64,000 nt of DNA. Origin: an uncultured Lentisphaerales bacterium (lineage in GTDB: Bacteria; Verrucomicrobiota; Lentisphaeria; JABSQK01; UBA12247). Below are positions 1 through 64,000 of the stretch, one piece after another. The notes under the pieces were generated by a model. It worked only from the letters and a program-made list of their open reading frames with translations, was not told where the DNA came from and ran no database searches. The position numbers and the translations under genes are program-made. The stretch lies in contig CALSSJ010000017.1 in NCBI GenBank assembly GCA_943788985.1, forward strand, positions 83,795 through 147,794. Reading direction: 5' to 3'. Every line of letters starts with the position of its first letter. Position 1 is the stretch's first letter.

Positions 1-1
1 T

Positions 2-264
2 AACTTGGTGGCGGGCGAGGTAGGCGCCCGGACTATTGTCGACATCTATCGTGACTCGTCATTGTTCCGGCTGCTGCGCATCCTACGCAGTTGATGGGTG
101 CGTGCCACTGGTGCGAGTACAACGAGCTGTGCGGCGGCTCCCGCGCCCGAGCACGGGCGCTGACCAGCGACTACATGGCCGCCGAGCCGCATTGTGTGCT
201 CGGCGAGGAAGTCATGAACCGGCACTTGCGCGACCTGGCAGAGAAGGAGAAAGCTATGAGCTGA
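2..264 (+). pseudogene. Radical SAM/SPASM-type enzyme, C-terminal fragment entering from the window edge, apparent frameshift near 79-81
   Basis: The frame of nt 2 reads NLVAGEVGARTIVDIYRDSSLFRLLR and then stops at 92-94. The frame of nt 79 continues HPTQLMGACHWCEYNELCGGSRARARALTSDYMAAEPHCVLGEEV...KAMS, with a stop at 262-264. CxxC-x5-CGGxRARA...EPxC is the Cys-rich tail typical of radical SAM/SPASM proteins. Joining the two frames needs one extra base. Confidence 0.5.
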
Positions 265-349
265 AACGAGCCCCTCGCTCCTAGTGACGGCAGTCATCCT
301 TGGCGGATCGGAGTATTGTACAACGCTGTGATCTGCCCACTCTTACGAC

Positions 350-1171
350 TTGACTGCCATGACGGAAAAAGCTGCACAGCTCGAGCAACTGCTCAAAGAC
401 TACGGGAGCATCGCAATCGCCTTCTCAGGCGGGGTAGATAGCACGTACCTGGCTGCGGTCGCACAGCGTGTATTGCCGGGGAAGGTGCTGCTACTGAACG
501 CGCGCTCACCGTCCTTCCCCGCTGAAGAGGCAGAGTTTGTTGCGGAGTTCGCAAAAACTTGGGACTTGCCACTGCGGGTGGTGGAGACGCAGGAACTGGC
601 GATCAAGCAGTATGGCGAAAACTTGCCGTCGCGCTGCTTTTTCTGCCGCACGGAGATGTACAGCCAGCTGAAGCCAATCGCCGAAGAGACGGGGATGGCG
701 GTGCTGGCTGACGGCGCGAATATGGATGACCGCAGTGATTTTCGCCCAGGCGCGAAGGCCGCAAAAAAGTGGGGAATTCGTCACCCGCTGCAAGATGTAG
801 AGCTGACCAAGGACGAGATCCGAGCGTTATCGCGGGAGTTGAACCTGCCGACTTGGGATAAGCCAGCATTTGCCTGCCTAGCATCGCGCATTCCTTATGG
901 CGAAAAAATCACAAAGTCGAAGTTGGACCGCGTCGAACGTGCGGAGATCGCACTGCGAGCACGGGGATTTCGGGTATATCGGGTACGAAGCCACGAGGAC
1001 TTGGCGCGGATCGAACTGGGCCAGGACGAGCTTGGTCGTGCCTTCGGAATGCGTGAGGAGTTGGTGACGGCGATGCGGGATGTCGGCTACGCGTATGTCA
1101 CGCTGGACCTGCAGGGCTATCGATCGGGATCGATGAACGAAGTGCTGGACCTGCCCAAAGTAGAGGTTTGA
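350..1171 (+). CDS. larE: PP-loop ATPase, LarE-like sacrificial sulfur transferase family
   Basis: 273-aa ORF with the PP-loop AFSGGVDSTYLA, CFFCR, and ACLASRIPYG motifs typical of the LarE/TIGR00268 family. The start is TTG 350 or ATG 359. Confidence 0.65.
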   Translation: MTAMTEKAAQLEQLLKDYGSIAIAFSGGVDSTYLAAVAQRVLPGKVLLLNARSPSFPAEEAEFVAEFAKTWDLPLRVVETQELAIKQYGENLPSRCFFCRTEMYSQLKPIAEETGMAVLADGANMDDRSDFRPGAKAAKKWGIRHPLQDVELTKDEIRALSRELNLPTWDKPAFACLASRIPYGEKITKSKLDRVERAEIALRARGFRVYRVRSHEDLARIELGQDELGRAFGMREELVTAMRDVGYAYVTLDLQGYRSGSMNEVLDLPKVEV

Positions 1172-1683
1172 GTGCGGGCATGATCGAGGTCACGCTCATT
1201 CTGGATCGGTTGCGGAGTGCGCACAACGTGGGCAATATTTTCCGGCTGGCCGAGCTGTGCCAAGTTCGGGAGGTCATTACCTGCGGGTATACCGCTGCTC
1301 CCCCACACCCCAAGCTTGCGAAGACCGCACGCGGCTGCGAAACACTGGTGAGTACCCGCCGTTGTGAGACCGCGGCGCAGGCTGTGAGTGAGGTGCAGGC
1401 CGCTGGTGTGACGGTTCTGGCAGTCGAGACCGGGCCTGGCTCTCAGCTGATTTGGGAAGCGCCGCTGACGGCACCTTGTGCCTTTGTCCTGGGGAACGAG
1501 GCGCTGGGGGTCAGCGCCGAAGTGCTCGCCTGTTGTGACGGTGTCGTGAGACTGCCAGTGTTCGGGTTTAAGAACTCCCTGAACGTCGGCAACTGTGCGG
1601 CGGTCATCCTTTACGAGTGCATTCGCCGGTGGTCTCCGGTAGAGCCGCCACGCAACGACCAGGATCAAGAGCGAGAAGCATGA
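1168..1683 (+). CDS. SpoU/TrmH-family RNA 2'-O-methyltransferase
   Basis: 171 aa. Contains the SpoU motifs HNVGNIFR, VLGNEALGVS and NSLNVGNCAAVILYE. It overlaps the upstream stop by 4 nt. Confidence 0.8.
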   Translation: MSAGMIEVTLILDRLRSAHNVGNIFRLAELCQVREVITCGYTAAPPHPKLAKTARGCETLVSTRRCETAAQAVSEVQAAGVTVLAVETGPGSQLIWEAPLTAPCAFVLGNEALGVSAEVLACCDGVVRLPVFGFKNSLNVGNCAAVILYECIRRWSPVEPPRNDQDQEREA

Positions 1684-2703
1684 ACGAAGAGCCAGTCGCG
1701 CAAGATAAATTGCAGCCAATCAGGCGCAAGGCCACGCTCGCTACCCTCGCCATCCTAGCAGTAATGGCGATCGCTGCAGTGCTGTCTGGGCACGACGTAT
1801 TCGACACGCTTGCGCATCTGGCACAGGTGATCTTTATCGGGGCACCGATCGTACTGGTGCTTTTCGCAGCCCGCGTCCCAAGCACAAACCGCAAACAAGA
1901 TCGGCTGGTGCTCACTGCGCTCGGAACGGCGGTAGTCTGCGGTGGCATCGGCTACTACGCGACGCAGGTCGAGCCGTTCTGGCTGGAAGTCACGCACACC
2001 ACTCTCTCCAGCTCGAAGGTATCAAAGCCGGTGCGAATCGCCATCGTGGCCGACATTCAGACGGATCACATCGGCCCGTACGAAGCGCGCGTGTTTCAGG
2101 CAGTGGTAGAAGAAAAGCCGGACCTCATTCTGTTTGCGGGCGATAATCTCCAAGCCCCGCCAGAGAAGCGCGAGCTGCTGCTTGAGACGTTGAATCAGGC
2201 ACTTCGCACGGCAAATTTCGAAACAACTCTGGGGATGGTAGCGGTCCGCGGAAATACGGACTACGCCTCCAGCTGGGAGCAGGCGTACGACGGGCTGGGC
2301 GTGCACTGCCTGACCAATCAAGACGTCCAACTTTCTGAAGAAATTGAAGTGATGGGCCTTGGGCTACGCGAGTCCATCTTTGAGCCGCCAGCCATGCCGG
2401 AGACCAAACATTTTAGGATTATGGTCGGGCATTCGCCAGACTTCGCGCTGGCCAATCCAGATGCAGATCTGATGATCGCCGGTCACACCCATGGCGGGCA
2501 GGTCCGGCTGCCTGGATTTGGTGCCATCGTCTCGTTTTGCCGGGTGCCGCGCGATTGGCTGGCGGGCCTGCACGATGTGAACGGCAAGTGGGCTCTACGT
2601 CTCACGAGGTATCGGCATGGAGCGCGGCCATGCGCCCCGATTGCGCTTTTTCTGCCGCCCGGAACTAGCGATCATTACGCTAGAGCCAGAGCAGCCGTAC
2701 TGA
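1680..2703 (+). pseudogene. Membrane-anchored metallophosphoesterase with an apparent 1-nt frameshift near 2592
   Basis: ATG 1680 overlaps the SpoU stop. Motifs IAIVADIQTDH, FAGDN, RGNTDY and GHTHGG are present. After NGKW the annotated frame becomes nonsense, but the +1 frame reads LYVSRGIGMERGHAPRLRFFCRPELAIITLEPEQPY with a stop at 2701-2703, which is the normal family C-terminus. Confidence 0.65.
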
Positions 2704-2735
2704 CATCAGATTTCCGAGACAGCCGGGGGCCCGCA

Positions 2736-4494
2736 TCATGCGACCCGCGATTCCATGCTCTGGTGGCGCAGAAGTTCGGCGTACTCGCCACCGTCCCGGA
2801 TGGCCAACTCATCATGCGTGCCCTTCTCCACGATGCGACCATCGCGAAAAACCAGAATGATATCTGCATCACGGATGGTGCTGAGTCGGTGGGCAATGAC
2901 GACGGTGGTCACTTGGCCCGTGAGTACCTCGATAGCCCCTTGGACAAGGCGCTCTGAAACAGAGTCCAAGGCGCTGGTGGCCTCGTCCAACACGAGAATG
3001 GATGGTTCTCGCAAAATGGCGCGCGCCAGAGCAATGCGCTGGCGCTGACCGCCGGAAAGCAGGACACCGCCTTCGCCGCACTGAGAGTCATAGCCGTCCT
3101 TTAGCTCCAGGATGAAATCGTGGGCATGGGCACGGCGCGCCGCTTCAACCACCTTGGCCTGTGGGACATCGCCATAGGCATGCACAATATTCTCTAGGAT
3201 CGTCCCACTGAACAGGATTGGGTCTTGATTCACTACCGCAATCTGGCGCCGCACACTCCTCATGTTCAATTCGTTCACGGGGAAGCCATCGATCGAGATG
3301 ACGCCGTCATTTGTCCGGTAGAGACCGAGCATCAGATTCACGAACGTGCTCTTGCCAGCGCCCGACTGCCCAACCAAGGCAACCGTGGTGCCAGCGGGGA
3401 TCTTCAGGTCAAGGTCCATCACCGCGCACTTGCCTTCGTCATAAGCAAACGAGACATGATCAAAGCCGATCTCTCCGCGAACCGTGTCAAGGCAGCGCTT
3501 GCCTTGATTGTATTCTACGTCCGGAGACTCAAGCACTTCGCGGATGGAGCTGGTGGCTTCGGCGAACGCCGTGAGCGTGGGAAAGACGTTTACGATCTGG
3601 ACGAAGTTGTTTCGAATCATGCCGACGTAAGTCACGAACAACATCATCTCGCCGATGGTCAGCGCGCCATCAATCACTTTTGCGGCGGCAAAGCCGAGGA
3701 CAAGAATGTGAAAGCCGATATTGGTGGATTTCACCAGTGCGCTGAACAGCCCTACCTGGGCCTCGGCTTCGGTGGATTTCTCGACAACTTCAGCGCTGAT
3801 GTTGTCGACCCTTCCGACGCTCGAAGCCTTCGTGGCCGTGGAGGCGGGCTAGTAGCGATGTCTGCAAGAAGGTGGATACCGAGGAACTGAGGTCTTCTCG
3901 AGCCAGACGCTCGAAGTGGCGGCTCCGTCGCACGCTGCCCTTGAAGATCTTAACGAAGAACAACAAGACCGGGAAAATAACAAGAAACATCAACAGGACA
4001 CGAGCATTCACGAAGCAAAGCACGCCGACTAGGACACCAAGCATGACGATGGCATTGAAGACGTTGTTCACGAAAACGTTCGCGAACTGCTCCGTGCGGT
4101 CGACATCCACCATGATTTTGGAGTAGTAGCGCCCGCTGTCTTTGGAGTAGAAATAGGTCAGAGACAGCGTTTGTAGACGGCTTACAATCTTATTTCTCAG
4201 GTCACGCGAGACCTCTTTAATCACCCGCACAAAGATCGCTCGTTGCGCAGTGGCAAAGAGCACATTCAAGGCTAAAAGGACCGCCATAATGCCAATCACG
4301 GCCAAAATCCCCCGCTTGTCTTGGGCCGGGATGTAGTGGTCGACCACCACCTTCACCAAAACGGGCATGGCCAGCTGCGGCAACATCGTGTAGATCTGAA
4401 ACGCCAGCGACCAGACAGTGGGCCTGACGTGCCCGCCAAAAAAGCTGCAATAGAAGCATACCGCTTCGCCAAAGCTGGCTTTTTCCTTTGCCAC
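2736..4494 (-). pseudogene. ABC exporter (fused TMD-NBD, MsbA/bacteriocin-exporter type) split by a frameshift near 3805-3815
   Basis: The TMD ORF spans 3790-4494. The NBD ORF spans 2736-3734 and carries Walker A GQSGAGKST, the signature LSGGQRQR and Walker B ILVLDEATSALD. The NBD frame stays open upstream as ...VDNISAEVVEKSTEAEAQVGLFSAL and overlaps the end of the TMD frame (...HGHEGFERRKG). One extra base in the AAGGG context explains the split. Confidence 0.7.
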
Positions 4495-4497
4495 CGG

Positions 4498-5694
4498 CTA
4501 CCTCTTACCCACTAAAAGCATGATGGCGGATTGCTGGCCGACCTGGATCTCGCAGAGCGCACCGCTCCCAACCCGAAGTACATCATGCCCCTCAGTGATG
4601 ACGATCGAAACGTCATAAAAGATCTCGGTACCATCGTACACCCCGTGGGTGGCGACAAAGTGAACCTTGCCGCGGTAAATCTCGTGGCGCAAATAGTTGT
4701 ACAGGTCTGATTTGATCAGTGCGGACTGGCCTAGCTTGATCTCGCTGAAGCGTGATTCTGGGACTCGGCATTTGATCAGCTTCGGCTCGTTTCCTGACAG
4801 GGTGATTAGATCTGTGCCGATCTCGACACGCTGGCTGGTAGAGGCTTGAATGCCCACGACGCGACCGCTGAACGGCGCACGAATCGTCAGTCGTTGCTGG
4901 CTAACTTTGAGCGCGCTCAGCTCAAGTCTCGCTTGCACCAGTTGGTGCTTCAGGCTCCGCTGCTGCCGAGCCACCTGCGCCTCCACCTCGGCGATGTTGG
5001 CTGCTGTGTCATGGTGCTGATAAACCAGATCCCTCAGCTGATCCCGAAGCCTCTGGGCAACGGTCTCCGCAGCCAGTTCCGCACGCCGCAGGTTTAGCCG
5101 AGCGGCCTCGAGCTTGCTGCCAGAGATCACTCCCTCCTCTTCAAGCGACTCGACACGCACCAGCTCTTGGTGCCGGTGTTCCACCTCCAGGCTCGCCTGG
5201 GCCAACGCAGAGCTAGCCGGCATTAGGCCATCAGGCAGCGTGCCTGTGGCTGTTGTTTCCGCCAGCACCTCAGTGATGTCAGCCGTTGGCAGTAGTGACC
5301 TCAGCTGATCCTTCTGGTAGGCGTTCTCCGCGCGGAACTGCGCAAGAGCGAGCCTCGGTGCAGCCTGCTCGTCTGACAACGCTGCAAGTTTTTCCTGGTA
5401 GTGTCTGAGTTCCTGCTCAAGGCTAGAGATTTGAGCTGCGAGCCCCTGAAGATCGGCCAGGATAATCAAGGGCTGGTCGTGTTCTACGTCCCCCCCGTCT
5501 TCGACCAGAATTTCGCGAACCATCACATCCTTCATGGGCGAGCCAACCGTCACTTGGTCAGCTGACTCCACCACCCCGCGCACAATGACTCGCTCCTCTA
5601 CTTGGAAGAGAAGCAGAAAGCCAACTCCCACCGGTACGAGGACAACAGCCATAATTTTGGCGAAGAGATATGACGACGGGGACTGATCACTCAC
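4498..5694 (-). CDS. HlyD-family membrane fusion/secretion protein
   Basis: It has an N-terminal TM segment (IMAVVLVPVGVGFLLLF), a long coiled-coil middle, and a beta-barrel C-terminus (RAPFSGRVVGI...). The stop lies 3 nt upstream of the ABC exporter start. The start is uncertain: GTG 5694 or ATG 5652. Confidence 0.75.
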   Translation of the reverse strand: MSDQSPSSYLFAKIMAVVLVPVGVGFLLLFQVEERVIVRGVVESADQVTVGSPMKDVMVREILVEDGGDVEHDQPLIILADLQGLAAQISSLEQELRHYQEKLAALSDEQAAPRLALAQFRAENAYQKDQLRSLLPTADITEVLAETTATGTLPDGLMPASSALAQASLEVEHRHQELVRVESLEEEGVISGSKLEAARLNLRRAELAAETVAQRLRDQLRDLVYQHHDTAANIAEVEAQVARQQRSLKHQLVQARLELSALKVSQQRLTIRAPFSGRVVGIQASTSQRVEIGTDLITLSGNEPKLIKCRVPESRFSEIKLGQSALIKSDLYNYLRHEIYRGKVHFVATHGVYDGTEIFYDVSIVITEGHDVLRVGSGALCEIQVGQQSAIMLLVGKR

Positions 5695-5985
5695 AAGAAC
5701 GGCAAAACCGGTGCAACTGCACGGGGCAGTTTTGCCAAAGGACCTTCTACAAATACGTTGTTGGCGGCGACTGGGCAGATTTGCAAGGGATCCCGAGAGT
5801 CCGTGAATCTGCCGCCAGAAACGGGCGATAGCTCTGTTTATTATCACCTCAGCAGGATGAATGCAAGCGGTGGGCGCTAAAACCGATGCATTAGAAGATC
5901 GCTTCCGCTGACAAAAGACCGACGATAGGTTTCCTAGCCTGTGGCTTGGTCGAGACAAGATCGAAAAAAAATAAAAAATGTGTGA

Positions 5986-6513
5986 CACACTGCGGTTGAG
6001 GGCAGCTTTTATCCGGGCTCTCCGGACGAGCTGCGATCAGCGGTCAATACGATCCTGCAGATCGACGGCCCCACCCTGGTGGCGTTTCCTCACGAGAACG
6101 CCCTGAATGGCCAGGATTGCTACAAGACCATATCCACGGATTATGGTGAATACTGGAGTGATCCTATCCGCTTCCCCATACCGGTCTGTCACCGGCCTGT
6201 CGCGGAACTCCTGCAGGATGGCCGTATCCTGATCACCTATCGGTACCTGCAGGGCGACGGAGGAACCGAATAGCTGGGGATCCGGGCGCAAAACTTTATG
6301 GCGGCCCTGACCAATGATGCCTCAGCGTTGGCCTATGACCGGAAGATGGCCGCCACCCGCATCCTAGCGATTGACTACGACCGTTCTCCGGTCGCCGATC
6401 TCGGATATTCCGGCTGGGTTCAGTTCGATGACGGCGAAATCTACATCGTCTACGATGCTCCCAAGGGGCAGATCCGAGGGTGTTCTCTACAGCCCACCGA
6501 GTTCGTCCTATAA
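5986..6513 (+). pseudogene. Remnant (C-terminal ~170 codons) of a BNR/sialidase-like glycoside hydrolase with an in-frame TAG
   Basis: A single frame reads ...ILQIDGPTLVAFPHENALNGQDCYKTISTDYGEYWSDPIRFP...YLQGDGGTE-TAG(6271-6273)-LGIRAQNFMAALTND...GYSGWVQFDDGEIYIVY. There is no start codon, and a stop lies at 5983-5985. SxDxGxxW is the Asp-box/BNR signature. Confidence 0.5.
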
Positions 6514-7277
6514 CCTATGACTGTATGGTAGTTTCACGTCCATCATGCGAATTAACAGGGAGCGGAATCTCTTTCAATCTCGCTGGCGCGCGTGCAGCCG
6601 CCGGTCGGGATAGGCAGAATAGGGGTAGGGACGACGCATTGGGTTGCTTCAGACCGTGCGTGTCAGGAAAGCCAGATGTTTAGCGGTGCTGCGGGTTGTA
6701 AAAGCTCACTGAAACCCGTGTTGACGGTCACCCCTAAAGACATTGTCAGGCGAATACGGGTATTCTCGCCACACCGCCTCAGGTTGGGTATTCCACAAGC
6801 ACCGATCTCGAGTGACTGAAGCGAAGTCGTGACCTTGCCATGAGTTTGCGATATCGCGGAAATGAATGTGGCACGTTTCAGCCCCAGGTAAAACGCCGTG
6901 CCAGTGACTCAACGGTATCGATATCGCGAAATCAAGACCTGGATTTCGGAAGAGGCCGGGTCTGAAGCGTCACGCCGCGGCGCCCTATTTCGCAGATGAC
7001 GCCAAGCGCAAGCAGCGGGAGACCGCCGATAAAGAGCATCGTTTTCACCCTCGAAATGGCCTCCGTGTCGACTCACTGTCCATGCTAGGAGCGTCGCCCG
7101 ACTTCAACATCATGGCCAAGGGATGGCCATGGCCGCCAAGAGTAACAGAAAGCCAACCGGCTGGCAAGCGACAATAGTTCGTCATCAGGATAGATTCGGG
7201 TGCTTGGTCCCTTACTTGTCTCCGTTCGGGTTCGTTCAGGTTCGTTGTAAAGAATTGTGCGTCGTGTAGCTTTCGCT

Positions 7278-8291
7278 ATGCAGACCAAATCACAGCCTCC
7301 GCAACCCGCGCTAGCGCTCATCGCTTTTGTGCTCCTCACAGGATCAGCCCTGTTCGGTGTTCTGGCTCTGGCCATGCGGTACTTGCCGTATGAGGTGACG
7401 ATGGCGTTCAAGATGCCGGAGAGTGGCGGCAGCGATCGCGGTGGGGGACGCTCGAAGCTGGATCGGCTGTTTCGCACGCGAGGCGGCGTGCACGCGCTTC
7501 GAGACACCATGCCCAAGAGTGCGCTGGACGCCGTCAAAAGCCAGCAAAGTGCGCGAGAGCGCGGAGCTGGCGAGGGCCTTCCACTTACGGTCTCGTCAAA
7601 GCAGCAGGCGCTATTTCGGCAAGCGCACATGGCGCACCAGTTGCTGGTGCGTAATTTTGGCGAGCCGCTGCACAAGGCATCTGCGGACTTGGCACGGGTC
7701 CCAGTCAAGGCCGATGCCAAGTTTATGCCCTATGAGACGGGGCGCTTCTCGAATGATTTGCTGTGGATGAATCTGGCGCATGAACAGAGCCCGCCGGTGA
7801 TTGAGGAATTGCACGTCAAGAGCCGCTGGTTGGTGGGACAGGACGAAGCATTTTTCGAAGATCTGTTTCATGCGGGCCTGGGGACTCTGAACGGGGGGGA
7901 TGCGAAGTCCGCAATCGACTTTCTGCATCTGGCGCAGCAGGCCTGGCCGGTGACGGACCGCTCCTATGGGTCTGTCCATCTGGCGCTGGTTTCGGCCTAC
8001 GCCGTGGATAATCAACTGGATCCTGTGGTGACGGGTATGGAAGACTTCAAGGAGGTCTATCCTGACTGGATGTACATCGAGCTTTTCGCTAAGGATCTGG
8101 AGGAGTTTCATGACGTCTACGGGGACATCGGGGCGCTTTATGTGCTGCGTGCCCGACTGTCGCAGCTGGTGCATGATGACCGAACGGCGTCTGAGTTGTA
8201 TGAGAAGGCGTTTCGCGCCGGGCTGACGGGCGACAGTGTCCAAGAAGTCAGAGAGTGGCAGGCCGCGGCAAAATCGAGTAGCCCAAAATGA
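7278..8291 (+). CDS. Hypothetical N-terminally anchored protein with a helical-repeat-like C-terminal half
   Basis: ATG 7278. It has a TM segment (ALALIAFVLLTGSALFGVLALAM). The stop overlaps the next gene's start by 4 nt. I recognise no family. Confidence 0.5.
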   Translation: MQTKSQPPQPALALIAFVLLTGSALFGVLALAMRYLPYEVTMAFKMPESGGSDRGGGRSKLDRLFRTRGGVHALRDTMPKSALDAVKSQQSARERGAGEGLPLTVSSKQQALFRQAHMAHQLLVRNFGEPLHKASADLARVPVKADAKFMPYETGRFSNDLLWMNLAHEQSPPVIEELHVKSRWLVGQDEAFFEDLFHAGLGTLNGGDAKSAIDFLHLAQQAWPVTDRSYGSVHLALVSAYAVDNQLDPVVTGMEDFKEVYPDWMYIELFAKDLEEFHDVYGDIGALYVLRARLSQLVHDDRTASELYEKAFRAGLTGDSVQEVREWQAAAKSSSPK

Positions 8292-8983
8292 CTTTTCTCC
8301 TCGCTTCCGGCTGGACCACCCTCCTCTACTTTGGTTTCTTTGTGCGCTCCAAATACCGGACGGTCAAACCGCCGTATGAGCGTTTTGTGCTCTTCGCAAT
8401 GGCTGGCATGCTGTCGACGATTCCTGCGGCCTATTTTAACGCACGGGTGTTGAATGATACCGCGCTGAACTTCTTCGAGACCCCAGACATCAGAATGGGA
8501 GTACTGGGGGTATTTCTGGCGCCGGGACTTGGGGAAGAGTTTTGGAAGATGGCGGCTGGTTTGCTCGTGGTTAGCTGCCTAAATCGGCGGAGTCGCCCGG
8601 TGCAGCCCGCGGAGTGCGTGCTGGGCTTTGCCGTGGTTGGGATGGCGTTCGCGGTAATCGAGAACATCTGGAGCTATGGGGACGGGGGGGCTGCCTATCT
8701 GCTGCTGCGCGGTTTGATCGCCGTGCCGCTGCACACGTCTATGTGCATGCTGCATGGCGTGGGGGTGCTGCTGTACTGGAAAAGGCGCCGCGCCTGGCCG
8801 CTCTATGTGTTTTATCTCACAACGGCGCTGCTGCACGGCCTCTGGGATGTGGCGAGTATCTACGGCAGCAGTGTGCGCGAGATCTGGCTGCCGCTGAGCG
8901 TGATCGCGGTCTACACGCTGGCGATCAGCGTGTGGTGCGCTGTGCCGGAGCGCCAAGCGCAACCGCAAGGGCTTTCCGCGTAG
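8288..8983 (+). CDS. PrsW-family intramembrane metalloprotease
   Basis: Polytopic protein with GLGEEFWK, FAVIENIWSY and PLHTSMCMLHG motifs, characteristic of the PrsW protease family. Confidence 0.65.
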   Translation: MTFLLASGWTTLLYFGFFVRSKYRTVKPPYERFVLFAMAGMLSTIPAAYFNARVLNDTALNFFETPDIRMGVLGVFLAPGLGEEFWKMAAGLLVVSCLNRRSRPVQPAECVLGFAVVGMAFAVIENIWSYGDGGAAYLLLRGLIAVPLHTSMCMLHGVGVLLYWKRRRAWPLYVFYLTTALLHGLWDVASIYGSSVREIWLPLSVIAVYTLAISVWCAVPERQAQPQGLSA

Positions 8984-9968
8984 CACGATCGCAGGCTAGG
9001 TCCTCGAGTTCGTCAACGGGCACCCAGCGATGCGGCTTAGCGACGGCTGCGAACTCCGCAAAACCTTGAAGAACGGAAAGTGTCAGCCGAAAGTGGGTGT
9101 AGACATGGACGACTGCCTGAAGCTCTTCGCTGCGTTGCAGGGCGATTCCAAGGGCGGCAAGCGCCTCGCTCAAGCTGGTTTGATCTGCTGCGGTAGGCAG
9201 CTCCCAGAGTCCGCCCAGAAAACCATCGGTGGGCCGCTGGTGCATCAATACGCCTTGGTCTGTCGCTAGACACACCGCAACCTTCTCGCGCTCCGGAGAC
9301 GGTGGCCGCTTTGGCAGATTCGGCAATTGCTCGACGGTGCCTTCTTCGAAAGCAACACACCAGGTCCGACAGGGGCAGGACAGGCACGCGGGCGAGCGCG
9401 GGGTACAGACGAGCGCCCCGATCTCCATGATCGCCTGATTAAAGGCGTTGGCGCAGTTTTCTTGGATGGCTGGCAAGAGTTGCTGACGCAGTGCGCGTTT
9501 TGCCTTCGGCCGAGTGAGGTCTTCGGCGAGTCCTAAGAGCCGTGAGCTGACGCGAATGACGTTTCCGTCGATGACTGGTTCAGGCTCGCCAAAACAGATG
9601 CTGGCGATGGCCGCAGATGTGTAATCGCCGATTCCTTTGAGTTTACGGAGTTCGCAAGCGCTCCGAGGGAACTCGCCCAAGTCGCTGACTTGGCGGGCGG
9701 CGGCGTGGAGATTACGCGCGCGAGAGTAGTAGCCCAGCCCTTCCCAGGCCTTGAGCACATCATCGAGCGGTGCCTCAGCCAGGGCCTGCAGCGTTGGGAA
9801 GCGGGCCATGAAGCGCTCGTAGTAGGGAATAGCGGCCACGACGCGGGTCTGCTGCAGCATGATCTCGCTCACCCATACTCGGTAGGGATCGCGCGTCTGC
9901 CGCCATGGCAAGTCTCTGCCTTCGCGCCGATACCAATCCACCAGGGCGGCTGCCCATTCTGTTGCCAT
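8925..9968 (-). CDS. mutY: A/G-specific adenine DNA glycosylase
   Basis: Contains WYRREGRDLPWRQTRDPYRVWVSEIMLQQTRV, the HhH-GPD region, an Fe-S Cys cluster (CTPRSPACLSCPCRTWC) and a C-terminal NUDIX-like domain. The likely start is ATG 9968. Confidence 0.9.
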   Translation of the reverse strand: MATEWAAALVDWYRREGRDLPWRQTRDPYRVWVSEIMLQQTRVVAAIPYYERFMARFPTLQALAEAPLDDVLKAWEGLGYYSRARNLHAAARQVSDLGEFPRSACELRKLKGIGDYTSAAIASICFGEPEPVIDGNVIRVSSRLLGLAEDLTRPKAKRALRQQLLPAIQENCANAFNQAIMEIGALVCTPRSPACLSCPCRTWCVAFEEGTVEQLPNLPKRPPSPEREKVAVCLATDQGVLMHQRPTDGFLGGLWELPTAADQTSLSEALAALGIALQRSEELQAVVHVYTHFRLTLSVLQGFAEFAAVAKPHRWVPVDELEDLACDRATRKALAVALGAPAQRTTR

Positions 9969-10104
9969 TTTTGTACTTCCCGACTGTGCTCTGACAATTT
10001 CGTGACAACTGGAGGGCCTTTCCGAGGCAAGCTTCATCTTGGCATCGTTTCTGCATAGGTCCAATTGGACGAGGTCGATTTACCTAAATGAACCGAGATT
10101 GACC

Positions 10105-11376
10105 ATGGTTGGAAGACGAATGATTATTATTGCCCGGGCAGATCCGATTATCTGCAGGCACGCGGCAGAAGCGCGCAACTTGGCGGAGGCAGCGCTGCAG
10201 GGCGGATTCGAGCAGGTGCGGATTGTGACCTGGCCACTGGCTACGATTCTGGAAAGCACCCTGCCCTGCAAGCAACTATCGCGCATTTCTCCGTACTCGG
10301 AAGGGATCGTGGTGGACCGGCCCGAGGCCTTGGCTGGCAGCCAAGTGCTGGACGGCCGCCTGCTGCAAGCGATGACCGGGCACGTGAGCGAGATGCTGAT
10401 GGATGGCGTACCGACCACTATCGTGTCGCTTTATCTGGTGCCACATGCCCAGGTGGCGGTAGATGCGGTGCAGTCGGTGCGGCGCTCGGGCGTGCAGCCT
10501 GATGTGCACACAATCGCGGAAGCAGTCGGATCTGATGTCACCGGCATCGTCCGCTGTGCGCTGGCAAGCGGGCATTTCGGGGCAGCACAACAAGTGCTGG
10601 GGACATTCCTGGCCAATGATTGTCCGGTGGCGGTCTCTGAGTATACGCGCTCGATCATTATCGACCACGCGACGGAGGTCGATCATGCGCTGGGTACGCA
10701 CTATGCCCCGCAGATGGGCGCCCGCCTGCGCGTGAGCTACCCCGCGATTGATACGGCTTCGTTTATCAACGCGGAAAGCAACCGGGATTTGATCAGCCAG
10801 ACGCTGGCTCGCTACCGATTGTTGGAGGGCAAGTTCATCCTGTTTCTATCGCGGGTATTGGAGGCCAAGGGAGTCGCCGACCTGATCGAGGGCTATCGCC
10901 GCAGTAAACTGTATGGCATGGTCCCGTTGGTGATCGCCGGGACAGGGGACTTTCTGGAACAGGCACAGGCACTGGCCACCGGCGACGAGCAGACGATCAT
11001 GTTTCTGGGTGCGGTGGATGAGCAGGAGAAGCGGGCGTTGATGCACGGCTGCGGGGCGTTTGCGCTTCCCACTAAATCTCTGCCTGACTGTACGGCGACA
11101 TTCGCCGTAGCGATCGCCGAGAAGATGCTCTCCGGCGGCAGCGGCCCGGTGATCACGACGCGCGTGGGTGGCGCCTGCGAGGCCACGGGCGATCACTGTC
11201 TTTATGTGAGCCCGGGAAGACCAGACGAGATCGCGGCGAGTCTAGAGCGGGCGCTCCTCCTGATGTCGCTGGATGCAAGACGTGAATTGAGTGAGAGCGC
11301 CCGCAGCTATGCGATGCAGTTCGATTGTGCCCGGGTGCTAAATAATCTGCTGGGGACTCTGCTGCGAGCAGCCTGA
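10105..11376 (+). CDS. Glycosyltransferase, GT4 (GT-B) family
   Basis: The C-terminal half reads FILFLSRVLEAKGV...LVIAGTGD...FLGAVDEQEKRALMHGCGAFALP...FAVAIAEKM, which is the EX7E-type region. Confidence 0.65.
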   Translation: MVGRRMIIIARADPIICRHAAEARNLAEAALQGGFEQVRIVTWPLATILESTLPCKQLSRISPYSEGIVVDRPEALAGSQVLDGRLLQAMTGHVSEMLMDGVPTTIVSLYLVPHAQVAVDAVQSVRRSGVQPDVHTIAEAVGSDVTGIVRCALASGHFGAAQQVLGTFLANDCPVAVSEYTRSIIIDHATEVDHALGTHYAPQMGARLRVSYPAIDTASFINAESNRDLISQTLARYRLLEGKFILFLSRVLEAKGVADLIEGYRRSKLYGMVPLVIAGTGDFLEQAQALATGDEQTIMFLGAVDEQEKRALMHGCGAFALPTKSLPDCTATFAVAIAEKMLSGGSGPVITTRVGGACEATGDHCLYVSPGRPDEIAASLERALLLMSLDARRELSESARSYAMQFDCARVLNNLLGTLLRAA

Positions 11377-11402
11377 AGCACGGTCAAGCTCAAGGACTCA
11401 GG

Positions 11403-13727
11403 CTATTCGGCGTTTTCCTGCCGCCAGACCCGAATCTCACGGAGGAAGGCGGGTAGCACGGTGCGGGAATTCTTGGCCCCGATGCCTTTGACGGCCATGC
11501 CTTCTTCTTTGGTCACCGGCGCTAGGTTTGCCAGCGCCTGCAGGGTGCCGTTGTTGAGGATTTTGAAGGCGGGCACGCCACGCTTGGCGGCCATCTCGTC
11601 TCGCACCGTCCGCAGGCGCTCGTAGAGATCTGCGTGGTCTCCGGAGGTCGCTGGCGCTGGTGCGGACTCCGCAGGGGCGGATTCGACAACGCTGCTCGGA
11701 AAAACCATCGGCACTCGCTTGCTGCGGGCCATGACCTCGCGGCCAAGCGGGGTGATGATCACCAGCGGATACTTGCTTTCGCCGTTGCGCTTGACGCAGC
11801 CTGAGCGCATGAGCACATCGAGAAGCTGGAGCACCTCGGCGCTGGAGCAGTCTACGGCCCCGTAGCCGGACAAGTGATGCAGGCCAGCATCGTATATCTC
11901 GCGACTCTGGGAGCCGGTCACGAACTGGGCAACACGGTTGCGCCCAAAGCGGCCACGCAGGGCCTCAACCCCGGTGAGGACGCGCACGATCAATTCTTCC
12001 TCGGCGGTAGTCGGCAGGCGGCTGCTGGCAGTAGTTTCGCCGCTGCAAAGGTCACAGGTTCGACAGCGCCATTCGCCGGGTTCCTGGCCAAAGTAGGAAA
12101 TGAGGTAGCGTTGGCGGCAATCGTGGGTATGCGGATAGCGACAGACGATGTCGAGGCGATCGGTCTCGAGCTGGGCGCGGCGTTTCTCGTCTTCGAACGA
12201 GACGGCTAGGGTAGCCTCCTGTGGCTTTCGCAGGGTAATCCCGCGGCCGGAGAATGGCGGCAGCCAGACTAGCTCAGCGCCGTTGAGAGCGCGAATGACA
12301 CGGCGCACTTGGTCGCCGTCTAGCCCGGACAGACGCTCGAGGTCTTCGTAGGTGATGTCGACCCCAAGGCTAAGTTCATGGCCGTAACGTTGGAGTAGGA
12401 TGTGCATCATCCTGCCGCGCTGGGTGTCGGGCCTAGGGAACTTGCGCAAGGCTTCTTCGCGGGAGACTTGCATGCTTAGTTGCCCGCGGTTCTGGTGTCG
12501 GTTACCTCGCACGATATACTCGTACTTCTCGAGCACTTTTAAGGCAGCGCTGATTTGTTGATCGCCTTTCACATCAGGGATGACATCGGCGAGCAATGCC
12601 TGGGATACTTCAAGGTAGTTGGAGTTTTCCTGCATAGCCCGGGAGCGCAGTTCCTGGTAGACTCGGGTCACGACAAAGGGCGGCGGATTGCTCATCTCGA
12701 TGAAGAACTCATGAATCATGCGATCCTGCTGGGAGAAGAAGAGGATGCAGCGGGCATCCTCGCCATCTCGGCCGGCCCGACCAGCTTCCTGATAGTAGGC
12801 CTCGAGGCTGCCTGGGATATTGAAATGGATCACGCGGCGGACATCGGGACGGTCGATGCCCATGCCGAAGGCGTTGGTGGCCGCGACGACAGGACAGGCG
12901 TCATGAGTGAAGTGTTCTTGGGCCTGGGTGCGTTCATCGTCCGTCATTCCGGCGTGGTAGCGAATGCAGCCAAGTTCGGCACCAAGCAGGTCGATGACCT
13001 TGCGTGTGGCAGCGTAGATAATGGTGGGCGCCGGTTCCTCTGCCAGCATCTTCTGGATCTGCTTGATCTTGCGCTCCTGGCTGTTGGTCGGGAGGCAGGA
13101 AAAGGCAAGATTCGGCCGGGTGAAGCCAGTCACGAAGACGGACAGCTCTCGCCGTAGTTGGGTGGTAATGTCGGCACGCACCACTGGCGTGGCGGTCGCG
13201 GTAAAGGCGCAGACCTGCGCAATGTTCAGATCCTGCAGATGCTGCCCCATACGCATGTAATCTGGCCGAAAATCATGGCCCCACTGGCTGATACAATGGG
13301 CCTCATCAATCACGGCCATGGATGGTGGATGGGTCTGCAGCAAACGCCGGAATGATTGGGAGCGAAACCGTTCCGGCGCAACATACAGCATCTTCACTTC
13401 ATTGCGGGCAACACGCGCCATGGTCTCCTGCTGCTCAGTTGGAGACATGGTGCTGTTGATGAATGTGGCGGGGATGTTCTTGCGCAGCAGCCCGTCTACT
13501 TGATCCTTCATCAGCGAGATGAGCGGCGAAAAGATGAGGGCATAGCCGGGTTTCATCACGGCAGGGAGCTGATAACACAGGGATTTTCCGGCACCTGTCG
13601 GCATGACCACGCACATCTCCTCGCCATGAAGGATGCGTGAGATGACTGCTTCCTGCCCTTCCAGAAACGCATCGTGCCCGAAGTATTGGGCGAGCGCGTC
13701 GAGTGGGCCATTGTCCTGCCCTTCCAC
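11403..13727 (-). CDS. recQ: ATP-dependent DNA helicase RecQ
   Basis: 774 aa. Contains GQEAVI...MPTGAGKSLCYQLPA, DEAHCISQWGHDFRPDY, the zinc-binding Cys cluster, and a C-terminal HRDC-like region. Confidence 0.9.
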   Translation of the reverse strand: MEGQDNGPLDALAQYFGHDAFLEGQEAVISRILHGEEMCVVMPTGAGKSLCYQLPAVMKPGYALIFSPLISLMKDQVDGLLRKNIPATFINSTMSPTEQQETMARVARNEVKMLYVAPERFRSQSFRRLLQTHPPSMAVIDEAHCISQWGHDFRPDYMRMGQHLQDLNIAQVCAFTATATPVVRADITTQLRRELSVFVTGFTRPNLAFSCLPTNSQERKIKQIQKMLAEEPAPTIIYAATRKVIDLLGAELGCIRYHAGMTDDERTQAQEHFTHDACPVVAATNAFGMGIDRPDVRRVIHFNIPGSLEAYYQEAGRAGRDGEDARCILFFSQQDRMIHEFFIEMSNPPPFVVTRVYQELRSRAMQENSNYLEVSQALLADVIPDVKGDQQISAALKVLEKYEYIVRGNRHQNRGQLSMQVSREEALRKFPRPDTQRGRMMHILLQRYGHELSLGVDITYEDLERLSGLDGDQVRRVIRALNGAELVWLPPFSGRGITLRKPQEATLAVSFEDEKRRAQLETDRLDIVCRYPHTHDCRQRYLISYFGQEPGEWRCRTCDLCSGETTASSRLPTTAEEELIVRVLTGVEALRGRFGRNRVAQFVTGSQSREIYDAGLHHLSGYGAVDCSSAEVLQLLDVLMRSGCVKRNGESKYPLVIITPLGREVMARSKRVPMVFPSSVVESAPAESAPAPATSGDHADLYERLRTVRDEMAAKRGVPAFKILNNGTLQALANLAPVTKEEGMAVKGIGAKNSRTVLPAFLREIRVWRQENAE

Positions 13728-13730
13728 GTG

Positions 13731-14294
13731 TTACGTATCCTGCATGTACAGCTGCCGGTTTTCGTAGAAATAGGACCAGCCGGAATATGCGGTAAACGCG
13801 GCAACGCCGTAGAGCGTCCAGGTCCATGCCACTTGGCAGGTCTCGAGCGGCAGCCAGCCTACCCAAAGTGCGCCGCCGAAGACAAGCCCCAACATCTGAC
13901 AGGTGGTCTTGGCCTTGCCGATGTTGTTCGCGGCCAGGGCGATATTTCGCTTGGCAGCAAGTGAGCGCAGCCCAGTCACGCCAAATTCTCTCGCAACAAG
14001 AACCACAGCGATCCAAGCCGGACATAGCTCGTGTCCGACGAGCGTCACGTAGCTCCCAACCGTAAACACTTTATCCGCGAGGGGGTCGATCAACTTCCCA
14101 AAGTCGGTCACTAAATCGTACTTGCGGGCAATGTACCCATCCAAGATGTCGGTGAACCCGGCCACAATGGCCATGAGGTACGCGATCTTCCACCAGAGCA
14201 AATGCCCCTCGACCGACGCCGGAATCGCAGCAAGTCCCAAGAAGACACCGGTGGCAAGGAAACGGCTGACTGTCAGCTTATTAGGTAAGTTCAT
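13731..14294 (-). CDS. pgsA: CDP-diacylglycerol--glycerol-3-phosphate 3-phosphatidyltransferase
   Basis: Contains NKLTVSRF and the CDP-alcohol motif DILDGYIARKYDLVTDFGKLIDPLADK. The stop lies 3 nt upstream of the recQ start. Confidence 0.85.
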   Translation of the reverse strand: MNLPNKLTVSRFLATGVFLGLAAIPASVEGHLLWWKIAYLMAIVAGFTDILDGYIARKYDLVTDFGKLIDPLADKVFTVGSYVTLVGHELCPAWIAVVLVAREFGVTGLRSLAAKRNIALAANNIGKAKTTCQMLGLVFGGALWVGWLPLETCQVAWTWTLYGVAAFTAYSGWSYFYENRQLYMQDT

Positions 14295-14471
14295 GGAAAA
14301 GGGTGGCGCGTCCAAGTGATTGAAACAGTACGGGTACAACTGCCCGCAATGCCTGCCATTCACGCAGCCACGACCCGCAGGAACGATTGGAAATCGGCGA
14401 TCCTGGCAAACGCTCCTGATACCTGTTAGACTGCGCTATGACTTTTATGATTTCGCGCAGATTTGAGACCT

Positions 14472-15085
14472 ATGAATTAGCACTCTTTTCACGCCTTGGC
14501 GTTTGCCCTGATTTTGAGTCTTTCGGTGCACGCTGAATACACAGCCCGACCAGAAACCGAGCGAGAACTTCTAGACCTGTGCCTGGAAGAGCTCATGGAT
14601 CTCAAGGTGACCACCGTCTCAAAGCGGTCCACACCGTTTTCGGATAGACCCGCGGCGGGTTTCGTTTTGACTCGTGCAGAGTTGATTCGCTTTAGCGTCT
14701 CGCAGATAACAGATGCGCTGCGATTGGTTCCGAGCGTGCAGGTCGCGCGACTAGATTCGAAGAAGTGGGCGATCATGGCACGCGGGGGCGGAACTCTGCT
14801 CGCGAATAAGATGCTGGTGATGATCGATGGGCGAAGTGTCTGCAATAAGATTTTCTCAGGCGTGCTGTGGCATAACCCCGATCTGCAGTTCGAGGACATT
14901 GAACGCATTGAGGTGGTTCGCGGCCCGGTAAGCTCATCCTGTAGGCCAACGCTGTGAACGGAATTATCAACATCATTAACCGTCCAGCTCAGAGGCGCTT
15001 GGCGGGGGCATCGAGCTCGCTGTGGGGAACGGGGCGGCGAACGGCCATCCGCGGCGTTGCATGCCGCGCACATGCCAAAATCTAA
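14472..15085 (+). pseudogene. TonB-dependent receptor remnant: signal peptide plus plug domain only
   Basis: ATG 14472 is followed by TAG at codon 3 (14478-14480). The frame then reads HSFHALAFALILSLSVHA / ...LKVTTVSKRS...SVSQITDALRLVPSVQV...MIDGRSV...IERIEVVRGP. A frameshift follows near 14930. The next frame gives ANAVNGIINIINRPAQ..., which terminates at 15083-15085. No beta-barrel follows. Confidence 0.65.
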
Positions 15086-15097
15086 CGTTAATTCCGC

Positions 15098-15595
15098 GTG
15101 GGCCCGACGTACAGGTTCTCGTCTGATTTTAAGTATTTTCTCACAGTCACCGTTTTCTGTGCGGCCGTCTCCACGTTCGCGCAGGAGCCAGCGCCCGCAG
15201 GCCAGAGTCGTCTGCAGGCGATGATCGTGTATAACATCGCACGATCTGTAACCTGGCTGGCGGCAGACTCTCTGCCGAGGAATCGGTTTCGCATAACCGT
15301 GGTAGGTGGGACTGCCCATACCAGCGGGCTCTCGGCCCTGGCTTCGCGGAAAGTGATGGGCCTGCCAATCGAGGTTGTGGATGCCAAGGTCAATGCTCAG
15401 TCACCCGCGGACATGATCTACGTGGCCTCCGCTGCCCCGGTCTTGCAGCATAGCGTAGTCGGCAAGATCAGCGATCGACAAGTTTCCGCAGCGTTCCTAT
15501 GTAAAGCCCTCCGTACGCGACCGAGGGACCGGGATTACGCGGACATCTCCGAGAGCATCTTCGAGCCGTTCTTCAAGACCAAGCCCTTAGGCTAG
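15098..15595 (+). CDS. YfiR/DUF4154-like periplasmic protein whose 3' end runs directly into a histidine-kinase ATPase remnant
   Basis: Has a signal peptide (...VFCAAVSTFAQEP). The YfiR-like core reads LQAMIVYNIARSVTWL...RFRITVVGG...VMGLPIEVV...MIYVAS. The ORF then ends ...DISESIFEPFFKTKPLG-TAG, which is the G1/G2 region of an HATPase domain. Confidence 0.45.
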   Translation: MGPTYRFSSDFKYFLTVTVFCAAVSTFAQEPAPAGQSRLQAMIVYNIARSVTWLAADSLPRNRFRITVVGGTAHTSGLSALASRKVMGLPIEVVDAKVNAQSPADMIYVASAAPVLQHSVVGKISDRQVSAAFLCKALRTRPRDRDYADISESIFEPFFKTKPLG

Positions 15596-16140
15596 GGCAC
15601 CGGTCGCGGGCTATCCGCTGTCTTTGGCATCGTCCCCCAAACCGGCGAGATTCTTGATGTGGAAACCCACGTGGGCCCGGGGACGTCCATTCACATCTAC
15701 CTACCGGAATCTCGCAGCAGCAAAACCGATACGATCCAAACCAGCATCGAGGAAATGCCACAGCGCGGCGATGAAAAGGTCTTAATCGTCGAGGATGAAA
15801 GCAAAGTGCGCAAGATGGCCATGGACGTACTTTCCGGTTACGGCTACACCGTGCTCTCGGCAGGTTCAGGAGAGGAGGCACTCAATACTGCTCGCGGAAA
15901 AGGGGGGCGTAGATCTACCGCTAATGGATCGAGTGATGCCGGGCATCAACGGGCACGCGCTGAGCATCCGGGTTTGGGCAGTGTTTCTCAAATTTAAAGT
16001 TCTGTACATGTCCGGCTAGGGCGGGGACACCTTGATTAGCTAGGGACCTAGAGGGGCGAGATGCTCAACAAGCCATTCGCGCCCAAAATACTGTTACGCA
16101 AAGTCCGAGAGATCCTGGAAAAGCCAGCCCGCACCATTAC
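15530..16140 (+). pseudogene. Decayed C-terminus of a hybrid sensor kinase (HATPase end plus receiver domain)
   Basis: Reads IFEPFFKTKPLG-TAG(15593-15595)-GTGRGLSAVFGIV...VGPGTSIHIYLP, then VLIVEDESKVRKMAMDVLSGYGYTVLSAGSGEEAL. After that come at least two frame changes (..MPGINGHAL.. / ..KVLYMSG-stop / ..LNKPFAPKILLRKVREILEKP). The HisKA and sensor parts are absent. Confidence 0.6.
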
Positions 16141-16155
16141 TTGGGGCGTGCGCAG

Positions 16156-16575
16156 TTAGAGATCTGCGACTTCCATGTCCGCAATCCAGACAATGGTGGC
16201 ATCCTGACTGGCGTCATTCATGATCAACACCGAAGCATGATCCACGTCCACTGTCAGTGACGCTACCTCAGTCGAGGCAGCTGCCGCCGGAACTGCTGGC
16301 CGCAGAAACAACGCTCCGGCGATCGCGACTGCTGCAAGCGAACTGGTCAAAAACCAGAGCCCGGCTCGCCCGCGGTGTACCATCGTCGCATCCTGATGCA
16401 CTAGGGACAAGCGAGCCCGCGCATCTTCCTGAAACGACTCCATATCCGGCATACGCTCGGTGACCGCTTCCGCCTTCAATCCGCGCTCTATTTGATTCCA
16501 ATTCAAAAGCTGGCTCCCTTGTGCTTTGCCTGCTAACCATACATCGTGTGCGAGCGTGAGACGAACCGCAATCAC
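16156..16575 (-). CDS. Hypothetical single-pass membrane protein (anti-sigma-like topology, no partner sigma adjacent)
   Basis: 139-aa ORF with one TM segment (GLWFLTSSLAAVAIAGALFL). No family motif recognised. Confidence 0.35.
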   Translation of the reverse strand: MIAVRLTLAHDVWLAGKAQGSQLLNWNQIERGLKAEAVTERMPDMESFQEDARARLSLVHQDATMVHRGRAGLWFLTSSLAAVAIAGALFLRPAVPAAAASTEVASLTVDVDHASVLIMNDASQDATIVWIADMEVADL

Positions 16576-16699
16576 GGTCTATTCAACGTTTTCGGCAGAT
16601 TTTTAAAAACTTCTTTGAGAACGTCTGCCCGGACCAATGTTGCAGGCAAGACTGTACCGCCCTATTGTACTGGCGACTCGCACTACAAAGGACCGCCCC

Positions 16700-18622
16700 A
16701 TGCACACAGGTACTCGGCTGATTATAGGCGGCATTGCCATTGCGGCCATAGCCGTCGCCGCGCTCACAGCGAACGATGGCGAGGCACCCGATGCGAGCAA
16801 GGCTCACCGGGAGCTCTGCATTCAGACTGCGGAGTCCGCAGCTGCACTACTCTCTCGGGCCGACCTCAAGGATGACCAGTTCGCTCAGCTGAGCAAAGCC
16901 ATTGCTGCTGCCTTGGGGCAGCCTGATGCACAGCTTATGGTGATTGACCGCCAAGGTATCATCCTCAAAGGTGCAAATGGCGTCTCCGGCAAGCGAGTGT
17001 CAAGGATGTACGAGTCGCTGAACGTCGACGACCTATATCTGGATTTTGGTGAATCGCGCGTCATCACTGGCGCGGGCTCAGACCTGCATGCCATCGGATT
17101 GGGGCGCGGGGCGACCGTTGTCCTCGCCGCGTCTCCTCCTGCTCCCAGACAAAACAGCAACAGCAGCAGGGGCCTGTTGCTGGTCGCCCTCGTCGCCACG
17201 CTAATTCTCTTGCTCGGTTCTTTGAAAGGAACTGGAAGCGGCGCCAACCTCGAGCCACTTCGCACCGCTGCCAGCCGTATTCTGCAAGGGAAAGTGGTGT
17301 CCCCGGTTACGGACAAGCCCGCGGGAACCGAAGTAATTGTCGATGCCTTCAATCTGCTCAACGAGCGCGCCCAGCAGAACGAGGAACTGGAGGAGCAACT
17401 GCTCCGCTCGCAGAAGATGGAAGTGGTGGGCACACTCGCGAGCGGCATTGCCCACGACTTCAACAACGTACTCGGCGGCATCAGTGGTGCGTTGGACCTG
17501 ATCCGCAGCGAAATCACCACACCGGATGTCATGCCTGACACACATATCATTTCCAGCATGGCACGAGTAGCCGTGGACTGCGTGCAGCGCGGGCGCGAGA
17601 CAGTGGATCGCCTGCTCTCTTTTTCACGCAAAAACCAACAGCGCAAAGAGTGCGTAGACGTAAATGTGGTCATCCCCAGTGTCCGCAAGATGTGCGTGCA
17701 TACCTTTGATACGCGGATTGAAATCATTGCCGAAACTGTCGAAGAAGACGCTCTCATTTGCGGGCACCGCAGCGATTTGGAGCAGGCCCTGCTAAACGTC
17801 TGCTTCAACGCGCGCGATGCGATGGATGGCTGTGGCAAGCTGATCCTCCGCGTCGCGGTTCAGGACGCAGACGAGTTGAGAACGCGCACCAGCCATCAAC
17901 TGACTGCCAGACGCTACGTGATCATCCTCGTCCGTGACGATGGCAGCGGCATGAACAGTGAAACCATGGCAAGAATCTTCCAGCCGTTCTTCACCACCAA
18001 GGCCAAGGGCAAAGGCACTGGCCTTGGCTTGGCCAATGCCTACCGGATCATCGAGGATTCCGGTGGCTGGATCGACGTGCAGAGCAAAATCGGCGAAGGA
18101 ACCTCAGTCTTCTTCTATCTCCCAGCGGAGTCGGTCGCCAAGGACCAGGCCATGCTAGTCGGCTCCTTCCCTGATCCAGTCCCTATTCCCGACGAACAAA
18201 CGCAACTGGGAATACCCGCGCCGGCTCCCGATACGCAACTAGGGAGCAAGCAGACAATTCTGATCATCGAAGACGATGGCATTCTGCGAGAGTTGACCGC
18301 TTCGCACTTGGAAACACTGGGCTTCAATGTCATTTCTACCACGACTGGAGAAGAGGCACTTACTGCCTTTGACGATAATATTGGCTCAATCGACGGGATC
18401 CTGCTGGACCTGATTTTGCCGGGAATCTCCGGCGAGGACGTGTTTAAAAAAATTCACAAGGATTCTCCGGAGACAAGGTTTCTGGTGACGAGTGGCTCCA
18501 ACAACGATGACCTGATCACGGAAATGATCATCAATGGCTGCAAAGGCTTCCTGCCGAAGCCATATTCGCTGGATGAACTGTCAGCCTCAGTCACCAACGT
18601 ATTGCTGGCAAATGGACGCTAA
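16700..18622 (+). CDS. Hybrid sensor histidine kinase / response regulator
   Basis: Has an N-terminal TM segment, a HisKA H-box ([13 protein letters not shown]), an HATPase ([25 protein letters not shown]...[11 protein letters not shown]) and a C-terminal receiver ([12 protein letters not shown]...[11 protein letters not shown]...KPY). Confidence 0.85.
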
Positions 18623-19268
18623 GCTTCCTGGCTGCGTGCTGTTTGACCTCGACGGCACCCTGGCCCATACACTGCCAGATATCGCCGAAGCCGTGCGCCA
18701 GACCGTTTGCCGCCAGCGCCCCCCGCCGGATGACACCGTCGCCACCTGGATCGGCCACGGCGTGCAGCGTCTCGTGGAACGAGCACTCGCTGGTAAGATT
18801 GATGCCCCCGAAGATCCGCCCGGGCTGGAGGCCGCGCTTGACGCATTCGGCACCTTCTATGCCGCGCACGCCTGCGAACAATCCGCGCCATTCCCCGGCG
18901 CCCTCACCTTGCTCCGCCAGCTGCGGGACTCTGGACGCAAGACAGGCTGCGTCACCAACAAGGGCAGATACTTCACCATCCCCATGCTGGAGGCATTCGA
19001 ACTTGCCACGCTGCTCGACGTCGTAGTCTGCGGCGACGACCTACCCCAGCGTAAACCAGATCCTGCTCCGCTGTTCCATGCCTTAGACCTACTGGGAGAG
19101 AAAGATTCCGTGTATATCGGTGATTCGCGAGCGGACTTTGATGCAGCCGCCAACGCCAAAATCCCATTCATTGGCGTCAGCTTTGGCTACGATCATGCGG
19201 CACCACTGTCCCAAATCCCTGGGATCCATTTGCTGGATTCCTTCGCAGATCTGGCACGCCTGCTTTGA
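18612..19268 (+). CDS. gph: HAD-family phosphoglycolate phosphatase
   Basis: ATG 18612 overlaps the kinase stop. HAD motif I is VLFDLDGTLAHT. Also contains TNK and YIGDSRADFDAA. Confidence 0.7.
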   Translation: MDAKLPGCVLFDLDGTLAHTLPDIAEAVRQTVCRQRPPPDDTVATWIGHGVQRLVERALAGKIDAPEDPPGLEAALDAFGTFYAAHACEQSAPFPGALTLLRQLRDSGRKTGCVTNKGRYFTIPMLEAFELATLLDVVVCGDDLPQRKPDPAPLFHALDLLGEKDSVYIGDSRADFDAAANAKIPFIGVSFGYDHAAPLSQIPGIHLLDSFADLARLL

Positions 19269-20056
19269 CTCCCATCGACTTCACCAAGATGCAGGGTGCT
19301 GGCAATGACTTCGTGGTCATCGAGGATTGTGATGAGCAGCTTCAGCTCAGTGCTCAGCAGCTTCAATTCCTAGCAGATCGCCGCTGCGGAATCGGCTCAG
19401 ACGGCATTCTTCTGCTTCGTAAAGACGCCGATTTCGCCTACCGCATGGTGTTCTTTAATCCCGATGGTGGCCGGGCCGAAATGTGCGCGAATGGAGCGCG
19501 TTGTATCGCCCGCTTTGCGGTCGAGCGCGGCCTGGCCCCCGAGAGCCACACCTTTCTCACAGACGCCGGTGTCCTCTCAGCCAACGTTGAGGGCGAGCGC
19601 GTTCAGCTCATCATGCCGCTGCCTTCCAGCGTCCAACTGCACCACACGCTCAGCTACGACGACCGCTCTCCCGTCCCAGTACACCTGGCCAATACCGGTG
19701 TGCCGCACGCAGTGTACTTTGTCGCTGACGTGTCCGCGGTAGACCTTGCGGACATCGGCCCAGCGATCCGTTACCATCAGGACTTCAGCCCCACCGGGAC
19801 CAACGCCAACGTCGCGGCCGCCGCTGATGGCGAGCTTCGCATTCGCACGTGGGAACGGGGCGTCGAAGCCGAAACACTGGCCTGCGGCACAGGCGTGACA
19901 GCTGCGGCTTGGCTCGCACGCGAGCTAGGCCTCGTTCACTTTCCCCTACGAGTCCACACGCAGGGCGGAGACGTCATTACCATCGCCGAAGATCACGGTC
20001 AAGTCATTCACACTGGCCCCGCCGAAATTGCCTTCCGAGGCCAGATCTCCTTATGA
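19265..20056 (+). CDS. dapF: Diaminopimelate epimerase
   Basis: Contains FTKMQGAGNDFVVIE, FFNPDGGRAEMCANGARC and ERGVEAETLACGTG, including both catalytic Cys motifs. Confidence 0.9.
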   Translation: MTPIDFTKMQGAGNDFVVIEDCDEQLQLSAQQLQFLADRRCGIGSDGILLLRKDADFAYRMVFFNPDGGRAEMCANGARCIARFAVERGLAPESHTFLTDAGVLSANVEGERVQLIMPLPSSVQLHHTLSYDDRSPVPVHLANTGVPHAVYFVADVSAVDLADIGPAIRYHQDFSPTGTNANVAAAADGELRIRTWERGVEAETLACGTGVTAAAWLARELGLVHFPLRVHTQGGDVITIAEDHGQVIHTGPAEIAFRGQISL

Positions 20057-21072
20057 AGTTGCGAGGTCCGCAACTTGCCGTCCTGTTGGCCATCAGCGCC
20101 AGCGCGCAGACCCTTCACGAGCCGCTCGACGAATCGCTGCAGCGAGAAGGCCAGAGCGCGCTGGGACGTGGTGTCGCCTATCTGGTCAATGAGCAGAAGC
20201 GAAACGGTTCGTGGGGCGATGACCTCGGAGCCACAGCATTCTGCCTCTACGCCCTCGAGCTGTCTCGCGCTTCGGTCAAGAAATCGACAAAGGCGCTTGC
20301 CGCTGGCTTTGTCATTACTCGTGCTGCAAAACTAGACACCTTGGAGGTCGCCGACCGCGTTTATGCGGTCAGTGCCGCGATTTTGGCCTTGTCTGCCCAC
20401 TCAGCGGAGAAACACGCGGGAGTTATCGCCACTCTCCACGACCAACTGCTGAAGTCACAGCCGCAGTTGTGGGCACGTCAGACCGCCACCTATGGCAACC
20501 AGGATCGGCATGCCTACATCACAGACGTTCACTGGGTGCTGGAGGCATGTGCGGCCGTCGAGCTTCCTGCCATAGTCTCTGGGCGCGCCGCACAATTTCT
20601 CAGCGACTGTCAGATTATCGATGACTCACTCGGCGACAGCTTTACCGGAGCATTCGCCTACTCCCCATCAGCCCTCAAAAGCAAGCCCCCCCACCGCATC
20701 TGGGCTCAGGGCAGCTTCACCGCAGCTGGTATCAAGAGCCTACTCTTCTGCAATGTGCCCACGGACGATTCTCGGATTCAGCTGGGTCTGGAGTGGCTTG
20801 CCCGCTATCCCAAGCCCGTAGAAAACCCGAAAGCCGGAAGTGCTGGCTACTACAGCTACCTGTATTTGCTCTCGACCATGAACAGGATGCTTCAGGCGCA
20901 GGCTGCGGTACCGGTCCGTCACCGCCACATGCAGAGAGCCATCTGCGAAGAAGTCTTGGCACGCCAGCGCGGCGCTGGAAACTGGGAAAGCGACAGCATT
21001 CTCTGGCGAGAAGGTGACCGCAACCTGTGCACCGCCTATGCGATCATCGCCCTCAGCCTCACCCTCGAGTAA
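20053..21072 (+). CDS. Secreted prenyltransferase/squalene-oxidase-repeat (terpenoid-cyclase-fold) protein
   Basis: ATG 20053 overlaps the dapF stop. Has a signal peptide (AVLLAISASAQT) and repeats of the NGSWGDD...FCLYALE type. Confidence 0.5.
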   Translation: MKLRGPQLAVLLAISASAQTLHEPLDESLQREGQSALGRGVAYLVNEQKRNGSWGDDLGATAFCLYALELSRASVKKSTKALAAGFVITRAAKLDTLEVADRVYAVSAAILALSAHSAEKHAGVIATLHDQLLKSQPQLWARQTATYGNQDRHAYITDVHWVLEACAAVELPAIVSGRAAQFLSDCQIIDDSLGDSFTGAFAYSPSALKSKPPHRIWAQGSFTAAGIKSLLFCNVPTDDSRIQLGLEWLARYPKPVENPKAGSAGYYSYLYLLSTMNRMLQAQAAVPVRHRHMQRAICEEVLARQRGAGNWESDSILWREGDRNLCTAYAIIALSLTLE

Positions 21073-21562
21073 CCAGATACGCTGCGAACTTCGCAACCCA
21101 GTCAATCTGGTTCTCGGTATCGGGTACGGCCAAACCTCGTGCTTCGCTCATCCATTGAAACGCTTGCGCCGTATCGACGCCAAACGACACCATCAGAGAC
21201 GTCGCGATCATCGACGCACGACCAATCCCCATCCGGCAGTGAGCCACCACGGGCGTCCCACTCACGACAGCCACCTTCAGTGAATGGATAAACAGTGACC
21301 ATTCTGGCATCGATGATGGGATCCCTATATCAGTGATCGGGAAGCGACGGAACTCAATGTCCTGTGCCTTGCAGAACCGCGCCTCGTCCTGAATATCGAG
21401 TTCCCGCATCTCGCTATCGGTAAGCGCAGAAGCGACGACTCCCACACCTGCAGTCTTCCAGGATACGACCTCATGCTCAAGCCAATCCCCGCCCCGCGGG
21501 CGCGCCATGGTCCCAATTCGGCCATGCGGAAATTCTTTGAGCCAATAAATGTCAGCGATCAT
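21059..21562 (-). CDS. Dual-specificity / tyrosine protein phosphatase
   Basis: 167 aa with the CX5R active-site loop VVAHCRMGIGRAS. Confidence 0.7.
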   Translation of the reverse strand: MIADIYWLKEFPHGRIGTMARPRGGDWLEHEVVSWKTAGVGVVASALTDSEMRELDIQDEARFCKAQDIEFRRFPITDIGIPSSMPEWSLFIHSLKVAVVSGTPVVAHCRMGIGRASMIATSLMVSFGVDTAQAFQWMSEARGLAVPDTENQIDWVAKFAAYLVTRG

Positions 21563-21665
21563 CGCTTACCTTCGTCAATGTCAACAGCAGACCGAAAGGA
21601 TCGAATCGAGTCGATCCTTTCAATGGCCCCATTCTTGAGTACTGGCTGGGAAGCATCTATACGTG

Positions 21666-24293
21666 CTACTGCTGCAGCTTTAGGGCAACGTTCAGCAATT
21701 CCTCGAGATCAGCGTTCAGGTTAACCTGAACGTTGTAGGTCTGCCCGTTGGGGTTGCTGCTTTCCCGGCCAAAAAGCTTCACGTGCATCGGCGCGGAGGC
21801 ACCGGGCTCGTTGACCTCCAGACGAAAAAAGTCATAGGTGAAATCGCGCAGCGCTTTCTCGGCGTTGACCAGCTGTGAGTACTGTTTGGACCCCGGCGCC
21901 ATCCCGGCCGTCAGCAACTCGTCCTTCTGCATGCGTAAGTGGCCCTGCTGGCCAGGAATAGAGTAGAGGAAGCCACGGCCAACTTTGACGCGCCCTTCTT
22001 CGTACCCCATGGGAACCCGGCCATAGATACGGCCCGCACCAGTGGCGTTGTAGTCGGGTAGCAGGGCGGCCAGTTTGTCCAGATCAAGATGCTCGGCACG
22101 CACGTCCGTGGTCAGCGCAATCTCGCCATCCAGAGGCAGTCGAACAGCTGCGGCCAGCAGATCTCCATCGCACCAGCCGAGCTCTACCTTCTCGATAAAC
22201 AGGCTGTCCTTGGACTCCAACTGCCAGTCCACCCAACCCGGCCCCGCCGACACTGTGCCCAGACTCGCGGTGGAAAATGTGAACGTCTGCCCCGGGTGAG
22301 TTCGCAAGGCTGCGAAGTCTGCAACTTGGACCAAGCCTGAGAATCCATCAATTGTGAGTTCATCATCCGCCCTAGTGATCGACAGCCCTTCGCAAGCAAG
22401 CCCGCCAGCAATCGTCCCCTCTGTGAGCGATAGGTGAGCGCTGAGTCTTCCATTCGTGACAGCGAGCCCTTTGACAAATTTTCCCACGAGACTCACTGGA
22501 ATATGTGGCAACTGCAGCGACGCGGTATCCCCTGTCCTGGATGCGGTGCCTTCCAGTGCCACCGTTTCTCCCGCACAATCAAGCTTCCCTAGGATGTTGA
22601 ATCCTTCGGTGGACGGCTCGGCGGTCAGGGTCAGGTCCCCAGAACTGGAGTACGCGTGAATTCCCGCCACGGCAAGTTCCACGGGGGCAATCAGGGAGTA
22701 TGTCTCGTCTGCCCCAAACCGGATTGGTAATAACGCTGAGATGGAACGTGCAGTGTTATCCCCAAACTTCGCAGCACCGGTCGTCACCCTAAGTTGCACG
22801 TCTGCCTGTGTTCCTCGACCAGAGATTGTTGCAGCAATCTCTAGGTCTTCGATCTCTCCGGCATCGCATGCCAGTTTCCCTTCTTGTCCAATGACCGAGA
22901 GTTCCAAGGATGACGGCGGCCCGGCAGTGGACTCGTTCCACTGAGCCGAGCCGCTGACGCCAACTTGTCCCAGAGAAACGACATAGTCATCACAAGCGAC
23001 TTCCAAATCACGCAGGGTCAAGCTCTCCGACACGAACAGCGGGCCATCCCAGCGAACGCTGGCGTGCGTCTCCAGAAGACCGGAAAGAGCAACGCCTTGC
23101 CGCACAAGCGCGATCTCTGATCCGGAAATTGCGAACTCCGCACATTGGTCGCTGAGCGATGCCTCGACACTTGCCACGACCATGCCGCTGCCGTGCTCGG
23201 CTAGGTCCAGTATCGCAGTTGCGGAGACCGCATCCTGGCCCGCGCATACGACATTTTGGAGCAGTACATCCGGACGAATCTGGAGCTGATCGATTGCGAC
23301 ATCACCGCTGTCGAGGTCATAACTGAACAGGCTCCTAGTTGGGCGTATCTCCAGACCAACGGCCTCGATCACGCCCTGATCCAACTCGACCTGCACCGTG
23401 CGATTTGCGAAGTTTGCAACAACATCCACGCCAACGGCGCGCACGCCATCAGACTGTAATTGGGCGATGTGCAACTGGCCGTGCCCTGAGAGCGCTCGGT
23501 CATACTTGAGGACAACTTCGCGCAGACCAACCGAGCCAGCCATGTCCTGGTAGCGGCCGCGAACCACGCCGGGATCGACGAAAATTTCCGCAGCTTCAAG
23601 CTGCCATTCTTTCATTGTGCATTCGCCGGCCGCGCTGAGACTTCCGATGAGCTCGCAGCCATCTGGAAGTAACTCGCTCAGTTGACGAAGATTCAGATAA
23701 TCGAGAGACAGAGTTGCGGCCCCGTTGCCGGCTACGTCCACAGCTAGGGTGACGTTGGCCGCCGCGATGGAATCGGCATGCATTCGAATCGTACCGCCCA
23801 GCTGCGGTTGTGTTGTCAGACGAGCATCCACTACGACTTCGCCGAAATCCACGATCGAAATGCGCCCATCGGCGACGCTAATATTCCACGGAAGCTGCGT
23901 CAGGTCCAGGCCCTGTTCTCCCGCAGACTCTTGCGCCTCTGAAGAGCCAACCAGACGTAGGCTCCCGTCCTCGATGGCAAGCACAGCCATGGGTGCGAAA
24001 AACTCCACGCTGGTGACCTTGCGGGCAATGGGATCGAAACGGACCCGCACATCGCGGGCCGTTATGCCTTGGACACGGACATCACGTAGGTGCAGTTCCT
24101 GCAGCCCAATTCCGACCACGATGCACGAAGCACCGGGCAGCAGTCTCGCGCCCGCGCGATCGACTGCGAACTGCGCAATTGGCCGGCGCAGCAGCGCGAC
24201 AAGCACGGCAACTGTCAGGGCCACGGCGTAAAGCCGCGCCCATTTTCGAGGCGCTTTCACGCTGTCCAGTTGCCGCCTGTCGCGCATCGACAC
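21666..24293 (-). CDS. Large AsmA/YdbH-like envelope protein
   Basis: 875 aa with an N-terminal TM anchor and a long beta-rich body. The C-terminal region (GRIYGRVPMGYEEGRVKVGRGFLYS...FTYDFFRLEV...NLNADLEELL) resembles YdbH/AsmA-family termini. Family assignment comes from memory of motifs only. Confidence 0.45.
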   Translation of the reverse strand: MSMRDRRQLDSVKAPRKWARLYAVALTVAVLVALLRRPIAQFAVDRAGARLLPGASCIVVGIGLQELHLRDVRVQGITARDVRVRFDPIARKVTSVEFFAPMAVLAIEDGSLRLVGSSEAQESAGEQGLDLTQLPWNISVADGRISIVDFGEVVVDARLTTQPQLGGTIRMHADSIAAANVTLAVDVAGNGAATLSLDYLNLRQLSELLPDGCELIGSLSAAGECTMKEWQLEAAEIFVDPGVVRGRYQDMAGSVGLREVVLKYDRALSGHGQLHIAQLQSDGVRAVGVDVVANFANRTVQVELDQGVIEAVGLEIRPTRSLFSYDLDSGDVAIDQLQIRPDVLLQNVVCAGQDAVSATAILDLAEHGSGMVVASVEASLSDQCAEFAISGSEIALVRQGVALSGLLETHASVRWDGPLFVSESLTLRDLEVACDDYVVSLGQVGVSGSAQWNESTAGPPSSLELSVIGQEGKLACDAGEIEDLEIAATISGRGTQADVQLRVTTGAAKFGDNTARSISALLPIRFGADETYSLIAPVELAVAGIHAYSSSGDLTLTAEPSTEGFNILGKLDCAGETVALEGTASRTGDTASLQLPHIPVSLVGKFVKGLAVTNGRLSAHLSLTEGTIAGGLACEGLSITRADDELTIDGFSGLVQVADFAALRTHPGQTFTFSTASLGTVSAGPGWVDWQLESKDSLFIEKVELGWCDGDLLAAAVRLPLDGEIALTTDVRAEHLDLDKLAALLPDYNATGAGRIYGRVPMGYEEGRVKVGRGFLYSIPGQQGHLRMQKDELLTAGMAPGSKQYSQLVNAEKALRDFTYDFFRLEVNEPGASAPMHVKLFGRESSNPNGQTYNVQVNLNADLEELLNVALKLQQ

Positions 24294-25439
24294 CTATTGC
24301 GGCTCGGAGAAAATCCCCGTTACACGCTTTAGAAAGGCGCGCAGCTTGGGATGAACGCCGTCGTCCAGACTCTTGGCAAATTCCTGGAGTTTCTCTCGCT
24401 GATGTGAGCGCAGGTTTCGCGGAATCTCCACCGCAATCCGCACGTGCTGGTCGCCCCGGCCACGACCCTGCAGAGAAGGAATTCCCTTGCCCCGCATGCG
24501 CATGACGATGCCGTTCTGCGTGCCTGGGGGAATCTTGAGATTTGCCATTCCTGAGATGGTGGGCACTTCGATCGTGCCGCCCAGCGCTGCGGTCGGAAAG
24601 TCAATCGGCATGTCGACGATGATATCGTTGTCTTCGCGTTGGAAAACGTCATGCTCTTTGATGTGCAGAACAACAAACAGGTTACCGTTCGGGCCACCAC
24701 GGGCTCCGGCATCTCCTTCGCCAGCCACACGCAAGCGCGAGCCGGTATCGACACCCGCGGGGATGCGAATCTGGATCTTCTTAGCCTTGTTCACAGTCCC
24801 GTCGCCCTGACAGCTGCCGCACGGGTGATCGACCGTCTCGCCGGTCCCATTACAGCGTCCGCAGGGCTGGCGCACGCTGAAGAAGCCCTGAGCCATGGTC
24901 ACTTGGCCAGCACCGCCGCATTGCGCACAGCGTGTGCGGCTGGCGCCAGCGCCGAGTCCACTGCCCTTGCACGTGTCGCAGCAGGCCCCCTTGCTGACCT
25001 CGATCTGCTTTTCGCAGCCGAATACCGCTTCTTCAAAAGTGATCTGCATATCATAGCGGAGATCGGCGCCTTGCTGCGCACCACCGCGCCGTCGACGGCC
25101 GCCACCGCCACCGCCGCCACCACCAAAGAACTCTTCAAAAATACTCCCAGCACCGCCAAAGGCTTGGCTGAAGATATCAAACGGGTCCACTCCGGGCCCG
25201 CCGCCGGAACCTTGCCGCGTAAAGGCGTCATGGCCGACCTGGTCATACATCTGGCGCTTTTCTGCGTCACTCAGAACTTCATAGGCCTGAGAGATTTCTT
25301 TGAACTTTGTTTCTGCCTCTGGATTGTCCGGATTGGTGTCCGGGTGATACTTCATCGCCAGCTTACGATAGGCTTTCTTCAGATCGCCTTCAGCGACGCC
25401 GCGTTCAACGCCCAATGCTTGATAGTAGTCTTTGGACAT
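24294..25439 (-). CDS. dnaJ: Molecular chaperone DnaJ
   Basis: J-domain (DYYQALGV...[14 protein letters not shown]), a G/F-rich linker, and four CxxCxGxG zinc-finger repeats. Confidence 0.95.
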
Positions 25440-25442
25440 GAT

Positions 25443-26036
25443 CTACTTTTCGTCCTGATCAGCCGCGGTGCCACTGCTTACGACCACGCAAGCCGGGCGA
25501 ATCAAGCGGTCTTTCAGCTGATAGCCGCGCTTGATCACCCGCAGAATGGTCCCTTCGTCGGTATCTTCGCAGTTCTCCGTCTGGAGCGCTTCGTGAATCG
25601 AAGGGTCAAATGTCTCGCCCTCTGGTTCCAGAGTGTCGATCCCCATCCGCTCGAAGGCACGATCGAACTCGTTGTGGATCATCCGCATGCCAGCCTTGAG
25701 CGCGCTGATGTCATCGGAGGTTTCGACGGCCATCATTGCGAGCTGAAAATTATCCATCACGGTCGCAAACTCCAAGACCGTCTGGATCTGTGAATTCGCG
25801 CGCGCCTCGGTCAGGTCGCGCTGCGTCCGCTTACGGAAATTATCAAACTCAGCGCGGGCGCGAAGTAGTCGATCCTTGACCGCCTGAACATCTTCCTCAT
25901 CGGGCGCGGAAGGCGCTTCCTGCTCTTTCTCCGCGTCGTTATCAGGCTCAGTTTCCTGCGACGGGTCGCTCTCCTCAGAACTAGCTTCTACCGGAGGAAT
26001 CGCTTCCTCCTCGGGTACTTCTGTATTTTCGTCCAT
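25443..26036 (-). CDS. grpE: Nucleotide exchange factor GrpE
   Basis: Acidic N-terminus followed by RARAEFDNFRKRTQRD...GYQLKDRLIRPACVVV. The stop lies 3 nt upstream of the dnaJ start. The likely start is ATG 26036. Confidence 0.9.
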   Translation of the reverse strand: MDENTEVPEEEAIPPVEASSEESDPSQETEPDNDAEKEQEAPSAPDEEDVQAVKDRLLRARAEFDNFRKRTQRDLTEARANSQIQTVLEFATVMDNFQLAMMAVETSDDISALKAGMRMIHNEFDRAFERMGIDTLEPEGETFDPSIHEALQTENCEDTDEGTILRVIKRGYQLKDRLIRPACVVVSSGTAADQDEK

Positions 26037-26207
26037 GATTTCGCTCCAAATTGGGATCAAGTTGAGCCGGGAAAGATAGTCGCCCGACACAGGGAATCAA
26101 TAACACCTGCCAGGACCCGAGCTTCAAAAAAGCGCGAGGTCAGAGCTGGCGTATTGAACGTTGCCGAACATCTTGCCCTAACTAGGGATCAGCATAAGGA
26201 GTACACT

Positions 26208-26522
26208 ATGGCGGAAAAGACGAAAGCGAAGAAATCTGGTGGCGGCGTATTTCCCTTCTTTATCGGCACGATTTTCGGCGGGCTGATTGGCCTGGGACTG
26301 GGCTGGGTGGCCTGGTCACAGTCAAGCCTGCTTGGGGGCGACGTAGAAGCGTTTCGAAAGAGTTTCATGGAAAAGTATGTGACCAACGCCACGGATACGG
26401 CAAAACGCGAAACTGCGGAATGGGCGGAAAGTCTGGCCTCCAAACTGCGAAATGATCTTGCCAGTGGACCGGCCGGAGACGTTCCGATGCCGAAGGAGCA
26501 ACCGCTTCCGCGCGGCAACTGA
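26208..26522 (+). CDS. Small hypothetical membrane protein
   Basis: ATG 26208 is preceded by AAGGAG. Has one TM segment (VFPFFIGTIFGGLIGLGLGWVAW). Confidence 0.45.
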   Translation: MAEKTKAKKSGGGVFPFFIGTIFGGLIGLGLGWVAWSQSSLLGGDVEAFRKSFMEKYVTNATDTAKRETAEWAESLASKLRNDLASGPAGDVPMPKEQPLPRGN

Positions 26523-27183
26523 GGGTTTGCGACCGTCTTCTCTCCCCCAAATGAGAAATAACCCTCCGGTGACCGGCGAAGTCCGGTCCACTGGATTGTT
26601 ATGAATCAACCGCAGACAAGGAGAATTTGCCGTGATTAGGGCAGGGGACCGCGTGCCAACCAACGGAAATTGGACCGTTGCGCTGGATGAGGGAGAGGGC
26701 CGTGTGTTCTGGTGCGGGTATCCGTTTGGCGGATGCAGGCGCGCTGTGAGGGTTGCACGGTGGCAAAGGCTGCGAGTGACAGCGAACTGATAGGCATGCT
26801 GCAGGAGGTTTCCAAATCGCAGAACCCGCCAATGGCTGCTGCTGCTCGAAGGCTGCTTGTCAACGACGGATGAATTCCTTATTTCTCATTCGCCATGGCC
26901 GAAATTAGATCCGTGCTGCGGTCAGGCCGCCCAGGGTGCAAAACCGTAGTTCGAACTTCATCTGGCGTGCGTGGTCGTGGCGACCAAAGATGCAGCACAC
27001 AGGAAACTGAGGTGGCCATGAATTACCGCCCCTCGGGTAGCTCGTTATCAATGTCCATCAGTGGTTCTGATTCTTCTCCGTTTTAGCCAATGATCCGACC
27101 ACAAGTTACGAGCCGTTTCGTGGGCGGGTTGTTGGCTTCGTCGGATGGTTTGACCACTGATCGACATTGCTGGACACTGATTT

Positions 27184-27516
27184 CTAACCTTCAATGCCGT
27201 CCTTTTCGCCCCCCCTGCACGCCTGGCCTGCGGGCCGTAACCGTCCGTGCAGCCAGATGATCGGCTCAAGCGTGTGATTATTGATGCAGCGGATCGTCCC
27301 AGCGGGGATTAATAATTCCTCACCAATAGCTGGCTTGAAGGTCTCTCCTGCAATCTCGACCGTCACTTCCCCACTGAGCAGCACGATCAGTTGGTCGAAG
27401 GTGTGTATCCTCCGGTCCGTCACCTCGCCAGGCGCTAGGGATTCACGATCGCAACTAAAACCGCGCTCCTGCCAATTTCCTACGATATCTTCGGGAATGT
27501 CGATTGGGGCCGTCAT
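27184..27516 (-). CDS. Cupin-domain protein
   Basis: 110 aa with a cupin-like beta core (HTFDQLIVLLSGEVTVEIAGETFKPAIGEELLIPAGT). The start overlaps the upstream stop (ATGA). Confidence 0.6.
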   Translation of the reverse strand: MTAPIDIPEDIVGNWQERGFSCDRESLAPGEVTDRRIHTFDQLIVLLSGEVTVEIAGETFKPAIGEELLIPAGTIRCINNHTLEPIIWLHGRLRPAGQACRGGEKDGIEG

Positions 27517-29156
27517 TTCAGGAGTTCTCCTTTCAACTCATCGGAAAGATCAGATTCGAGCAGCCAGGCCTCTGCTGCATCGGGATTCGTGCGCCGCCAA
27601 TAACGAACCGCCGATGTTACTCCTTGCACGCGCAAGCGGTCCGTTTCAAGTCCAGATGCCCAGTTTACGGCAGCTTCTGGGGATCGGCGTGCCCAGACAC
27701 CGGCCACTTGCGAATACGCTGAGGCGTCCGTAGAATTCTCTTCGAGCCAGGCAGCGGCCTGTGCCGCGTCGTTCGCTCCTCTGGCTGCCCACCTGGATGT
27801 GGTGCGCAAAACTGCGGAGCGGCGCATGGTCTCGTCAGGAAAGGAGGACGCCCAATCTACAGCCTCGCGGGGTGCCTTTGAAGCCCAGTTCTCAGCAACG
27901 TCGACATAGAGTCGATTCTGAATCTTGCTGTCTTCCAAGGTCCCGATCCACTCCACGGCTGCCGCCGGGTCCTTCGCCCCCCAGGATCTGGCGATATTCA
28001 TCACCACCGAACTGTGAGCACTGCCAAGGTCCATATCCGCCACCCAACTCGCGGCGCTCTCCGGATCCCGGGAAGACCAAGTCCGCAGCACGGTGCTGAG
28101 CGCAGAGTTCTTCGCATTTCCGTCCCCGAGTTCTGCCAGCCATGTCGCGGCGCCTTCGGGATCCTGCTGTGCCCAGCGGCTAGAGGCCGTCATCAGGCCC
28201 TGTTGACGGGTGCTGGCATCCGGCAATGAAGCCGCCCATTCAGTAGCCGCAGCCGGATCGGTGCGGCTAATAGCCTGGACGATCGCGACGTACGCCTTGT
28301 TGCGCGTCCCCTCATTTTCGAGGTTACGCGCAAATTCATAGGCAGCACTAGGATCGGCAGCTGCCATCACACTCACCAGCGTGCTGCCCAGCTCCTGATG
28401 CAACGCGTGTTCTGACAACTCCTGCGCCCAAGCAAAGGCTGCATCCTTGTCCAGCTGGCGCAATGTCCGGATCACCCCCTGGGCCGCAGCAACAAATGCG
28501 GTCTCGTCTTCCTGAGCGGTCACCCATTCAATTGCTTCTTCGCGGTTGGCCGTCACCCACTTGGAGGCGATAACATTCACCACCAGGCTGCGGTATGCGC
28601 TTGGCAAGCCGACACCCCACTCCATCCCACCTTCCATATCATGCTGCATCATCTGCGTCGCGATTGCATGCGCCAAAACGTTCTGGTCTGAGCGATCCGT
28701 CACCATCTCCACAAATTCGTACGCGGCATCCGGGTCATAGGCCAGTTGCACTGCCAGCATCCGCAGCCGATCTTGCCGCGCGGCTCGGTTCGAAATCTCT
28801 AGCGCAGCCAAAAACTCCGGCTCAAACTTTTCAAGATTCAGGCGCTGAATCACGCGCACTTTCCCCGCGGGTTCATCCGGGTCGGCGCTCGAGGAACGCC
28901 TAAACGCGTGCTTTCCTGTCGCCGTAGGATCCCCAAAACTCGGCAAAGAAGTCGCCGTACCCGCCTTCTTCGCAGCCTTCAATACCACCTCGGAACTCGC
29001 GCCAGCGCGAGAATTTTCGGTCGCCACCGGCTGCCCCCCACCTTGCTCGTTTTTGGTGCCTATAGTGGTGTCCCCCGGCCCGAAGCTGAAGACGACAATC
29101 AGCCCCGCCACGAGGAGTGGAAGAATGATTGCAAGGGGGATGCGGAGTGAGTCCAT
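27513..29156 (-). CDS. N-terminally anchored protein built from ~12 tandem 32-residue repeats (DPxAAxxWxxxL-x16-W)
   Basis: ATG 29156, with a TM segment (IPLAIILPLLVAGLIVVF). The repeats include DPAAATEWAASLPDASTRQQGLMTASSRWAQQ / DPEGAATWLAELGDGNAKNSALSTVLRTWSSR / DPESAASWVADMDLGSAHSSVVMNIARSWGAK, and more. Confidence 0.6.
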   Translation of the reverse strand: MDSLRIPLAIILPLLVAGLIVVFSFGPGDTTIGTKNEQGGGQPVATENSRAGASSEVVLKAAKKAGTATSLPSFGDPTATGKHAFRRSSSADPDEPAGKVRVIQRLNLEKFEPEFLAALEISNRAARQDRLRMLAVQLAYDPDAAYEFVEMVTDRSDQNVLAHAIATQMMQHDMEGGMEWGVGLPSAYRSLVVNVIASKWVTANREEAIEWVTAQEDETAFVAAAQGVIRTLRQLDKDAAFAWAQELSEHALHQELGSTLVSVMAAADPSAAYEFARNLENEGTRNKAYVAIVQAISRTDPAAATEWAASLPDASTRQQGLMTASSRWAQQDPEGAATWLAELGDGNAKNSALSTVLRTWSSRDPESAASWVADMDLGSAHSSVVMNIARSWGAKDPAAAVEWIGTLEDSKIQNRLYVDVAENWASKAPREAVDWASSFPDETMRRSAVLRTTSRWAARGANDAAQAAAWLEENSTDASAYSQVAGVWARRSPEAAVNWASGLETDRLRVQGVTSAVRYWRRTNPDAAEAWLLESDLSDELKGELLK

Positions 29157-29255
29157 AAAGATTGTACTTTGTGTTTCGCGTTGAACGGCTTGCGTGTCGG
29201 CGGTAAAGTAACCGCTTTGCCCGATTCCTCCAAGCAACGGCTAGGTAAACTCATC

Positions 29256-30608
29256 ATGACAGAAGATCTTACACCTTTGTTGGATCAATTAAACGACTTT
29301 GATCCCGAGGTACGGGCCGAAGCGCTTGCAGAATTACAGAGTATGGACATTTCGCGCAAGTCGCTGAAACAGCCGCATGTAAACATGCACTGCCATACCT
29401 TTCATTCCTACAATGGATACGGCTCATCCCCTTCGCGTCTCGCTTGGGAAGCCTGGGCCAAGTCCTGGTACGGAATCGCCACCTGCGACTTTGATGTATT
29501 GGACTCGGTCCCAGAATTTCTCGAAGCCGCCGATAAAATTTCCATTCGCGCTGCTGCCCATATGGAAACTCGCGTGTTTTTCAAGGAATACGCAGATCAG
29601 GTCATCAACTCCCCCGGCGAACCCGGTATCTTCTACTTCATGGGGTCCGGCTTCACGGAGCTACCGGCTGAAGATAGTGAAGACGCCCAGAAGATTGCTG
29701 CGCTGAAGACCACCGCCCAAGCGCGGAATCAGACTGTAATCGGGCTTCTCAACGGCTTTCTAGGTGAAACAGTCATCGACTACGCGGAGCACATCCTGCC
29801 GATGACCCCGACCGGTAACCCTACCGAGCGGCATATCGTACAGGCACTGGATGAGCAGATCGCTGCCACCAAGGGCTCCGGCGCCACAGCCTTCTGGGCC
29901 GATAAACTCGGTTTGGACAGCAATGCAGTTGCCAGCGCCCAGACCGACACCAACGGATTCCGCGACCTGCTGCGCAGCAAGTTGATGAAATCCGGCGGTC
30001 CGGCCTACATCCAGCCCGATCCAGCCAGCTTTCCCGCCTTGGAGGACATGATTAGTCTCTTCAAGAGCTGCGAGGCCATTCCCACAGCGGCTTGGCTTGA
30101 TGGCACTTCAGAAGGTGAATCAAACCCGACCGAGCAGCTTGAATGCCTCAAGGCCAAAGGCGTCGCAGCCGTGAACATCATTCCGGACCGCAATTGGAAC
30201 ATCGACGATCCCGATGAGCGCAACCGTAAGATTGAAAACTTTCACGCCTACGTCCAAGCAGCGGACAAGCTGCATATGCCAATTAACGTCGGCACGGAGC
30301 TCAACAAACCCGGCCAGCGCTGGATGGATGAGTTCACCGCTGAGCCAATGGCCCGCGTGGCCCCAAGCCTGATTCGCGGTGCTGAGATCATGATTGGTCA
30401 CACCCGCCTTTCTCGCTTTGCCGGTGTTACCTACTGCGGCGCCAAGGCTGAGGCTGAATTCGGCACAAACATCGATCTCAAGAACCGCGTATTTGCGGCG
30501 ATCGGTGCCTTGCCACCATTCCAGCCCGCGGTTGTTGGTTACCTCAAGCGGATGGAGCCTGAGCACAACTACGCGTACATGCGCGAGTCCATTAAGGATC
30601 GCCTGTAG
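29256..30608 (+). CDS. Putative PHP-like metal-dependent phosphoesterase
   Basis: 450 aa. The N-terminal VNMHCHTFHSYNG resembles PHP motif 1. The remainder is unassigned. Confidence 0.4.
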   Translation: MTEDLTPLLDQLNDFDPEVRAEALAELQSMDISRKSLKQPHVNMHCHTFHSYNGYGSSPSRLAWEAWAKSWYGIATCDFDVLDSVPEFLEAADKISIRAAAHMETRVFFKEYADQVINSPGEPGIFYFMGSGFTELPAEDSEDAQKIAALKTTAQARNQTVIGLLNGFLGETVIDYAEHILPMTPTGNPTERHIVQALDEQIAATKGSGATAFWADKLGLDSNAVASAQTDTNGFRDLLRSKLMKSGGPAYIQPDPASFPALEDMISLFKSCEAIPTAAWLDGTSEGESNPTEQLECLKAKGVAAVNIIPDRNWNIDDPDERNRKIENFHAYVQAADKLHMPINVGTELNKPGQRWMDEFTAEPMARVAPSLIRGAEIMIGHTRLSRFAGVTYCGAKAEAEFGTNIDLKNRVFAAIGALPPFQPAVVGYLKRMEPEHNYAYMRESIKDRL

Positions 30609-30756
30609 CAGGCGCCTCCTCCACCAATACGCCACGGATTAGCCAGGTATAAATATTCAAGCTAGGCATTGCGCCTCTCATGCGCTTGAGTATTGTACCC
30701 GGCTCGTGGCCCCAGTCACGAATTCTATTTGACCCAATTAACCGGAGGGCTTTGCC

Positions 30757-31266
30757 ATTCCACGCCTGGTTACGAAAGAAGATGCACACTCTGGCAAGAG
30801 TGTACGCCTAGTTTGTGAAGACGGAGAGCAGATAATCCTGGAAGTCCCTGAGGCGCTACGACGCGCAAAGGACGCCGGGCTCGACTTGGTCGTCGTCGCT
30901 GAAAATGCAGACATACCAGTCTGCAAGCTGATGAACTTCGGCAAATTTCAGTACCAGCGTAAACGGCAGCTGCGAGATCAGAAGAAGAAGCAGCACGTCC
31001 ACCGCAACAAAGAGATCAAGTTTCACGCAAATATTGATCCACACGATTATGACTTCAAGGTAGGGCATATTCGTGCGTTCCTTGAGAAAGGTCACCGCGT
31101 CAAGGTCTCACTGTTCTTCAGAGGCCGCGAGATGGCGCGCCGTGATCGCGGGATGGAACTGATGCAAAATGTCGTCGATGATCTCAACACTTTAGCAACT
31201 GTAGAAAACGAGCCGCGCATGGTTGGCAAGAATGTCAGCATGCTGCTCGCACCCAATAAAACCTGA
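30757..31266 (+). CDS. infC: Translation initiation factor IF-3, probable ATT start
   Basis: The IF-3 frame is open from the stop at 30738-30740 and reads ...SVRLVCEDGEQIILEVPEALRRAKDAGLDLVVVAENADIPVCKLMNFGKFQYQ.... The first ATG/GTG/TTG (30886) would delete the conserved N-domain. ATT at 30757 is in frame. Confidence 0.85.
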   Translation: MPRLVTKEDAHSGKSVRLVCEDGEQIILEVPEALRRAKDAGLDLVVVAENADIPVCKLMNFGKFQYQRKRQLRDQKKKQHVHRNKEIKFHANIDPHDYDFKVGHIRAFLEKGHRVKVSLFFRGREMARRDRGMELMQNVVDDLNTLATVENEPRMVGKNVSMLLAPNKT

Positions 31267-31281
31267 TCCAGGAGACAATAA

Positions 31282-31485
31282 ATGCCCAAGCAAAAGACTC
31301 GGAAGTGCGCTGCAAAGCGGCTTAAGAAGACTGGCACCGGTAAGTACATGCACTACCGCGCAGGCAATCGCCACATTCTGACCAAGAAGAACCGCAAGCG
31401 TAAGCGTCGTCTCGGTAAGGATGCAGAAGTTAAGTCCACAGAGATGCGCCGAATTCGCGCCGCTCTTCCTTACGGATTGAAATAA
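31282..31485 (+). CDS. rpmI: 50S ribosomal protein L35
   Basis: MPKQKTRKCAAKRLKKTGTGKYMHYRAGNRHILTKK... Confidence 0.95.
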   Translation: MPKQKTRKCAAKRLKKTGTGKYMHYRAGNRHILTKKNRKRKRRLGKDAEVKSTEMRRIRAALPYGLK

Positions 31486-31511
31486 TACTGATCGCTCAGG
31501 AGATTTAAAAC

Positions 31512-31865
31512 ATGAGAGTCACCAACGCTCCCGCGTCAAGAAAGCGGCGTCGCACAATCTTGAAGAACGCACGCGGCTTTTCCGGAGGTCGCAGCAAGCA
31601 GATCCGTACAGCAATGGACGCTGTCGACAAGGCAAACAGCCACGCATATGTAGGCCGTAAGCTTAAGAAGCGTCAGTTTCGTCGCCTATGGACCGTGCGT
31701 ATCAACGCCGCCACCCGCAGCCATGGTATGACCTATAGCAAGTTTATCGACGGGCTCAACAAAGCTGGTGTCGAACTGAACCGCAAAGTTCTCGCCGATC
31801 TAGCAGTCCGCGAGCCGAACGCCTTCAAGGCCTTGGTGGATCAGGCGCAGGCCGCTCTGGCATAA
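31512..31865 (+). CDS. rplT: 50S ribosomal protein L20
   Basis: [29 protein letters not shown]...[11 protein letters not shown]... Confidence 0.95.
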
Positions 31866-31897
31866 TTCGCCAGAGCTGTAACGCACGATCCTAGAAA

Positions 31898-31931
31898 GGA
31901 GCGATGGATCTAATCCGTCGCTCCTTTTTTT
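31898..31931 (+). terminator. Rho-independent terminator after rplT
   Basis: GGAGCGATGGA / TCCGTCGCTCC forms an 11-bp stem with one G-U pair. It is followed by TTTTTTT (31925-31931). Confidence 0.8.
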
Positions 31932-31983
31932 GTTACGAACGCAGGGCCCAATCTGGGCGTCAATGATCTGGACGGGAGAGAAT

Positions 31984-33357
31984 ATGAAATATCTAGCAGT
32001 GGACCTCGGTGCCTCTAGCGGTAGAACCATCGTTGCAGACCTCACACCGGGGCGCATCGAGCTGACAGAAACTCACCGCTTCAGCAACGGCTTCATCGAT
32101 CGGGCTGGATCGAAAGTCTGGCCATTCGAAAAAATCATGACTGATGTCCGCAAAGGCATTGCCAACTCCGGCAAGATTGACGGCATTGGCCTTGACACTT
32201 GGGGTGTTGACTTCGGCTACATCGATAAGAGTGGAAATCTCCTGGCGGATCCGTATGCCTACCGGGATGCCCGCAGCGAGCGTGCCATGCCGGCAGTCTA
32301 CGAGCGCATCAGCCGGGAGCGTCTCTACGAGATCGCTGGCATGCAGGAAATGACATTCAACTCCGTATTTCAGGTCATGGCCGACATGCTCGAGCGCCCT
32401 GCCCTCCTTGAGCGCGCCGCGCAACTACTGTTTACGCCCGACCTGATCGCACACGCGCTTACCGGTGACAGCGCGACCGAGTACACCGTCGCCTCCACCT
32501 CTGGAATGCTCGACGCCGCTACCCGCACCTGGTCCAGCGAAATTCTCGACGCACTCGGCGCGCCACGTCATCTGTTCGGCCAAGTCGACTTCCCAGGCAC
32601 CAAGCAGGGCAGCTACAATGGCATCCCAGTCTGCTTGGCTCCCTCCCATGATACCGCCAGTGCCGTCGCTGCCGTCCCCGCAACAGGAGATCCCGACTGG
32701 TGCTACATCAGCTCCGGAACCTGGTCGCTCGTCGGAGCAGAACTCGATGCCCCCGTCTGCACTGCCGAGGCACGGGATTCGGGCTTCACAAACGAAGGCG
32801 GTGTCGCCGGAAAAATTCGCTTCCTCACGAACGTGAACGGCATGTGGTTAATCCAGGAATGCCAGCGAATTTGGGCGGAGCAAGGACAAAACCTGACCTT
32901 TGCGGAAATCGCCAGCGCAGCCACAGCCTGCGCCGGTTTCAGCTCCAAAGTAGATCCTGCGGATAACCGCTTTCTCGCGCCTGACAATATGATCGAGCTT
33001 GTGCAGAGTTGCTGCCGCGAGACAGACCAACCCGTGCCCAAGACCGTTGGCGAGATCGCTCGCTGTTGCTACGAGAGCCTGGCAGCATCCTACGCAACTG
33101 TGATCACCCGTCTCGAAGCCGTCAGCGGCCGCAGCTTCAACCGCATTCATGTAGTGGGTGGCGGCTGTCAAGCAACCTTGCTCAACCAGCTTACAGCTGA
33201 TGCCTGCCAGCGTCCCGTCATCGCTGGACCAGTCGAAGCCACCGCCATCGGCAACGTCTCCGTCCAGGCCCTTGCGCAAGGCGTTTTTGCAAACCTCGCA
33301 GAACTGCGCGCAGCAGTCGCTGCCGCCTTCGAGACCACCGTCTACACTCCTCGCTAG
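31984..33357 (+). CDS. rhaB: FGGY-family sugar kinase, rhamnulokinase-like
   Basis: MKYLAVDLGASSGR at the N-terminus is a RhaB-type signature. Also contains GLDTWGVDFG and HVVGGG. Confidence 0.6.
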   Translation: MKYLAVDLGASSGRTIVADLTPGRIELTETHRFSNGFIDRAGSKVWPFEKIMTDVRKGIANSGKIDGIGLDTWGVDFGYIDKSGNLLADPYAYRDARSERAMPAVYERISRERLYEIAGMQEMTFNSVFQVMADMLERPALLERAAQLLFTPDLIAHALTGDSATEYTVASTSGMLDAATRTWSSEILDALGAPRHLFGQVDFPGTKQGSYNGIPVCLAPSHDTASAVAAVPATGDPDWCYISSGTWSLVGAELDAPVCTAEARDSGFTNEGGVAGKIRFLTNVNGMWLIQECQRIWAEQGQNLTFAEIASAATACAGFSSKVDPADNRFLAPDNMIELVQSCCRETDQPVPKTVGEIARCCYESLAASYATVITRLEAVSGRSFNRIHVVGGGCQATLLNQLTADACQRPVIAGPVEATAIGNVSVQALAQGVFANLAELRAAVAAAFETTVYTPR

Positions 33358-33441
33358 CAGTTGCGCCAAGCCAGCTCCGTGGTGGCTTTACAGCGTACAT
33401 CGCAAGGCGGCACCGCGCACAATGGCAGGACTCGGCGACGC

Positions 33442-33463
33442 GATGACTTGATGACTTGATGAC
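33442..33463. repeat. Tandem 8-mer (GATGACTT) x 2.75
   Basis: gatgacttgatgacttgatgac, read directly. It lies in the intergenic stretch between the rhaB-like gene and the alcohol dehydrogenase remnant. Confidence 0.9.
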
Positions 33464-33554
33464 GCCCGCTCCCAGCCTGACTAGGCTGACTTCCGGCCAG
33501 TCCGATTGCGGCTCGTTCCTAATTTCGGTCATCGCGTCGCCGGGAGTCACGGCG

Positions 33555-33857
33555 TCACCAAGTCTTACTCTCACGCGGCGATCCCGAATAGCTGCCCGAA
33601 AGCGCCCCAGGCCGATGGTCCCGCGCAGCAGCCAATGCGGCATCGATCATCGGGACATCAGGCTCGTGGGCAACTGCGAACTCCGCAACTTCGCAGCCCC
33701 CCTCGACCAGGGCTTGGCGCTGCGCGGCGTTGCGAGCTTCGCAACTGCCGCGCACGAGCAGGAGGCGCTGGCCGTAGGCCCGCACCCAACTCGGGAGTTC
33801 GGCGACGCTGCCCCAGCCAAATCGGAGTTGCTGTGCTGCGGCAGACTGAAAGTCCAT
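33555..33857 (-). pseudogene. N-terminal ~90-codon remnant of an iron-containing alcohol dehydrogenase
   Basis: MDFQSAAAQQLRFGWGSVAELPSWVRAYGQRLLLVRGSCEARNAAQRQALVEGGCEVAEFAVAHEPDVPMIDAALAAARDHRP matches the Fe-ADH N-terminal Rossmann-like half. The GGGS motif and the metal-binding half are missing, and the ORF tail is nonsense. Confidence 0.55.
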
Positions 33858-33867
33858 ATGAATCGAA

Positions 33868-34863
33868 TCAGCCGGCTCGCGGATGGGCAATCTCATACAC
33901 CCGGCGTAGCCGCTCCGGTGTGATGTGCGTGTAGATCTGGGTCGTGGAAAGACTGCTGTGGCCCAGCATTTCCTGGACACTGCGCAGGTCTGCACCGGCG
34001 TCTAGCAGGTGCGACGCGAACGAGTGACGCAAGGCATGGGGTGTGTAGTCGACCGGCAATCCTGACTCACTCAAATAGACCTTGAACTGCCGTTGGACCG
34101 AGCGCACGGTCAACGGCCCACCGCGCTGATTGCGGAACAGAATCCCCCGCTCTCGCCGTCCTGCGAACCCCAACCGCGCCCGCTCTGCCAGATACTCCCG
34201 CAGCGCCGACAGCGCCGGTTTCCCCAAGACGCACAGACGCTCCTTCTTGCCTTTTCCGCGCAATCGGGCAACACCGCTAATTAGGTCTACGTCGTCCAGT
34301 TCCAGCTGGATCGCCTCACTGATACGCATGCCACCGCTGTAGATCACTTCCAGGATCGCGCAATCGCGCGCCGCCGCGAACGTCGGTTCCCCACGCAGTG
34401 CGCAGTCACTCGAATATGCGCGTCGCCAATAACGGCTCGGCGCATCCAGCAATGACCGCACCTCATCAACCGACAGCACGTGGGGCAGATTTCGCTTCTG
34501 CTTGGGCCGACGCAACCCGGTAAAGGGATTCACCAGCAGGTTTCCTTCCCGCACCAGAAAATAACAGAAGCTTCGCAACGCCGAGAGCTTACGCAGGGTA
34601 GAAGTACGTGCTAGGTTCCATTCTGAGAGGCGCACCAGGTAGCGGCGAGCCGCGCGCGCGTTGATTGCCTCATCAGTTGTGGGCTGTTTCAGGTCAGCGC
34701 CCAGCACATTGTCAACGAATTGAACCAAATCGCGCCGATAGGCATCCAGCGTATGCTCGGAGGCATTTCGCTCGCGCTCCAAATACCGGAGAAAGCGATG
34801 AATCATGTCGCCAATTGACCCGCTCGGCAATGCTAAGTCTTCGGGTATCTCAGCGCCGCTCAT
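33868..34863 (-). CDS. Tyrosine site-specific recombinase, XerC/XerD type
   Basis: N-terminal SAM-like domain (FLRYLERERNASEHTLDAYRRDL). The catalytic region contains GMRISEA, HALRHSFASHLL and LGHSSLSTTQIYTHI. The likely start is ATG 34863. Confidence 0.8.
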   Translation of the reverse strand: MSGAEIPEDLALPSGSIGDMIHRFLRYLERERNASEHTLDAYRRDLVQFVDNVLGADLKQPTTDEAINARAARRYLVRLSEWNLARTSTLRKLSALRSFCYFLVREGNLLVNPFTGLRRPKQKRNLPHVLSVDEVRSLLDAPSRYWRRAYSSDCALRGEPTFAAARDCAILEVIYSGGMRISEAIQLELDDVDLISGVARLRGKGKKERLCVLGKPALSALREYLAERARLGFAGRRERGILFRNQRGGPLTVRSVQRQFKVYLSESGLPVDYTPHALRHSFASHLLDAGADLRSVQEMLGHSSLSTTQIYTHITPERLRRVYEIAHPRAG

Positions 34864-34999
34864 TTCTTTTTCCGGCGCTTTTTTTCTGCTCCCGACTCCA
34901 GCGTCACTGTATTGTGCTCCGAGTTGACTTGACGATCGAAAACCGCGACGGTCATCCCATCTGCCCCGAGAGTCCCCGTAGGCGGGCAAAGACATTTTG

Positions 35000-35620
35000 C
35001 TATAGCTCCACCCACCTGCAGGAGCGGTGGGCATCTTCTTTCTTGCCCTTTTTTTCTTTCTCTCTGGCCTTACCAAAGGGTGCCACGCCTCTACCAATTG
35101 ACGGTCTTGGGCAGGGCCCAATTCTTCCCCTTGTCCGCAGCTTACGCACACGATCCGGTGTATTGGCCGCCTTCAGCAGAGCTGTAAAATTCACTTGCCG
35201 CTTTTCCTTCTCAGCCTCAATGATCGCCACCAGCGCCTGCCACTTCGAGGGATTTAACCGGCGCACAATCGTGGAGAACGACAGACCGACCAACCCCTTC
35301 CGCGCGCTGCCAGCCTGCATGAGATTCCCTGCCACCTTGGACAAATACTCCGCAGAGGCATTGCCACCATCTTCCATCGACTGATCTGGCGGCGGAATTT
35401 TCGCTTCGTCGCCGATCCACTCGTTAAGCTGTTTTCCATTCGCGCTGGTGGGCGCCAGCGTCAAAATCATGCGCACCAGATTTCGCCCTAGATAGTCGCT
35501 ATGGTCCTCGGCCAAGCGCTGCTGGGCAAGCCTTCCAGCTCCCGCCATGCAGGTATGGAAAGCACCGTCACACACAGACGACACCATGACCGCTAACATC
35601 GACAGCATTCGGCGTTTCAT
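35000..35620 (-). CDS. Hypothetical secreted protein with a Lys/Arg-rich tail
   Basis: ATG 35620 lies 2 nt after the upstream stop. Has a signal peptide (MKRRMLSMLAVMVSSV). No family recognised. Confidence 0.45.
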   Translation of the reverse strand: MKRRMLSMLAVMVSSVCDGAFHTCMAGAGRLAQQRLAEDHSDYLGRNLVRMILTLAPTSANGKQLNEWIGDEAKIPPPDQSMEDGGNASAEYLSKVAGNLMQAGSARKGLVGLSFSTIVRRLNPSKWQALVAIIEAEKEKRQVNFTALLKAANTPDRVRKLRTRGRIGPCPRPSIGRGVAPFGKAREKEKKGKKEDAHRSCRWVEL

Positions 35621-35622
35621 CG

Positions 35623-37065
35623 TTACTCCCTGGCAGCCGCGTCCGCGATGACATGTGGCAGCCGGCTTTGACACCAAAGACAAAAAAGTACATTCACCGA
35701 GCCCAAGATACCAACAGTCAGATCATCGTTACACTCCATAACCTCGATGAGAAACCACAATACACCCACCTGTACTCCAAACCCAACTGCGAGTCCGATC
35801 ACACTTGGCCAGCGCAGAACGCGCACTGACAAGTAGAAAATAAGATGCAATATTGCAACATATCCAGAGATCGCCACAATCGCCGACTCCTCCTCGCAAA
35901 GGACTTCTGCAATCCTCTCACACAAAGAGCCATCTCCGTAGATCAGCTCTACAAACACTAGGATTCCCGTTAGAAAAAGCATGCTTAACGCTCGCCCTGC
36001 TAACTTCCGCCAGATCAAACTACGCAACGATATCGGCAGTGTGAGGAGAACGGCCAGTGTGCGCTGACGCCACTCCCAGCCAAGAACATTGCCGACGTGC
36101 AAGGGATAAATGAACAGAATCATCGAGATCATTAACCACTCTGTCGCATTAATGTCTTCCATCCGCCAGCCAAGGATAATCGGGACCACCGGCAAGAATA
36201 ATGGCAGCGCGCCGCCGACGGCAATTCGCCACTCAAACCAGATTAGAAAGTCCCCCCAGCAGCGTCGGCGTCGGCCGTTGGAACGCGTTAGCTGCCAGCC
36301 TGGCATCACTTCCAGCCTGCCATTTGAACGCGCAAGAACCGCCCAAGCCATTAGAAAAGCCAGCTGCGAGAGCCCGAAATAGAAGCCCCAACGGGCACTG
36401 CCCACACCATCTACCAACTCCATAATGTGGTAGAAAGGACACACCATCTCCAGCATATGTCCGCTCTCGAAGTCGACAAAGAGAACTTCCTGCAGGGCTG
36501 GCCCCGCTAGCACGAAAAGGCTGACACTGGCAGCTGCCAGACCACACACGACGAGGCTAGCCGACACTGTCGAACAAAGCAGCGCCAGGTTACCGAGTAG
36601 CAACACAAGACCAAGCAACTCCAGATACACCGTAAATACCGTCTCAACGGTGAGTCCTCCCAGAAGCGTAGCGAATAGCGCAAACGGAAGTTGGGCGAGT
36701 AGAAATAAAGCACAGCGAATCAACCGCGCGGTCGACTTGCAAAGCAACAGAGAAAGCCAGCCCACGTCGGCGGTCTGCAGCAAGACAAGCGTCCCATCCG
36801 CCCGCTCTTCAGCAATCACAGAGCTAAAGGAAGTAACCGTCAGCAACGCCAATGCGAATAGATTGAGGACCGTCAACCTGGTAAAGAGCTCAAGTCCAGC
36901 GGCCCCTGAATACAAGGCGTGCACTTTCCCACTGCCTAGAAACACGCAGACCATACCGAGCAAGCCAGCCCGCCAGATGTAGGACTGCAGCGAGCGCTGG
37001 TCATCGCGCAGGTCCCGGATCAGTAGTGCGAGCAGCGCAGACGCTCGCTGCCGGAACGCCTTCAT
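35623..37065 (-). CDS. Polytopic membrane protein, ABC-2-type permease-like
   Basis: About 480 aa with 10 or more hydrophobic segments. The AEERADGTLVLL motif resembles the ExExGTLE motif of ABC-2 permeases. No ATPase is adjacent. ATG 37065 overlaps the upstream stop (ATGA). Confidence 0.45.
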   Translation of the reverse strand: MKAFRQRASALLALLIRDLRDDQRSLQSYIWRAGLLGMVCVFLGSGKVHALYSGAAGLELFTRLTVLNLFALALLTVTSFSSVIAEERADGTLVLLQTADVGWLSLLLCKSTARLIRCALFLLAQLPFALFATLLGGLTVETVFTVYLELLGLVLLLGNLALLCSTVSASLVVCGLAAASVSLFVLAGPALQEVLFVDFESGHMLEMVCPFYHIMELVDGVGSARWGFYFGLSQLAFLMAWAVLARSNGRLEVMPGWQLTRSNGRRRRCWGDFLIWFEWRIAVGGALPLFLPVVPIILGWRMEDINATEWLMISMILFIYPLHVGNVLGWEWRQRTLAVLLTLPISLRSLIWRKLAGRALSMLFLTGILVFVELIYGDGSLCERIAEVLCEEESAIVAISGYVAILHLIFYLSVRVLRWPSVIGLAVGFGVQVGVLWFLIEVMECNDDLTVGILGSVNVLFCLWCQSRLPHVIADAAARE

Positions 37066-39422
37066 GGCAGGAGAAGCTGCAACAGGCGCACCACTTCCGC
37101 CTCGCCCGGCTTGGCTCCATCGTAAATCTTGAGCGAGCGCTTGGCTTCGTCCTTCCGTCCCAAGTGGAAATAGCACTGCCCAAGATAGAAATGCGGCTCG
37201 ACAGCTTCCGGAAGCAGCTGCGCCACCTCTTCAAAAAACGGCAGCGATTCCGGCCATTTCTGCGCGGCCACCAAATTTCGCCCGCGTTCAAATAGGGCGT
37301 TCGGCAGGTTCTTGGCAGCCGCCACGTACTCTGGATTCAGCGCCAATGCCTTCCGATACAGGCGCACGGCTTCTCCCGGCCGCCCCGTCTGCAGAAAAAC
37401 CCCAGCCATATTGTTTAACGCAGTCTGCAACGAATCATCCAACTCCAGCGCCTTCGTTAGATATTTTTCGGCCGCGTCGTAATCCTCCAGCCGAAATGTC
37501 GCCGCTCCGAGGTCCGAGTACACACCCGCAGTGTTCGAGCCCAGTTCAATTGCGGCCTTATAGGCATGAATCGATGCTTCGACCGCGCCAGCTTTCAGCC
37601 GCGCCCGCCCAAGCTGCTCGTGAAAGCGCGCATTATTCGGCGAAGTCTCAACCAATTCCTCGAAGCATGTTGCGGACTCCGCATATTTTCCAGCAAACAG
37701 CAGTGTATCTGCCAGTTTGGTCCGTGCATTCATATTGTCCGGCTGATGCGCAATCACCGTGCGAAATCCGGCAATCGCCCGGTCGTACTCCAGCAACTTC
37801 GAGCGGGCAACCGACAAGTCATACAGTGCCCGCATATCACTCCTGTTAAGCTCGTACGCCTTCCCGAAACAGCCAGCGGCCTTGGCGTGTTCGCCCTGCT
37901 TACCATAGAGCAGCCCCAGATTGACATAGCTGTCCAGATATCTGGGGTTGATCTCCAGCGATTTCAGATAAGACTGCTCTGCTCTCTTCAGATAGTCCGC
38001 GTTTGCGAGGCGATCCTCATGATAGAGCCGCAACATCTGCTCGCCGTACGAAGCATTCGCGCGTGCGCTGTTTGGCGCCCGCTTCACATCAGAGCTAACC
38101 AACGTCCAATTATTTTTCCACACAGGGTTTCGCACCACAGTTCTCACTGAGTAGCCGACGACCAGCAACCCAACAACGGCAAAGGAAACCTTGCGTGGTA
38201 CGGCCACTTGGGGCGGGGCCCCCACGGCCCAGGCGGCGATCCCGACGCAGTATGCCACTGACGGCATGTACAAAAAGCGATCCGCCATCGGCGCCCCAAT
38301 CGGAAACACCAGATTGGATACGATCGAGAGCGTTGCCAGATAATACAGCGGCAAAATCCCGTGCGCCCGTTTGTGCCCCAACGCCCATATCGCCCAGCCC
38401 GCCAGCGCCAGATGTAAAACCACACTCAGCAATGCCTCCACGTTCAGAAAGTCCACCGCTGGAATCTGATTGTACGAGTAATCGTAGGACAGCGGATGCG
38501 GAAAAACCATCAGCTTGAGGTAGCGAAATAATGTCAGAAATATTGTCGCGTAGCGTTCGGTCGATGTCATTGCCGCGAACGGATCCAGCATCACATCGGT
38601 AGACACCCGGTCCCCGATCGATCCGGCGCATACTGCCCGAATCAGGACAAACACGATCGCCACCGCCAGAAAGGGCGCGGTCCATTTGAGCAATTGGGAC
38701 ACCCTAAACCCACGCAAGCAATACAGGCACGCAGGAAAAATAGCCAAAAAGGTAACCGCACTCTCCTTCGAAAACAGCGCCAGGAAGTACACCGCCACCG
38801 ATCCAGCCAGCCATGCCTTCGCCCGGTCCGTTGCTTGCAGCAGCATCCAGAACGACACCAGCACCAGCAGAAAGCAGAGCACATCGTCCCTGCCCTTGAT
38901 GTTCGCCACTGCCTCCGTGTGCGAGGGATGCGCGGCAAACAACATCGCCGCCAGCCACGCAATCCACCCTCGATTTGGCAACGCGTGCAGCAGCTTCAGC
39001 AAACAGGCATAAAGCGCTAGGCAAGTGATCGCGTACAGCAGCGCGTTGATGCCATGACTTCGCTCTGGCCGAAACGTCGGCTCCTCTGCCGGTCCGCCCC
39101 ACAACTGCTGCTCTAGCGCAAATGTCACCAACGACAGCGGCCGATAGCGGCCACCGCTCAAGGCCACTTCCTTTTCCAGAAACCCGCGAAACGTGTCTTG
39201 GGACATTATTTTGCCGATTCCCGCCACGCCTTCCTTGACGTAGCTGTTGTCGCGAAAGACCACGTAGTCGTCGAGCGCAAAATCATGACCCAACGTATTC
39301 ACGTACAGCAGAAAACCGAGGGCAAACACCGAAAGTGCCTGCCAGCGAAACGTGGCAGCGTCTAACCCGACCGGCCTCTCTTCCGCGGAAACCCGCCACT
39401 TCTTCCGAGCGCGCCTAGCCAT
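37062..39422 (-). CDS. TMTC-like GT-C glycosyltransferase (DUF1736-type membrane domain plus C-terminal TPR array)
   Basis: The N-terminal half reads GHDFALDDYVVF...RYRPLS...FAAHPSHTEAVANIKGRDDVL and has about 10 TM segments. The C-terminal ~330 aa are TPR repeats. Confidence 0.65.
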   Translation of the reverse strand: MARRARKKWRVSAEERPVGLDAATFRWQALSVFALGFLLYVNTLGHDFALDDYVVFRDNSYVKEGVAGIGKIMSQDTFRGFLEKEVALSGGRYRPLSLVTFALEQQLWGGPAEEPTFRPERSHGINALLYAITCLALYACLLKLLHALPNRGWIAWLAAMLFAAHPSHTEAVANIKGRDDVLCFLLVLVSFWMLLQATDRAKAWLAGSVAVYFLALFSKESAVTFLAIFPACLYCLRGFRVSQLLKWTAPFLAVAIVFVLIRAVCAGSIGDRVSTDVMLDPFAAMTSTERYATIFLTLFRYLKLMVFPHPLSYDYSYNQIPAVDFLNVEALLSVVLHLALAGWAIWALGHKRAHGILPLYYLATLSIVSNLVFPIGAPMADRFLYMPSVAYCVGIAAWAVGAPPQVAVPRKVSFAVVGLLVVGYSVRTVVRNPVWKNNWTLVSSDVKRAPNSARANASYGEQMLRLYHEDRLANADYLKRAEQSYLKSLEINPRYLDSYVNLGLLYGKQGEHAKAAGCFGKAYELNRSDMRALYDLSVARSKLLEYDRAIAGFRTVIAHQPDNMNARTKLADTLLFAGKYAESATCFEELVETSPNNARFHEQLGRARLKAGAVEASIHAYKAAIELGSNTAGVYSDLGAATFRLEDYDAAEKYLTKALELDDSLQTALNNMAGVFLQTGRPGEAVRLYRKALALNPEYVAAAKNLPNALFERGRNLVAAQKWPESLPFFEEVAQLLPEAVEPHFYLGQCYFHLGRKDEAKRSLKIYDGAKPGEAEVVRLLQLLLP

Positions 39423-40539
39423 CAGCGATTCGCCGGTACAGATCCCCGTAACCCGCCACCATCGACTTCATTGAAAATCTCTCTATGACTACCGCCCGTG
39501 CGCGAGTTGCGAACTCCGCATTTTGCTCCCGCGCGAGCAACGCGTCGCGCAAGGCTGCGACAAATTGCTTGTGGTCCGTTAAGTCCGCGATCCAGCCGTC
39601 CGCACCGTGCGTCACCGCATCTGCGGCACCACAGGCGGCATTCGTTAGCACGGGCACGCCACTCGCCATCGCTTCCAAGGCCGCGTTCGACAGACCCTCG
39701 CGAATCGACGGAATCGCCAGCACATTAAACGCCGGATAGACCTCAGCGGGCAGGGATCTAAATCCTGCGAGATGCACCCGGTCAGAGAATTGTGAGGCCG
39801 CGCGCCTTGCCTCGACTGCCTCTTTTCGCGGTCCACTCCCGCCGACAAACACTAGGTGAAAGTCCGGGAACTCTCCCGCTAACTCGTCGAACGCGGCCAA
39901 CGCGGCCTCATGTCGCTTGTAGGCCCCGAATCGCGCCACCATGCCGACCACAAATGCGGACTCCGCAATCCCCAGTTCTGCTCGCAGCGTGCAGTGCTGG
40001 TCTGGCCGAAACACGGTCGTATCGACGCCGTTCGTCACTGTTGCAATCTCACGATTGTTCAAGCCCAACGCTTCTAGATGCCGGGTCAGCCCGATGGTGA
40101 CCGTCTGCACCGATTTCGCCGCACCGTAGAATCGCCGCCGCAGCGCCAGTCTTTTCGCGGTCTGCTCCTCTTCGGGCATCTCCGAGTGCACCCCGTGCAG
40201 CAGCGGAACCGAGCGCCCCCACCAGGTAGCTGGAGCTGCGTAGATGAGAGTTGCTAGATTATGCGTATGCACCACATCCGGCTTCACGCGCCGGATCGCA
40301 TTCATCAACCGCCAGACAGTGCGCAGCGATTTTCCCGGTGGTTTGCCCAGCACGTCGATGCAGTCGCCGTTGCGAATTAGCCGGTCGGCAAACTCGCCGC
40401 GCGTGGCCAGACAGCAGAATTGCACGTCGAACGCTTCGGGGTCCAGCCGATTCGCCACGTTAACTACGCCATTCTCCATCCCGCCCTGTTCCAAAGACAG
40501 AACGACGTGAAGCACCCGAACAGATTTCGATCCAGCCAT
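39415..40539 (-). CDS. Glycosyltransferase, GT4 family
   Basis: Contains VLHVVLSLEQGGMENGVVNVANRL...HTHN...FVGGSGP...PSIREGLSNAALEAMASGVPV. Its 3' end overlaps the TMTC-like start by 8 nt. Confidence 0.75.
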   Translation of the reverse strand: MAGSKSVRVLHVVLSLEQGGMENGVVNVANRLDPEAFDVQFCCLATRGEFADRLIRNGDCIDVLGKPPGKSLRTVWRLMNAIRRVKPDVVHTHNLATLIYAAPATWWGRSVPLLHGVHSEMPEEEQTAKRLALRRRFYGAAKSVQTVTIGLTRHLEALGLNNREIATVTNGVDTTVFRPDQHCTLRAELGIAESAFVVGMVARFGAYKRHEAALAAFDELAGEFPDFHLVFVGGSGPRKEAVEARRAASQFSDRVHLAGFRSLPAEVYPAFNVLAIPSIREGLSNAALEAMASGVPVLTNAACGAADAVTHGADGWIADLTDHKQFVAALRDALLAREQNAEFATRARAVVIERFSMKSMVAGYGDLYRRIADG

Positions 40540-40683
40540 TCCCAGAGCCACCCACAGCCTTCGATCACAAGAACCCGTAGAGTAGCTCGACTTCGCGCCA
40601 CGACAACCCAAATACGCGCCGCTCGCGGCTGGTACTGCCGCCCACTTGCGTTACTGTACGTATTCTCACTGAACGCTCGCGCC

Positions 40684-40959
40684 ATGGAGGACACAATGTC
40701 TCGGTTCCTGACCCTATTTTTTCTCGTGATGGCTATGCTGCTTGCCACGGGTTGCTGCTGCCGCCCCTACCAAACTCGCGCACACAATCCTTATCAGGAT
40801 CGCACCGTTGACTGGTATTCCTGGCCCAAGGAGAGCATGGAACCCAAGACACGCCGCGTCGCGATCCCACGCGTCTACAAGCGTTATGGCATCAGTCAGA
40901 GTGCAAGCATCGGCGTCATGCCGCAATTGCACAATGGCGTACTGCTGGAGTACGAGTAG
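40684..40959 (+). CDS. Small lipoprotein
   Basis: Lipobox LLATGC after a hydrophobic leader. 91 aa. Confidence 0.5.
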   Translation: MEDTMSRFLTLFFLVMAMLLATGCCCRPYQTRAHNPYQDRTVDWYSWPKESMEPKTRRVAIPRVYKRYGISQSASIGVMPQLHNGVLLEYE

Positions 40960-40964
40960 GCCAA

Positions 40965-42239
40965 TTGTTCGCCCGACTGACGCTGCTCACAGCGCTTGCA
41001 CTACTCTTCGCAGGCTGCCGGACGATCTACGACCCATTTGATGCCGGCAAGAAATCCCAGGAGCGCGGCGACCATCGCGAGGCAGTAGACGCCTACTCCG
41101 AAGCCCTGGCCAACACCCCCGAGTGGACCGAAGCGCAGAACCGCCTGCGCAAGTCTGCCAACGAAGCCATCTCCCAGCGCTACGAAACTGCCAAGCGTCT
41201 AAAAGATCCGCTGGCCGCCGCTGAGACTTGCCTCGAGATTGACCGCGTGATCGCCCGTGGCCGCGAGGCCAACGTCGGCTTGGAAATCCCAGACGATTAC
41301 CCACGGTTTCGCCGCGATCTGCTCGACACCGCCATCGAAACCAAGCGTACTCGGGCACGAGAGCTCGCCGCGCGCGGCAAGTGGCGCGTCGCCCAACGCC
41401 TCATCAGGCAGGCAGGTGAAGATTTCCACGCCACCACTCAACAGCACCGACTTCTCCGCGAAGACGCTGTCCAAATCCAGCTCGATCGCGCCCGCAAAGC
41501 ACTCGCCAAGAACCGCTACTGCGACGCCCAAGAAATCTTACGAGACGCCCGCAAACTTGCGGCAGAAAGCCACGTCAGCGAAGACTTGCGCGCTCTCGAG
41601 CAGCGCGTTGCGGACTTCGCAGCCAAGCGCGTCGTTGTCTTCCCGCTTTGGGCCCCGCCTGAAGCCGGTGAACTGCCGCCCGGCTTCCTCGATGACTTGA
41701 ACCACTCGCTGCATGCTGCGCTACAAGACACCCCGGCCTTTCTCCAGGTTGCCCCACAGACAGAGATCACGAGCTGGCTGCGCACCAACAACCTCTCGCG
41801 CCGCTCCCGCAGCGTTGCGAGCTCCGCGAACGCGGGCGAGGACCTGAAGGCCGATCTCGTCGTAAACGCCTGGCTCGAGCGCATGAGCAGTGACGAATCC
41901 TCGCTCACAGGCCGCCCAATCCAGGCCCGCACACGCGAGGGAGAGGCCACTGAATACACCCTGCTTTCCGGCCCCTGCCGGATCCACTGCCAAGTTCGCT
42001 TCGTGGTGATCGACACCGCGACCCGCAAAGCCGTGCTGGACAAGACTCTCAATACCGTAGCCAAGGGCCGCATTGAGCGTGCCACATTTGCGGGCAACAT
42101 CCGCACCCTTAATCTCAACCCGGCCGAACGTCGACTCTTTCACCTCGGCGGGAACCGCAGCACCGAGGATGATCTCATGCGCAAGGCTGCCCAACAACTC
42201 GTCGACGCTACATCGAGGCTTGCCGGCTGCGACCGATGA
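40965..42239 (+). CDS. Hypothetical lipoprotein
   Basis: TTG start with the lipobox LLFAGC. 424 aa, with a helical N-terminal half. No family recognised. Confidence 0.5.
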   Translation: MFARLTLLTALALLFAGCRTIYDPFDAGKKSQERGDHREAVDAYSEALANTPEWTEAQNRLRKSANEAISQRYETAKRLKDPLAAAETCLEIDRVIARGREANVGLEIPDDYPRFRRDLLDTAIETKRTRARELAARGKWRVAQRLIRQAGEDFHATTQQHRLLREDAVQIQLDRARKALAKNRYCDAQEILRDARKLAAESHVSEDLRALEQRVADFAAKRVVVFPLWAPPEAGELPPGFLDDLNHSLHAALQDTPAFLQVAPQTEITSWLRTNNLSRRSRSVASSANAGEDLKADLVVNAWLERMSSDESSLTGRPIQARTREGEATEYTLLSGPCRIHCQVRFVVIDTATRKAVLDKTLNTVAKGRIERATFAGNIRTLNLNPAERRLFHLGGNRSTEDDLMRKAAQQLVDATSRLAGCDR

Positions 42240-42604
42240 CCCCGTTGGTCACGGTCGTCATGCCCTGCCGCAACGAACAAGACCACATCGCCGACTGTCT
42301 GCGCTCATTACTTGACAGCGACTACCCGCCAGACCGCCTCGAGTTCATGATTTTTGATGGCCAGAGCAAAGACCGCACCCCCGAGATTCTTGCGGAGTGC
42401 GCAAAAGAAGATCCTCGCATGAAAGTCATCGCGAACTCCGCAAAAATCAGGCCCGTCGGGCTTGATCTTGGCTTAGCCGAAGCCACCGGCGAGATCATTA
42501 CCCGAGCCGATGCCCATACCTGCGCGTCCTTACCGAGCTGCTGCGCGCCGAAGACGCAGACATTATCGGGTGCGAACTCGCAGCCAGGAAAGGTCACCGC
42601 GTGA
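42236..42604 (+). pseudogene. GT2 glycosyltransferase remnant (N-terminal ~100 codons, frameshift near 42525, rest deleted)
   Basis: VTVVMPCRNEQDHIADCLRSLL...MIFDGQSKDRT...ITRADAH is the GT2 N-terminus. After AH another frame continues with YLRVLTELLRAEDADIIGCELAA. The similarity then ends about 160 nt before convergent serB. A full GT2 would need roughly 200 more codons. Confidence 0.6.
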
Positions 42605-42763
42605 CTCTTTCACTCCGGGATAGCAGCCGGACCACTGCCCTTCACTCCTCCCACGACGCAAAAATCCGGGCGAGCCGCCCGCGGCGGCCCCACCTTCAGA
42701 GATCTTGGGTTGCGGCGCTAAGCATTCCGTGGATGGCTTGCCCGCGCGGTCTCGCGGGCGGGT

Positions 42764-43990
42764 CTATTCGAATTCTCGGGGCGCCACTTCGCGGTCGCGA
42801 ATTCCGATCAAATATAACAACGAATCGAGCCCAAGAGTGCTAATTGAATTCTTCGCACGTTCTTTCACGATCGGTTTTGCGTGAAACGCAACGCCCAGTC
42901 CTGCTAGATTGATCATGGGCAGATCATTGGCACCGTCACCGACTGCGATCGTCTGCTGTAACTGCAGCCCTTCTCGCGCCGTAATCTCCCGCAGCAAATC
43001 GGCCTTGCGCTGACCGTCCACAATCGGCAACACAACCCGCCCCGTGACCTTGCCATCTTCGATTTCGAGTTCATTGGCGTACACATAGTCGACGCCAAAC
43101 CGCTCCTTCAAGTAGTTGCCGAAATAAGTGAATCCACCAGATAGAATCCCGATCTTGTAGCCAAGATCCTTCAGGGTCGTAGTCAGCCGCTCGAGGCCCT
43201 CGGTCAGGGGCAGATTCTCCGCGATCTCTCGCAGCACCGACTCATCTAGCCCTTTCAACAACGCAACGCGCCGACGAAACGACTCGTTGAAATCCAGCTC
43301 ACCACGCATCGCAGATTCTGTGATCGCCATGACCTCGGCACCAACGCCTGCATATTTAGCGAGCTCATCAATCACTTCTGCCTGGATCAGTGTCGAATCC
43401 ATATCAAATACCACGAGACGGCGAGTTCGGCGGTAGGCATCATCGACATGAATTGCGATGTCGATACCAGTCTGGGTAGCAATCGCCATGAGTTTAGATC
43501 GAATCTCATCCGGCTCACTCGGATGGCCAGTGACCGAGAGTTGAATTGCGGCACGAGGCTTGTGCGCAGTCTGGGCGAAACTGATGCGACCGGAGAGCCG
43601 GGTAATCACGTCGATATTCAGCCCTTGGTTCGAGATCAGTTCCGAAACAAGGCTAATCTGCTCTGCGGCAATGTGCCTGCCCAGCAAGGTAATGATGCGT
43701 CGCGGTTTTCCCTGGCGGCCGACCCACTCTTCATACACGTCGTCGGCGACGTATCGGCTGGTCACCTCAATGCCGAAGCGATCTGCTTGCTCCGCCAACT
43801 CTCTTTCCAGGGCAGCCTGGTCGTGCCCGATCGGGAGGCGAACCATGATGCCCAACGCGAGATGACGATGAATCACAGCCTGGCCAATATCCAGAACTTC
43901 TGCTTGGTAATGGCTAAGCAAGCGCGTGAAAGAAGAGGTCAGTCCCGGCCGGTCACGCCCGGAAATATTAATGATCTTGATCCGTTTCAT
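42764..43990 (-). CDS. serB: Phosphoserine phosphatase with N-terminal ACT-like domains
   Basis: HAD motif I is VVFDMDSTLIQAEVIDELA. Also contains SGGFTYF and AVGDGANDLPM. Two ACT-like N-terminal modules are present. Confidence 0.85.
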   Translation of the reverse strand: MKRIKIINISGRDRPGLTSSFTRLLSHYQAEVLDIGQAVIHRHLALGIMVRLPIGHDQAALERELAEQADRFGIEVTSRYVADDVYEEWVGRQGKPRRIITLLGRHIAAEQISLVSELISNQGLNIDVITRLSGRISFAQTAHKPRAAIQLSVTGHPSEPDEIRSKLMAIATQTGIDIAIHVDDAYRRTRRLVVFDMDSTLIQAEVIDELAKYAGVGAEVMAITESAMRGELDFNESFRRRVALLKGLDESVLREIAENLPLTEGLERLTTTLKDLGYKIGILSGGFTYFGNYLKERFGVDYVYANELEIEDGKVTGRVVLPIVDGQRKADLLREITAREGLQLQQTIAVGDGANDLPMINLAGLGVAFHAKPIVKERAKNSISTLGLDSLLYLIGIRDREVAPREFE

Positions 43991-43999
43991 TTACGCTGC

Positions 44000-44178
44000 C
44001 AGCCTGGATAATTCACGCGATTCGTAGCGAGAGACCGTAAGGTGCTTGCTATCAGCTGCTTGCGGTAGTAAGACAGGTGGAGTGGTATCGAGATACGTCG
44101 AATTTGTCGAACAACGCAAGGTGTTGAGAGTGAGTGCATTACGGCCTCATGGTAGATTCGCGTGAATTATTCAGGCTG
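44000..44178. repeat. 21-bp inverted repeat pair enclosing ~130 bp (MITE-like element or large 5'-UTR hairpin of serB)
   Basis: 44000 CAGCCTGGATAATTCACGCGA is matched by the reverse complement of 44158-44178, CAGCCTGAATAATTCACGCGA, with 20 of 21 identical. The left arm ends 10 nt from the serB ATG (43990). Confidence 0.55.
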
Positions 44179-44440
44179 AAGTCCGATTTCTGTGTCAGCG
44201 CCGGGGAATATAGAGCGCATAGCCTCAGCTGTCGCGAGCATATACGGCAGAGGGCGCAGCTCAGCCCTGAAGATCATTCCCATATCTACGCCGAGGGGAC
44301 TATTTAGGCTCGCATGGGCACGGACAGGAAGGAGGGTCGGTGAGGCTATCCTGGCATTGAGTGTACTGGGTATTCTGCAACGGCCCGCCATTGAGACAGG
44401 CAGTCGTGCGGGCCGTCAATAGTGCCCCATCTCTCCGCAG

Positions 44441-45151
44441 CTAAATCATTGATTCGCGCTCAAAGCGTCGTATCGCCCAAAACTGCGGCGGTGTGTCCGC
44501 GGCGGCCACCTCAGCCGCAACATTGGCAGGGGTTGGGATCTCTTTTGGACTGACACCCTGATCCAGCATTTGACGCAAGATCGCAATCTGCATCGCACGC
44601 GGCCTTTCTTCGATCCCTATTTCAGGGCCGCTGGCAGGCATCTTTTCATCAGCACTCACGGCATAGTCTCCAATCTCATCAGCTCCGCTGTGCAGTTCTT
44701 TCCGCACGAAGGTTTCCTGTTGGTCATTCGCCCGATGCGGCGCGTAATGACGAATCAGTAGAACGATATGCTTCCCGGCAACGCACTCCAAGATCAGACG
44801 CAACCTCGCGCTATTTCGACGCAGCCACGATACCACATCACCGGCAGCTGCAGCACGCATCAGACTCAAGCCGGCAAATGCTGCATCGTCTTGCCGTAAG
44901 TCTCGCTCGTCTGTGGTGGCGAGTGCTACAAGGGTGTAGCGAAGTTGCGGCAGGTTAAACTGCACCTGAGGTTGAACCTCTCCTGCAACGTAGCTCAGAT
45001 TGAACAGATCGCGCACGTCGGGCGCCTGCTCCTTGAGCTTATGGCCGATAAACACACCGGATTGCAACTCAATCGCCACATCATCCCAGTCCACCGCCCC
45101 TCGTAGGCTATCCGGCACAACTTCTCTCAGGAATCCTCGCGCGGCAGCCAA
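44441..45151 (-). CDS. Rpn/YhgA-like (PD-(D/E)XK, transposase_31 family) protein, probably degenerate
   Basis: ARGFLREVVPDSLRGAVDWDDVAIELQSGVFIGHKLKEQAPDVRDLFNLSY aligns by eye with Rpn N-regions (ARDFL..LP..L...DL..L.L...SFID..L....D). The leading HDxxFK segment is absent, and the ExQ position reads VQFNLPQ. Confidence 0.4.
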   Translation of the reverse strand: MAAARGFLREVVPDSLRGAVDWDDVAIELQSGVFIGHKLKEQAPDVRDLFNLSYVAGEVQPQVQFNLPQLRYTLVALATTDERDLRQDDAAFAGLSLMRAAAAGDVVSWLRRNSARLRLILECVAGKHIVLLIRHYAPHRANDQQETFVRKELHSGADEIGDYAVSADEKMPASGPEIGIEERPRAMQIAILRQMLDQGVSPKEIPTPANVAAEVAAADTPPQFWAIRRFERESMI

Positions 45152-45367
45152 CCCCGAACAGTCGGTAAACTATCTAAATCGTCATCGTCCGTGTACTATC
45201 TTCCTCCCGGTAAATTACTGTTAATCTCCTAGGCTTTCTGTCACGCAGCCGATTTCAATTCAGGAACCTGCGAAGGTCCCTTGCTCGATGCAGTCGTGCA
45301 GGGGTGCAAGATTCGCGCTTGGCAGCATACAGTACCGCCCTGTTCCTACCGTGAATTCGAGATTTCC

Positions 45368-47365
45368 ATGACACAACGCAAGATCCTCGTCACCTCTGCC
45401 TTGCCTTACGCGAACGGCAGCATCCATATCGGCCACCTGGTAGAATATCTGCAGACTGATATTTGGGTGCGCTTTCAGAAGATGCGCGGCCATGAATGCC
45501 GCTATGTGTGCGCGGATGACACTCACGGCACGCCGATTATGATTCGCGCCAGGCAGGAAGGAATCACACCAGAAGCGCTTATTGCCAACAGCTATGCCGA
45601 GCATACGCAGGACTTTGCCGACTTCGAGATTGCGTTCGATAACTACTCATCGACGAACAGCGAACACAATCGCGTGCTCTGTAACGAGATTTCGGCCGCG
45701 ATGGCTGATCACACAGAGTGGCTGCCCGTCGAGCAGGCCTATTGCGATACCTGCAGCATGTTTTTACCTGACCGCTTTGTGCGCGGGACCTGCCCCGCTT
45801 GCGGGCTCCAGGACCAATACGGGGACTCCTGCGACAACGGGCATACCTACCAACCCACCGAACTTCTGGACCCTGCCTGCGCGACCTGCGGCACCGCACC
45901 CAGTCGCAAAAGCGCAGACCACCTGTTCTTTAAACTCGAGCCCTTCCGCGCATTTCTGCAGGAGTGGGTCCCCGGACATACCCAGCAAGAGATAGCCAAC
46001 AAGCTGCAGGAGTGGCTGGATGGTGAGCTGCGCCCGTGGGATATTTCACGGCCCGAGCCGTATTTCGGCTTTGAGATTCCTGGCCATCCGGGCCAGTATT
46101 TCTACGTCTGGGTCGATGCGCCGATCGGCTACATCGGCGCCACCCGCGAATGGGCAGAGCGCGAGGGCCGCGACTACAAGGAATTCTGGCAGAGCGAAGA
46201 CGCCGAGATCTACCACTTTATCGGCAAGGACATTGTCTATTTTCACACACTGTTTTGGCCAGCGATGCTAAAGGGAGCTGGCTACAGCACACCCTCGAGT
46301 GTGTTCGTGCACGGGTTCCTCACGGTAAACGGCGAGAAGATGTCCAAGAGCAAGGGCACCTTTATCAGCGCCCGGACCTATCTGGATAATCTCGGCCCGA
46401 TGTACCTGCGCTATTACTACGCCTGTAAGCTGGGCGGCGGCGTCGAAGACATCGACATGAATCTTGACGACTTCATTAAGCGGGTTAACTCCGATCTGAT
46501 CGGAAAGATCACGAATGTGGCCTCCCGCGGTGCCCAGATGTTGTACAAGCGCCTGGATGGGCAGCTCGGCAGCATTCCCAAGAACGGTACACAGCTCCTA
46601 CGCGACGCGCAGTGTCGGGCAGAGACGATCGCCGCCCATTACGAAGCTCGCGAGTACAGCAAGGCTATCGTCCAGATTCGCGAGATTGCGGAGTCCGCAA
46701 ACCGCTACTTCGATGAGCAGCAGCCCTGGGTTACGATCAAGTCCGATCCGGAAGCCGCGCGTGGCGTGATGACCACCGTCCTTAACGTATTCCGGACGAT
46801 CGCGATCTACCTGAAGCCGGTTCTGCCTGGCTATGTGGAGAAGGTCGAAGCGTTGTTCATCGAAGAGCCATACAGCTGGGACTCGGCGCAGCAGACCTTG
46901 GAGAATCGCGCCATCGCGGCCTACACACATCTGGCGAGCCGGATTGAGCACAAGGCGATTGAAGCGATCATCGAGGCATCACGCCAAGCCCCACTGGAGC
47001 CTGAGCCGGAGCCTGAGGTCAAGATCGAGCCGATCGCCGATGAAGTCAGCTTTGACGAGTTCATGAAGGTGGACCTGCGGGTGGCGAAGATCGTGAAAGC
47101 TGAGGCGATAGAAAAGGCGAACAAGCTGTTGCGCCTGACCGTGGATTTGGGGGGCGAAGAGCGGCAGATCATTGCCGGAATTAAGCAGGCCTACAAGCCT
47201 GAAGATCTGGTGGGTCGGTTGACCGTGGTGGTTGCGAACCTCGCACCACGCACGATGAAATTTGGCGTTTCCGAGGGCATGGTCCTGGCGGCTGGCGAAG
47301 GCGGCGCTGAGCTGATGATTCTCTCACCTGATGATGGCGCCAAGCCGGGACAGCGCATCTCGTGA
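45368..47365 (+). CDS. metG: Methionine--tRNA ligase with a C-terminal tRNA-binding domain
   Basis: Contains the HIGH motif (PYANGSIHIGHL), a Zn knuckle (CPACG...C..CG), KMSKS, and a C-terminal EMAPII-like domain (VDLRVAKIVKAE...). Confidence 0.95.
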   Translation: MTQRKILVTSALPYANGSIHIGHLVEYLQTDIWVRFQKMRGHECRYVCADDTHGTPIMIRARQEGITPEALIANSYAEHTQDFADFEIAFDNYSSTNSEHNRVLCNEISAAMADHTEWLPVEQAYCDTCSMFLPDRFVRGTCPACGLQDQYGDSCDNGHTYQPTELLDPACATCGTAPSRKSADHLFFKLEPFRAFLQEWVPGHTQQEIANKLQEWLDGELRPWDISRPEPYFGFEIPGHPGQYFYVWVDAPIGYIGATREWAEREGRDYKEFWQSEDAEIYHFIGKDIVYFHTLFWPAMLKGAGYSTPSSVFVHGFLTVNGEKMSKSKGTFISARTYLDNLGPMYLRYYYACKLGGGVEDIDMNLDDFIKRVNSDLIGKITNVASRGAQMLYKRLDGQLGSIPKNGTQLLRDAQCRAETIAAHYEAREYSKAIVQIREIAESANRYFDEQQPWVTIKSDPEAARGVMTTVLNVFRTIAIYLKPVLPGYVEKVEALFIEEPYSWDSAQQTLENRAIAAYTHLASRIEHKAIEAIIEASRQAPLEPEPEPEVKIEPIADEVSFDEFMKVDLRVAKIVKAEAIEKANKLLRLTVDLGGEERQIIAGIKQAYKPEDLVGRLTVVVANLAPRTMKFGVSEGMVLAAGEGGAELMILSPDDGAKPGQRIS

Positions 47366-47805
47366 GCCGCTCGGTGCTGAACGCTGCGCTAAGCTGCTGC
47401 TTGCTATTTACGGCCTGCAGTCGTTTCGAAGCCACGCCCATCCTAGATGCGGCCTGGGAGAACGACGGCGCAACGGTACGCGCCATGATTGAGGCGGGAA
47501 CCCCAGTGTCTACGGCGGATATTCACGGCTATACCGCGCTGCACGTTGCCGCTTCGAACGGGGACGCCGAGCTAGTCCACTGGTTGCTCGAGCGCGGCGC
47601 AGACGCGCACACACTGACGTTCAATCAGGACACGGTGATTGAGCTAGCCGCGGTACGCTACTTTGCGCTGGTCGATCAGTTGAACTGGGCCCGCGCATCA
47701 CGCGCTACCGCCCAGCCTCTTCTAAACGGCTACTTGAACATCCGTGAGCAGCTAATCACCGCTGGCAGCGATCCCGAAATCTGGGGCAGGCCCAACGGTC
47801 TGTAG
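47362..47805 (+). CDS. Ankyrin-repeat lipoprotein
   Basis: Lipobox LLFTAC and ANK repeats (GYTALHVAASNGDAELVHWLLERGAD). The start overlaps the metG stop. Confidence 0.6.
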   Translation: MSRSVLNAALSCCLLFTACSRFEATPILDAAWENDGATVRAMIEAGTPVSTADIHGYTALHVAASNGDAELVHWLLERGADAHTLTFNQDTVIELAAVRYFALVDQLNWARASRATAQPLLNGYLNIREQLITAGSDPEIWGRPNGL

Positions 47806-47819
47806 TGAGCGACGGGAGT

Positions 47820-48735
47820 CAATCAGTCCTGCGACTGCTGGAACCGATACCGCCACGATCACATCTACGGACGCCGGGGGACTCGACCTCACTGGTACAA
47901 AGCCGATCAACGTCACCTACCGCATGACCACAGATTGTATCGTACCCCACCGGCTCGCTTCCGAATGTGCTTACCGTGAGCTACGACGAGAATCCGGGCG
48001 CTGATCTGGGCCTCGGCAACGGTTCTACGATCGATTTCGAAGCAATCCGGGGAACTGGCTTTACGAACCCGACGCTCACAGGTGGGACGTTGACGCCTAC
48101 TTTGGTCGGTGATAGCTACCGGACTACGGTGGGCGAAGTAGCAGCTCTGACCGTCGGGACGTTTCAATCTCCCTCAACGCGACCGAATTCGACGATCTGC
48201 TGATCTAGGTCAACGGTCTCGATCCCTGCGCCCCCGGTACGACGTTGTCGGACGACGCGTCGCCGTACGTACTCATCGAGCAACCAAACATCGAGATTAG
48301 CGCGGTAGGCGCGAGTATACTTTTCTGCGGCGACGGCAAGATGCCGGTGACGGTGTTCAACAACAACGCCTCGAGCGACCCCGGCCCGGCTTCCACCTTC
48401 TCCAAGGATACGCTCATCTCAGGCAACGCCGTCACCGTCAAAAACGTGACTGCTGGCTACTGCACCGACCGACCTCAATGGTGACTACGAATTCACCAAT
48501 CTCACGGACGCCAACTACGTCTTCGGAGAGACCGATTCCCCTGGCGCCATCTCAACCTCGGACGCCGACACACCACCGTTCTACGATAGCTATGTTGGCG
48601 TCGCTTTTGCCAGCATCGACTTCACCGGCAATGACTGTCTAGACACCCAGGAAATCTTCTCGACCGTAATAACGACAGGATCCCAATTTTTCCCCGCTTA
48701 CTCCTCCGGACACAAAATGCCGGTGGCGCCATAGT
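47820..48735 (+). pseudogene. Multi-frameshifted remnant of the C-terminus of a large surface/adhesin-type protein
   Basis: Fragments lie in three frames. Examples are ..TAGTDTATITSTDAGGLDLTGTKPINVTY.., ..VSYDENPGADLGLGNGSTIDFEAIRGTGFTNPTLTGGTLTPT.., ..VFNNNASSDPGPASTF.. and ..DLNGDYEFTNLTDANYVFGETDSPGAISTSDAD... The last is SdrD-B/Cna-B-like. There is no N-terminus. Confidence 0.5.
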
Positions 48736-49226
48736 GATTGCCAGCACGCACTACGGCGAGGCAGATATCGAGCATGCCATGGTTCGGAAAGCACTACGCT
48801 TCATGGCCAAAAATGGCGGCTCCTGAGGCGAATTCATGCTGTTGGAAAAGCGTGATCTGGCTAGCGCCGCCCAAACCTTTTAGCTCTTCGGTGCCCCTGC
48901 CCTGCGCAGCGCGTCCAATTCCGATGACCGGGCCATCTAGTTGCGGAGTCCGCAAGGCGGCAGCTTTGTCGGTCCGGGGCCTCCGTCCCCATCGAGTTAC
49001 CCCTCACCGGCAAAGGCTGATGGGACGAAACTCTCAATATCAGCTACCGCCGCAACGGCGGGCCTTGGACCGAAATTTACCGCACGCAGGTTATTCCCGG
49101 TGTCTTTGAGTACCAAGTGCCATGGCAACCTCCAGCGGATGGTGCACGATACCATATTCGCATTGGTTTCCCCGCCGAGCAGTAGTTCGGCAGCTCGATT
49201 CTTACCACCCCAGCCAGGAATTCGCT

Positions 49227-49694
49227 ATGTCTCAGAAGAGCCTTGTCCTCATCAAGCCAGACGGCGTCCAACGTCGCCTCGTATCCACCATCCTCCAGCG
49301 CTTCGAAACTGCTGGCCTGAAGCTGCACGCGCTGAAGTTTCTGGTCGCAACAACCGAGCAGTCCCGATCCCACTATCGGGAGCACGTCGACAAGGGCTTT
49401 TACCCGATGGTCGAGGACTACATCACCGAAGGCCCCATCGTCGCCCTCGTCCTGAGCGGCGGTAGCTGCATCCCAAAGATCCGCCAGATGGTCGGTGCCA
49501 CCACGCCAGCAGAAGCTGCTCCCGGCACTATCCGCGGCGATCTCGCCCATCAGCCCATGACACAAGGCGGCGCCCTGCGCAACCTCATCCATGCCTCCGC
49601 CTCTCCAGAAGAAGCCGAGCATGAACTCGGCGTCTGGTTCACCCCCGACGAGATCGTCGACTACGCCCTCCTCGACGACCGCCTGCACTCCTAA
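49227..49694 (+). CDS. ndk: Nucleoside-diphosphate kinase
   Basis: Contains SLVLIKPDGVQRRL...GATTPAEAAPGTIRGD...NLIHASAS, which holds the active-site His context. Confidence 0.9.
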   Translation: MSQKSLVLIKPDGVQRRLVSTILQRFETAGLKLHALKFLVATTEQSRSHYREHVDKGFYPMVEDYITEGPIVALVLSGGSCIPKIRQMVGATTPAEAAPGTIRGDLAHQPMTQGGALRNLIHASASPEEAEHELGVWFTPDEIVDYALLDDRLHS

Positions 49695-49709
49695 AGTACC
49701 GTCCCAACA

Positions 49710-49733
49710 GCTGTCGGGCATCACAGCCCGACA
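49710..49733 (+). terminator. Hairpin 15 nt after the ndk stop (no U-tract)
   Basis: CTGTCGGGC-atcaca-GCCCGACAG, a 9-bp perfect stem. Confidence 0.4.
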
Positions 49734-49961
49734 GCCTGCGGCTGGCCATTCAAAATCCACAAAAGGATCGACTAGAGTCGACTCACATCGACAGCTGTCG
49801 ACTAGAGACGATCTGTTGGTGCTACCGGTCTTAACTTGGAAATTGGATATTCCTTGTTGGCTGTTGGATATCGATCAAGTTGTCGCAGCGGGTTGCTACT
49901 GGCGACGAAGGCGCGATTGTATCAGGTTCAACAATACGCTCCCTTCGATCGAGAGATAACC

Positions 49962-51827
49962 ATGCCCAAGAAACGCTTCCGCAGCTCCCGTACCACACAG
50001 GGGCGCCACATGGCAGGCGCACGTGCACTCTGGCGCGCCACCGGCTTCAAGACTGAAGACTTTCAGAAGCCCATTATTGCTATCGCCAATTCCTTTACCC
50101 AGTTCGTCCCCGGACACGTTCATCTCCACAGCTACGGCCAGATGATCAAGAAGATGATCGATGATGCCGGCGGCGTAGGCGTAGAATTTAATACCATCGC
50201 CGTCGATGATGGTATCGCTATGGGCCACGGCGGCATGCTGTATTCCTTACCTAGCCGCGAGCTGATTGCCGATAGCGTAGAATATATGGTCAATGCCCAT
50301 GTGGCCGATGGCCTGATCTGTATCTCGAATTGCGATAAGATTACGCCCGGGATGATGATTGGGGCCATGCGCCTGAACATCCCCACGATCTTTATCGCTG
50401 GCGGGCCTATGGAAGCTGGCAAGGCCGAGACCTCCCAAGGCGAAATTTCCTTGGATCTCGTCGATGCCATGGTGATGGCTGCCGATGACTCCGTATCCGA
50501 TGCCGACCTGGACCAAATCGAAGCCAACGCCTGCCCCACCTGCGGCTCCTGCTCCGGTATGTTTACGGCCAATAGTATGAACTGCCTCGCCGAGGCATTG
50601 GGGATCGCTCTGCCGGGCAATGGCACCATTCTTGCCACCCACTCCCTGCGCCGCACGCTCTTCGAACAAGCAGCCACGCGCATCGTCGAGATGTGCAACG
50701 CGCACTATCTCGAAGGCGATGACTCCGTTCTCCCGCATTCGATTGCGAACTTCGCAGCCTTTGAGAACGCCATGGCCTGTGACATTGCCATGGGCGGCTC
50801 CACCAACACCGTGCTGCACATCCTGGCCATCGCCAGAGCCGCCGGTTTGAACTTCACCATGCAGGACATCGACCGCCTCTCTCGTGGCACGCCCTGCGTC
50901 TGTAAGGTTGCGCCAAGCTCAGATTACCACATGGAAGACATCAGCCGCGCTGGCGGGATCCCCACGATCCTCGGCAAGCTCGAACGCGGTGGCTTTTTTA
51001 AAGGCGAGTGTCTTACCGTATCCGGCGACACGCAGGCCGTCCAGATCCGGAAGAACGATATTCACCTCAAAGCCGACGAGCTGACTGACCACGCTGTACA
51101 ACGCTCATTGTCCGCACCTGGCGGCGTCCGCACCAAGGTCGGCTTTGGCCAAGAAGAACAGTACGCCGAGGCAGACACCGATGCTAAGACCGGCGCCATC
51201 CGTGATGTTGAGCACGCCTACAGCCAGGACGGCGGCCTTTGCGTCCTCTTCGGCAACATTGCCCAGGAAGGCTGCATCGTCAAAACCGCAGGCGTAGACG
51301 CCAGCATTCACATCTTCTCCGGCCCGGCTCGCATTTGCGATTCGCAGGAAGAGTCCGTCGACCTCATCCTCGGCGGCAAGATCAACGAAGGTGATGTCGT
51401 CATCATTCGCTACGAAGGCCCCAAGGGTGGCCCAGGCATGCAGGAAATGCTCTACCCCACCTCGTATCTGAAGTCGCGCAAGCTCGACAAGCAATGCGCC
51501 CTGATCACAGACGGACGCTTTAGCGGTGGCACATCCGGACTCTCCATCGGCCACGTCTCCCCAGAAGCAGGCGAAGGTGGAAACCTCGGTCTGCTCCAAG
51601 ACGGCGACATCATCGAAATCAACATCCCGCAACGCTCCATCAACGTAAAACTCAGCGACGCCGAACTGGATACCCGCCGCACCGAGATGGAAGCACTTGG
51701 CGATGACGCATTTACGGCTATCGGCCGCGAGCGTGTTGTCAGCGAGGCATTGCAGGCATACGGCCTCATGGCTACATCAGCAGCAACCGGCGCTGTTCGC
51801 GATATCAGCAAGCTGCGCCGCGCTTAA
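49962..51827 (+). CDS. ilvD: Dihydroxy-acid dehydratase
   Basis: Contains [49 protein letters not shown] and [21 protein letters not shown]. Confidence 0.95.
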
Positions 51828-51835
51828 CAGCCCCT

Positions 51836-51867
51836 GGATAGCGCTCGGTCTGGATCCGAGCCTATCC
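51836..51867 (+). terminator. Hairpin 8 nt after the ilvD stop (no U-tract)
   Basis: GGATAGcGCTCGG-tctggat-CCGAGCCTATCC, 12 bp with one bulge. Confidence 0.45.
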
Positions 51868-51956
51868 ACCGACTGCTAAGCGACCAACTCCCCTCACACA
51901 CACTTTTAAGGACGGGCCTTCCCGCATCACACGATGTGGCTGGAGCGCCTTTGACT

Positions 51957-53756
51957 ATGCAAGACATCCGCAACATTGCGATTATCGCTCACGTCGACCA
52001 CGGAAAAACTACCCTAGTCGACAAAATTCTGGCCCAGCTCCAGCTACTTCGCACCGCCGAAGCCGAGCAGGACTGCCTGTTAGACAGTAACGATTTAGAG
52101 CGCGAGCGTGGGATCACCATTCTCTCCAAAAATATCAGCGTTCGCTACGGTGAGACCAAGATCAACCTCATCGATACCCCCGGCCATAGTGACTTCGGCG
52201 GTCAAGTCGAGCGCGTCCTACATATGGCAGACGGCGTCCTCTTGCTAGTCGACTCCGCAGAAGGCCCCATGCCACAGACTCGCTTTGTCTTGGGCAAAGC
52301 ACTTGAGGCTGGCCTCCATCCCATTGTGGTCATCAATAAGATCGACAAGGCCGACGCCCGACCCGAGGCGGTCATCGATGCGGTCTTCGACTTGTTCGTC
52401 GAACTCCATGCTACCGACGCACAGCTAGATTTCCCCATCCTCTACGCAAGTGGCCGCGATGGCTGGGCCACCACCGACCTTGATGCCCCGAGCACGACTA
52501 TCGTCCCGCTGCTCGACGCCATGATCGAGCACGTCCCGGCCCCAACGCTAAACGAAGGCCCGGCCCAATTGCAGATCACCTCCATCGACTACTCCGAGTA
52601 TCTTGGCCGGATTGGCATCGGCCGTGTCCATCGCGGCACAGTCTCCCGCGGCTTCGTCGCGGTCTGCAAACCCAATGGCGACTCCCGCCAGGGAGAGATC
52701 CGACAGCTACACGTCTTCGAAGGTTTAGGAAAGGTCGAAGCCGATTCCGTGATCTATGGCGAAATCTGTGCCGTTGCCGGCATCACTGACATTGACATCG
52801 GTGACACGATCTGCCCCACCACCAATCCAGAAGCGCTGCCGGCCATCACCATGGACGAGCCTACCTTGACCATGGTCTTCCGCGTCAACGACTCGCCGTT
52901 CTATGGCAGAGAGGGAAAATTCCTCAGCAGCCGCCACCTCCGTGAGCGCTTGCTGCGCGCCGCAGAAGCAGACGTAGCGCTGCACATCACCGAGATGGAC
53001 GGCGATGCCTTTGAGATCGGCGGACGCGGCGTCCTCCACTTCTCGATTCTGCTCGAGACCATGCGTCGCGAAGGCTACGAGCTAGCCGTCTCACGCCCGC
53101 ACGTCATCTTCCATGCTGGCGACAAAGGCCGCGAAGAACCAATTGAAATTCTCAACGTTGAAGTGCCTTCAGAGTCCGCAGGTAAGGTCATTGAGCTGGT
53201 CGGCATGCGCCGCGGTGAAATGGTTTCTATGGACCCGCAGGGCGATCGCCAGCTTCTCGTCTTTCGCGTGCCAACTCGCGGCCTGATCGGGCTGCGTAGC
53301 AAGCTCCTCACTGCCACCGCAGGTGAGGCCATCATCAATCACCTGTTCGACGCCTATGAGCCCTATCGTGGCGCCATTCCCGGCCGCCAGAACGGTGTCC
53401 TAATCAGCATGGACCAAGGCCCAGCTGCTGCCTACGCCATCGACGCCCTTCAGGCTCGCGGCACATTTTTCGTCGGCCCTACCCAGGATATCTACGAAGG
53501 CATGATTGTCGGCGAGAATTCCAGAGATGGCGATCTAGTGGTCAACCTGCAAAAAGGCAAGCAACTGACCAACGTCCGCGCCAGCGGCACCGACCGCAGT
53601 CTCAAGATCGCGCCTCCGATCCGCTTCAGTCTCGAAGAAGCCCTCGAGTATATCGAGGACGACGAGTTGCTCGAGATCACACCTGAAAACATCCGTCTCC
53701 GCAAGCGCCATCTCACCGAGAACGGGCGCAAGCGCAACCGGAAATCGATCGGCTGA
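51957..53756 (+). CDS. typA: Translational GTPase TypA/BipA
   Basis: Contains [31 protein letters not shown]-type and NKID motifs, plus EF-G-like domains. Confidence 0.95.
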
Positions 53757-53779
53757 AAAGCTGGCAGCAGCATCTGGAA

Positions 53780-54592
53780 GTGGCCCTGGGTACGACAATT
53801 CGTACCTGGCGGCCACTGCACGGCGGTTGCATCGCCCAAGCCTTCCTTGCGGAGTCCGCAACAGATCAATTCTTCGTCAAGCATTGCCCAGCTGGCGCGC
53901 CCGAGATGTTTGCCGCGGAGGCCGCCGGCCTGCGAACGCTTGCGAACTCCGCAACCCTTCGCATCCCGGCCGTCCTCGCCGTCAGCGAAGCATTTCTCGT
54001 CCTCGAGTATGTCGAGCCGGGCACACCTGGCCCAGCCTTCATGCCCGATTTCGGTGCCCAGTTCGCCGCCCTGCACCGCGCCTCCGCAGCCAAATTCGGC
54101 TTCACCGGCGACACTTTTCTTGGCACCACGCGCCAGCACAATGCGGAGTCCGCAAGCTGGCCGGAATTCTTCTACGAGCATCGCCTTGTCGCCCAGCTCC
54201 AGCTAGCCGAGCAAAACCACCTGGCCACGCCCGAGCTTCGCCACGCAATCCGCAGTCTCGAAGCGCGCATCGCCCAGCTTCTCGCCACCGACGAGCCTCC
54301 CGCCCTGTTGCACGGCGATCTTTGGTCGGGGAATTTTCTCGTCGCTCATGATGGCGCCCCCTGCATCTTTGATCCCGCCGTTTACTATGGAAGTCGCGAA
54401 GCCGACCTAGCGATGACCTATCTCTTCGGCGGCTTCGACTCAGCGTTCTACGACGCCTACCAAGAAGCGTGGCCGCTCCCCGACGGCCACGCCCGTCGTC
54501 GCCGCCTCTACGAAGCCTACCACATGCTGAACCACCTCAACCTCTTTGGCTCCAGCTACTACAGCGCGGCCCTCAGCCGCCTGACTGCCTAA
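53780..54592 (+). CDS. Fructosamine/ketosamine-3-kinase family protein (start uncertain)
   Basis: Contains HGGCIAQAF, FFVKH, LVLEYV, LLHGDLWSGNF and READLAM. The frame stays open upstream to at least 53738, and no ATG/GTG/TTG occurs in it before 53780. Confidence 0.8.
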   Translation: MALGTTIRTWRPLHGGCIAQAFLAESATDQFFVKHCPAGAPEMFAAEAAGLRTLANSATLRIPAVLAVSEAFLVLEYVEPGTPGPAFMPDFGAQFAALHRASAAKFGFTGDTFLGTTRQHNAESASWPEFFYEHRLVAQLQLAEQNHLATPELRHAIRSLEARIAQLLATDEPPALLHGDLWSGNFLVAHDGAPCIFDPAVYYGSREADLAMTYLFGGFDSAFYDAYQEAWPLPDGHARRRRLYEAYHMLNHLNLFGSSYYSAALSRLTA

Positions 54593-54831
54593 CAACTCGA
54601 AGGTTCGTAGTGAGCCTCCTAGCGAAGCGGAGTGGCGTTCTTTCGTGCGACATGTCTGGAAATCTTAGGACTTGGTGACTCCATGACTCGATGATACCCG
54701 ACTACGTCGTAACTACGCTGAAGTGGTGATAAACTGGCTGACGAGCGGCCCCACAGGATGAGCTTGGTGTCCGATCCCGAAATGTACCTGCATATTCGGG
54801 TACAACTTAACGGGCCATAGTATCGCGCTAA

Positions 54832-54848
54832 ACTAGACTTAGTCTAGT
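54832..54848. promoter_or_regulatory. Candidate operator palindrome upstream of the antitoxin gene
   Basis: ACTAGAC-tta-GTCTAGT, with 7-bp arms, lies 24 nt upstream of ATG 54872. Type II TA operons are usually autoregulated at such palindromes. Confidence 0.45.
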
Positions 54849-54871
54849 CAGGTCAAGCGGAGCAAGAAAAC

Positions 54872-55096
54872 ATGCAAGTCAATATGCTGGAAGCAAAGAC
54901 AAATCTATCCAAGCTCGCGGCATTCGTTGCTGATGGCGGTGAGAAAGTGGTTATCGCCAAGGCCGGAACGCCTTTAGTGGACTTAGTTCCCCATCAAGAG
55001 GCCAAGGCTCGCACTCCAGCCGGCTACGATGTGATTATGGACGAGTTCGATCAAGCAGACGATGTGATCGCGGCATTATTTGAAGGGCGGGAATGA
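54872..55096 (+). CDS. Phd/YefM-type antitoxin
   Basis: MQVNMLEAKTNLSKLAAFVADGGEKVVIAKAGTPLVDLVP. 74 aa, overlapping the toxin start by 4 nt. Confidence 0.75.
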   Translation: MQVNMLEAKTNLSKLAAFVADGGEKVVIAKAGTPLVDLVPHQEAKARTPAGYDVIMDEFDQADDVIAALFEGRE

Positions 55097-55482
55097 GACG
55101 GATCCTGCTCGATACGCACGCCCTCCTCTGGTTTATCGCCAGATCTGGCAGCTCCCTTGGACCTGAAGCGCTCGCCTTGATTATCGAACCGCGCAATCAT
55201 GTCTACGTGAGTGTAGCCAGCACGTGGGAGATCTCTATCAAGCGAGCCTTGGGGAAACTCCAAGCGCCAGCGGATATGGACGCGATTGTAGAGGACAAGT
55301 CCCTTTCAAAGCTACCCTTCACCCTATTCCATGGCGATCTCGCCGGCGCACTTCCTGCGCTGCACAATGATCCTTTCGATCGCATGCTGATCGCCCAGGC
55401 CCAAGTCGAAGGTTTGGAACTAATGACCAGCGATCATAAAATGCGGCAGTACAAAGTTCGGTGTATCAACGCAGCCCAGTAG
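55093..55482 (+). CDS. vapC: PIN-domain VapC-family toxin
   Basis: Contains ILLDTHALLW (first acidic residue), STWEISIK and DPFDRMLIAQA...LMTSD. Confidence 0.8.
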   Translation: MRRILLDTHALLWFIARSGSSLGPEALALIIEPRNHVYVSVASTWEISIKRALGKLQAPADMDAIVEDKSLSKLPFTLFHGDLAGALPALHNDPFDRMLIAQAQVEGLELMTSDHKMRQYKVRCINAAQ

Positions 55483-55951
55483 CAGAATCGCGCCTTGTGC
55501 GCAATCACTACTCCCCCGTTACGGCCACGCTGACACGGTGACGGCACCAGCTTCAATAGCAACGTCTTGGAGATGGGCGCTTTCGATTCGTGTGGAAGAC
55601 ATATAGTTGGGCATTATCTCCGCGAGAACGCATGTATCGGTCACGGGCCTGTGTTTTCGGCCTTGCAGTCTAGAACGAGCTTGCAGCGATGAATGAACAC
55701 CTCGGGTAGAGTGCGAACATCGGGCTAATCGTCGGCTGAATCGTCTCGTATTTCTTCCCTTCCTTCTTTCCTTCCTGTTCAGCACCATCAGACGTGGCTC
55801 AGCGACCTGGCACTGTCTGGAGAATCAAGGTCAGTCGCGTCCATGGCCGCTACGCTCCCCGCAGCCTCCGCCCACGCAAGGCCCAGCACTTGATTGTAGC
55901 CTTTTTGATGTTTGGGTTGAAAAATTTCGAAAGACAGGGAACTGTGCAGTC

Positions 55952-56734
55952 ATGGAATTCAGACCTTGCATAGATCTTAAAGACGGCCGCGTGGTCCAGA
56001 TTGTAGGTGGCTCCCTCTCAGACAGCGATCGCTCCGCCGTGCAAACCAACTTCACGACCGACCGTTCGCCTGCGGAGTTCGCAAACCTGTACCGTGAGGA
56101 TGGCCTGACCGGCGGGCATGTGATCGCGCTAGGGCCGGGCAACCAGGACGCTGCACTCGCGGCATTCGCCGCCTATCCCGGCGGGTTGCAGATGGGCGGC
56201 GGCGTAAACCTGGACAATGCGACCAGCTATCTGGACGCTGGTGCCAGCCACGTCATCGTCACGTCATTCGTCTTCCGGAACGGCAAGATCGACCAATCAC
56301 GGTTAGACGCCCTCATTGGCCGCATTGGCAGCAAGCGGCTGGTCTTGGATCTCAGCTGCCGCCAACGAGACGGCCGCTACTGGATTGTCACCGATCGCTG
56401 GCAGACCTTTACCGATGTCTGCGTCAGCCCCGAGACCTTGGCCCAACTTGGCGGCCAGTGCGATGAGTTTCTGGTCCACGGCGTCGATGTCGAAGGCCAC
56501 CAGGCTGGCATCGAGGAAGAGCTCGTCGCCCTTCTCGGCGAGCATTCTCCGATTCCTTCCACCTACGCGGGCGGCGCCCGCCATTTCGCCGACCTGGAAC
56601 GGGTCAAGGAACTTGGTCGCGGCCGTGTCCACCTCACGATCGGCAGCGCCCTCGATATCTTTGGCGGTGCCCTCCCCTACCGGGACGTCGTCGCCTGGCA
56701 TCAGGCCCAGGGCAATGACACATCCTACCGGTAG
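55952..56734 (+). CDS. hisA: ProFAR isomerase of the eukaryote-like (His6) type
   Basis: [18 protein letters not shown]...TNF...GGHVI.LG...[12 protein letters not shown]...GASHVIVTS...RLVLDLSCR...IVTDRWQ...[17 protein letters not shown]...TYAGG...[11 protein letters not shown] closely follows the yeast HIS6 / plant HISN3 pattern. Confidence 0.75.
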
Positions 56735-56795
56735 AAATCAATCCAGGCGATTCGCATCGTCTCGGGGTTTGCCGCTAGAATCTCGGCGGACAGAC

Positions 56796-57143
56796 TCAGT
56801 TCAAACCAACCTCCGGCTTCCCAACTACCCGCAGGCGAGCATCATCAAGCGCCACGGGCTTGCCATTGGCCTTCAGCTCGATCCGCGGCCCCAGATCTCC
56901 ATGGCTGGCTACACTTACAGCCAGCGTGTGACAAGCGGTCTTGTGCTTGCGCGATTTCAAGCCCTTCAGGTACAGGCGAACCACCAGGCGCTCAGGCAAG
57001 GCATCGCCACGTTGCACCGTGGCCGGCCCAATCCCGACCTGACTGCCGTAAGATCTGTCTCGCGATCGCAGCTCACCTCGATCGCCCTCGCCTGCAACGC
57101 TGCGAGCAGCACACAGCCTAGCAGTCCAAATCGCCGGTAGCTC
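56796..57143 (-). pseudogene. Small secreted protein, apparently frameshifted near 57020-57040
   Basis: ATG 57143 opens a frame that gives a signal peptide (MSYRRFGLLGCVLLAALQARA). That frame stops after 58 codons. A second frame carries on as ..GPATVQRGDALPERLVVRLYLKG...KANGKPVALDDARLRVVGKPEVGLN to 56796. Confidence 0.35.
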
Positions 57144-57308
57144 ATGGCACAGTCCTCTTTTTACCTGATCATCCCCTCTTCCTTACCCGCGCCCTGCAAG
57201 AAGTCAACAGTCACTCCGAGAGCTTCCCCCTCACCGTCGAGTAGTGGTTCCCCCATCGCTACGAGGGAACGGCACTTCCGTGCCTGACTACGAACCCCAT
57301 GCCCCAGC

Positions 57309-57338
57309 AATCTGCGAAAATCTGTGAAATCTGCGGAT
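57309..57338. repeat. Three helically phased 10-bp direct repeats
   Basis: AATCTGCGAA AATCTGTGAA ATCTGCGGAT lie in the gap between the metallophosphoesterase stop (57411) and the small secreted gene start (57143). Confidence 0.7.
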
Positions 57339-57410
57339 AGCCTCTTCTCCCCCTTCGACAGTCCTCCTTCCGTGCCTTCCGTGGTTCAAAATCCTCCCCC
57401 CCTCCGGCTC

Positions 57411-58079
57411 TCAGCGCACCTCATTCACAAAGTTTGCCTCCCAGCCCGTCGCTCCCTTCACGAGATCAATGACGACCGGTTCATTGGCAACCTTGTAGCT
57501 GCGATCGACAATACTGGCATTCACACAGGTGGTCTTCCCCAGCGTAGAGACGCCATAACTTTCGTGGATGTGCCCGAACAAGCAGAGCGTCGGCTGGATG
57601 CGCTCAAGGGCAGCCGCCAGCTCCTGACACCCCGACCGGTCACCACCTGACGTCAGGTCACGATGTCCATGAGGCGGACCGTGTACAATCACCACATCAG
57701 TATCGTCCGGGATCAGGTCCCACTTTTCCCGGAGCGCCTTGCCCCGACGGAGGTTGAACGCCCAATTGAAGAACAGAGGCTGCCACGGCGTCCCGTAGAA
57801 CTTGACGCCCTCGAACTCGAAAGCCTGATCCTGCAGATACCTGAAATTCTTCACGATCCGCAGCGCCGCATCGTGCTCACGCTCAAAGCAGAAATCGTGG
57901 TTTCCAGCGATCACAAAGATCCCTCGAAAGTCCAGCGTCCCCGCCCAGCGATTAAACTCTCGGAGTTCGTCAAGCGTCCCCATCCGCGTCATATCGCCAG
58001 CGTGCACAAGCACATCGCCTGACGGCAAACTAGCCTGTCCATGCAATGAGTGGGTATCACTGGTCACAACAATTCGCAA
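57411..58079 (-). CDS. Metallophosphoesterase-family protein
   Basis: Contains IVVTSDTHSLHG, VHAGDMT, IAGNHD, VHGPPHG and GHIHESYG. Confidence 0.8.
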   Translation of the reverse strand: MRIVVTSDTHSLHGQASLPSGDVLVHAGDMTRMGTLDELREFNRWAGTLDFRGIFVIAGNHDFCFEREHDAALRIVKNFRYLQDQAFEFEGVKFYGTPWQPLFFNWAFNLRRGKALREKWDLIPDDTDVVIVHGPPHGHRDLTSGGDRSGCQELAAALERIQPTLCLFGHIHESYGVSTLGKTTCVNASIVDRSYKVANEPVVIDLVKGATGWEANFVNEVR

Positions 58080-58190
58080 AGCAACCTCCTGCCTTTTTCC
58101 TTCTTTTACGTCCTGGGCCCAGAAAGGGACGACCAGCCTCTTCCTATTCTCTGTGCCCTCTGTGGTGATCCTCTTCTCGCTCTGCCCCCG

Positions 58191-59198
58191 CTACTGCTCC
58201 CCAGCCAGGTCCGGGGCAACCCAGCGATTACTTCTGGCCCCTTCATAAATTGCGGTCATTACAGCCACGCTGTAGGCAGCTTCGTCGGCGCTGATAAACG
58301 CGCCCGTCGGCCGCCCAGCCACGCCATCCAGAAACGCCTGAAACGGATGCGGTGCCGCGTCCGGAAGATCCTCCCAGATCTCTCCGTCGGCCCCCTCGAT
58401 GTGCGCTGAATTCAGATGCAGCTTGCCATTTATCACCGTGGCCCATCCCTCCGTGCCAAAGACTTGCAGGGTAATCGGATTTCCGACATCCACCCAGCTA
58501 GCTGCAATGCTGCCAATGACACCAGACTTAAACTTCAAAAAGCCTTCACCGGTCTCATCGCACCCGGGATAGCGATCTGTCACCGACATGATCGAGCCAG
58601 TCACCTGCTCGACTTCCCCAAACAGCCACAGCAACAGGTCCAACGAATGCGTGCCAAGGTCGCCGTAGGCGCCACAGCCCGCAATGGCGGGATCCGCCAT
58701 CCAGCGCCAGTCGCTGTCGAACCAGCCAGCCAAAGCGCCCGAGTGACAGTTCGAATGGCGCACCCGGGTTACGGTCCCAAAAGCTCCAGCCGCAAGTTGC
58801 CCGCGGATGAACATATGAGCCGCATTGGCACGATTGAAGTAGCCAGTCTGAAACTTCACCCCGGCTTCGCGGATTGCTGCAGCCATCGAGTATGAATCCG
58901 CCGCGGCCATCCCGAGTGGCTTCTCGACAAACATATCCTTCCCAGCTGCAGCAGACGCCAGCACCAGCTCCTCATGTTGGTCAGTCTCTGAGCAGATAAC
59001 TACGGCCGGAATCGATGCATCGGCCCAGATCTCATCCAAGCTCACAACGGGTGCGCTGAGTGCCTCTGCTCGCTCAGCGGCCCGGCCCGCATCCTGGTCC
59101 CAAACCGCGACAGCTTGGATTTCCGCATCTTCGTTAATGCGCTTGATGAAGCTCGGGGCGTGAATATGGCCGCCGCCAATCAATGCGATGTTCGTCAT
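58191..59198 (-). CDS. Gfo/Idh/MocA-family NAD(P)-dependent oxidoreductase
   Basis: ATG 59198 is preceded by AGGAG. Contains IALIGGGHIHAPSF and VEKPLG. Confidence 0.75.
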   Translation of the reverse strand: MTNIALIGGGHIHAPSFIKRINEDAEIQAVAVWDQDAGRAAERAEALSAPVVSLDEIWADASIPAVVICSETDQHEELVLASAAAGKDMFVEKPLGMAAADSYSMAAAIREAGVKFQTGYFNRANAAHMFIRGQLAAGAFGTVTRVRHSNCHSGALAGWFDSDWRWMADPAIAGCGAYGDLGTHSLDLLLWLFGEVEQVTGSIMSVTDRYPGCDETGEGFLKFKSGVIGSIAASWVDVGNPITLQVFGTEGWATVINGKLHLNSAHIEGADGEIWEDLPDAAPHPFQAFLDGVAGRPTGAFISADEAAYSVAVMTAIYEGARSNRWVAPDLAGEQ

Positions 59199-59521
59199 GA
59201 GAACTCCTGCCGTACCAAATGAAGGATCCCTGCTCGTAGACAATAACCGCTTTTCCCCCAGCCGCGATCCCGCCCTGGATTTGATACCTACAGGTGATTC
59301 TGATCCAGCAAATAGGAGCCCGCCCAATCCCGTGCCTTGGTGGCCATTTGCGGCCTGCCCAGTCATGATTTCCGGCTGCGTCTTGCTGTACGATGGCGTC
59401 AGCGAGAAACAACTCCTGACGCTCATTGAGCCCATAGCGCGGTTGGTGCTAGCCATTCCCGCCATCGTCTATGGCCATGGATTTGGGTGGTTCTCAACCT
59501 ACCCTGCTTCGGCCAAAAAGG

Positions 59522-59541
59522 AGGATGGCGATCGCCATCCT
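59522..59541. promoter_or_regulatory. Perfect 20-bp palindrome in a divergent intergenic region
   Basis: AGGATGGCGATCGCCATCCT is its own reverse complement. It lies between divergently transcribed genes at 58191-59198 (-) and 60016-60759 (+). Confidence 0.4.
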
Positions 59542-60015
59542 TCTCTGCACGCTTGGCAGCTGGGTCTGGCCTAGCTAGCAGGCAAAAATCTGGGTGGCGT
59601 TAGGTCCGTGTAGCCTGCTCTTTCGGCTTCTCATCTGGTGCGATTCACGCACCAATGCCACGGAACTACCCCTCGCGCAGTGAAACTTCGGCAGCAAGTT
59701 AAATGCCTTGACCTACGCCTGCACTATGCTCCCCACGGGGTGTAAACTCGTAGGACCGGCTACTTTGATTCCAGCCTGATGTGGCTTGGGATTCTGGTGT
59801 TCATCGCCTGACATCCCGTCCCATTCGTCTGCAAGCGGCTGTTCCGCGCCCGGGCGGCAAAGCGCGCGCTGACTTTGGCATAGATGCCCCGCCGCTCAGT
59901 GGGTGCCGTCTAGATAAAGACCCATTTCGGCAGCTTGTGGCAGAGCAGGCTTGCCCAACACGCTAGCTCACGTACATTCGGCACGCTTGAATGCTGACAA
60001 CTGAAGGAGCTTTCC

Positions 60016-60759
60016 GTGAGCCAATTGGGTTATGATGACACGCCGCATATTTCGGGCAATCCGTACCGCGTCCACGATAAAGCGCGCCCGCAACCACGCG
60101 TGGTCGCACCCGGGACGGAAAGCTCGCAGGAAAATCCGGGTAACGCACCCGCTGATGCACAGATTTTGTTCGATGGCAGCAATCTCTCCGGCTGGGAAAG
60201 CGTCCGAGATGGCTCTGACGCTGCCTGGAAGCTGGAGCACGGCTACATGGAAGTGGTCCCCACTACCGGCGATATTCAGACCAAGGCACACTTCGGCGAT
60301 TGCCAACTGCACGTGGAGTTTGCCTCGCCTGAAGTTGTGAAGGGCGATGGCCAGGGCCGCGGCAATAGCGGCCTGTTCCTGATGGGCCGCTATGAGATTC
60401 AGGTCTTGGATTGTTTTCAGAACCCGACCTACGCAGATGGCACGACCGGCGGAATCTACGGGCAATGCCCGCCCCTGGTGAATCCCTGTCGCGCCCCCGG
60501 CGCTTGGCAGACGTACGATATTATCTGGATCGGCCCACGCTTTTGCAATGGCAAGCTGGTATGCCAGGCTGCGGTGACGGTGTTTCTGAATGGGGTGCTG
60601 CTGCACCACAACAAGACGCTATTGGGGCCCACTGAGCATCGCACGACGACCCGGTATGAGGAGCACCCACAGCAAGGCCCGCTCCGGCTGCAGGATCACG
60701 GGGATCTAGTGCGTTTTCGTAATGTCTGGCAGCGCCCGCTGACAGATTACGACGGCTGA
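60016..60759 (+). CDS. DUF1080 (3-keto-disaccharide hydrolase-like, concanavalin fold) protein
   Basis: Contains ILFDGSNLSGWE, LHVEF..P, GNSGLFLMGRYEIQVLD, QDHGDLVRFRNVW. GTG start, preceded by GAAGGAG. Confidence 0.75.
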   Translation: MSQLGYDDTPHISGNPYRVHDKARPQPRVVAPGTESSQENPGNAPADAQILFDGSNLSGWESVRDGSDAAWKLEHGYMEVVPTTGDIQTKAHFGDCQLHVEFASPEVVKGDGQGRGNSGLFLMGRYEIQVLDCFQNPTYADGTTGGIYGQCPPLVNPCRAPGAWQTYDIIWIGPRFCNGKLVCQAAVTVFLNGVLLHHNKTLLGPTEHRTTTRYEEHPQQGPLRLQDHGDLVRFRNVWQRPLTDYDG

Positions 60760-60852
60760 ACCGGTAGTATTTGTTTTGCGACCGGGTTTAAAGGTTATTG
60801 ACATGAAGTCGTGTAGCATAAACGTGTTGGCAGGTGTCTGATTATCGAAGAC

Positions 60853-61437
60853 TTGGAAAACTTTCCGTCTGACCGGGAGCTTCTGGAGCGTGCCCAGAGC
60901 GGCGATGACGAAGCGTTCGGCCTACTCGTGCAGGTGCACCAGGCCAAACTGCGCGGCTTTGCCGCGCGCTACCTCGATGACTCCAATGATGTGTATGACA
61001 TCGTGCAGGATGCCTTTGTGGACGCCTATCGCCATCTGGACCGCTTCGACCTGTCGCGACAGTTTGGGCCATGGCTGCGAGCGATCTGCAAAAATCGCAT
61101 CCTGAATCTGTTTCGCTCACGCCGGGTGCGGCGTGATGTGAACCTCACGATCATTGACGATGCGCTGGCGGATCAGGTGCAGTCCGAAGAGGCTGTGGAT
61201 GAGAATTTTGTGGATCGCCTAGTGGCCATGCGTCACTGCATCCAAAAGCTGCCGGATTCTCAGAAGGAGCTCATCGAGCTTCGCTACAATGTCAGGGTCA
61301 GCGTCAAGGATCTGGCGGAAACGATGAATGTGAGCGCAGCAGCTTTGTCTATGCAGCTGATGCGCATGCGCCATAGCATCAAGCGGTGCATGCAACTGCG
61401 CCTGTCATTGAAACCCAGTGAGGAGACAGAGCCATGA
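60853..61437 (+). CDS. ECF (sigma-70 family) RNA polymerase sigma factor
   Basis: Region 2 (DIVQDAFVDAYRHLDRF...FGPWLRAICKNRILN) and region 4 (ELIELRYNVRVSVKDLAETMNVSAAAL). Confidence 0.85.
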   Translation: MENFPSDRELLERAQSGDDEAFGLLVQVHQAKLRGFAARYLDDSNDVYDIVQDAFVDAYRHLDRFDLSRQFGPWLRAICKNRILNLFRSRRVRRDVNLTIIDDALADQVQSEEAVDENFVDRLVAMRHCIQKLPDSQKELIELRYNVRVSVKDLAETMNVSAAALSMQLMRMRHSIKRCMQLRLSLKPSEETEP

Positions 61438-62408
61438 ACAGGGAAGAAATGTCTCGCTTCCTCGAGGAGTATCGCGATGGCGTCATCAATGAAGAGGACG
61501 CCCGCAAGGTTGCGAGCGCGATTCGTGATGGTGGGGAGAATGCCGCCTGGGTCCTCGGGGAGCTTCAGTTTACGGGCTTTCTCTCCCAGGCACTTAATTC
61601 GATGGATGATGAGTCGTTCGCCCGGAGCTTTATTGAGCGACTTGCCGCGGAGCGTTCGGCCAAGGATTTCAGCCGCGATGTCATTTCGGCGGCCACTGGT
61701 CAGCATCGAGCGGTAGGCCCACAGGGAGAGCTTCCGTTCGGCTTGGCGAGCAATGCGCTGGAAAGTAAAGAGCAGCGCGAGGCTCGGGCAAAGCGCACCA
61801 AGAAATGGCAGTACATCGCCGCCACAGTCGGCCTGATCGGCATCGTCGTCGTCCTCGACCTTATTCCCAGTTCCGTCGATGACCGGATGGGAACGCTCAG
61901 CGAAATCACTACCGGCGTGTCACTGATCCGCCATAACAGAGAAGTCCTGCCGCACAAGAAGGACAAGCAAATCATACTGACGCGCGGTGACTTCATCATG
62001 CGCGGCGACGTGTTGCGCGTTCCCGCTGCGGACTCCGCACGAATTAGGATCTCCGAAAACAGCTGGATCAATCTCTACAACGGAGCAGCGGCGGTGTTCG
62101 CGCCCAACCTCCCCGGAGAGACGAGGGTTCGGGCAGAGGATCGCGAGAACCTGATACTATTGCTCACCGAAGGAATTCTGGAGGCTCTGCTGGAGCCCCG
62201 CAGCCAACCGGTGATACTGGCCACCCCACACACCATCGCGGAGTCCAAAGAAGCCCGCTTCACGGTTACGGTCACAAGGTCCACCAGTGTGGTCTCGGTT
62301 GAATCTGGCCGGGTCGTAATCACCCGCCGCTCGGACGGCCAGAGTGCAATCCTGACCGCCGGAAAAACCACTTATGTCAGCGCCGGTGGGGCGCTGTTAG
62401 TCGAGTAG
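61434..62408 (+). CDS. FecR-like anti-sigma factor
   Basis: Overlaps the sigma stop by 4 nt. Has an N-terminal anti-sigma helix region, one TM segment (WQYIAATVGLIGIVVVLDLI) and a FecR-like beta domain (GVSLIRHNRE...RGDVLRVPA...). Confidence 0.7.
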   Translation: MNREEMSRFLEEYRDGVINEEDARKVASAIRDGGENAAWVLGELQFTGFLSQALNSMDDESFARSFIERLAAERSAKDFSRDVISAATGQHRAVGPQGELPFGLASNALESKEQREARAKRTKKWQYIAATVGLIGIVVVLDLIPSSVDDRMGTLSEITTGVSLIRHNREVLPHKKDKQIILTRGDFIMRGDVLRVPAADSARIRISENSWINLYNGAAAVFAPNLPGETRVRAEDRENLILLLTEGILEALLEPRSQPVILATPHTIAESKEARFTVTVTRSTSVVSVESGRVVITRRSDGQSAILTAGKTTYVSAGGALLVE

Positions 62409-62419
62409 GAGGACAAAAA

Positions 62420-63226
62420 ATGACAAGTCCACACACACGGGTAAACGTAAACACGCTGCATCGCATGAAGGCCAAGGGCGAAAAAATCGCAATGCTGACC
62501 GCCTATGATTTTTACACGGCGCAGATTTTTGACCAAGCAGGCATCGACATGTTGCTGGTCGGTGATACCCTGGGAATGGCCTTTGCCGGGCAGGAGGATA
62601 CGCTGGGCGTGCGCCTGGAACAGATGGTCTACCACTGCGAGATTGTCTCCCGGGCAGCACAGCGCGCAATGATCGTGGGTGACATGCCCTTTCTGAGTTA
62701 CCAGGTCAGTGCCGAGAAAGCGGTCGAAAATGCCGGGGCCTTGATCCAAGACGGCCGCGTACAAGCGGTAAAACTCGAGGGCGGGCGCACCATGGTACCG
62801 GTGATCAAGCGCATTCTTCGTGCCGGCATTCCAGTCATGGGCCACGTCGGACTCACGCCACAATCTGTCCATCGCTTTGGCGGTTGGCGCCTGCAGGGCA
62901 AGACTGCGAACTCCGCAGACCTCGTCCTACATGCCGCCCTGGCACTGGAAGACGCGGGCTGTTTTGCCGTAGTCCTGGAAGCGATTCCAGCAGAACTGGC
63001 AGACCAGATCACTGAGAAACTCACGATCCCCACAATTGGGATCGGTGCCGGGGTTGGCTGTGACGGACAAGTGCTGGTGACGCCCGACATGCTGGGGATC
63101 ACGGATTTTCGCGCTCGCTTCATTAAACGCTATGCGAGTGTGAAGGACGTACTGAGTCAGGCGGCAGGCGACTATTTGAAGGAAGTGAAAGATGGAACCT
63201 TCCCCAGTTCCGAGAACGAGTACTGA
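62420..63226 (+). CDS. panB: 3-methyl-2-oxobutanoate hydroxymethyltransferase
   Basis: AGGAGG RBS. Contains KIAMLTAYDFYTAQIFDQAGIDMLLVGDTLGM, GDMPFLSY, VKLEGG and GHVGLTPQS. Confidence 0.95.
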   Translation: MTSPHTRVNVNTLHRMKAKGEKIAMLTAYDFYTAQIFDQAGIDMLLVGDTLGMAFAGQEDTLGVRLEQMVYHCEIVSRAAQRAMIVGDMPFLSYQVSAEKAVENAGALIQDGRVQAVKLEGGRTMVPVIKRILRAGIPVMGHVGLTPQSVHRFGGWRLQGKTANSADLVLHAALALEDAGCFAVVLEAIPAELADQITEKLTIPTIGIGAGVGCDGQVLVTPDMLGITDFRARFIKRYASVKDVLSQAAGDYLKEVKDGTFPSSENEY

Positions 63227-63274
63227 ACCGCGCGCGACTTTGTATAGTGGCGTCCTTTTTCCCGGGACCACAGC

Positions 63275-64000
63275 ATGACACCGACTCACGACTTGAATAT
63301 ACTTGGAACTGACGCTCTGATTTCCCCGAGAGAATTATCAGAAACGATGCCAATCTCGCCGGAAGCAGCAGAATGCGTATTGGCAGCACGGGCGGATGTG
63401 CGCTCTATCCTTCGTGGCGAAGATTCCCGCCTGCTAGTGGTCGTTGGGCCTTGCTCGATTCACGACTCGGATGCGGCGTTAGAGTATGCCCAACGTCTAG
63501 CCATAGTAGCTAGTGAGGTCTCAGACACCATGTTAGTGACCATGCGCGTCTACTTCGAAAAGCCGCGCACGACGGTCGGCTGGAAAGGCCTGATCAACGA
63601 TCCGCATCTAGATGATTCCTTCGATATGAACGGTGGCCTGCGCCTGGCTCGAGAGCTGTTGTTGCAGATCGTGGCTCTAGGGTTGCCGGCCGCGACCGAG
63701 ATGCTTGACCCGATTACCCCACAGTACATCTCCGATCTCGTGGCACTGGCGGCTATTGGTGCGCGCACCACTGAGTCGCCGACCCATCGCCAGATGGCCA
63801 GTGGCCTCTCGATGCCAGTGGGCTACAAGAATAGCACCGGTGGCGACCTCAAGACCGCCACAGACGCCATGCTAGCCGCGCGCGCACCACACAGTTTTCT
63901 GGGCATTGATTACGACGGCAGAACCTGCATCGTCAACACCAGAGGGAACGACGACGGCTTCCTCATTCTTCGCGGCGGCACAGACGGCCCTAACTATGAC
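63275..64000 (+). CDS. Class I (AroF/G/H-type) DAHP synthase, 3' end beyond the window
   Basis: The frame is open to the window end. Contains RLLVVVGPCSIHD, RVYFEKPRTTVGWKGLINDP, GARTTES and GYKNSTGG. Confidence 0.9.
   Translation, partial: MTPTHDLNILGTDALISPRELSETMPISPEAAECVLAARADVRSILRGEDSRLLVVVGPCSIHDSDAALEYAQRLAIVASEVSDTMLVTMRVYFEKPRTTVGWKGLINDPHLDDSFDMNGGLRLARELLLQIVALGLPAATEMLDPITPQYISDLVALAAIGARTTESPTHRQMASGLSMPVGYKNSTGGDLKTATDAMLAARAPHSFLGIDYDGRTCIVNTRGNDDGFLILRGGTDGPNYD

Follow-up and report, generated by a model that had tools for sequence, protein, structure and literature searches.

The window, the whole stretch of 64 kb that was analyzed, carries approximately 52 intact genes, approximately eight apparent gene fossils that make up 6.4% of its DNA, and three genes whose frames are broken by single extra bases (Table 1). 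The window belongs to a marine bacterium of the Kiritimatiellia-like PVC group, and its source records are marine metagenomes, not host samples. Intact genes in the window include those for RecQ, MutY, DapF, IlvD, SerB, PanB, and DAHP synthase and a HisA-like gene, in line with the first-pass annotation, which had described the core housekeeping genes here as undamaged. Scans of the window against Rfam and for tRNAs gave no matches, and six-frame translations of its remaining large gaps were noise-like.

Table 1. Broken genes, putative gene fossils, and small open reading frames in the window
Feature	Position	Strand	State
TIGR04053-family radical SAM/SPASM pseudogene, 3′ end	1–284	+	Real frameshift near position 80–90
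YaeI-like metallophosphoesterase gene	1680–2703	+	Extra G at 2590 (GG to GGG), this assembly only
ABC exporter gene (membrane domain and ATPase)	2736–4494	-	Extra C at 3809 (CC to CCC), this assembly only
Sialidase-like (BNR_2) fossil	5986–6513	+	C-terminal 45% left, in-frame TGA
TonB-dependent receptor fossil	14472–15085	+	Signal peptide and plug left; stop at codon 3, frameshift after plug, barrel deleted
YfiR/DUF4154-like truncated gene	15098–15480	+	Fused by deletion to kinase stump
Hybrid sensor kinase fossil	15530–16140	+	Last half of ATPase domain, in-frame stop; receiver with at least two frameshifts
Iron-containing alcohol dehydrogenase (Fe-ADH) fossil	33555–33896	-	N-terminal ~100 residues only
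252-aa gene, function unknown	34860–35618	-	Extra G at 34981 and at 35114, this assembly only
Family-2 glycosyltransferase (GT2) fossil	42236–42604	+	N-terminal part, frameshift near 42525, 3′ part deleted
Degenerate Rpn/YhgA-like (Transposase_31) gene	44441–45298	-	Stops in first 40 codons; ~77 residues lost internally
Probable repeat adhesin fossil (SdrD/CNA-B-like motif)	47820–48735	+	Spread over three frames
Overlapping pair of orphan ORFs: 59 aa (signal-peptide-like start) and 73 aa; putative small secreted protein	56796–57145	-	

Evidence at the level of single bases comes from 48 loci in approximately 30 independent metagenome assemblies, which represent the window's own population and are 99.7–99.97% identical to the window. 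This population is nearly clonal (approximately 99.9% identity) across many metagenomes and has very low diversity. A comparison with the closest genomes, which the first-pass annotation had proposed as a way of finding intact partners, did turn up relatives; the nearest are from the same order only, with DNA matches of 64–78% over short stretches, and are too distant for base-level work.

The sialidase-like fossil, common to all assemblies, aligns with 81.5% identity to residues 190–346 of a 346-residue protein (P0002) in a family of 605 homologues, mostly of approximately 346 residues. The neighbors of an intact homologue (locus L129) have left no trace in the window flanks. The TonB-dependent receptor fossil, common to seven or eight assemblies, matches Pfam Plug (6–97 of 107) and has no barrel domain. 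The YfiR-like stump that follows, missing from the first-pass list of lesions, matches DUF4154 (2–92 of 143) and is in frame with the HATPase_c tail of the kinase fossil, which retains HATPase_c 53–110 of 111 and Response_reg 1–39 of 111. A search for paralogues in the same genome, informative for this kinase tail and for GT2 only, found intact kinase paralogues in open frames of 402–710 aa and one further match in a 137-aa frame.

The Fe-ADH fossil, common to 17 assemblies, covers Pfam profile positions 2–82 of 168 and aligns to residues 16–98 of the 393-residue chain 7w9x_A; only 198 nt are left before a convergent FGGY kinase gene. The GT2 fossil is identical in nine assemblies and retains Glycos_transf_2 1–90 of 168, and its paralogues in the own-genome search occupy open frames of 297–491 aa. 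The internal loss in the Rpn-like gene removes the nuclease core and leaves an ORF of 225–236 aa: residues 52–95 align to 40–83 of a 347-aa protein (P0124; Transposase_31 match, E = 5.7e-26), residues 97–254 align to its 161–311, and the window ORF matches the Pfam profile at positions 15–61 of 203 only. A word-indexed homologue search with this ORF returned only itself, and a PDB sequence search with the sialidase-like and Rpn-like pieces gave no matches. Homology is weak for the adhesin fragment (SdrD_B, E = 0.0067; UafA B-repeat, E = 0.13), and most assemblies call no gene at its locus, which has a polymorphic C3/C4 indel at 47945 and seven SNP sites in 0.9 kb; the fragment is probably a genuine fossil. 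The 59- and 73-aa ORFs, where the first-pass annotation had placed a frame break near 57030, have no Pfam match, and a word-indexed search with the 73-aa ORF found no homologue but itself. The assemblies show no indel differences at this locus.

The radical SAM pseudogene starts at about C17:82931, before the window begins. The NCBIfam TIGR04053 profile (366 positions) is split over three frames, with 325–363 in frame 1 of the window and 1–66 and 63–323 in a short-read locus (L093), and the Pfam Radical_SAM domain is split into 2–58 and 52–164. The fossil has two frameshifts, one of them near position 80, and more breaks upstream of the window. Positions 1–297 are the same in 10 of 10 independent assemblies except for two SNPs, with the break near 80 in all of them. 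A 5.46-kb deletion (C17:78077–83535) that takes the 5′ half of this fossil is polymorphic among assemblies, which bears out the earlier view that accessory functions are still being lost.

The remnants and the radical SAM break are the same in 7–17 independent assemblies, short-read ones included. Because lesions found in every assembly are real, the first-pass statement that the truncations are not assembly indels holds. Intact genes have 2.15 SNPs per kb and the fossils have 5.84 (odds ratio 2.7, p = 8e-5), and polymorphic indels are present at 47945 and 33441. The fossils evolve without purifying selection and faster than intact genes. The functions represented are glycan degradation, transport and signaling, envelope, adhesion, and a mobile-element nuclease. 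The truncated remnants are best described as genuine, fixed pseudogenes of accessory functions. Frameshifts and nonsense mutations and, above all, deletions removed most of each gene; what is left is fixed in the population and unconstrained, with deletion trimming still under way. All of the fossils are accessory genes, lost in the way usual for bacteria, by mutation first and deletion afterward.

Bacterial pseudogenes are reportedly removed by deletion bias, a view credited to Mira, Ochman and Moran in 2001 and to Kuo and Ochman in 2010. The fossils resemble such ordinary pseudogenes in that accessory genes were hit by frameshift or nonsense mutation and then shortened by deletions, the remnants are neutral, and the partial deletion of a pseudogene is polymorphic. 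The pseudogene share of bacterial genomes is usually quoted as 1–5% of genes. Approximately eight fossils in 64 kb exceed this share, as a density local to the window.

The first-pass annotation read the pattern as ongoing gene loss, as under relaxed selection or in a niche recently narrowed. Extended to reductive evolution of the whole genome following restriction to a niche or host, this reading accommodates the number of fossils relative to intact genes and their 6.4% share of the window, the polymorphic deletion, the very low population diversity across many samples, and a ratio of nonsynonymous to synonymous SNPs of 47:49. However, a rough codon-bias deconvolution puts the coding fraction at approximately 82–86% genome-wide versus 79% in the window, which on the same estimate places the window at the 25th percentile of the genome; with an estimated 82–86% coding, massive genome decay is not demonstrated. 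The genome is 4.6 Mb with 58% G+C and no sign of AT drift, and no loss of DNA repair genes (RecQ and MutY are intact) or biosynthetic genes is found in the window. In a GT2 family search, the 20 of 26 matches listed for this genome all have open frames, of 234–445 aa, with no stops.

Mycobacterium leprae, Sodalis glossinidius, and Shigella are recently host-restricted bacteria with genome decay, and the coding density of such bacteria is 50–75%. The present genome resembles theirs in its clonal population and in the many transport, envelope, and catabolic genes that survive as fossils, but differs in its higher estimated coding density, its intact repair and biosynthetic genes in the window, and its marine rather than host records; no IS expansion is evident. 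Genome-wide reduction is on the whole unlikely, and the data do not support relaxed selection across the genome or a recent restriction of niche. The fixed fossils of glycan degradation, TonB uptake, signaling, adhesion, and envelope functions and the segregating deletions could mean that the lineage is in early genome decay, but this is rather unlikely.

The lesions in the phosphoesterase, ABC exporter, and 252-aa genes occur in this assembly only. None of 10 independent assemblies has the extra bases at 2590 and 3809, and all 10 encode an intact 340-aa phosphoesterase (YaeI profile 4–270 of 271) and an intact 585-aa ABC exporter; in the window, a Pfam frame scan finds ABC_membrane 13–185 of 274 in one frame and ABC_tran in another. 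Of the four single-base breaks in the first-pass annotation, the one near position 80 is real and those at 2590 and 3809 are confined to this assembly; for the latter two, its caution about assembly indels was justified. The 252-aa gene was absent from its list. Both insertions in this gene are missing from all 13 independent loci (approximately nine separate assemblies), each of which calls an intact 252-aa gene.

Further private insertions upstream on the same contig break kinase/WD40, SDR, and leuA-like genes, the last of which is split in this assembly and intact in locus L089. Every private change is an insertion, and with one exception the added base is a G or C beside an identical base. 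They lie in runs of only 1–3 bases, not in long homopolymers, and occur at a rate of approximately one per 6.5 kb, with some patches far denser. Other “contig_N” assemblies have private insertions of their own, splitting dnaJ, xerC, a HAD gene, and a TPR gene.

In the same genome, the EF-Tu reading of tuf shifts frame approximately 17 times, and 16 private insertion events fall in rpsA; together the two genes hold dozens of private indels. EF-Tu and ribosomal protein S1 are indispensable for cell survival. In seven independent assemblies tuf is whole and encodes a 398-aa EF-Tu, and rpsA is likewise undamaged in other assemblies. The broken tuf is not an additional, defunct copy of the gene, since independent assemblies have an intact one at the same locus. 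Since the private insertions are absent elsewhere and the indispensable tuf and rpsA are broken in the same assembly, they would be consensus errors rather than the mutations of one strain. This assembly is apparently a long-read metagenome assembly, contiguous but error-prone as a draft; its CheckM completeness is only 83.6% although its N50 is 152 kb.

It is very improbable that all lesions, the single-base breaks included, are real and belong to a mutator or decaying clone in which the phosphoesterase and the ABC exporter are among many recent gene losses. The extra bases do stand in the deposited sequence, and the organism does carry many genuine fossils, but such a strain would be without functional EF-Tu and S1 and probably without LeuA. 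The uniform type of the private changes also argues against it, as does the presence of such private changes, at different sites, in the other “contig_N” assemblies.

Consensus error, the favored explanation of the private insertions, has precedents. Indel errors in assemblies built from long reads or at low coverage have been described as a source of spurious pseudogenes (PMC11017572, PMC8103633, PMC12007338), and frameshift correction took similar nanopore MAGs from approximately 85% to 94–95% completeness (PMC8103633). As in those cases, genes that are otherwise whole are split by single-base insertions confined to one assembly, essential genes are among those hit, and estimated completeness is lowered. 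Unlike the usual nanopore errors, which are homopolymer deletions, the changes here are mostly insertions beside an identical G or C, and their extreme clustering in tuf and rpsA is also unlike usual long-read errors. Reads from other taxa, recruited during consensus building, may have produced this clustering and the insertion pattern.

It is very unlikely that the remnants are functional short proteins, whether as complete members of families of that size or as domesticated fragments. ORFs are predicted for GT2 (122 aa), Fe-ADH (113 aa), the plug (143 aa), DUF4154 (165 aa), and the Rpn-like gene (217–225 aa, with only one SNP in 654 bp), and the pieces are conserved across all assemblies, but this conservation reflects the near-clonal population rather than selection. 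Each piece is part of its domain profile without the catalytic regions, several contain in-frame stops or frameshifts, their SNP density is 2.7 times that of genes, paralogues lie in open frames of approximately 300–490 aa, and homologues are full length (346, 393, and 347 aa).

The window is very probably a mix of two unrelated things, consensus errors and genuine fixed gene fossils, with the private insertions falsely breaking what would otherwise be whole YaeI-like phosphoesterase, ABC exporter, and 252-aa genes. It combines ordinary gene decay with sequencing noise. The first-pass annotation had counted at least 11 disrupted loci; all eleven show the features it described, but the count is inflated by assembly errors. 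The number of broken genes in this genome is not readable as biology without a second assembly or the reads. Extrapolation from approximately 75 kb of this contig suggests that roughly one in eight genes may carry a false frameshift, and the same caution applies to any frameshift-based finding from this genome.

The fossil cluster and the segregating deletion form a clean, small example of mutation-then-deletion gene loss, and the cluster would be of interest only if a proper count showed that it extends genome-wide. Early genome decay, if true, would indicate a recent bottleneck or niche narrowing in bacteria whose relatives are known for the very large size of their polysaccharide-degradation repertoires.

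Pfam scans of the window in three frames, with stops read as X, bear out the first-pass annotation in that the lesions it listed are present in the sequence, but some of them are private to one assembly. Private and shared lesions can be told apart in 40 loci from ~30 independent marine metagenome assemblies (short-read MEGAHIT/SPAdes-style contigs, JGI, Logan and a UBA MAG), retrieved by exact-protein look-up with LarE, TypA, DnaJ and L20. Together these loci span the window, 11.2-14.3 kb excepted, and match it at 99.7-99.97% identity. The full list of indels separates cleanly the lesions found in GCA_943788985.1 alone from those also carried by other assemblies; the latter comprise the radical SAM break near 80, every remnant, the 57030 region and the break in GT2 near 42525. 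One locus, L097, departs from the window close to the 5' end of mutY, where 17 substitutions and 3 small indels cluster in a 90-nt stretch that stems either from recombination or from a chimeric local assembly.

The phosphoesterase near 2592 and the ABC exporter near 3810 had been listed as broken, and both are intact in all 10 other loci. The YaeI-like phosphoesterase of other assemblies covers profile positions 4-270 of 271; in the window, Pfam places ABC_membrane (profile 13-185/274) and ABC_tran of the exporter in separate frames. Another two insertions, 133 nt apart and previously missed, disrupt an uncharacterized gene lying upstream of xerC and lend the latter a false N-terminal extension. 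Insertions upstream of the window split a kinase/WD40 gene, an SDR gene and a leuA-like gene, all three intact in the independent locus L089. Over 75 kb there are ~11 private insertions, about one every 6.5 kb, and all except one add a G or C beside an identical base.

Positions of features discussed in the text (bare numbers, window coordinates; C17, contig CALSSJ010000017.1; other C and L prefixes, other contigs and independent loci)
Feature	Position	Other assemblies	Remarks
Private extra G	2590	absent from 10/10 loci	340-aa YaeI-like phosphoesterase intact elsewhere
Private extra C	3809	absent from 10/10 loci	585-aa ABC exporter intact elsewhere
Private extra G, twice	34981, 35114	absent from 13/13 loci (~9 separate assemblies)	252-aa protein intact elsewhere
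Further private insertions	C17:68865, 69425, 70343, 71816, 82638, 82980		upstream of window, same contig
tuf; rpsA	C30:90324-91423; C30:92502-92904		dozens of private indels and substitutions
Sulfatase paralogues	C8:36904-38227, C32:113904-115191, C38:54853-55270		
5.46-kb segment	C17:78077-83535		right end 259 nt before window position 1; DNA methylase, HNH protein, 210-aa gene, radical SAM pseudogene 5' half
ORF with PALP match	L089:8926-9195 (C17 ~77.6-77.9 kb)		
Small indels	33441, 47945	polymorphic	in or beside fossils
Divergent patch	9818-9906	L097	
PhdYeFM/PIN pair	54872-55482		intact
Gaps of 660-820 bp	26523-27183, 56735-57411, 59199-60016		

EF-Tu in GCA_943788985.1 can be traced only via ~17 frame changes. 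Over 12.4 kb the tuf/rpsA locus is only 97.9% identical to 7-8 independent assemblies, with 64-71 gap positions that fall mostly in tuf and rpsA. EF-Tu is an intact 398-aa protein in those assemblies, and the adjoining rpoB and rpoC are clean in GCA_943788985.1; the consensus is very poor in the tuf/rpsA region. A tuf gene so broken would be incompatible with cell life, and the private insertions are very probably consensus errors. Other assemblies with 'contig_N' names, which we infer to be Flye-type long-read assemblies, have private insertions of their own at different sites, splitting dnaJ, xerC, a HAD gene and a TPR gene. In published long-read MAGs, completeness rose from near 85% to 94-95% after frameshift correction (PMC8103633), and such indel behavior has been described elsewhere (PMC11017572, PMC12007338). 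Sulfatase paralogues are numerous in the genome, and those on C8, C32 and C38 align to an intact sulfatase as 2-3 pieces. They are probably frameshifted in GCA_943788985.1 and, if the window is a guide, errors may account for many of the breaks.

The truncated remnants fare better, being shared by other assemblies and part-length relative to their homologues, although homology is weak for the adhesin. The sialidase-like fossil, which has an in-frame TGA, is 81.5% identical to residues 190-346 of an intact 346-aa homologue (P0002); the family has 605 homologues, mostly of ~346 aa with BNR_2. P0002 lies in a sulfatase and glycoside-hydrolase cluster, and a search of the window for this cluster found nothing left. 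The TonB receptor retains its Plug (profile 6-97/107) without the barrel, and a YfiR-like DUF4154 (2-92/143) continues in frame into HATPase_c (53-110/111), then Response_reg (1-39/111). Receptor, YfiR-like gene and hybrid kinase are all stumps with stops, frameshifts and deletions, ~4.7 kb squeezed into 1.7 kb. The Fe-ADH fossil (Pfam 2-82/168) corresponds to residues 16-98 of a 393-aa enzyme, and the GT2 fossil matches Glycos_transf_2 over 1-90/168, its paralogues occupying open frames of 297-491 aa. The Rpn-like ORF matches the Transposase_31 profile over 15-61/203. Exhaustive searching with HMMER recovered two distant homologues, of 347 and 433 aa, each a genuine Transposase_31 protein; in pairwise alignment the gene lacks homologue residues 84-160, the nuclease core, and it has stops in its first 40 codons. 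The adhesin fragment lacks an ORF and shows a weak SdrD_B/UafA B-repeat motif only; one indel in it is polymorphic, and its SNP density is the highest. The frame-broken secreted-protein gene listed near 57030 is not supported as one gene: the sequence, identical across all assemblies, contains two overlapping minus-strand orphan ORFs of 59 and 73 aa without homologues or Pfam matches. Three gaps yielded no gene, Pfam, Rfam or tRNA detection and may be older unrecognizable fossils or regulatory DNA.

The radical SAM/SPASM gene combines both kinds of lesion. The TIGR04053 profile is fully covered, but in pieces: positions 1-66 and 63-323 fall in two frames of the short-read locus L093, and the remaining piece (325-363) lies inside the window; there are therefore two genuine frameshifts, on top of which come the private ones of GCA_943788985.1. 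Moreover, 6 of 10 assemblies (L089, L091, L092, L094, L097 and L098) have lost the 5' half of the gene with a 5.46-kb segment that is kept in GCA_943788985.1, L090, L093 and L096. An insertion is rejected because the segment holds exactly the missing gene part; this deletion segregates in the population. The deletion junction in L089 is abutted by what looks like another gene remnant, an ORF of 89 aa that matches PALP (pyridoxal-phosphate enzyme).

Polymorphism among 33 distinct assemblies amounts to 2.15 SNP sites per kb in intact genes, 5.84 in fossils and 3.53 in other non-coding DNA (fossils versus intact genes: odds ratio 2.7, p = 8e-5). Two polymorphic small indels, in a C3/C4 run and of an 8-nt GATGACTT repeat unit, fit a lack of constraint on the fossils.

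The window corresponds to C17:83795-147794 of a draft genome that comprises 4.58 Mb in 48 contigs (N50 152 kb, 0 Ns, G+C ~58%), with CheckM completeness of 83.6% and contamination of 1.5%. The nearest genomes compared are related at order level only; its TypA shares 64% identity with the Pontiellaceae MAG protein and 63% with the one from a Victivallaceae MAG, which places the organism among the PVC bacteria, near Kiritimatiellia. As first described, housekeeping genes in the window are intact: recQ, mutY, dnaJ, grpE, dapF, infC-rpmI-rplT, serB, metG, ndk, ilvD, typA, panB and the DAHP synthase gene. A PhdYeFM-type antitoxin (74 aa) and PIN-domain toxin (129 aa) lie between fructosamine-kinase-like and hisA-like genes. 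Of the window, 79% is taken up by intact genes, 6.4% by fossils and 13% by other non-coding DNA; with ~8 fossils alongside ~52 genes, fossil density is locally high. A rough codon-bias deconvolution calibrated on the window puts the coding fraction of the whole genome at 82-86% and ranks the window at the 25th percentile among 64-kb stretches. The proposed ongoing loss of accessory functions is partly supported, in the form of real accessory-gene fossils; decay across the genome is less likely, and the genome does not look like one in massive decay. The population is nearly clonal, with 47 nonsynonymous to 49 synonymous SNPs, which is compatible with a young clone and proves nothing about niche. 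The finding is a known artefact together with ordinary bacterial pseudogenes, and it calls for caution over all other findings in GCA_943788985.1 that rest on frameshifts.

Follow-up and report, generated by a model that had tools for sequence, protein, structure and literature searches.

The 64,000-nt window, which is the whole stretch of DNA analysed here, comes from a marine Lentisphaeria bacterium and holds 21 exact copies of the palindrome TGCGRASTYCGCA, an undescribed word that resembles cyanobacterial HIP1 and DNA uptake sequences. The best reading, by analogy with USS/DUS and HIP1, is a DNA signal that a two-fold symmetric protein would recognise and that drive or selection would maintain. 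An earlier, sequence-only reading of this DNA could attribute the word to no described system, and the literature searched likewise gave no description or mention of it. Every start coordinate in that reading proved to be an exact match. The copies are as follows (exact unless stated).

541..553, + strand, TGCGGAGTTCGCA, PP-loop (LarE-like) gene 350-1171(+), read V/AEFA
7901..7913, + strand, TGCGAAGTCCGCA, hypothetical gene 7257-8291(+), read AKSA
9048..9060, - strand, sense TGCGGAGTTCGCA, MutY gene 8925-10064(-), read AEFA
11661..11673, - strand, RecQ gene 11403-13727(-), read AESA
16828..16840, + strand, hybrid histidine kinase/receiver gene 16637-18622(+), read AESA
21083..21095, - strand, DSP/PTPase-like gene 21059-21562(-), read AKFA
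23130..23142, - strand, YdbH/AsmA-like gene 21666-24293(-), read AEFA; four one-mismatch relatives in this phase lie in the gene as well (22311, 23220, 23406, 24165)
33675..33687, - strand, Fe-ADH fragment ORF 33555-33995(-), read AEFA; adjoins a tyrosine integrase gene
37671..37683, - strand, TMTC/TPR gene 37062-39422(-), read AESA
39508..39520, - strand, GT4 glycosyltransferase gene 39415-40611(-), read AEFA
39955..39967, - strand, second copy in the same GT4 gene, read AESA
41609..41621, + strand, hypothetical gene 40965-42239(+), read ADFA
46687..46699, + strand, MetG 45281-47365(+), read AESA
48942..48954, no strand, no supported gene, flanked by genes that end at 47805 and start at 49122; all other copies in the window are coding
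50744..50756, + strand, IlvD 49836-51827(+), read ANFA
53848..53860, + strand, fructosamine kinase gene 53780-54592(+), read AESA
53941..53953, + strand, second copy in the same kinase gene, read ANSA
54142..54154, + strand, third copy in the same kinase gene, read AESA
56071..56083, + strand, HisA-family gene 55952-56734(+), read AEFA
62027..62039, + strand, FecR-like gene 61434-62408(+), read ADSA
62905..62917, + strand, PanB 62420-63226(+), read ANSA; compared with solved PanB structures, the site falls in a loop whose length varies
940..47245, no strand, 14 one-mismatch relatives starting at 940, 1211, 1317, 7682, 9644, 20060, 22311, 23220, 23406, 24165, 33731, 42391, 42430 and 47233

The excess of the word over chance in the window is approximately 1,500-fold. 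No copies arose in 100 dinucleotide-preserving shuffles, and codon-order and synonymous-codon shuffles within genes produced essentially zero new ones, the residual two copies per codon shuffle being those outside our gene list. A codon-usage model predicted 0.013 copies in 17,865 codons. Under all three nulls (dinucleotide, codon-order and synonymous-codon) about 0.01 copies would be expected, far below the 21 observed. Mismatch classes fall off steeply: 14 one-mismatch relatives were found where codon-aware shuffles gave 0.3-1.6, and the nine two-mismatch relatives are at background (6-10 expected). The one-mismatch class had been recognized before with eight members; it has 14, of which 10 are in phase 1, and two of the earlier coordinates were off by one (correctly 23406 and 47233). 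At about one copy per 3 kb this Lentisphaeria genome would hold on the order of 1,000 copies. The analysis covered roughly 148 kb of the genome, half of it ascertained through the word itself.

The word is a palindrome of 13-15 bases, written tTGCG-RASTY-CGCAa. Its core, GCG-R-A-S-T-Y-CGC, is flanked by T/A, often TT/AA, and extends to a 15-mer, T occupying position -1 at 52-70% of sites compared with 20% in the background. Two 6-bp half-sites, TGCGRA, surround a single central base, and the information content is approximately 22 bits over 13 bp. Since the word wholly accounts for the excess of the GCG-N5-CGC frame, the inner bases matter. Such a dyad is what a protein with two-fold symmetry would be expected to bind, and from its shape we infer a putative dimeric reader.

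Twenty of the 21 copies lie inside genes on both strands, and all are read T-GCG-RAS-TYC-GCA, with the first T at codon position 3 in 20/20. Pfam upheld the earlier claim that the hosts are unrelated. They carry unrelated domains (PP-loop/LarE-like, MutY, RecQ, hybrid kinase, PTPase, YdbH/AsmA-like, Fe-ADH fragment, TMTC/TPR, GT4 with two copies, MetG, IlvD, fructosamine kinase with three copies, HisA, FecR-like and PanB), and two ORFs have no Pfam match. As also claimed, the constraint falls on the DNA and not on the peptide. GCG and GCA make up 30% and 19% of the Ala codons in the window, yet they are fixed in the word, and each of the 23 A[EDKN][FS]A peptides in the window is encoded by the word (20) or by a one-base variant of it (3). 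The encoded tetrapeptide is enriched nearly six-fold, essentially every instance being motif-encoded.

The sequence-only reading had described the word as locked to one codon phase. Within the window this holds, and the common phase on both strands is no symmetry artefact, but other contigs of the same genome show all three phases. In six other loci of this Lentisphaeria MAG (locus tags DCR55_) copies are distributed 20/6/12 in phases 1/0/2, or 15/5/6 without the pairs by which the loci were found. Codon usage alone predicts 59/32/9%, and phase 1 takes about three quarters of the coding copies, roughly as it predicts. The window, with 20/20 in phase 1, is unlike these other loci, which were found via close pairs. 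The suggestion that proteins tolerate only the Ala-x-x-Ala phase fails, as the same genome also reads the word as [LMV]R[ST][SP][HQ] and C[GE][VL]R in RecC, EPSP synthase, a sulfatase, an AsnB-like enzyme, MacB and an aminotransferase; the genes that hold out-of-phase copies are Pfam-verified. Compatible peptides are motif-encoded in 12/13 cases in phase 2 and 6/6 in phase 0. Only about 3/62 copies are non-coding. What underlies the phase bias is a coding-tolerance filter such as uptake sequences are known to show (PMC2817400), and Ala-x-x-Ala is simply the cheapest reading. The word is very probably a signal in duplex DNA and not a peptide or RNA motif.

Alignments show that copies arise by substitution, and not by insertion, at peptides with a prior resemblance to one of the readings. 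AESA of MetG aligns with ADEA or ADKA of homologs, CELR of the AsnB-like enzyme with VELR, and LRSPQ of EPSP synthase with LRSAA; no insertion was observed at the word in any of the three alignments. The MetG peptide is AESA in all relatives compared (L157, L158, L159 and L160). Only the window and motif-rich L158 encode it as T GCG GAG TCC GCA. L157 is one synonymous change from the word, and L159 and L160, which are without the word, use other synonymous codons. The EPSP synthase word sites are absent from the L157 ortholog. L157, a close relative, has one exact and four one-off copies in 22 kb, a relic-like pattern of mainly one-base-off copies.

The word is patchily common to Lentisphaerota, some lineages being rich and others having none. 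It is not species-specific. Lentisphaerae GWF2_49_21, Lentisphaerae RIFOXYB12_FULL_65_16, a Victivallales MAG and a sister lineage (L089-L091) all have it in dispersed copies. Motif-bearing Lentisphaerota span 43-66% GC, and the R/Y positions of the word track genomic GC. The word was not found in the fetched regions of seven further contigs, three from named Lentisphaerota genomes (ZTH, WC36G and GCA_012514915.1) and four from untyped BipA or MetG relatives (L087, L088, L156 and L160), nor in 1.33 Mb from 80 other genomes. Four Chloroflexi contigs (L094, L102, L147, L151) contain the same 13-mer inside tandem, REP-like units. Plasmids and phages of motif-bearing hosts carry the word as well. 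A small rolling-circle Rep_1 replicon (L098/L099) has 26 sites in an array whose spacers have diverged, a Rep3 plasmid fragment (L130) has two copies, a Mu-like phage (L153) seven, and a viral contig of 33% GC (L152) five.

Point substitutions, many of them synonymous, made the copies where the peptide was already near one of the three readings, and coding constraint sets which phase and which positions receive them. The pressure that makes and keeps copies probably depends on a lineage-specific recognition system, which may be gained or lost. More tentatively, the word may function in uptake as a kin or self-DNA watermark, raising the chance of uptake, retention or recombination of DNA that bears it. 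The mechanism would be that of USS/DUS, lately also proposed for HIP1; copies would spread by molecular drive, and mobile elements would gain from having many. The approximately 148 kb of genome covered yielded neither a reader protein nor a methyltransferase nor competence machinery. Several observations stand against the uptake reading. Uniform drive does not predict 20/20 phase 1 in the window versus the mixture in other loci, known USS/DUS are non-palindromic and enriched between genes, and the Mu-like phage is motif-rich here, unlike the Mu-like prophage of Haemophilus, which reportedly lacks USS.

An unlikely alternative is that the word is itself functionless and accumulates through a methylation-linked repair ratchet, the model that Elhai put forward for HIPs. 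In that case a methyltransferase would read part of the word, and methyl-directed or Vsr-like nicking and repair would bias mismatch correction toward the full palindrome. GCG...CGC ends on a GC-rich palindrome, as in HIP1 and alternate HIPs, fit this model, as do the GASTC centre (a GANTC-type site) of GG-type copies and the non-random placement of one-off variants (18/37 at position 6/8). HIPs co-occur with cognate methyltransferases (PMC4390886), and patchy lineages and relic-like L157 are consistent with gain and loss of an enzyme pair. However, 22 bits is far above known methyltransferase sites, AASTT half-sites without GANTC are used equally and dominate in low-GC lineages, and the 26-site replicon array is left unexplained. 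No DNA methyltransferase was found in the 64-kb window, and conservation of HIP1 sites argued for selection over biased repair (PMC5861425).

It is also doubtful that the copies are bound by an abundant dimeric protein that recognises the sequence and organises the nucleoid or chromosome. Such a role has been proposed for HIP1 and, on a smaller scale, is seen in matS/MatP, NBS/Noc and SBS/SlmA. Clustered sites would then let small replicons and phages attach to the host nucleoid or be handled along with it. The 6-bp half-sites of the dyad, the scarcity of copies in non-coding, promoter-containing DNA and the orthologous MetG site kept in L158 suit such a protein; the replicon array with its free spacers resembles centromere or tethering arrays, and the periodic distribution of HIP1 has been taken to point to nucleoid structure (PMC5861425). 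Known bacterial organiser sites, however, number tens per genome, not about 1,000, and show no 1,500-fold drive into coding sequence. The turnover seen at the EPSP synthase sites also argues against this explanation.

A Chi-like self signal, attenuating a nuclease such as RecBCD, which is encoded in this genome, and shielding the chromosome and elements that expose double-strand ends (rolling-circle replicons, phages), is improbable. Chi has a similar density in E. coli and protects rolling-circle plasmids; here a rolling-circle replicon bears the array, and the RecC gene of the same MAG itself has three word copies. Yet Chi is 5-8 nt, asymmetric, read in single strands and skewed with replication direction, whereas the word is a 13-15 bp dyad with an excess orders of magnitude above any known Chi, and the Mu-like phage already encodes Gam. 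Selection on the Ala-x-x-Ala peptide, an mRNA hairpin, and copying of one duplicated domain (a possibility raised by the sequence-only reading) or mini-insertion are refuted: alanine-flanked tetrapeptides suit helices and the 15-mer is able to fold into a small hairpin (-4 to -6 kcal/mol), but codons are fixed despite commoner synonymous alternatives, the word is read in three phases on both strands, hosts are unrelated with dissimilar flanks, alignments lack insertions, and relatives keep the peptide using other codons.

For the word as a DNA signal, the likeness to HIP1 and USS/DUS first noted from sequence is supported. With HIP1 (GCGATCGC) and the alternate HIPs of cyanobacteria it shares a GC-rich palindrome with GCG/CGC ends, dispersal through unrelated genes, an excess of tens to thousands of fold, deep-clade sharing with some lineages lacking it, and conservation of individual sites between species (PMC5861425, PMC4390886, bioRxiv 10.64898/2026.06.24.733823). 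[quoted passage not shown] The word differs in belonging to another phylum, in its length of 13-15 bp with an odd, degenerate R-A-S-T-Y centre (HIP1 is a perfect 8-mer), in its approximately 22 bits, in having no GATC or CGATCG core, and in forming site arrays on small replicons. HIP1 is likewise commonly read as alanine codons. It occurs about once per 0.3-1.2 kb, the word being somewhat sparser. We know of no cognate methyltransferase for the word.

With USS (Pasteurellaceae) and DUS (Neisseriaceae) the word shares about 1,000 copies per genome, build-up by substitution at tolerant positions, a sizeable one-mismatch class, presence in related lineages and absence from others, and copies on resident plasmids. 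Reading-frame bias and encoded-peptide enrichment are also common to them, the latter nearly six-fold for the word and about twofold for the tripeptides encoded by USS/DUS (PMC2817400). Unlike USS/DUS, the word is palindromic and shows no enrichment in intergenic DNA or as terminator pairs. To our knowledge, competence and biased uptake are not known in Lentisphaerota. The organiser sites matS (GTGACRNYGTCAC), Noc NBS, SlmA SBS and parS are likewise dyads of 12-16 bp, often inside genes. They are read by dimeric HTH proteins, and matS is a 13-mer with an R-N-Y centre, but they are confined to chromosome regions whereas the word is hyper-abundant. REP/BIME and MITE-like intergenic repeats are also short, abundant and palindromic; the Lentisphaerota word differs from them in its 13-15 bp, its unrelated flanks, its location inside coding sequence and its origin by substitution, not transposition.

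Searching the window for TGCGRASTYCGCA returned exactly the 21 matches that the sequence-only reading had listed by eye, a density of about 1 copy per 3 kb. The same pattern gave 0 matches across 100 dinucleotide-preserving shuffles. A gene list was drawn up from coding potential and then checked with Pfam, and the codons within each gene were permuted either synonymously, which keeps the protein, or in order. Essentially no new copies arose from the synonymous-codon shuffle or from the codon-order shuffle; the residual 2 copies per shuffle are those lying outside the gene list. A product-of-codon-frequencies model predicts 0.013 copies in the 17,865 codons of the window against 21 observed. 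This amounts to an excess of about 1,500-fold, with sharp specificity. One-mismatch relatives are also in excess (14 against 0.3–1.6 expected from codon-aware shuffles), and two-mismatch relatives are at background (9 against 6–10 expected). As a short GC-rich palindrome at least 10-fold above a composition-aware expectation, the word has the first trait of the HIP class.

Twenty of the window copies are found in ORFs with unrelated Pfam domains, two hypothetical proteins included.

Genes of the window that contain the word
PP-loop protein, MutY, RecQ, hybrid kinase, PTPase, YdbH/AsmA-like protein, Fe-ADH fragment, TMTC/TPR protein
GT4, MetG, IlvD, fructosamine kinase, HisA, FecR-like protein, PanB, two hypothetical proteins

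The flanks of the copies are unrelated to one another, so the copies are not pieces of a longer repeat. Descent from a single duplicated domain, which the earlier reading had raised against itself, does not agree with host genes whose domains are unrelated and whose flanks are dissimilar. Dispersal through unrelated genes with no longer repeat unit is a second trait of the HIP class. The copy at 48942, where no gene is supported, is the only non-coding one among the 21. No RNA genes turned up in the window with Rfam or a tRNA scan.

The longest copy-free stretch of the window, 23143-33674 (10.5 kb), holds dnaJ, grpE and an FGGY kinase, and also large domain-less ORFs at 27513-29237 (minus strand) and 29169-30608 (plus strand). 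No copy is found between 33.9 and 37.6 kb. The region 33555-37176 looks like an integration scar and includes, besides a 517-aa ORF without domains, the following features.

33555-33995, minus strand, truncated Fe-ADH ORF
33868-35151, minus strand, tyrosine integrase of 427 aa, adjoining the truncated Fe-ADH ORF

The word is absent from a PhdYeFM/PIN toxin-antitoxin pair and a YhgA-like (Transposase_31) ORF, which are set amid housekeeping genes at 54872-55482 and 44441-45151.

In 20/20 coding copies of the window, on either strand, the first T is the third codon base, giving Ala-x-x-Ala (phase 1; phases 0 and 2 are the other frames). Codon usage alone predicts phases 1, 0 and 2 at 59, 32 and 9%, and the chance of 20/20 in phase 1 is 0.59^20 or about 3e-5. 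The bias is above expectation and in the expected direction. JGI metagenomes were scanned for two copies 80-110 bases apart, a search in which fewer than about 1 chance match is expected, and 60 loci were returned. Six of these (L100, L104, L113, L139, L146 and L150) have the tetranucleotide signature of the window and 5-8 copies each. Within their Pfam-verified genes, which include RecC, EPSP synthase, a sulfatase, an AsnB-like amidotransferase, MacB and a class-V aminotransferase, the word is read in three ways.

Phase 1: A-x-x-A
Phase 2: [LMV]R[ST][SP][HQ]
Phase 0: C[GE][VL]R

Copies of the word by phase, with frames assigned from coding potential
Window: phase 1, 20; phase 0, 0; phase 2, 0; non-coding, 1
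L001 tail (9 kb beyond the window): phase 1, 0; phase 0, 1; phase 2, 0; non-coding, 0
Six same-MAG loci, all copies: phase 1, 20; phase 0, 6; phase 2, 12; non-coding, 2
Six same-MAG loci minus each finding pair: phase 1, 15; phase 0, 5; phase 2, 6; non-coding, 2

The phase lock proposed earlier is a property of the window, where all 20 coding copies obey it, but not a rule, as the same genome uses three phases. Even minus the finding pairs, about 40% of the copies in the six loci are in phases 0 and 2. This contrast with the window is genuine (hypergeometric p ~6e-4, hand-computed from the phase counts). It could reflect regional variation or the way in which the loci were ascertained, and the close-pair search may favour motif-dense, tolerant regions. 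When the copies in the six loci other than the finding pairs are pooled with those of the window and of the L001 tail, phases 1, 0 and 2 make up about 74, 13 and 13%. Two clusters were seen in these loci. L139 has four identical copies (TGCGAACTCCGCA, one orientation) inside 200 bp at 7607-7810, where the gene for a CarboxypepD_reg/PDZ protein encodes the N-terminal part; these copies use two phases. L104 has five copies in 560 bp at 10542-11118.

The out-of-phase contigs derive from the same organism. Exact look-ups matched proteins of L100, L104, L139 and L146 to HAR64588, HAR65918, HAR65604, HAR65362, HAR65360, HAR66091, HAR66280 and HAR65033, with the locus-tag prefix DCR55_ wherever a tag was shown. 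These four loci are part of the window's own MAG. L113 is assigned to it because L106, which matches L113 at 99.97%, is on one contig with L146. L150 probably belongs to it as well, judging from composition and a protein record matched without an accession. BipA of the window is 100% identical to HAR65673.1 ("MAG TPA: Lentisphaeria bacterium"), and its 90% cluster contains only sequences at least 99.8% identical, which argued for a single organism before the exact look-ups agreed. Together they rule out a sister species as the source of the out-of-phase contigs. Since the next BipA in a collection of 5.8 billion proteins is only 68% identical, the species is isolated.

Composition predicts 4 A[EDKN][FS]A peptides in the proteins of the window, and there are 23. 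The word encodes 20/23 and a one-base variant the other 3/23, despite the minority status of the Ala codons involved (GCG 30%, GCA 19% in the window). Clearly the constraint is on DNA and not on the peptide, as the sequence-only reading had argued. In the other frames, 12/13 compatible peptides in phase 2 and 6/6 in phase 0 are motif-encoded. Because this is true of nearly all compatible peptides in every phase, the word makes the peptides and not the reverse.

Alignments were used to examine how the copies arise. AESA of the window MetG aligns without gaps to ADEA or ADKA of 19 homologs, ANSA of PanB sits in a variable loop, CELR of the AsnB-like protein is aligned to VELR, and LRSPQ of EPSP synthase is aligned to LRSAA of solved structures. 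These sites show that copies arise through replacement at pre-adapted peptides and not through insertion. The AESA peptide is present in all close MetG relatives. Its codons are T GCG GAG TCC GCA in the window and in motif-rich L158 (70% protein identity), and L157 (78% identity) is one synonymous base off (GCC). The copy-free loci L159 and L160 have GCC GAG TCG GCC and GCC GAA TCG GCC, respectively. Because the peptide is common and the codons differ, the motif-bearing lineages recoded an ancestral AESA into the word. There is also turnover of sites, as both EPSP synthase sites of this genome are missing from the L157 ortholog. All copies are kept in contigs L001-L006, whose identity to the window is 99.8-99.94%, which leaves within-species polymorphism no power to detect selection. 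Several marine metagenomes contain PanB of the window, on contigs with 99.8-99.94% identity to the window. Three explanations are excluded: insertion or a mini-element by the MetG, PanB, AsnB-like and EPSP synthase alignments; peptide function by the fixed codons, the three phases and the other codons of relatives; and RNA function, the 15-mer RNA hairpin being only weak (-4 to -6 kcal/mol).

A count over 147.6 kb of this organism gave 62 exact matches, 37 one-off copies and 25 two-off copies; half of this roughly 148-kb portion of the genome was reached via the word itself. The half-sites TGCGGA and TGCGAA combine as independent draws in the window (9 GG, 10 mixed, 2 AA). One-off changes in the same-organism set affect position 6/8 in 18/37 copies, mostly A to T, and position 1/13 in 8, and the GCG/CGC triplets are almost invariant. 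The dominant variants, A6 to T or T8 to A, give the centre RWSWY. The one-off pattern hints at the bases touched by a putative reader. At position -1, 64% of half-sites have T, for which the background is 20%. From the one-off and -1 statistics the site is tT-GCG-R-[A>T]-S-[T>A]-Y-CGC-Aa, a dyad of two 6-7 bp half-sites flanking one base. A bipartite GCG-N5-CGC site was rejected because the excess of that frame is wholly accounted for by the word.

The word is a patchy trait of part of the Lentisphaerota and not of a single species.

Other lineages with the word (loci named by exact look-ups; taxon labels are those of the depositors)
Lentisphaerae bacterium GWF2_49_21: L096, L108 and L135; 50% GC; dispersed copies
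Victivallales/Lentisphaerota MAG: L115; four copies in a polyprenyl synthase gene
Lentisphaerae bacterium RIFOXYB12_FULL_65_16: L127; 65% GC; dispersed copies

Motif-bearing Lentisphaerota lineages range from 43 to 66% GC. The half-site is TGCGAA in low-GC lineages and TGCGGA in high-GC lineages, which shows that the R/Y positions follow base composition. L089-L091, the BipA sister lineage, carry 1-2 in-phase copies per 21 kb. Among the MetG relatives, L158 has 5 exact copies in 9 kb, and L157, with 1 exact and 4 one-off copies in 22 kb, looks like decay following loss of the maintaining system. No exact or one-off copies were found in 1.33 Mb from 80 other genomes (among the MetG matches listed, at most 59% identity), in about 22 kb around BipA in each of Lentisphaerota ZTH, Lentisphaerota WC36G and the BipA relatives L087, L088 and L156, or at the MetG loci L159 (11 kb, Lentisphaerae GCA_012514915.1) and L160 (22 kb). 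Deep-clade sharing with interspecies site conservation, the third trait of the HIP class, is thus present, if patchily, in several lineages and at the MetG site kept in L158.

L158 (Ga0535667_0016032), among the closest motif-rich MetG relatives, comes from a MAG with the NCBI label Rhodothermales. The L158 contig nevertheless carries a PSCyt2-domain gene, a type characteristic of the PVC group, and is probably mis-binned. Two other candidates were set aside. The TTGGAACGTTCCAA palindrome of L156 (18459-18506, two copies 34 bp apart, next to a LacI-family gene) was considered as a dialect of the word and is instead an operator-like pair. The metagenome scan also matched REP-like or tandem units in L094, L102, L147, L151, L118, L124, L125, L144 and L128, which were excluded from the distribution as a different phenomenon or chance. 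Such units (ttTGCGGAGTTCGCAcgcccacgtgcgaacc, with periods of 35 and 103 bp) contain the same 13-mer in L094 (2026-2248), L102 (11224-11442), L147, L151 and L128. The two array contigs that were typed are both Chloroflexi (labels Anaerolineae and Candidatus Promineofilum), and the 13-mer in Chloroflexi repeats could be chance or a shared recognition protein.

Resident elements of motif-bearing hosts share the word, and one element concentrates it. This element is a replicon of about 4 kb seen in two assemblies, L098 and L099, with the segments arranged differently.

L098 603: solitary further copy of the word
L098 1378-2280, minus strand: Rep_1 rolling-circle initiator
L098 2704-3402: non-coding array in which cTGCGAAGTTCGCAAa occurs 26 times; its spacers have diverged and are about 10 and about 19 bp long in alternation

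The 209-aa ORF adjoining the array had no Pfam or PHROG match, and the array itself had no BLAST match in plasmid or phage collections. Matches to the Rep protein are all below 60% identity (24-31% for those listed) and mostly from Firmicutes plasmids. L130, a fragment with a Rep3 plasmid initiator, has two copies. The Mu-like viral contig L153 encodes a Mu-type transposase domain, a MuB-like ATPase and Gam and has seven copies (1231-1782 and 5182-9074), 4/7 of them as two tight in-frame pairs (ADSAKIADSA, ADSAEVADSA) within an HTH_31 gene. The viral contig L152 (33% GC) has five exact and three one-off copies in 10 kb (3238-6711), mostly close to gene ends.

The word is a DNA-level signal. 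Substitutions wrote it within the limits set by coding; some lineages maintain it, others have none, and in one it is apparently decaying. Resident mobile elements carry it. Its dyad form suggests that a putative reader would recognize duplex DNA with two-fold symmetry. We rank a kin-DNA watermark first because the same set of properties defines USS/DUS and HIP1. By this analogy the word could act via uptake, retention or recombination, a reading that we favour tentatively and with somewhat less than even confidence. With more reserve, we consider it possible that a dimeric-protein site marks kin DNA in part of the Lentisphaerota, as a palindromic watermark for uptake or self-recognition that arose independently of HIP1, USS and DUS and is exploited as arrays by plasmids and phages. 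A methylation-linked repair ratchet, as in the model of Elhai for HIPs (PMC4390886), is unlikely; the Pfam-checked gene list of the window contains no DNA methyltransferase. If the copies were instead bound by a nucleoid-organising protein that serves to tether replicons, they would share the dyad architecture of matS, NBS, SBS and parS, but those sites are regional and number in the tens, and the copy number of the word is far higher. We consider this explanation similarly doubtful. A Chi-like nuclease signal is highly improbable, since Chi is short, asymmetric and strand-skewed, unlike a 13-15 bp palindrome.

The word is an independent HIP1-like case in another phylum, with a more informative site (about 22 bits). 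Rich, poor and decaying lineages in one clade, together with the copies on mobile elements, offer a comparative handle on whether such words are watermarks, repair by-products or nucleoid sites. If the kin-DNA watermark is true, this would be the first HIP-like system outside cyanobacteria, and the gain, loss and decay lineages could reveal the reader protein via phylogenetic profiling. The word may be used as a diagnostic signature for binning Lentisphaerota contigs and mobile elements. The Lentisphaerota are not known to have genetic tools, and the word is a candidate addition to vectors for them.

Hyper-abundant genomic words are rare. The best-known palindromic one is HIP1, which has gone without explanation for about 30 years. 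Text searches of the literature found no paper on the present word or on Lentisphaerota palindromes. REP and MITE elements are intergenic, have a longer conserved unit and spread by transposition, whereas the word is in coding DNA with unrelated flanks and no insertion. USS/DUS show frame bias, encoded-peptide enrichment and placement at tolerant residues (PMC2817400). Like them, the word would have about 1,000 copies per genome, judging from its density, and it is frame-biased and lies at tolerant residues. Unlike USS/DUS, which are asymmetric, intergenic-enriched and often arranged in inverted terminator pairs, it is a dyad with 1/21 window copies and about 3/62 copies overall non-coding. 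Its palindromic form and the absence of enrichment between genes count against the watermark, as does the finding of no reader protein in the ~148 kb of genome covered. A further point against it is that Lentisphaerota are not known to be competent. HIP1 is 15-300-fold over-represented, with conserved sites, phylum-wide (PMC5861425). [quoted passage not shown] Functionally, HIPs are defined by a cognate methyltransferase and USS/DUS by biased uptake. Judged by its sequence traits, the word appears to be a HIP/USS-like phenomenon.
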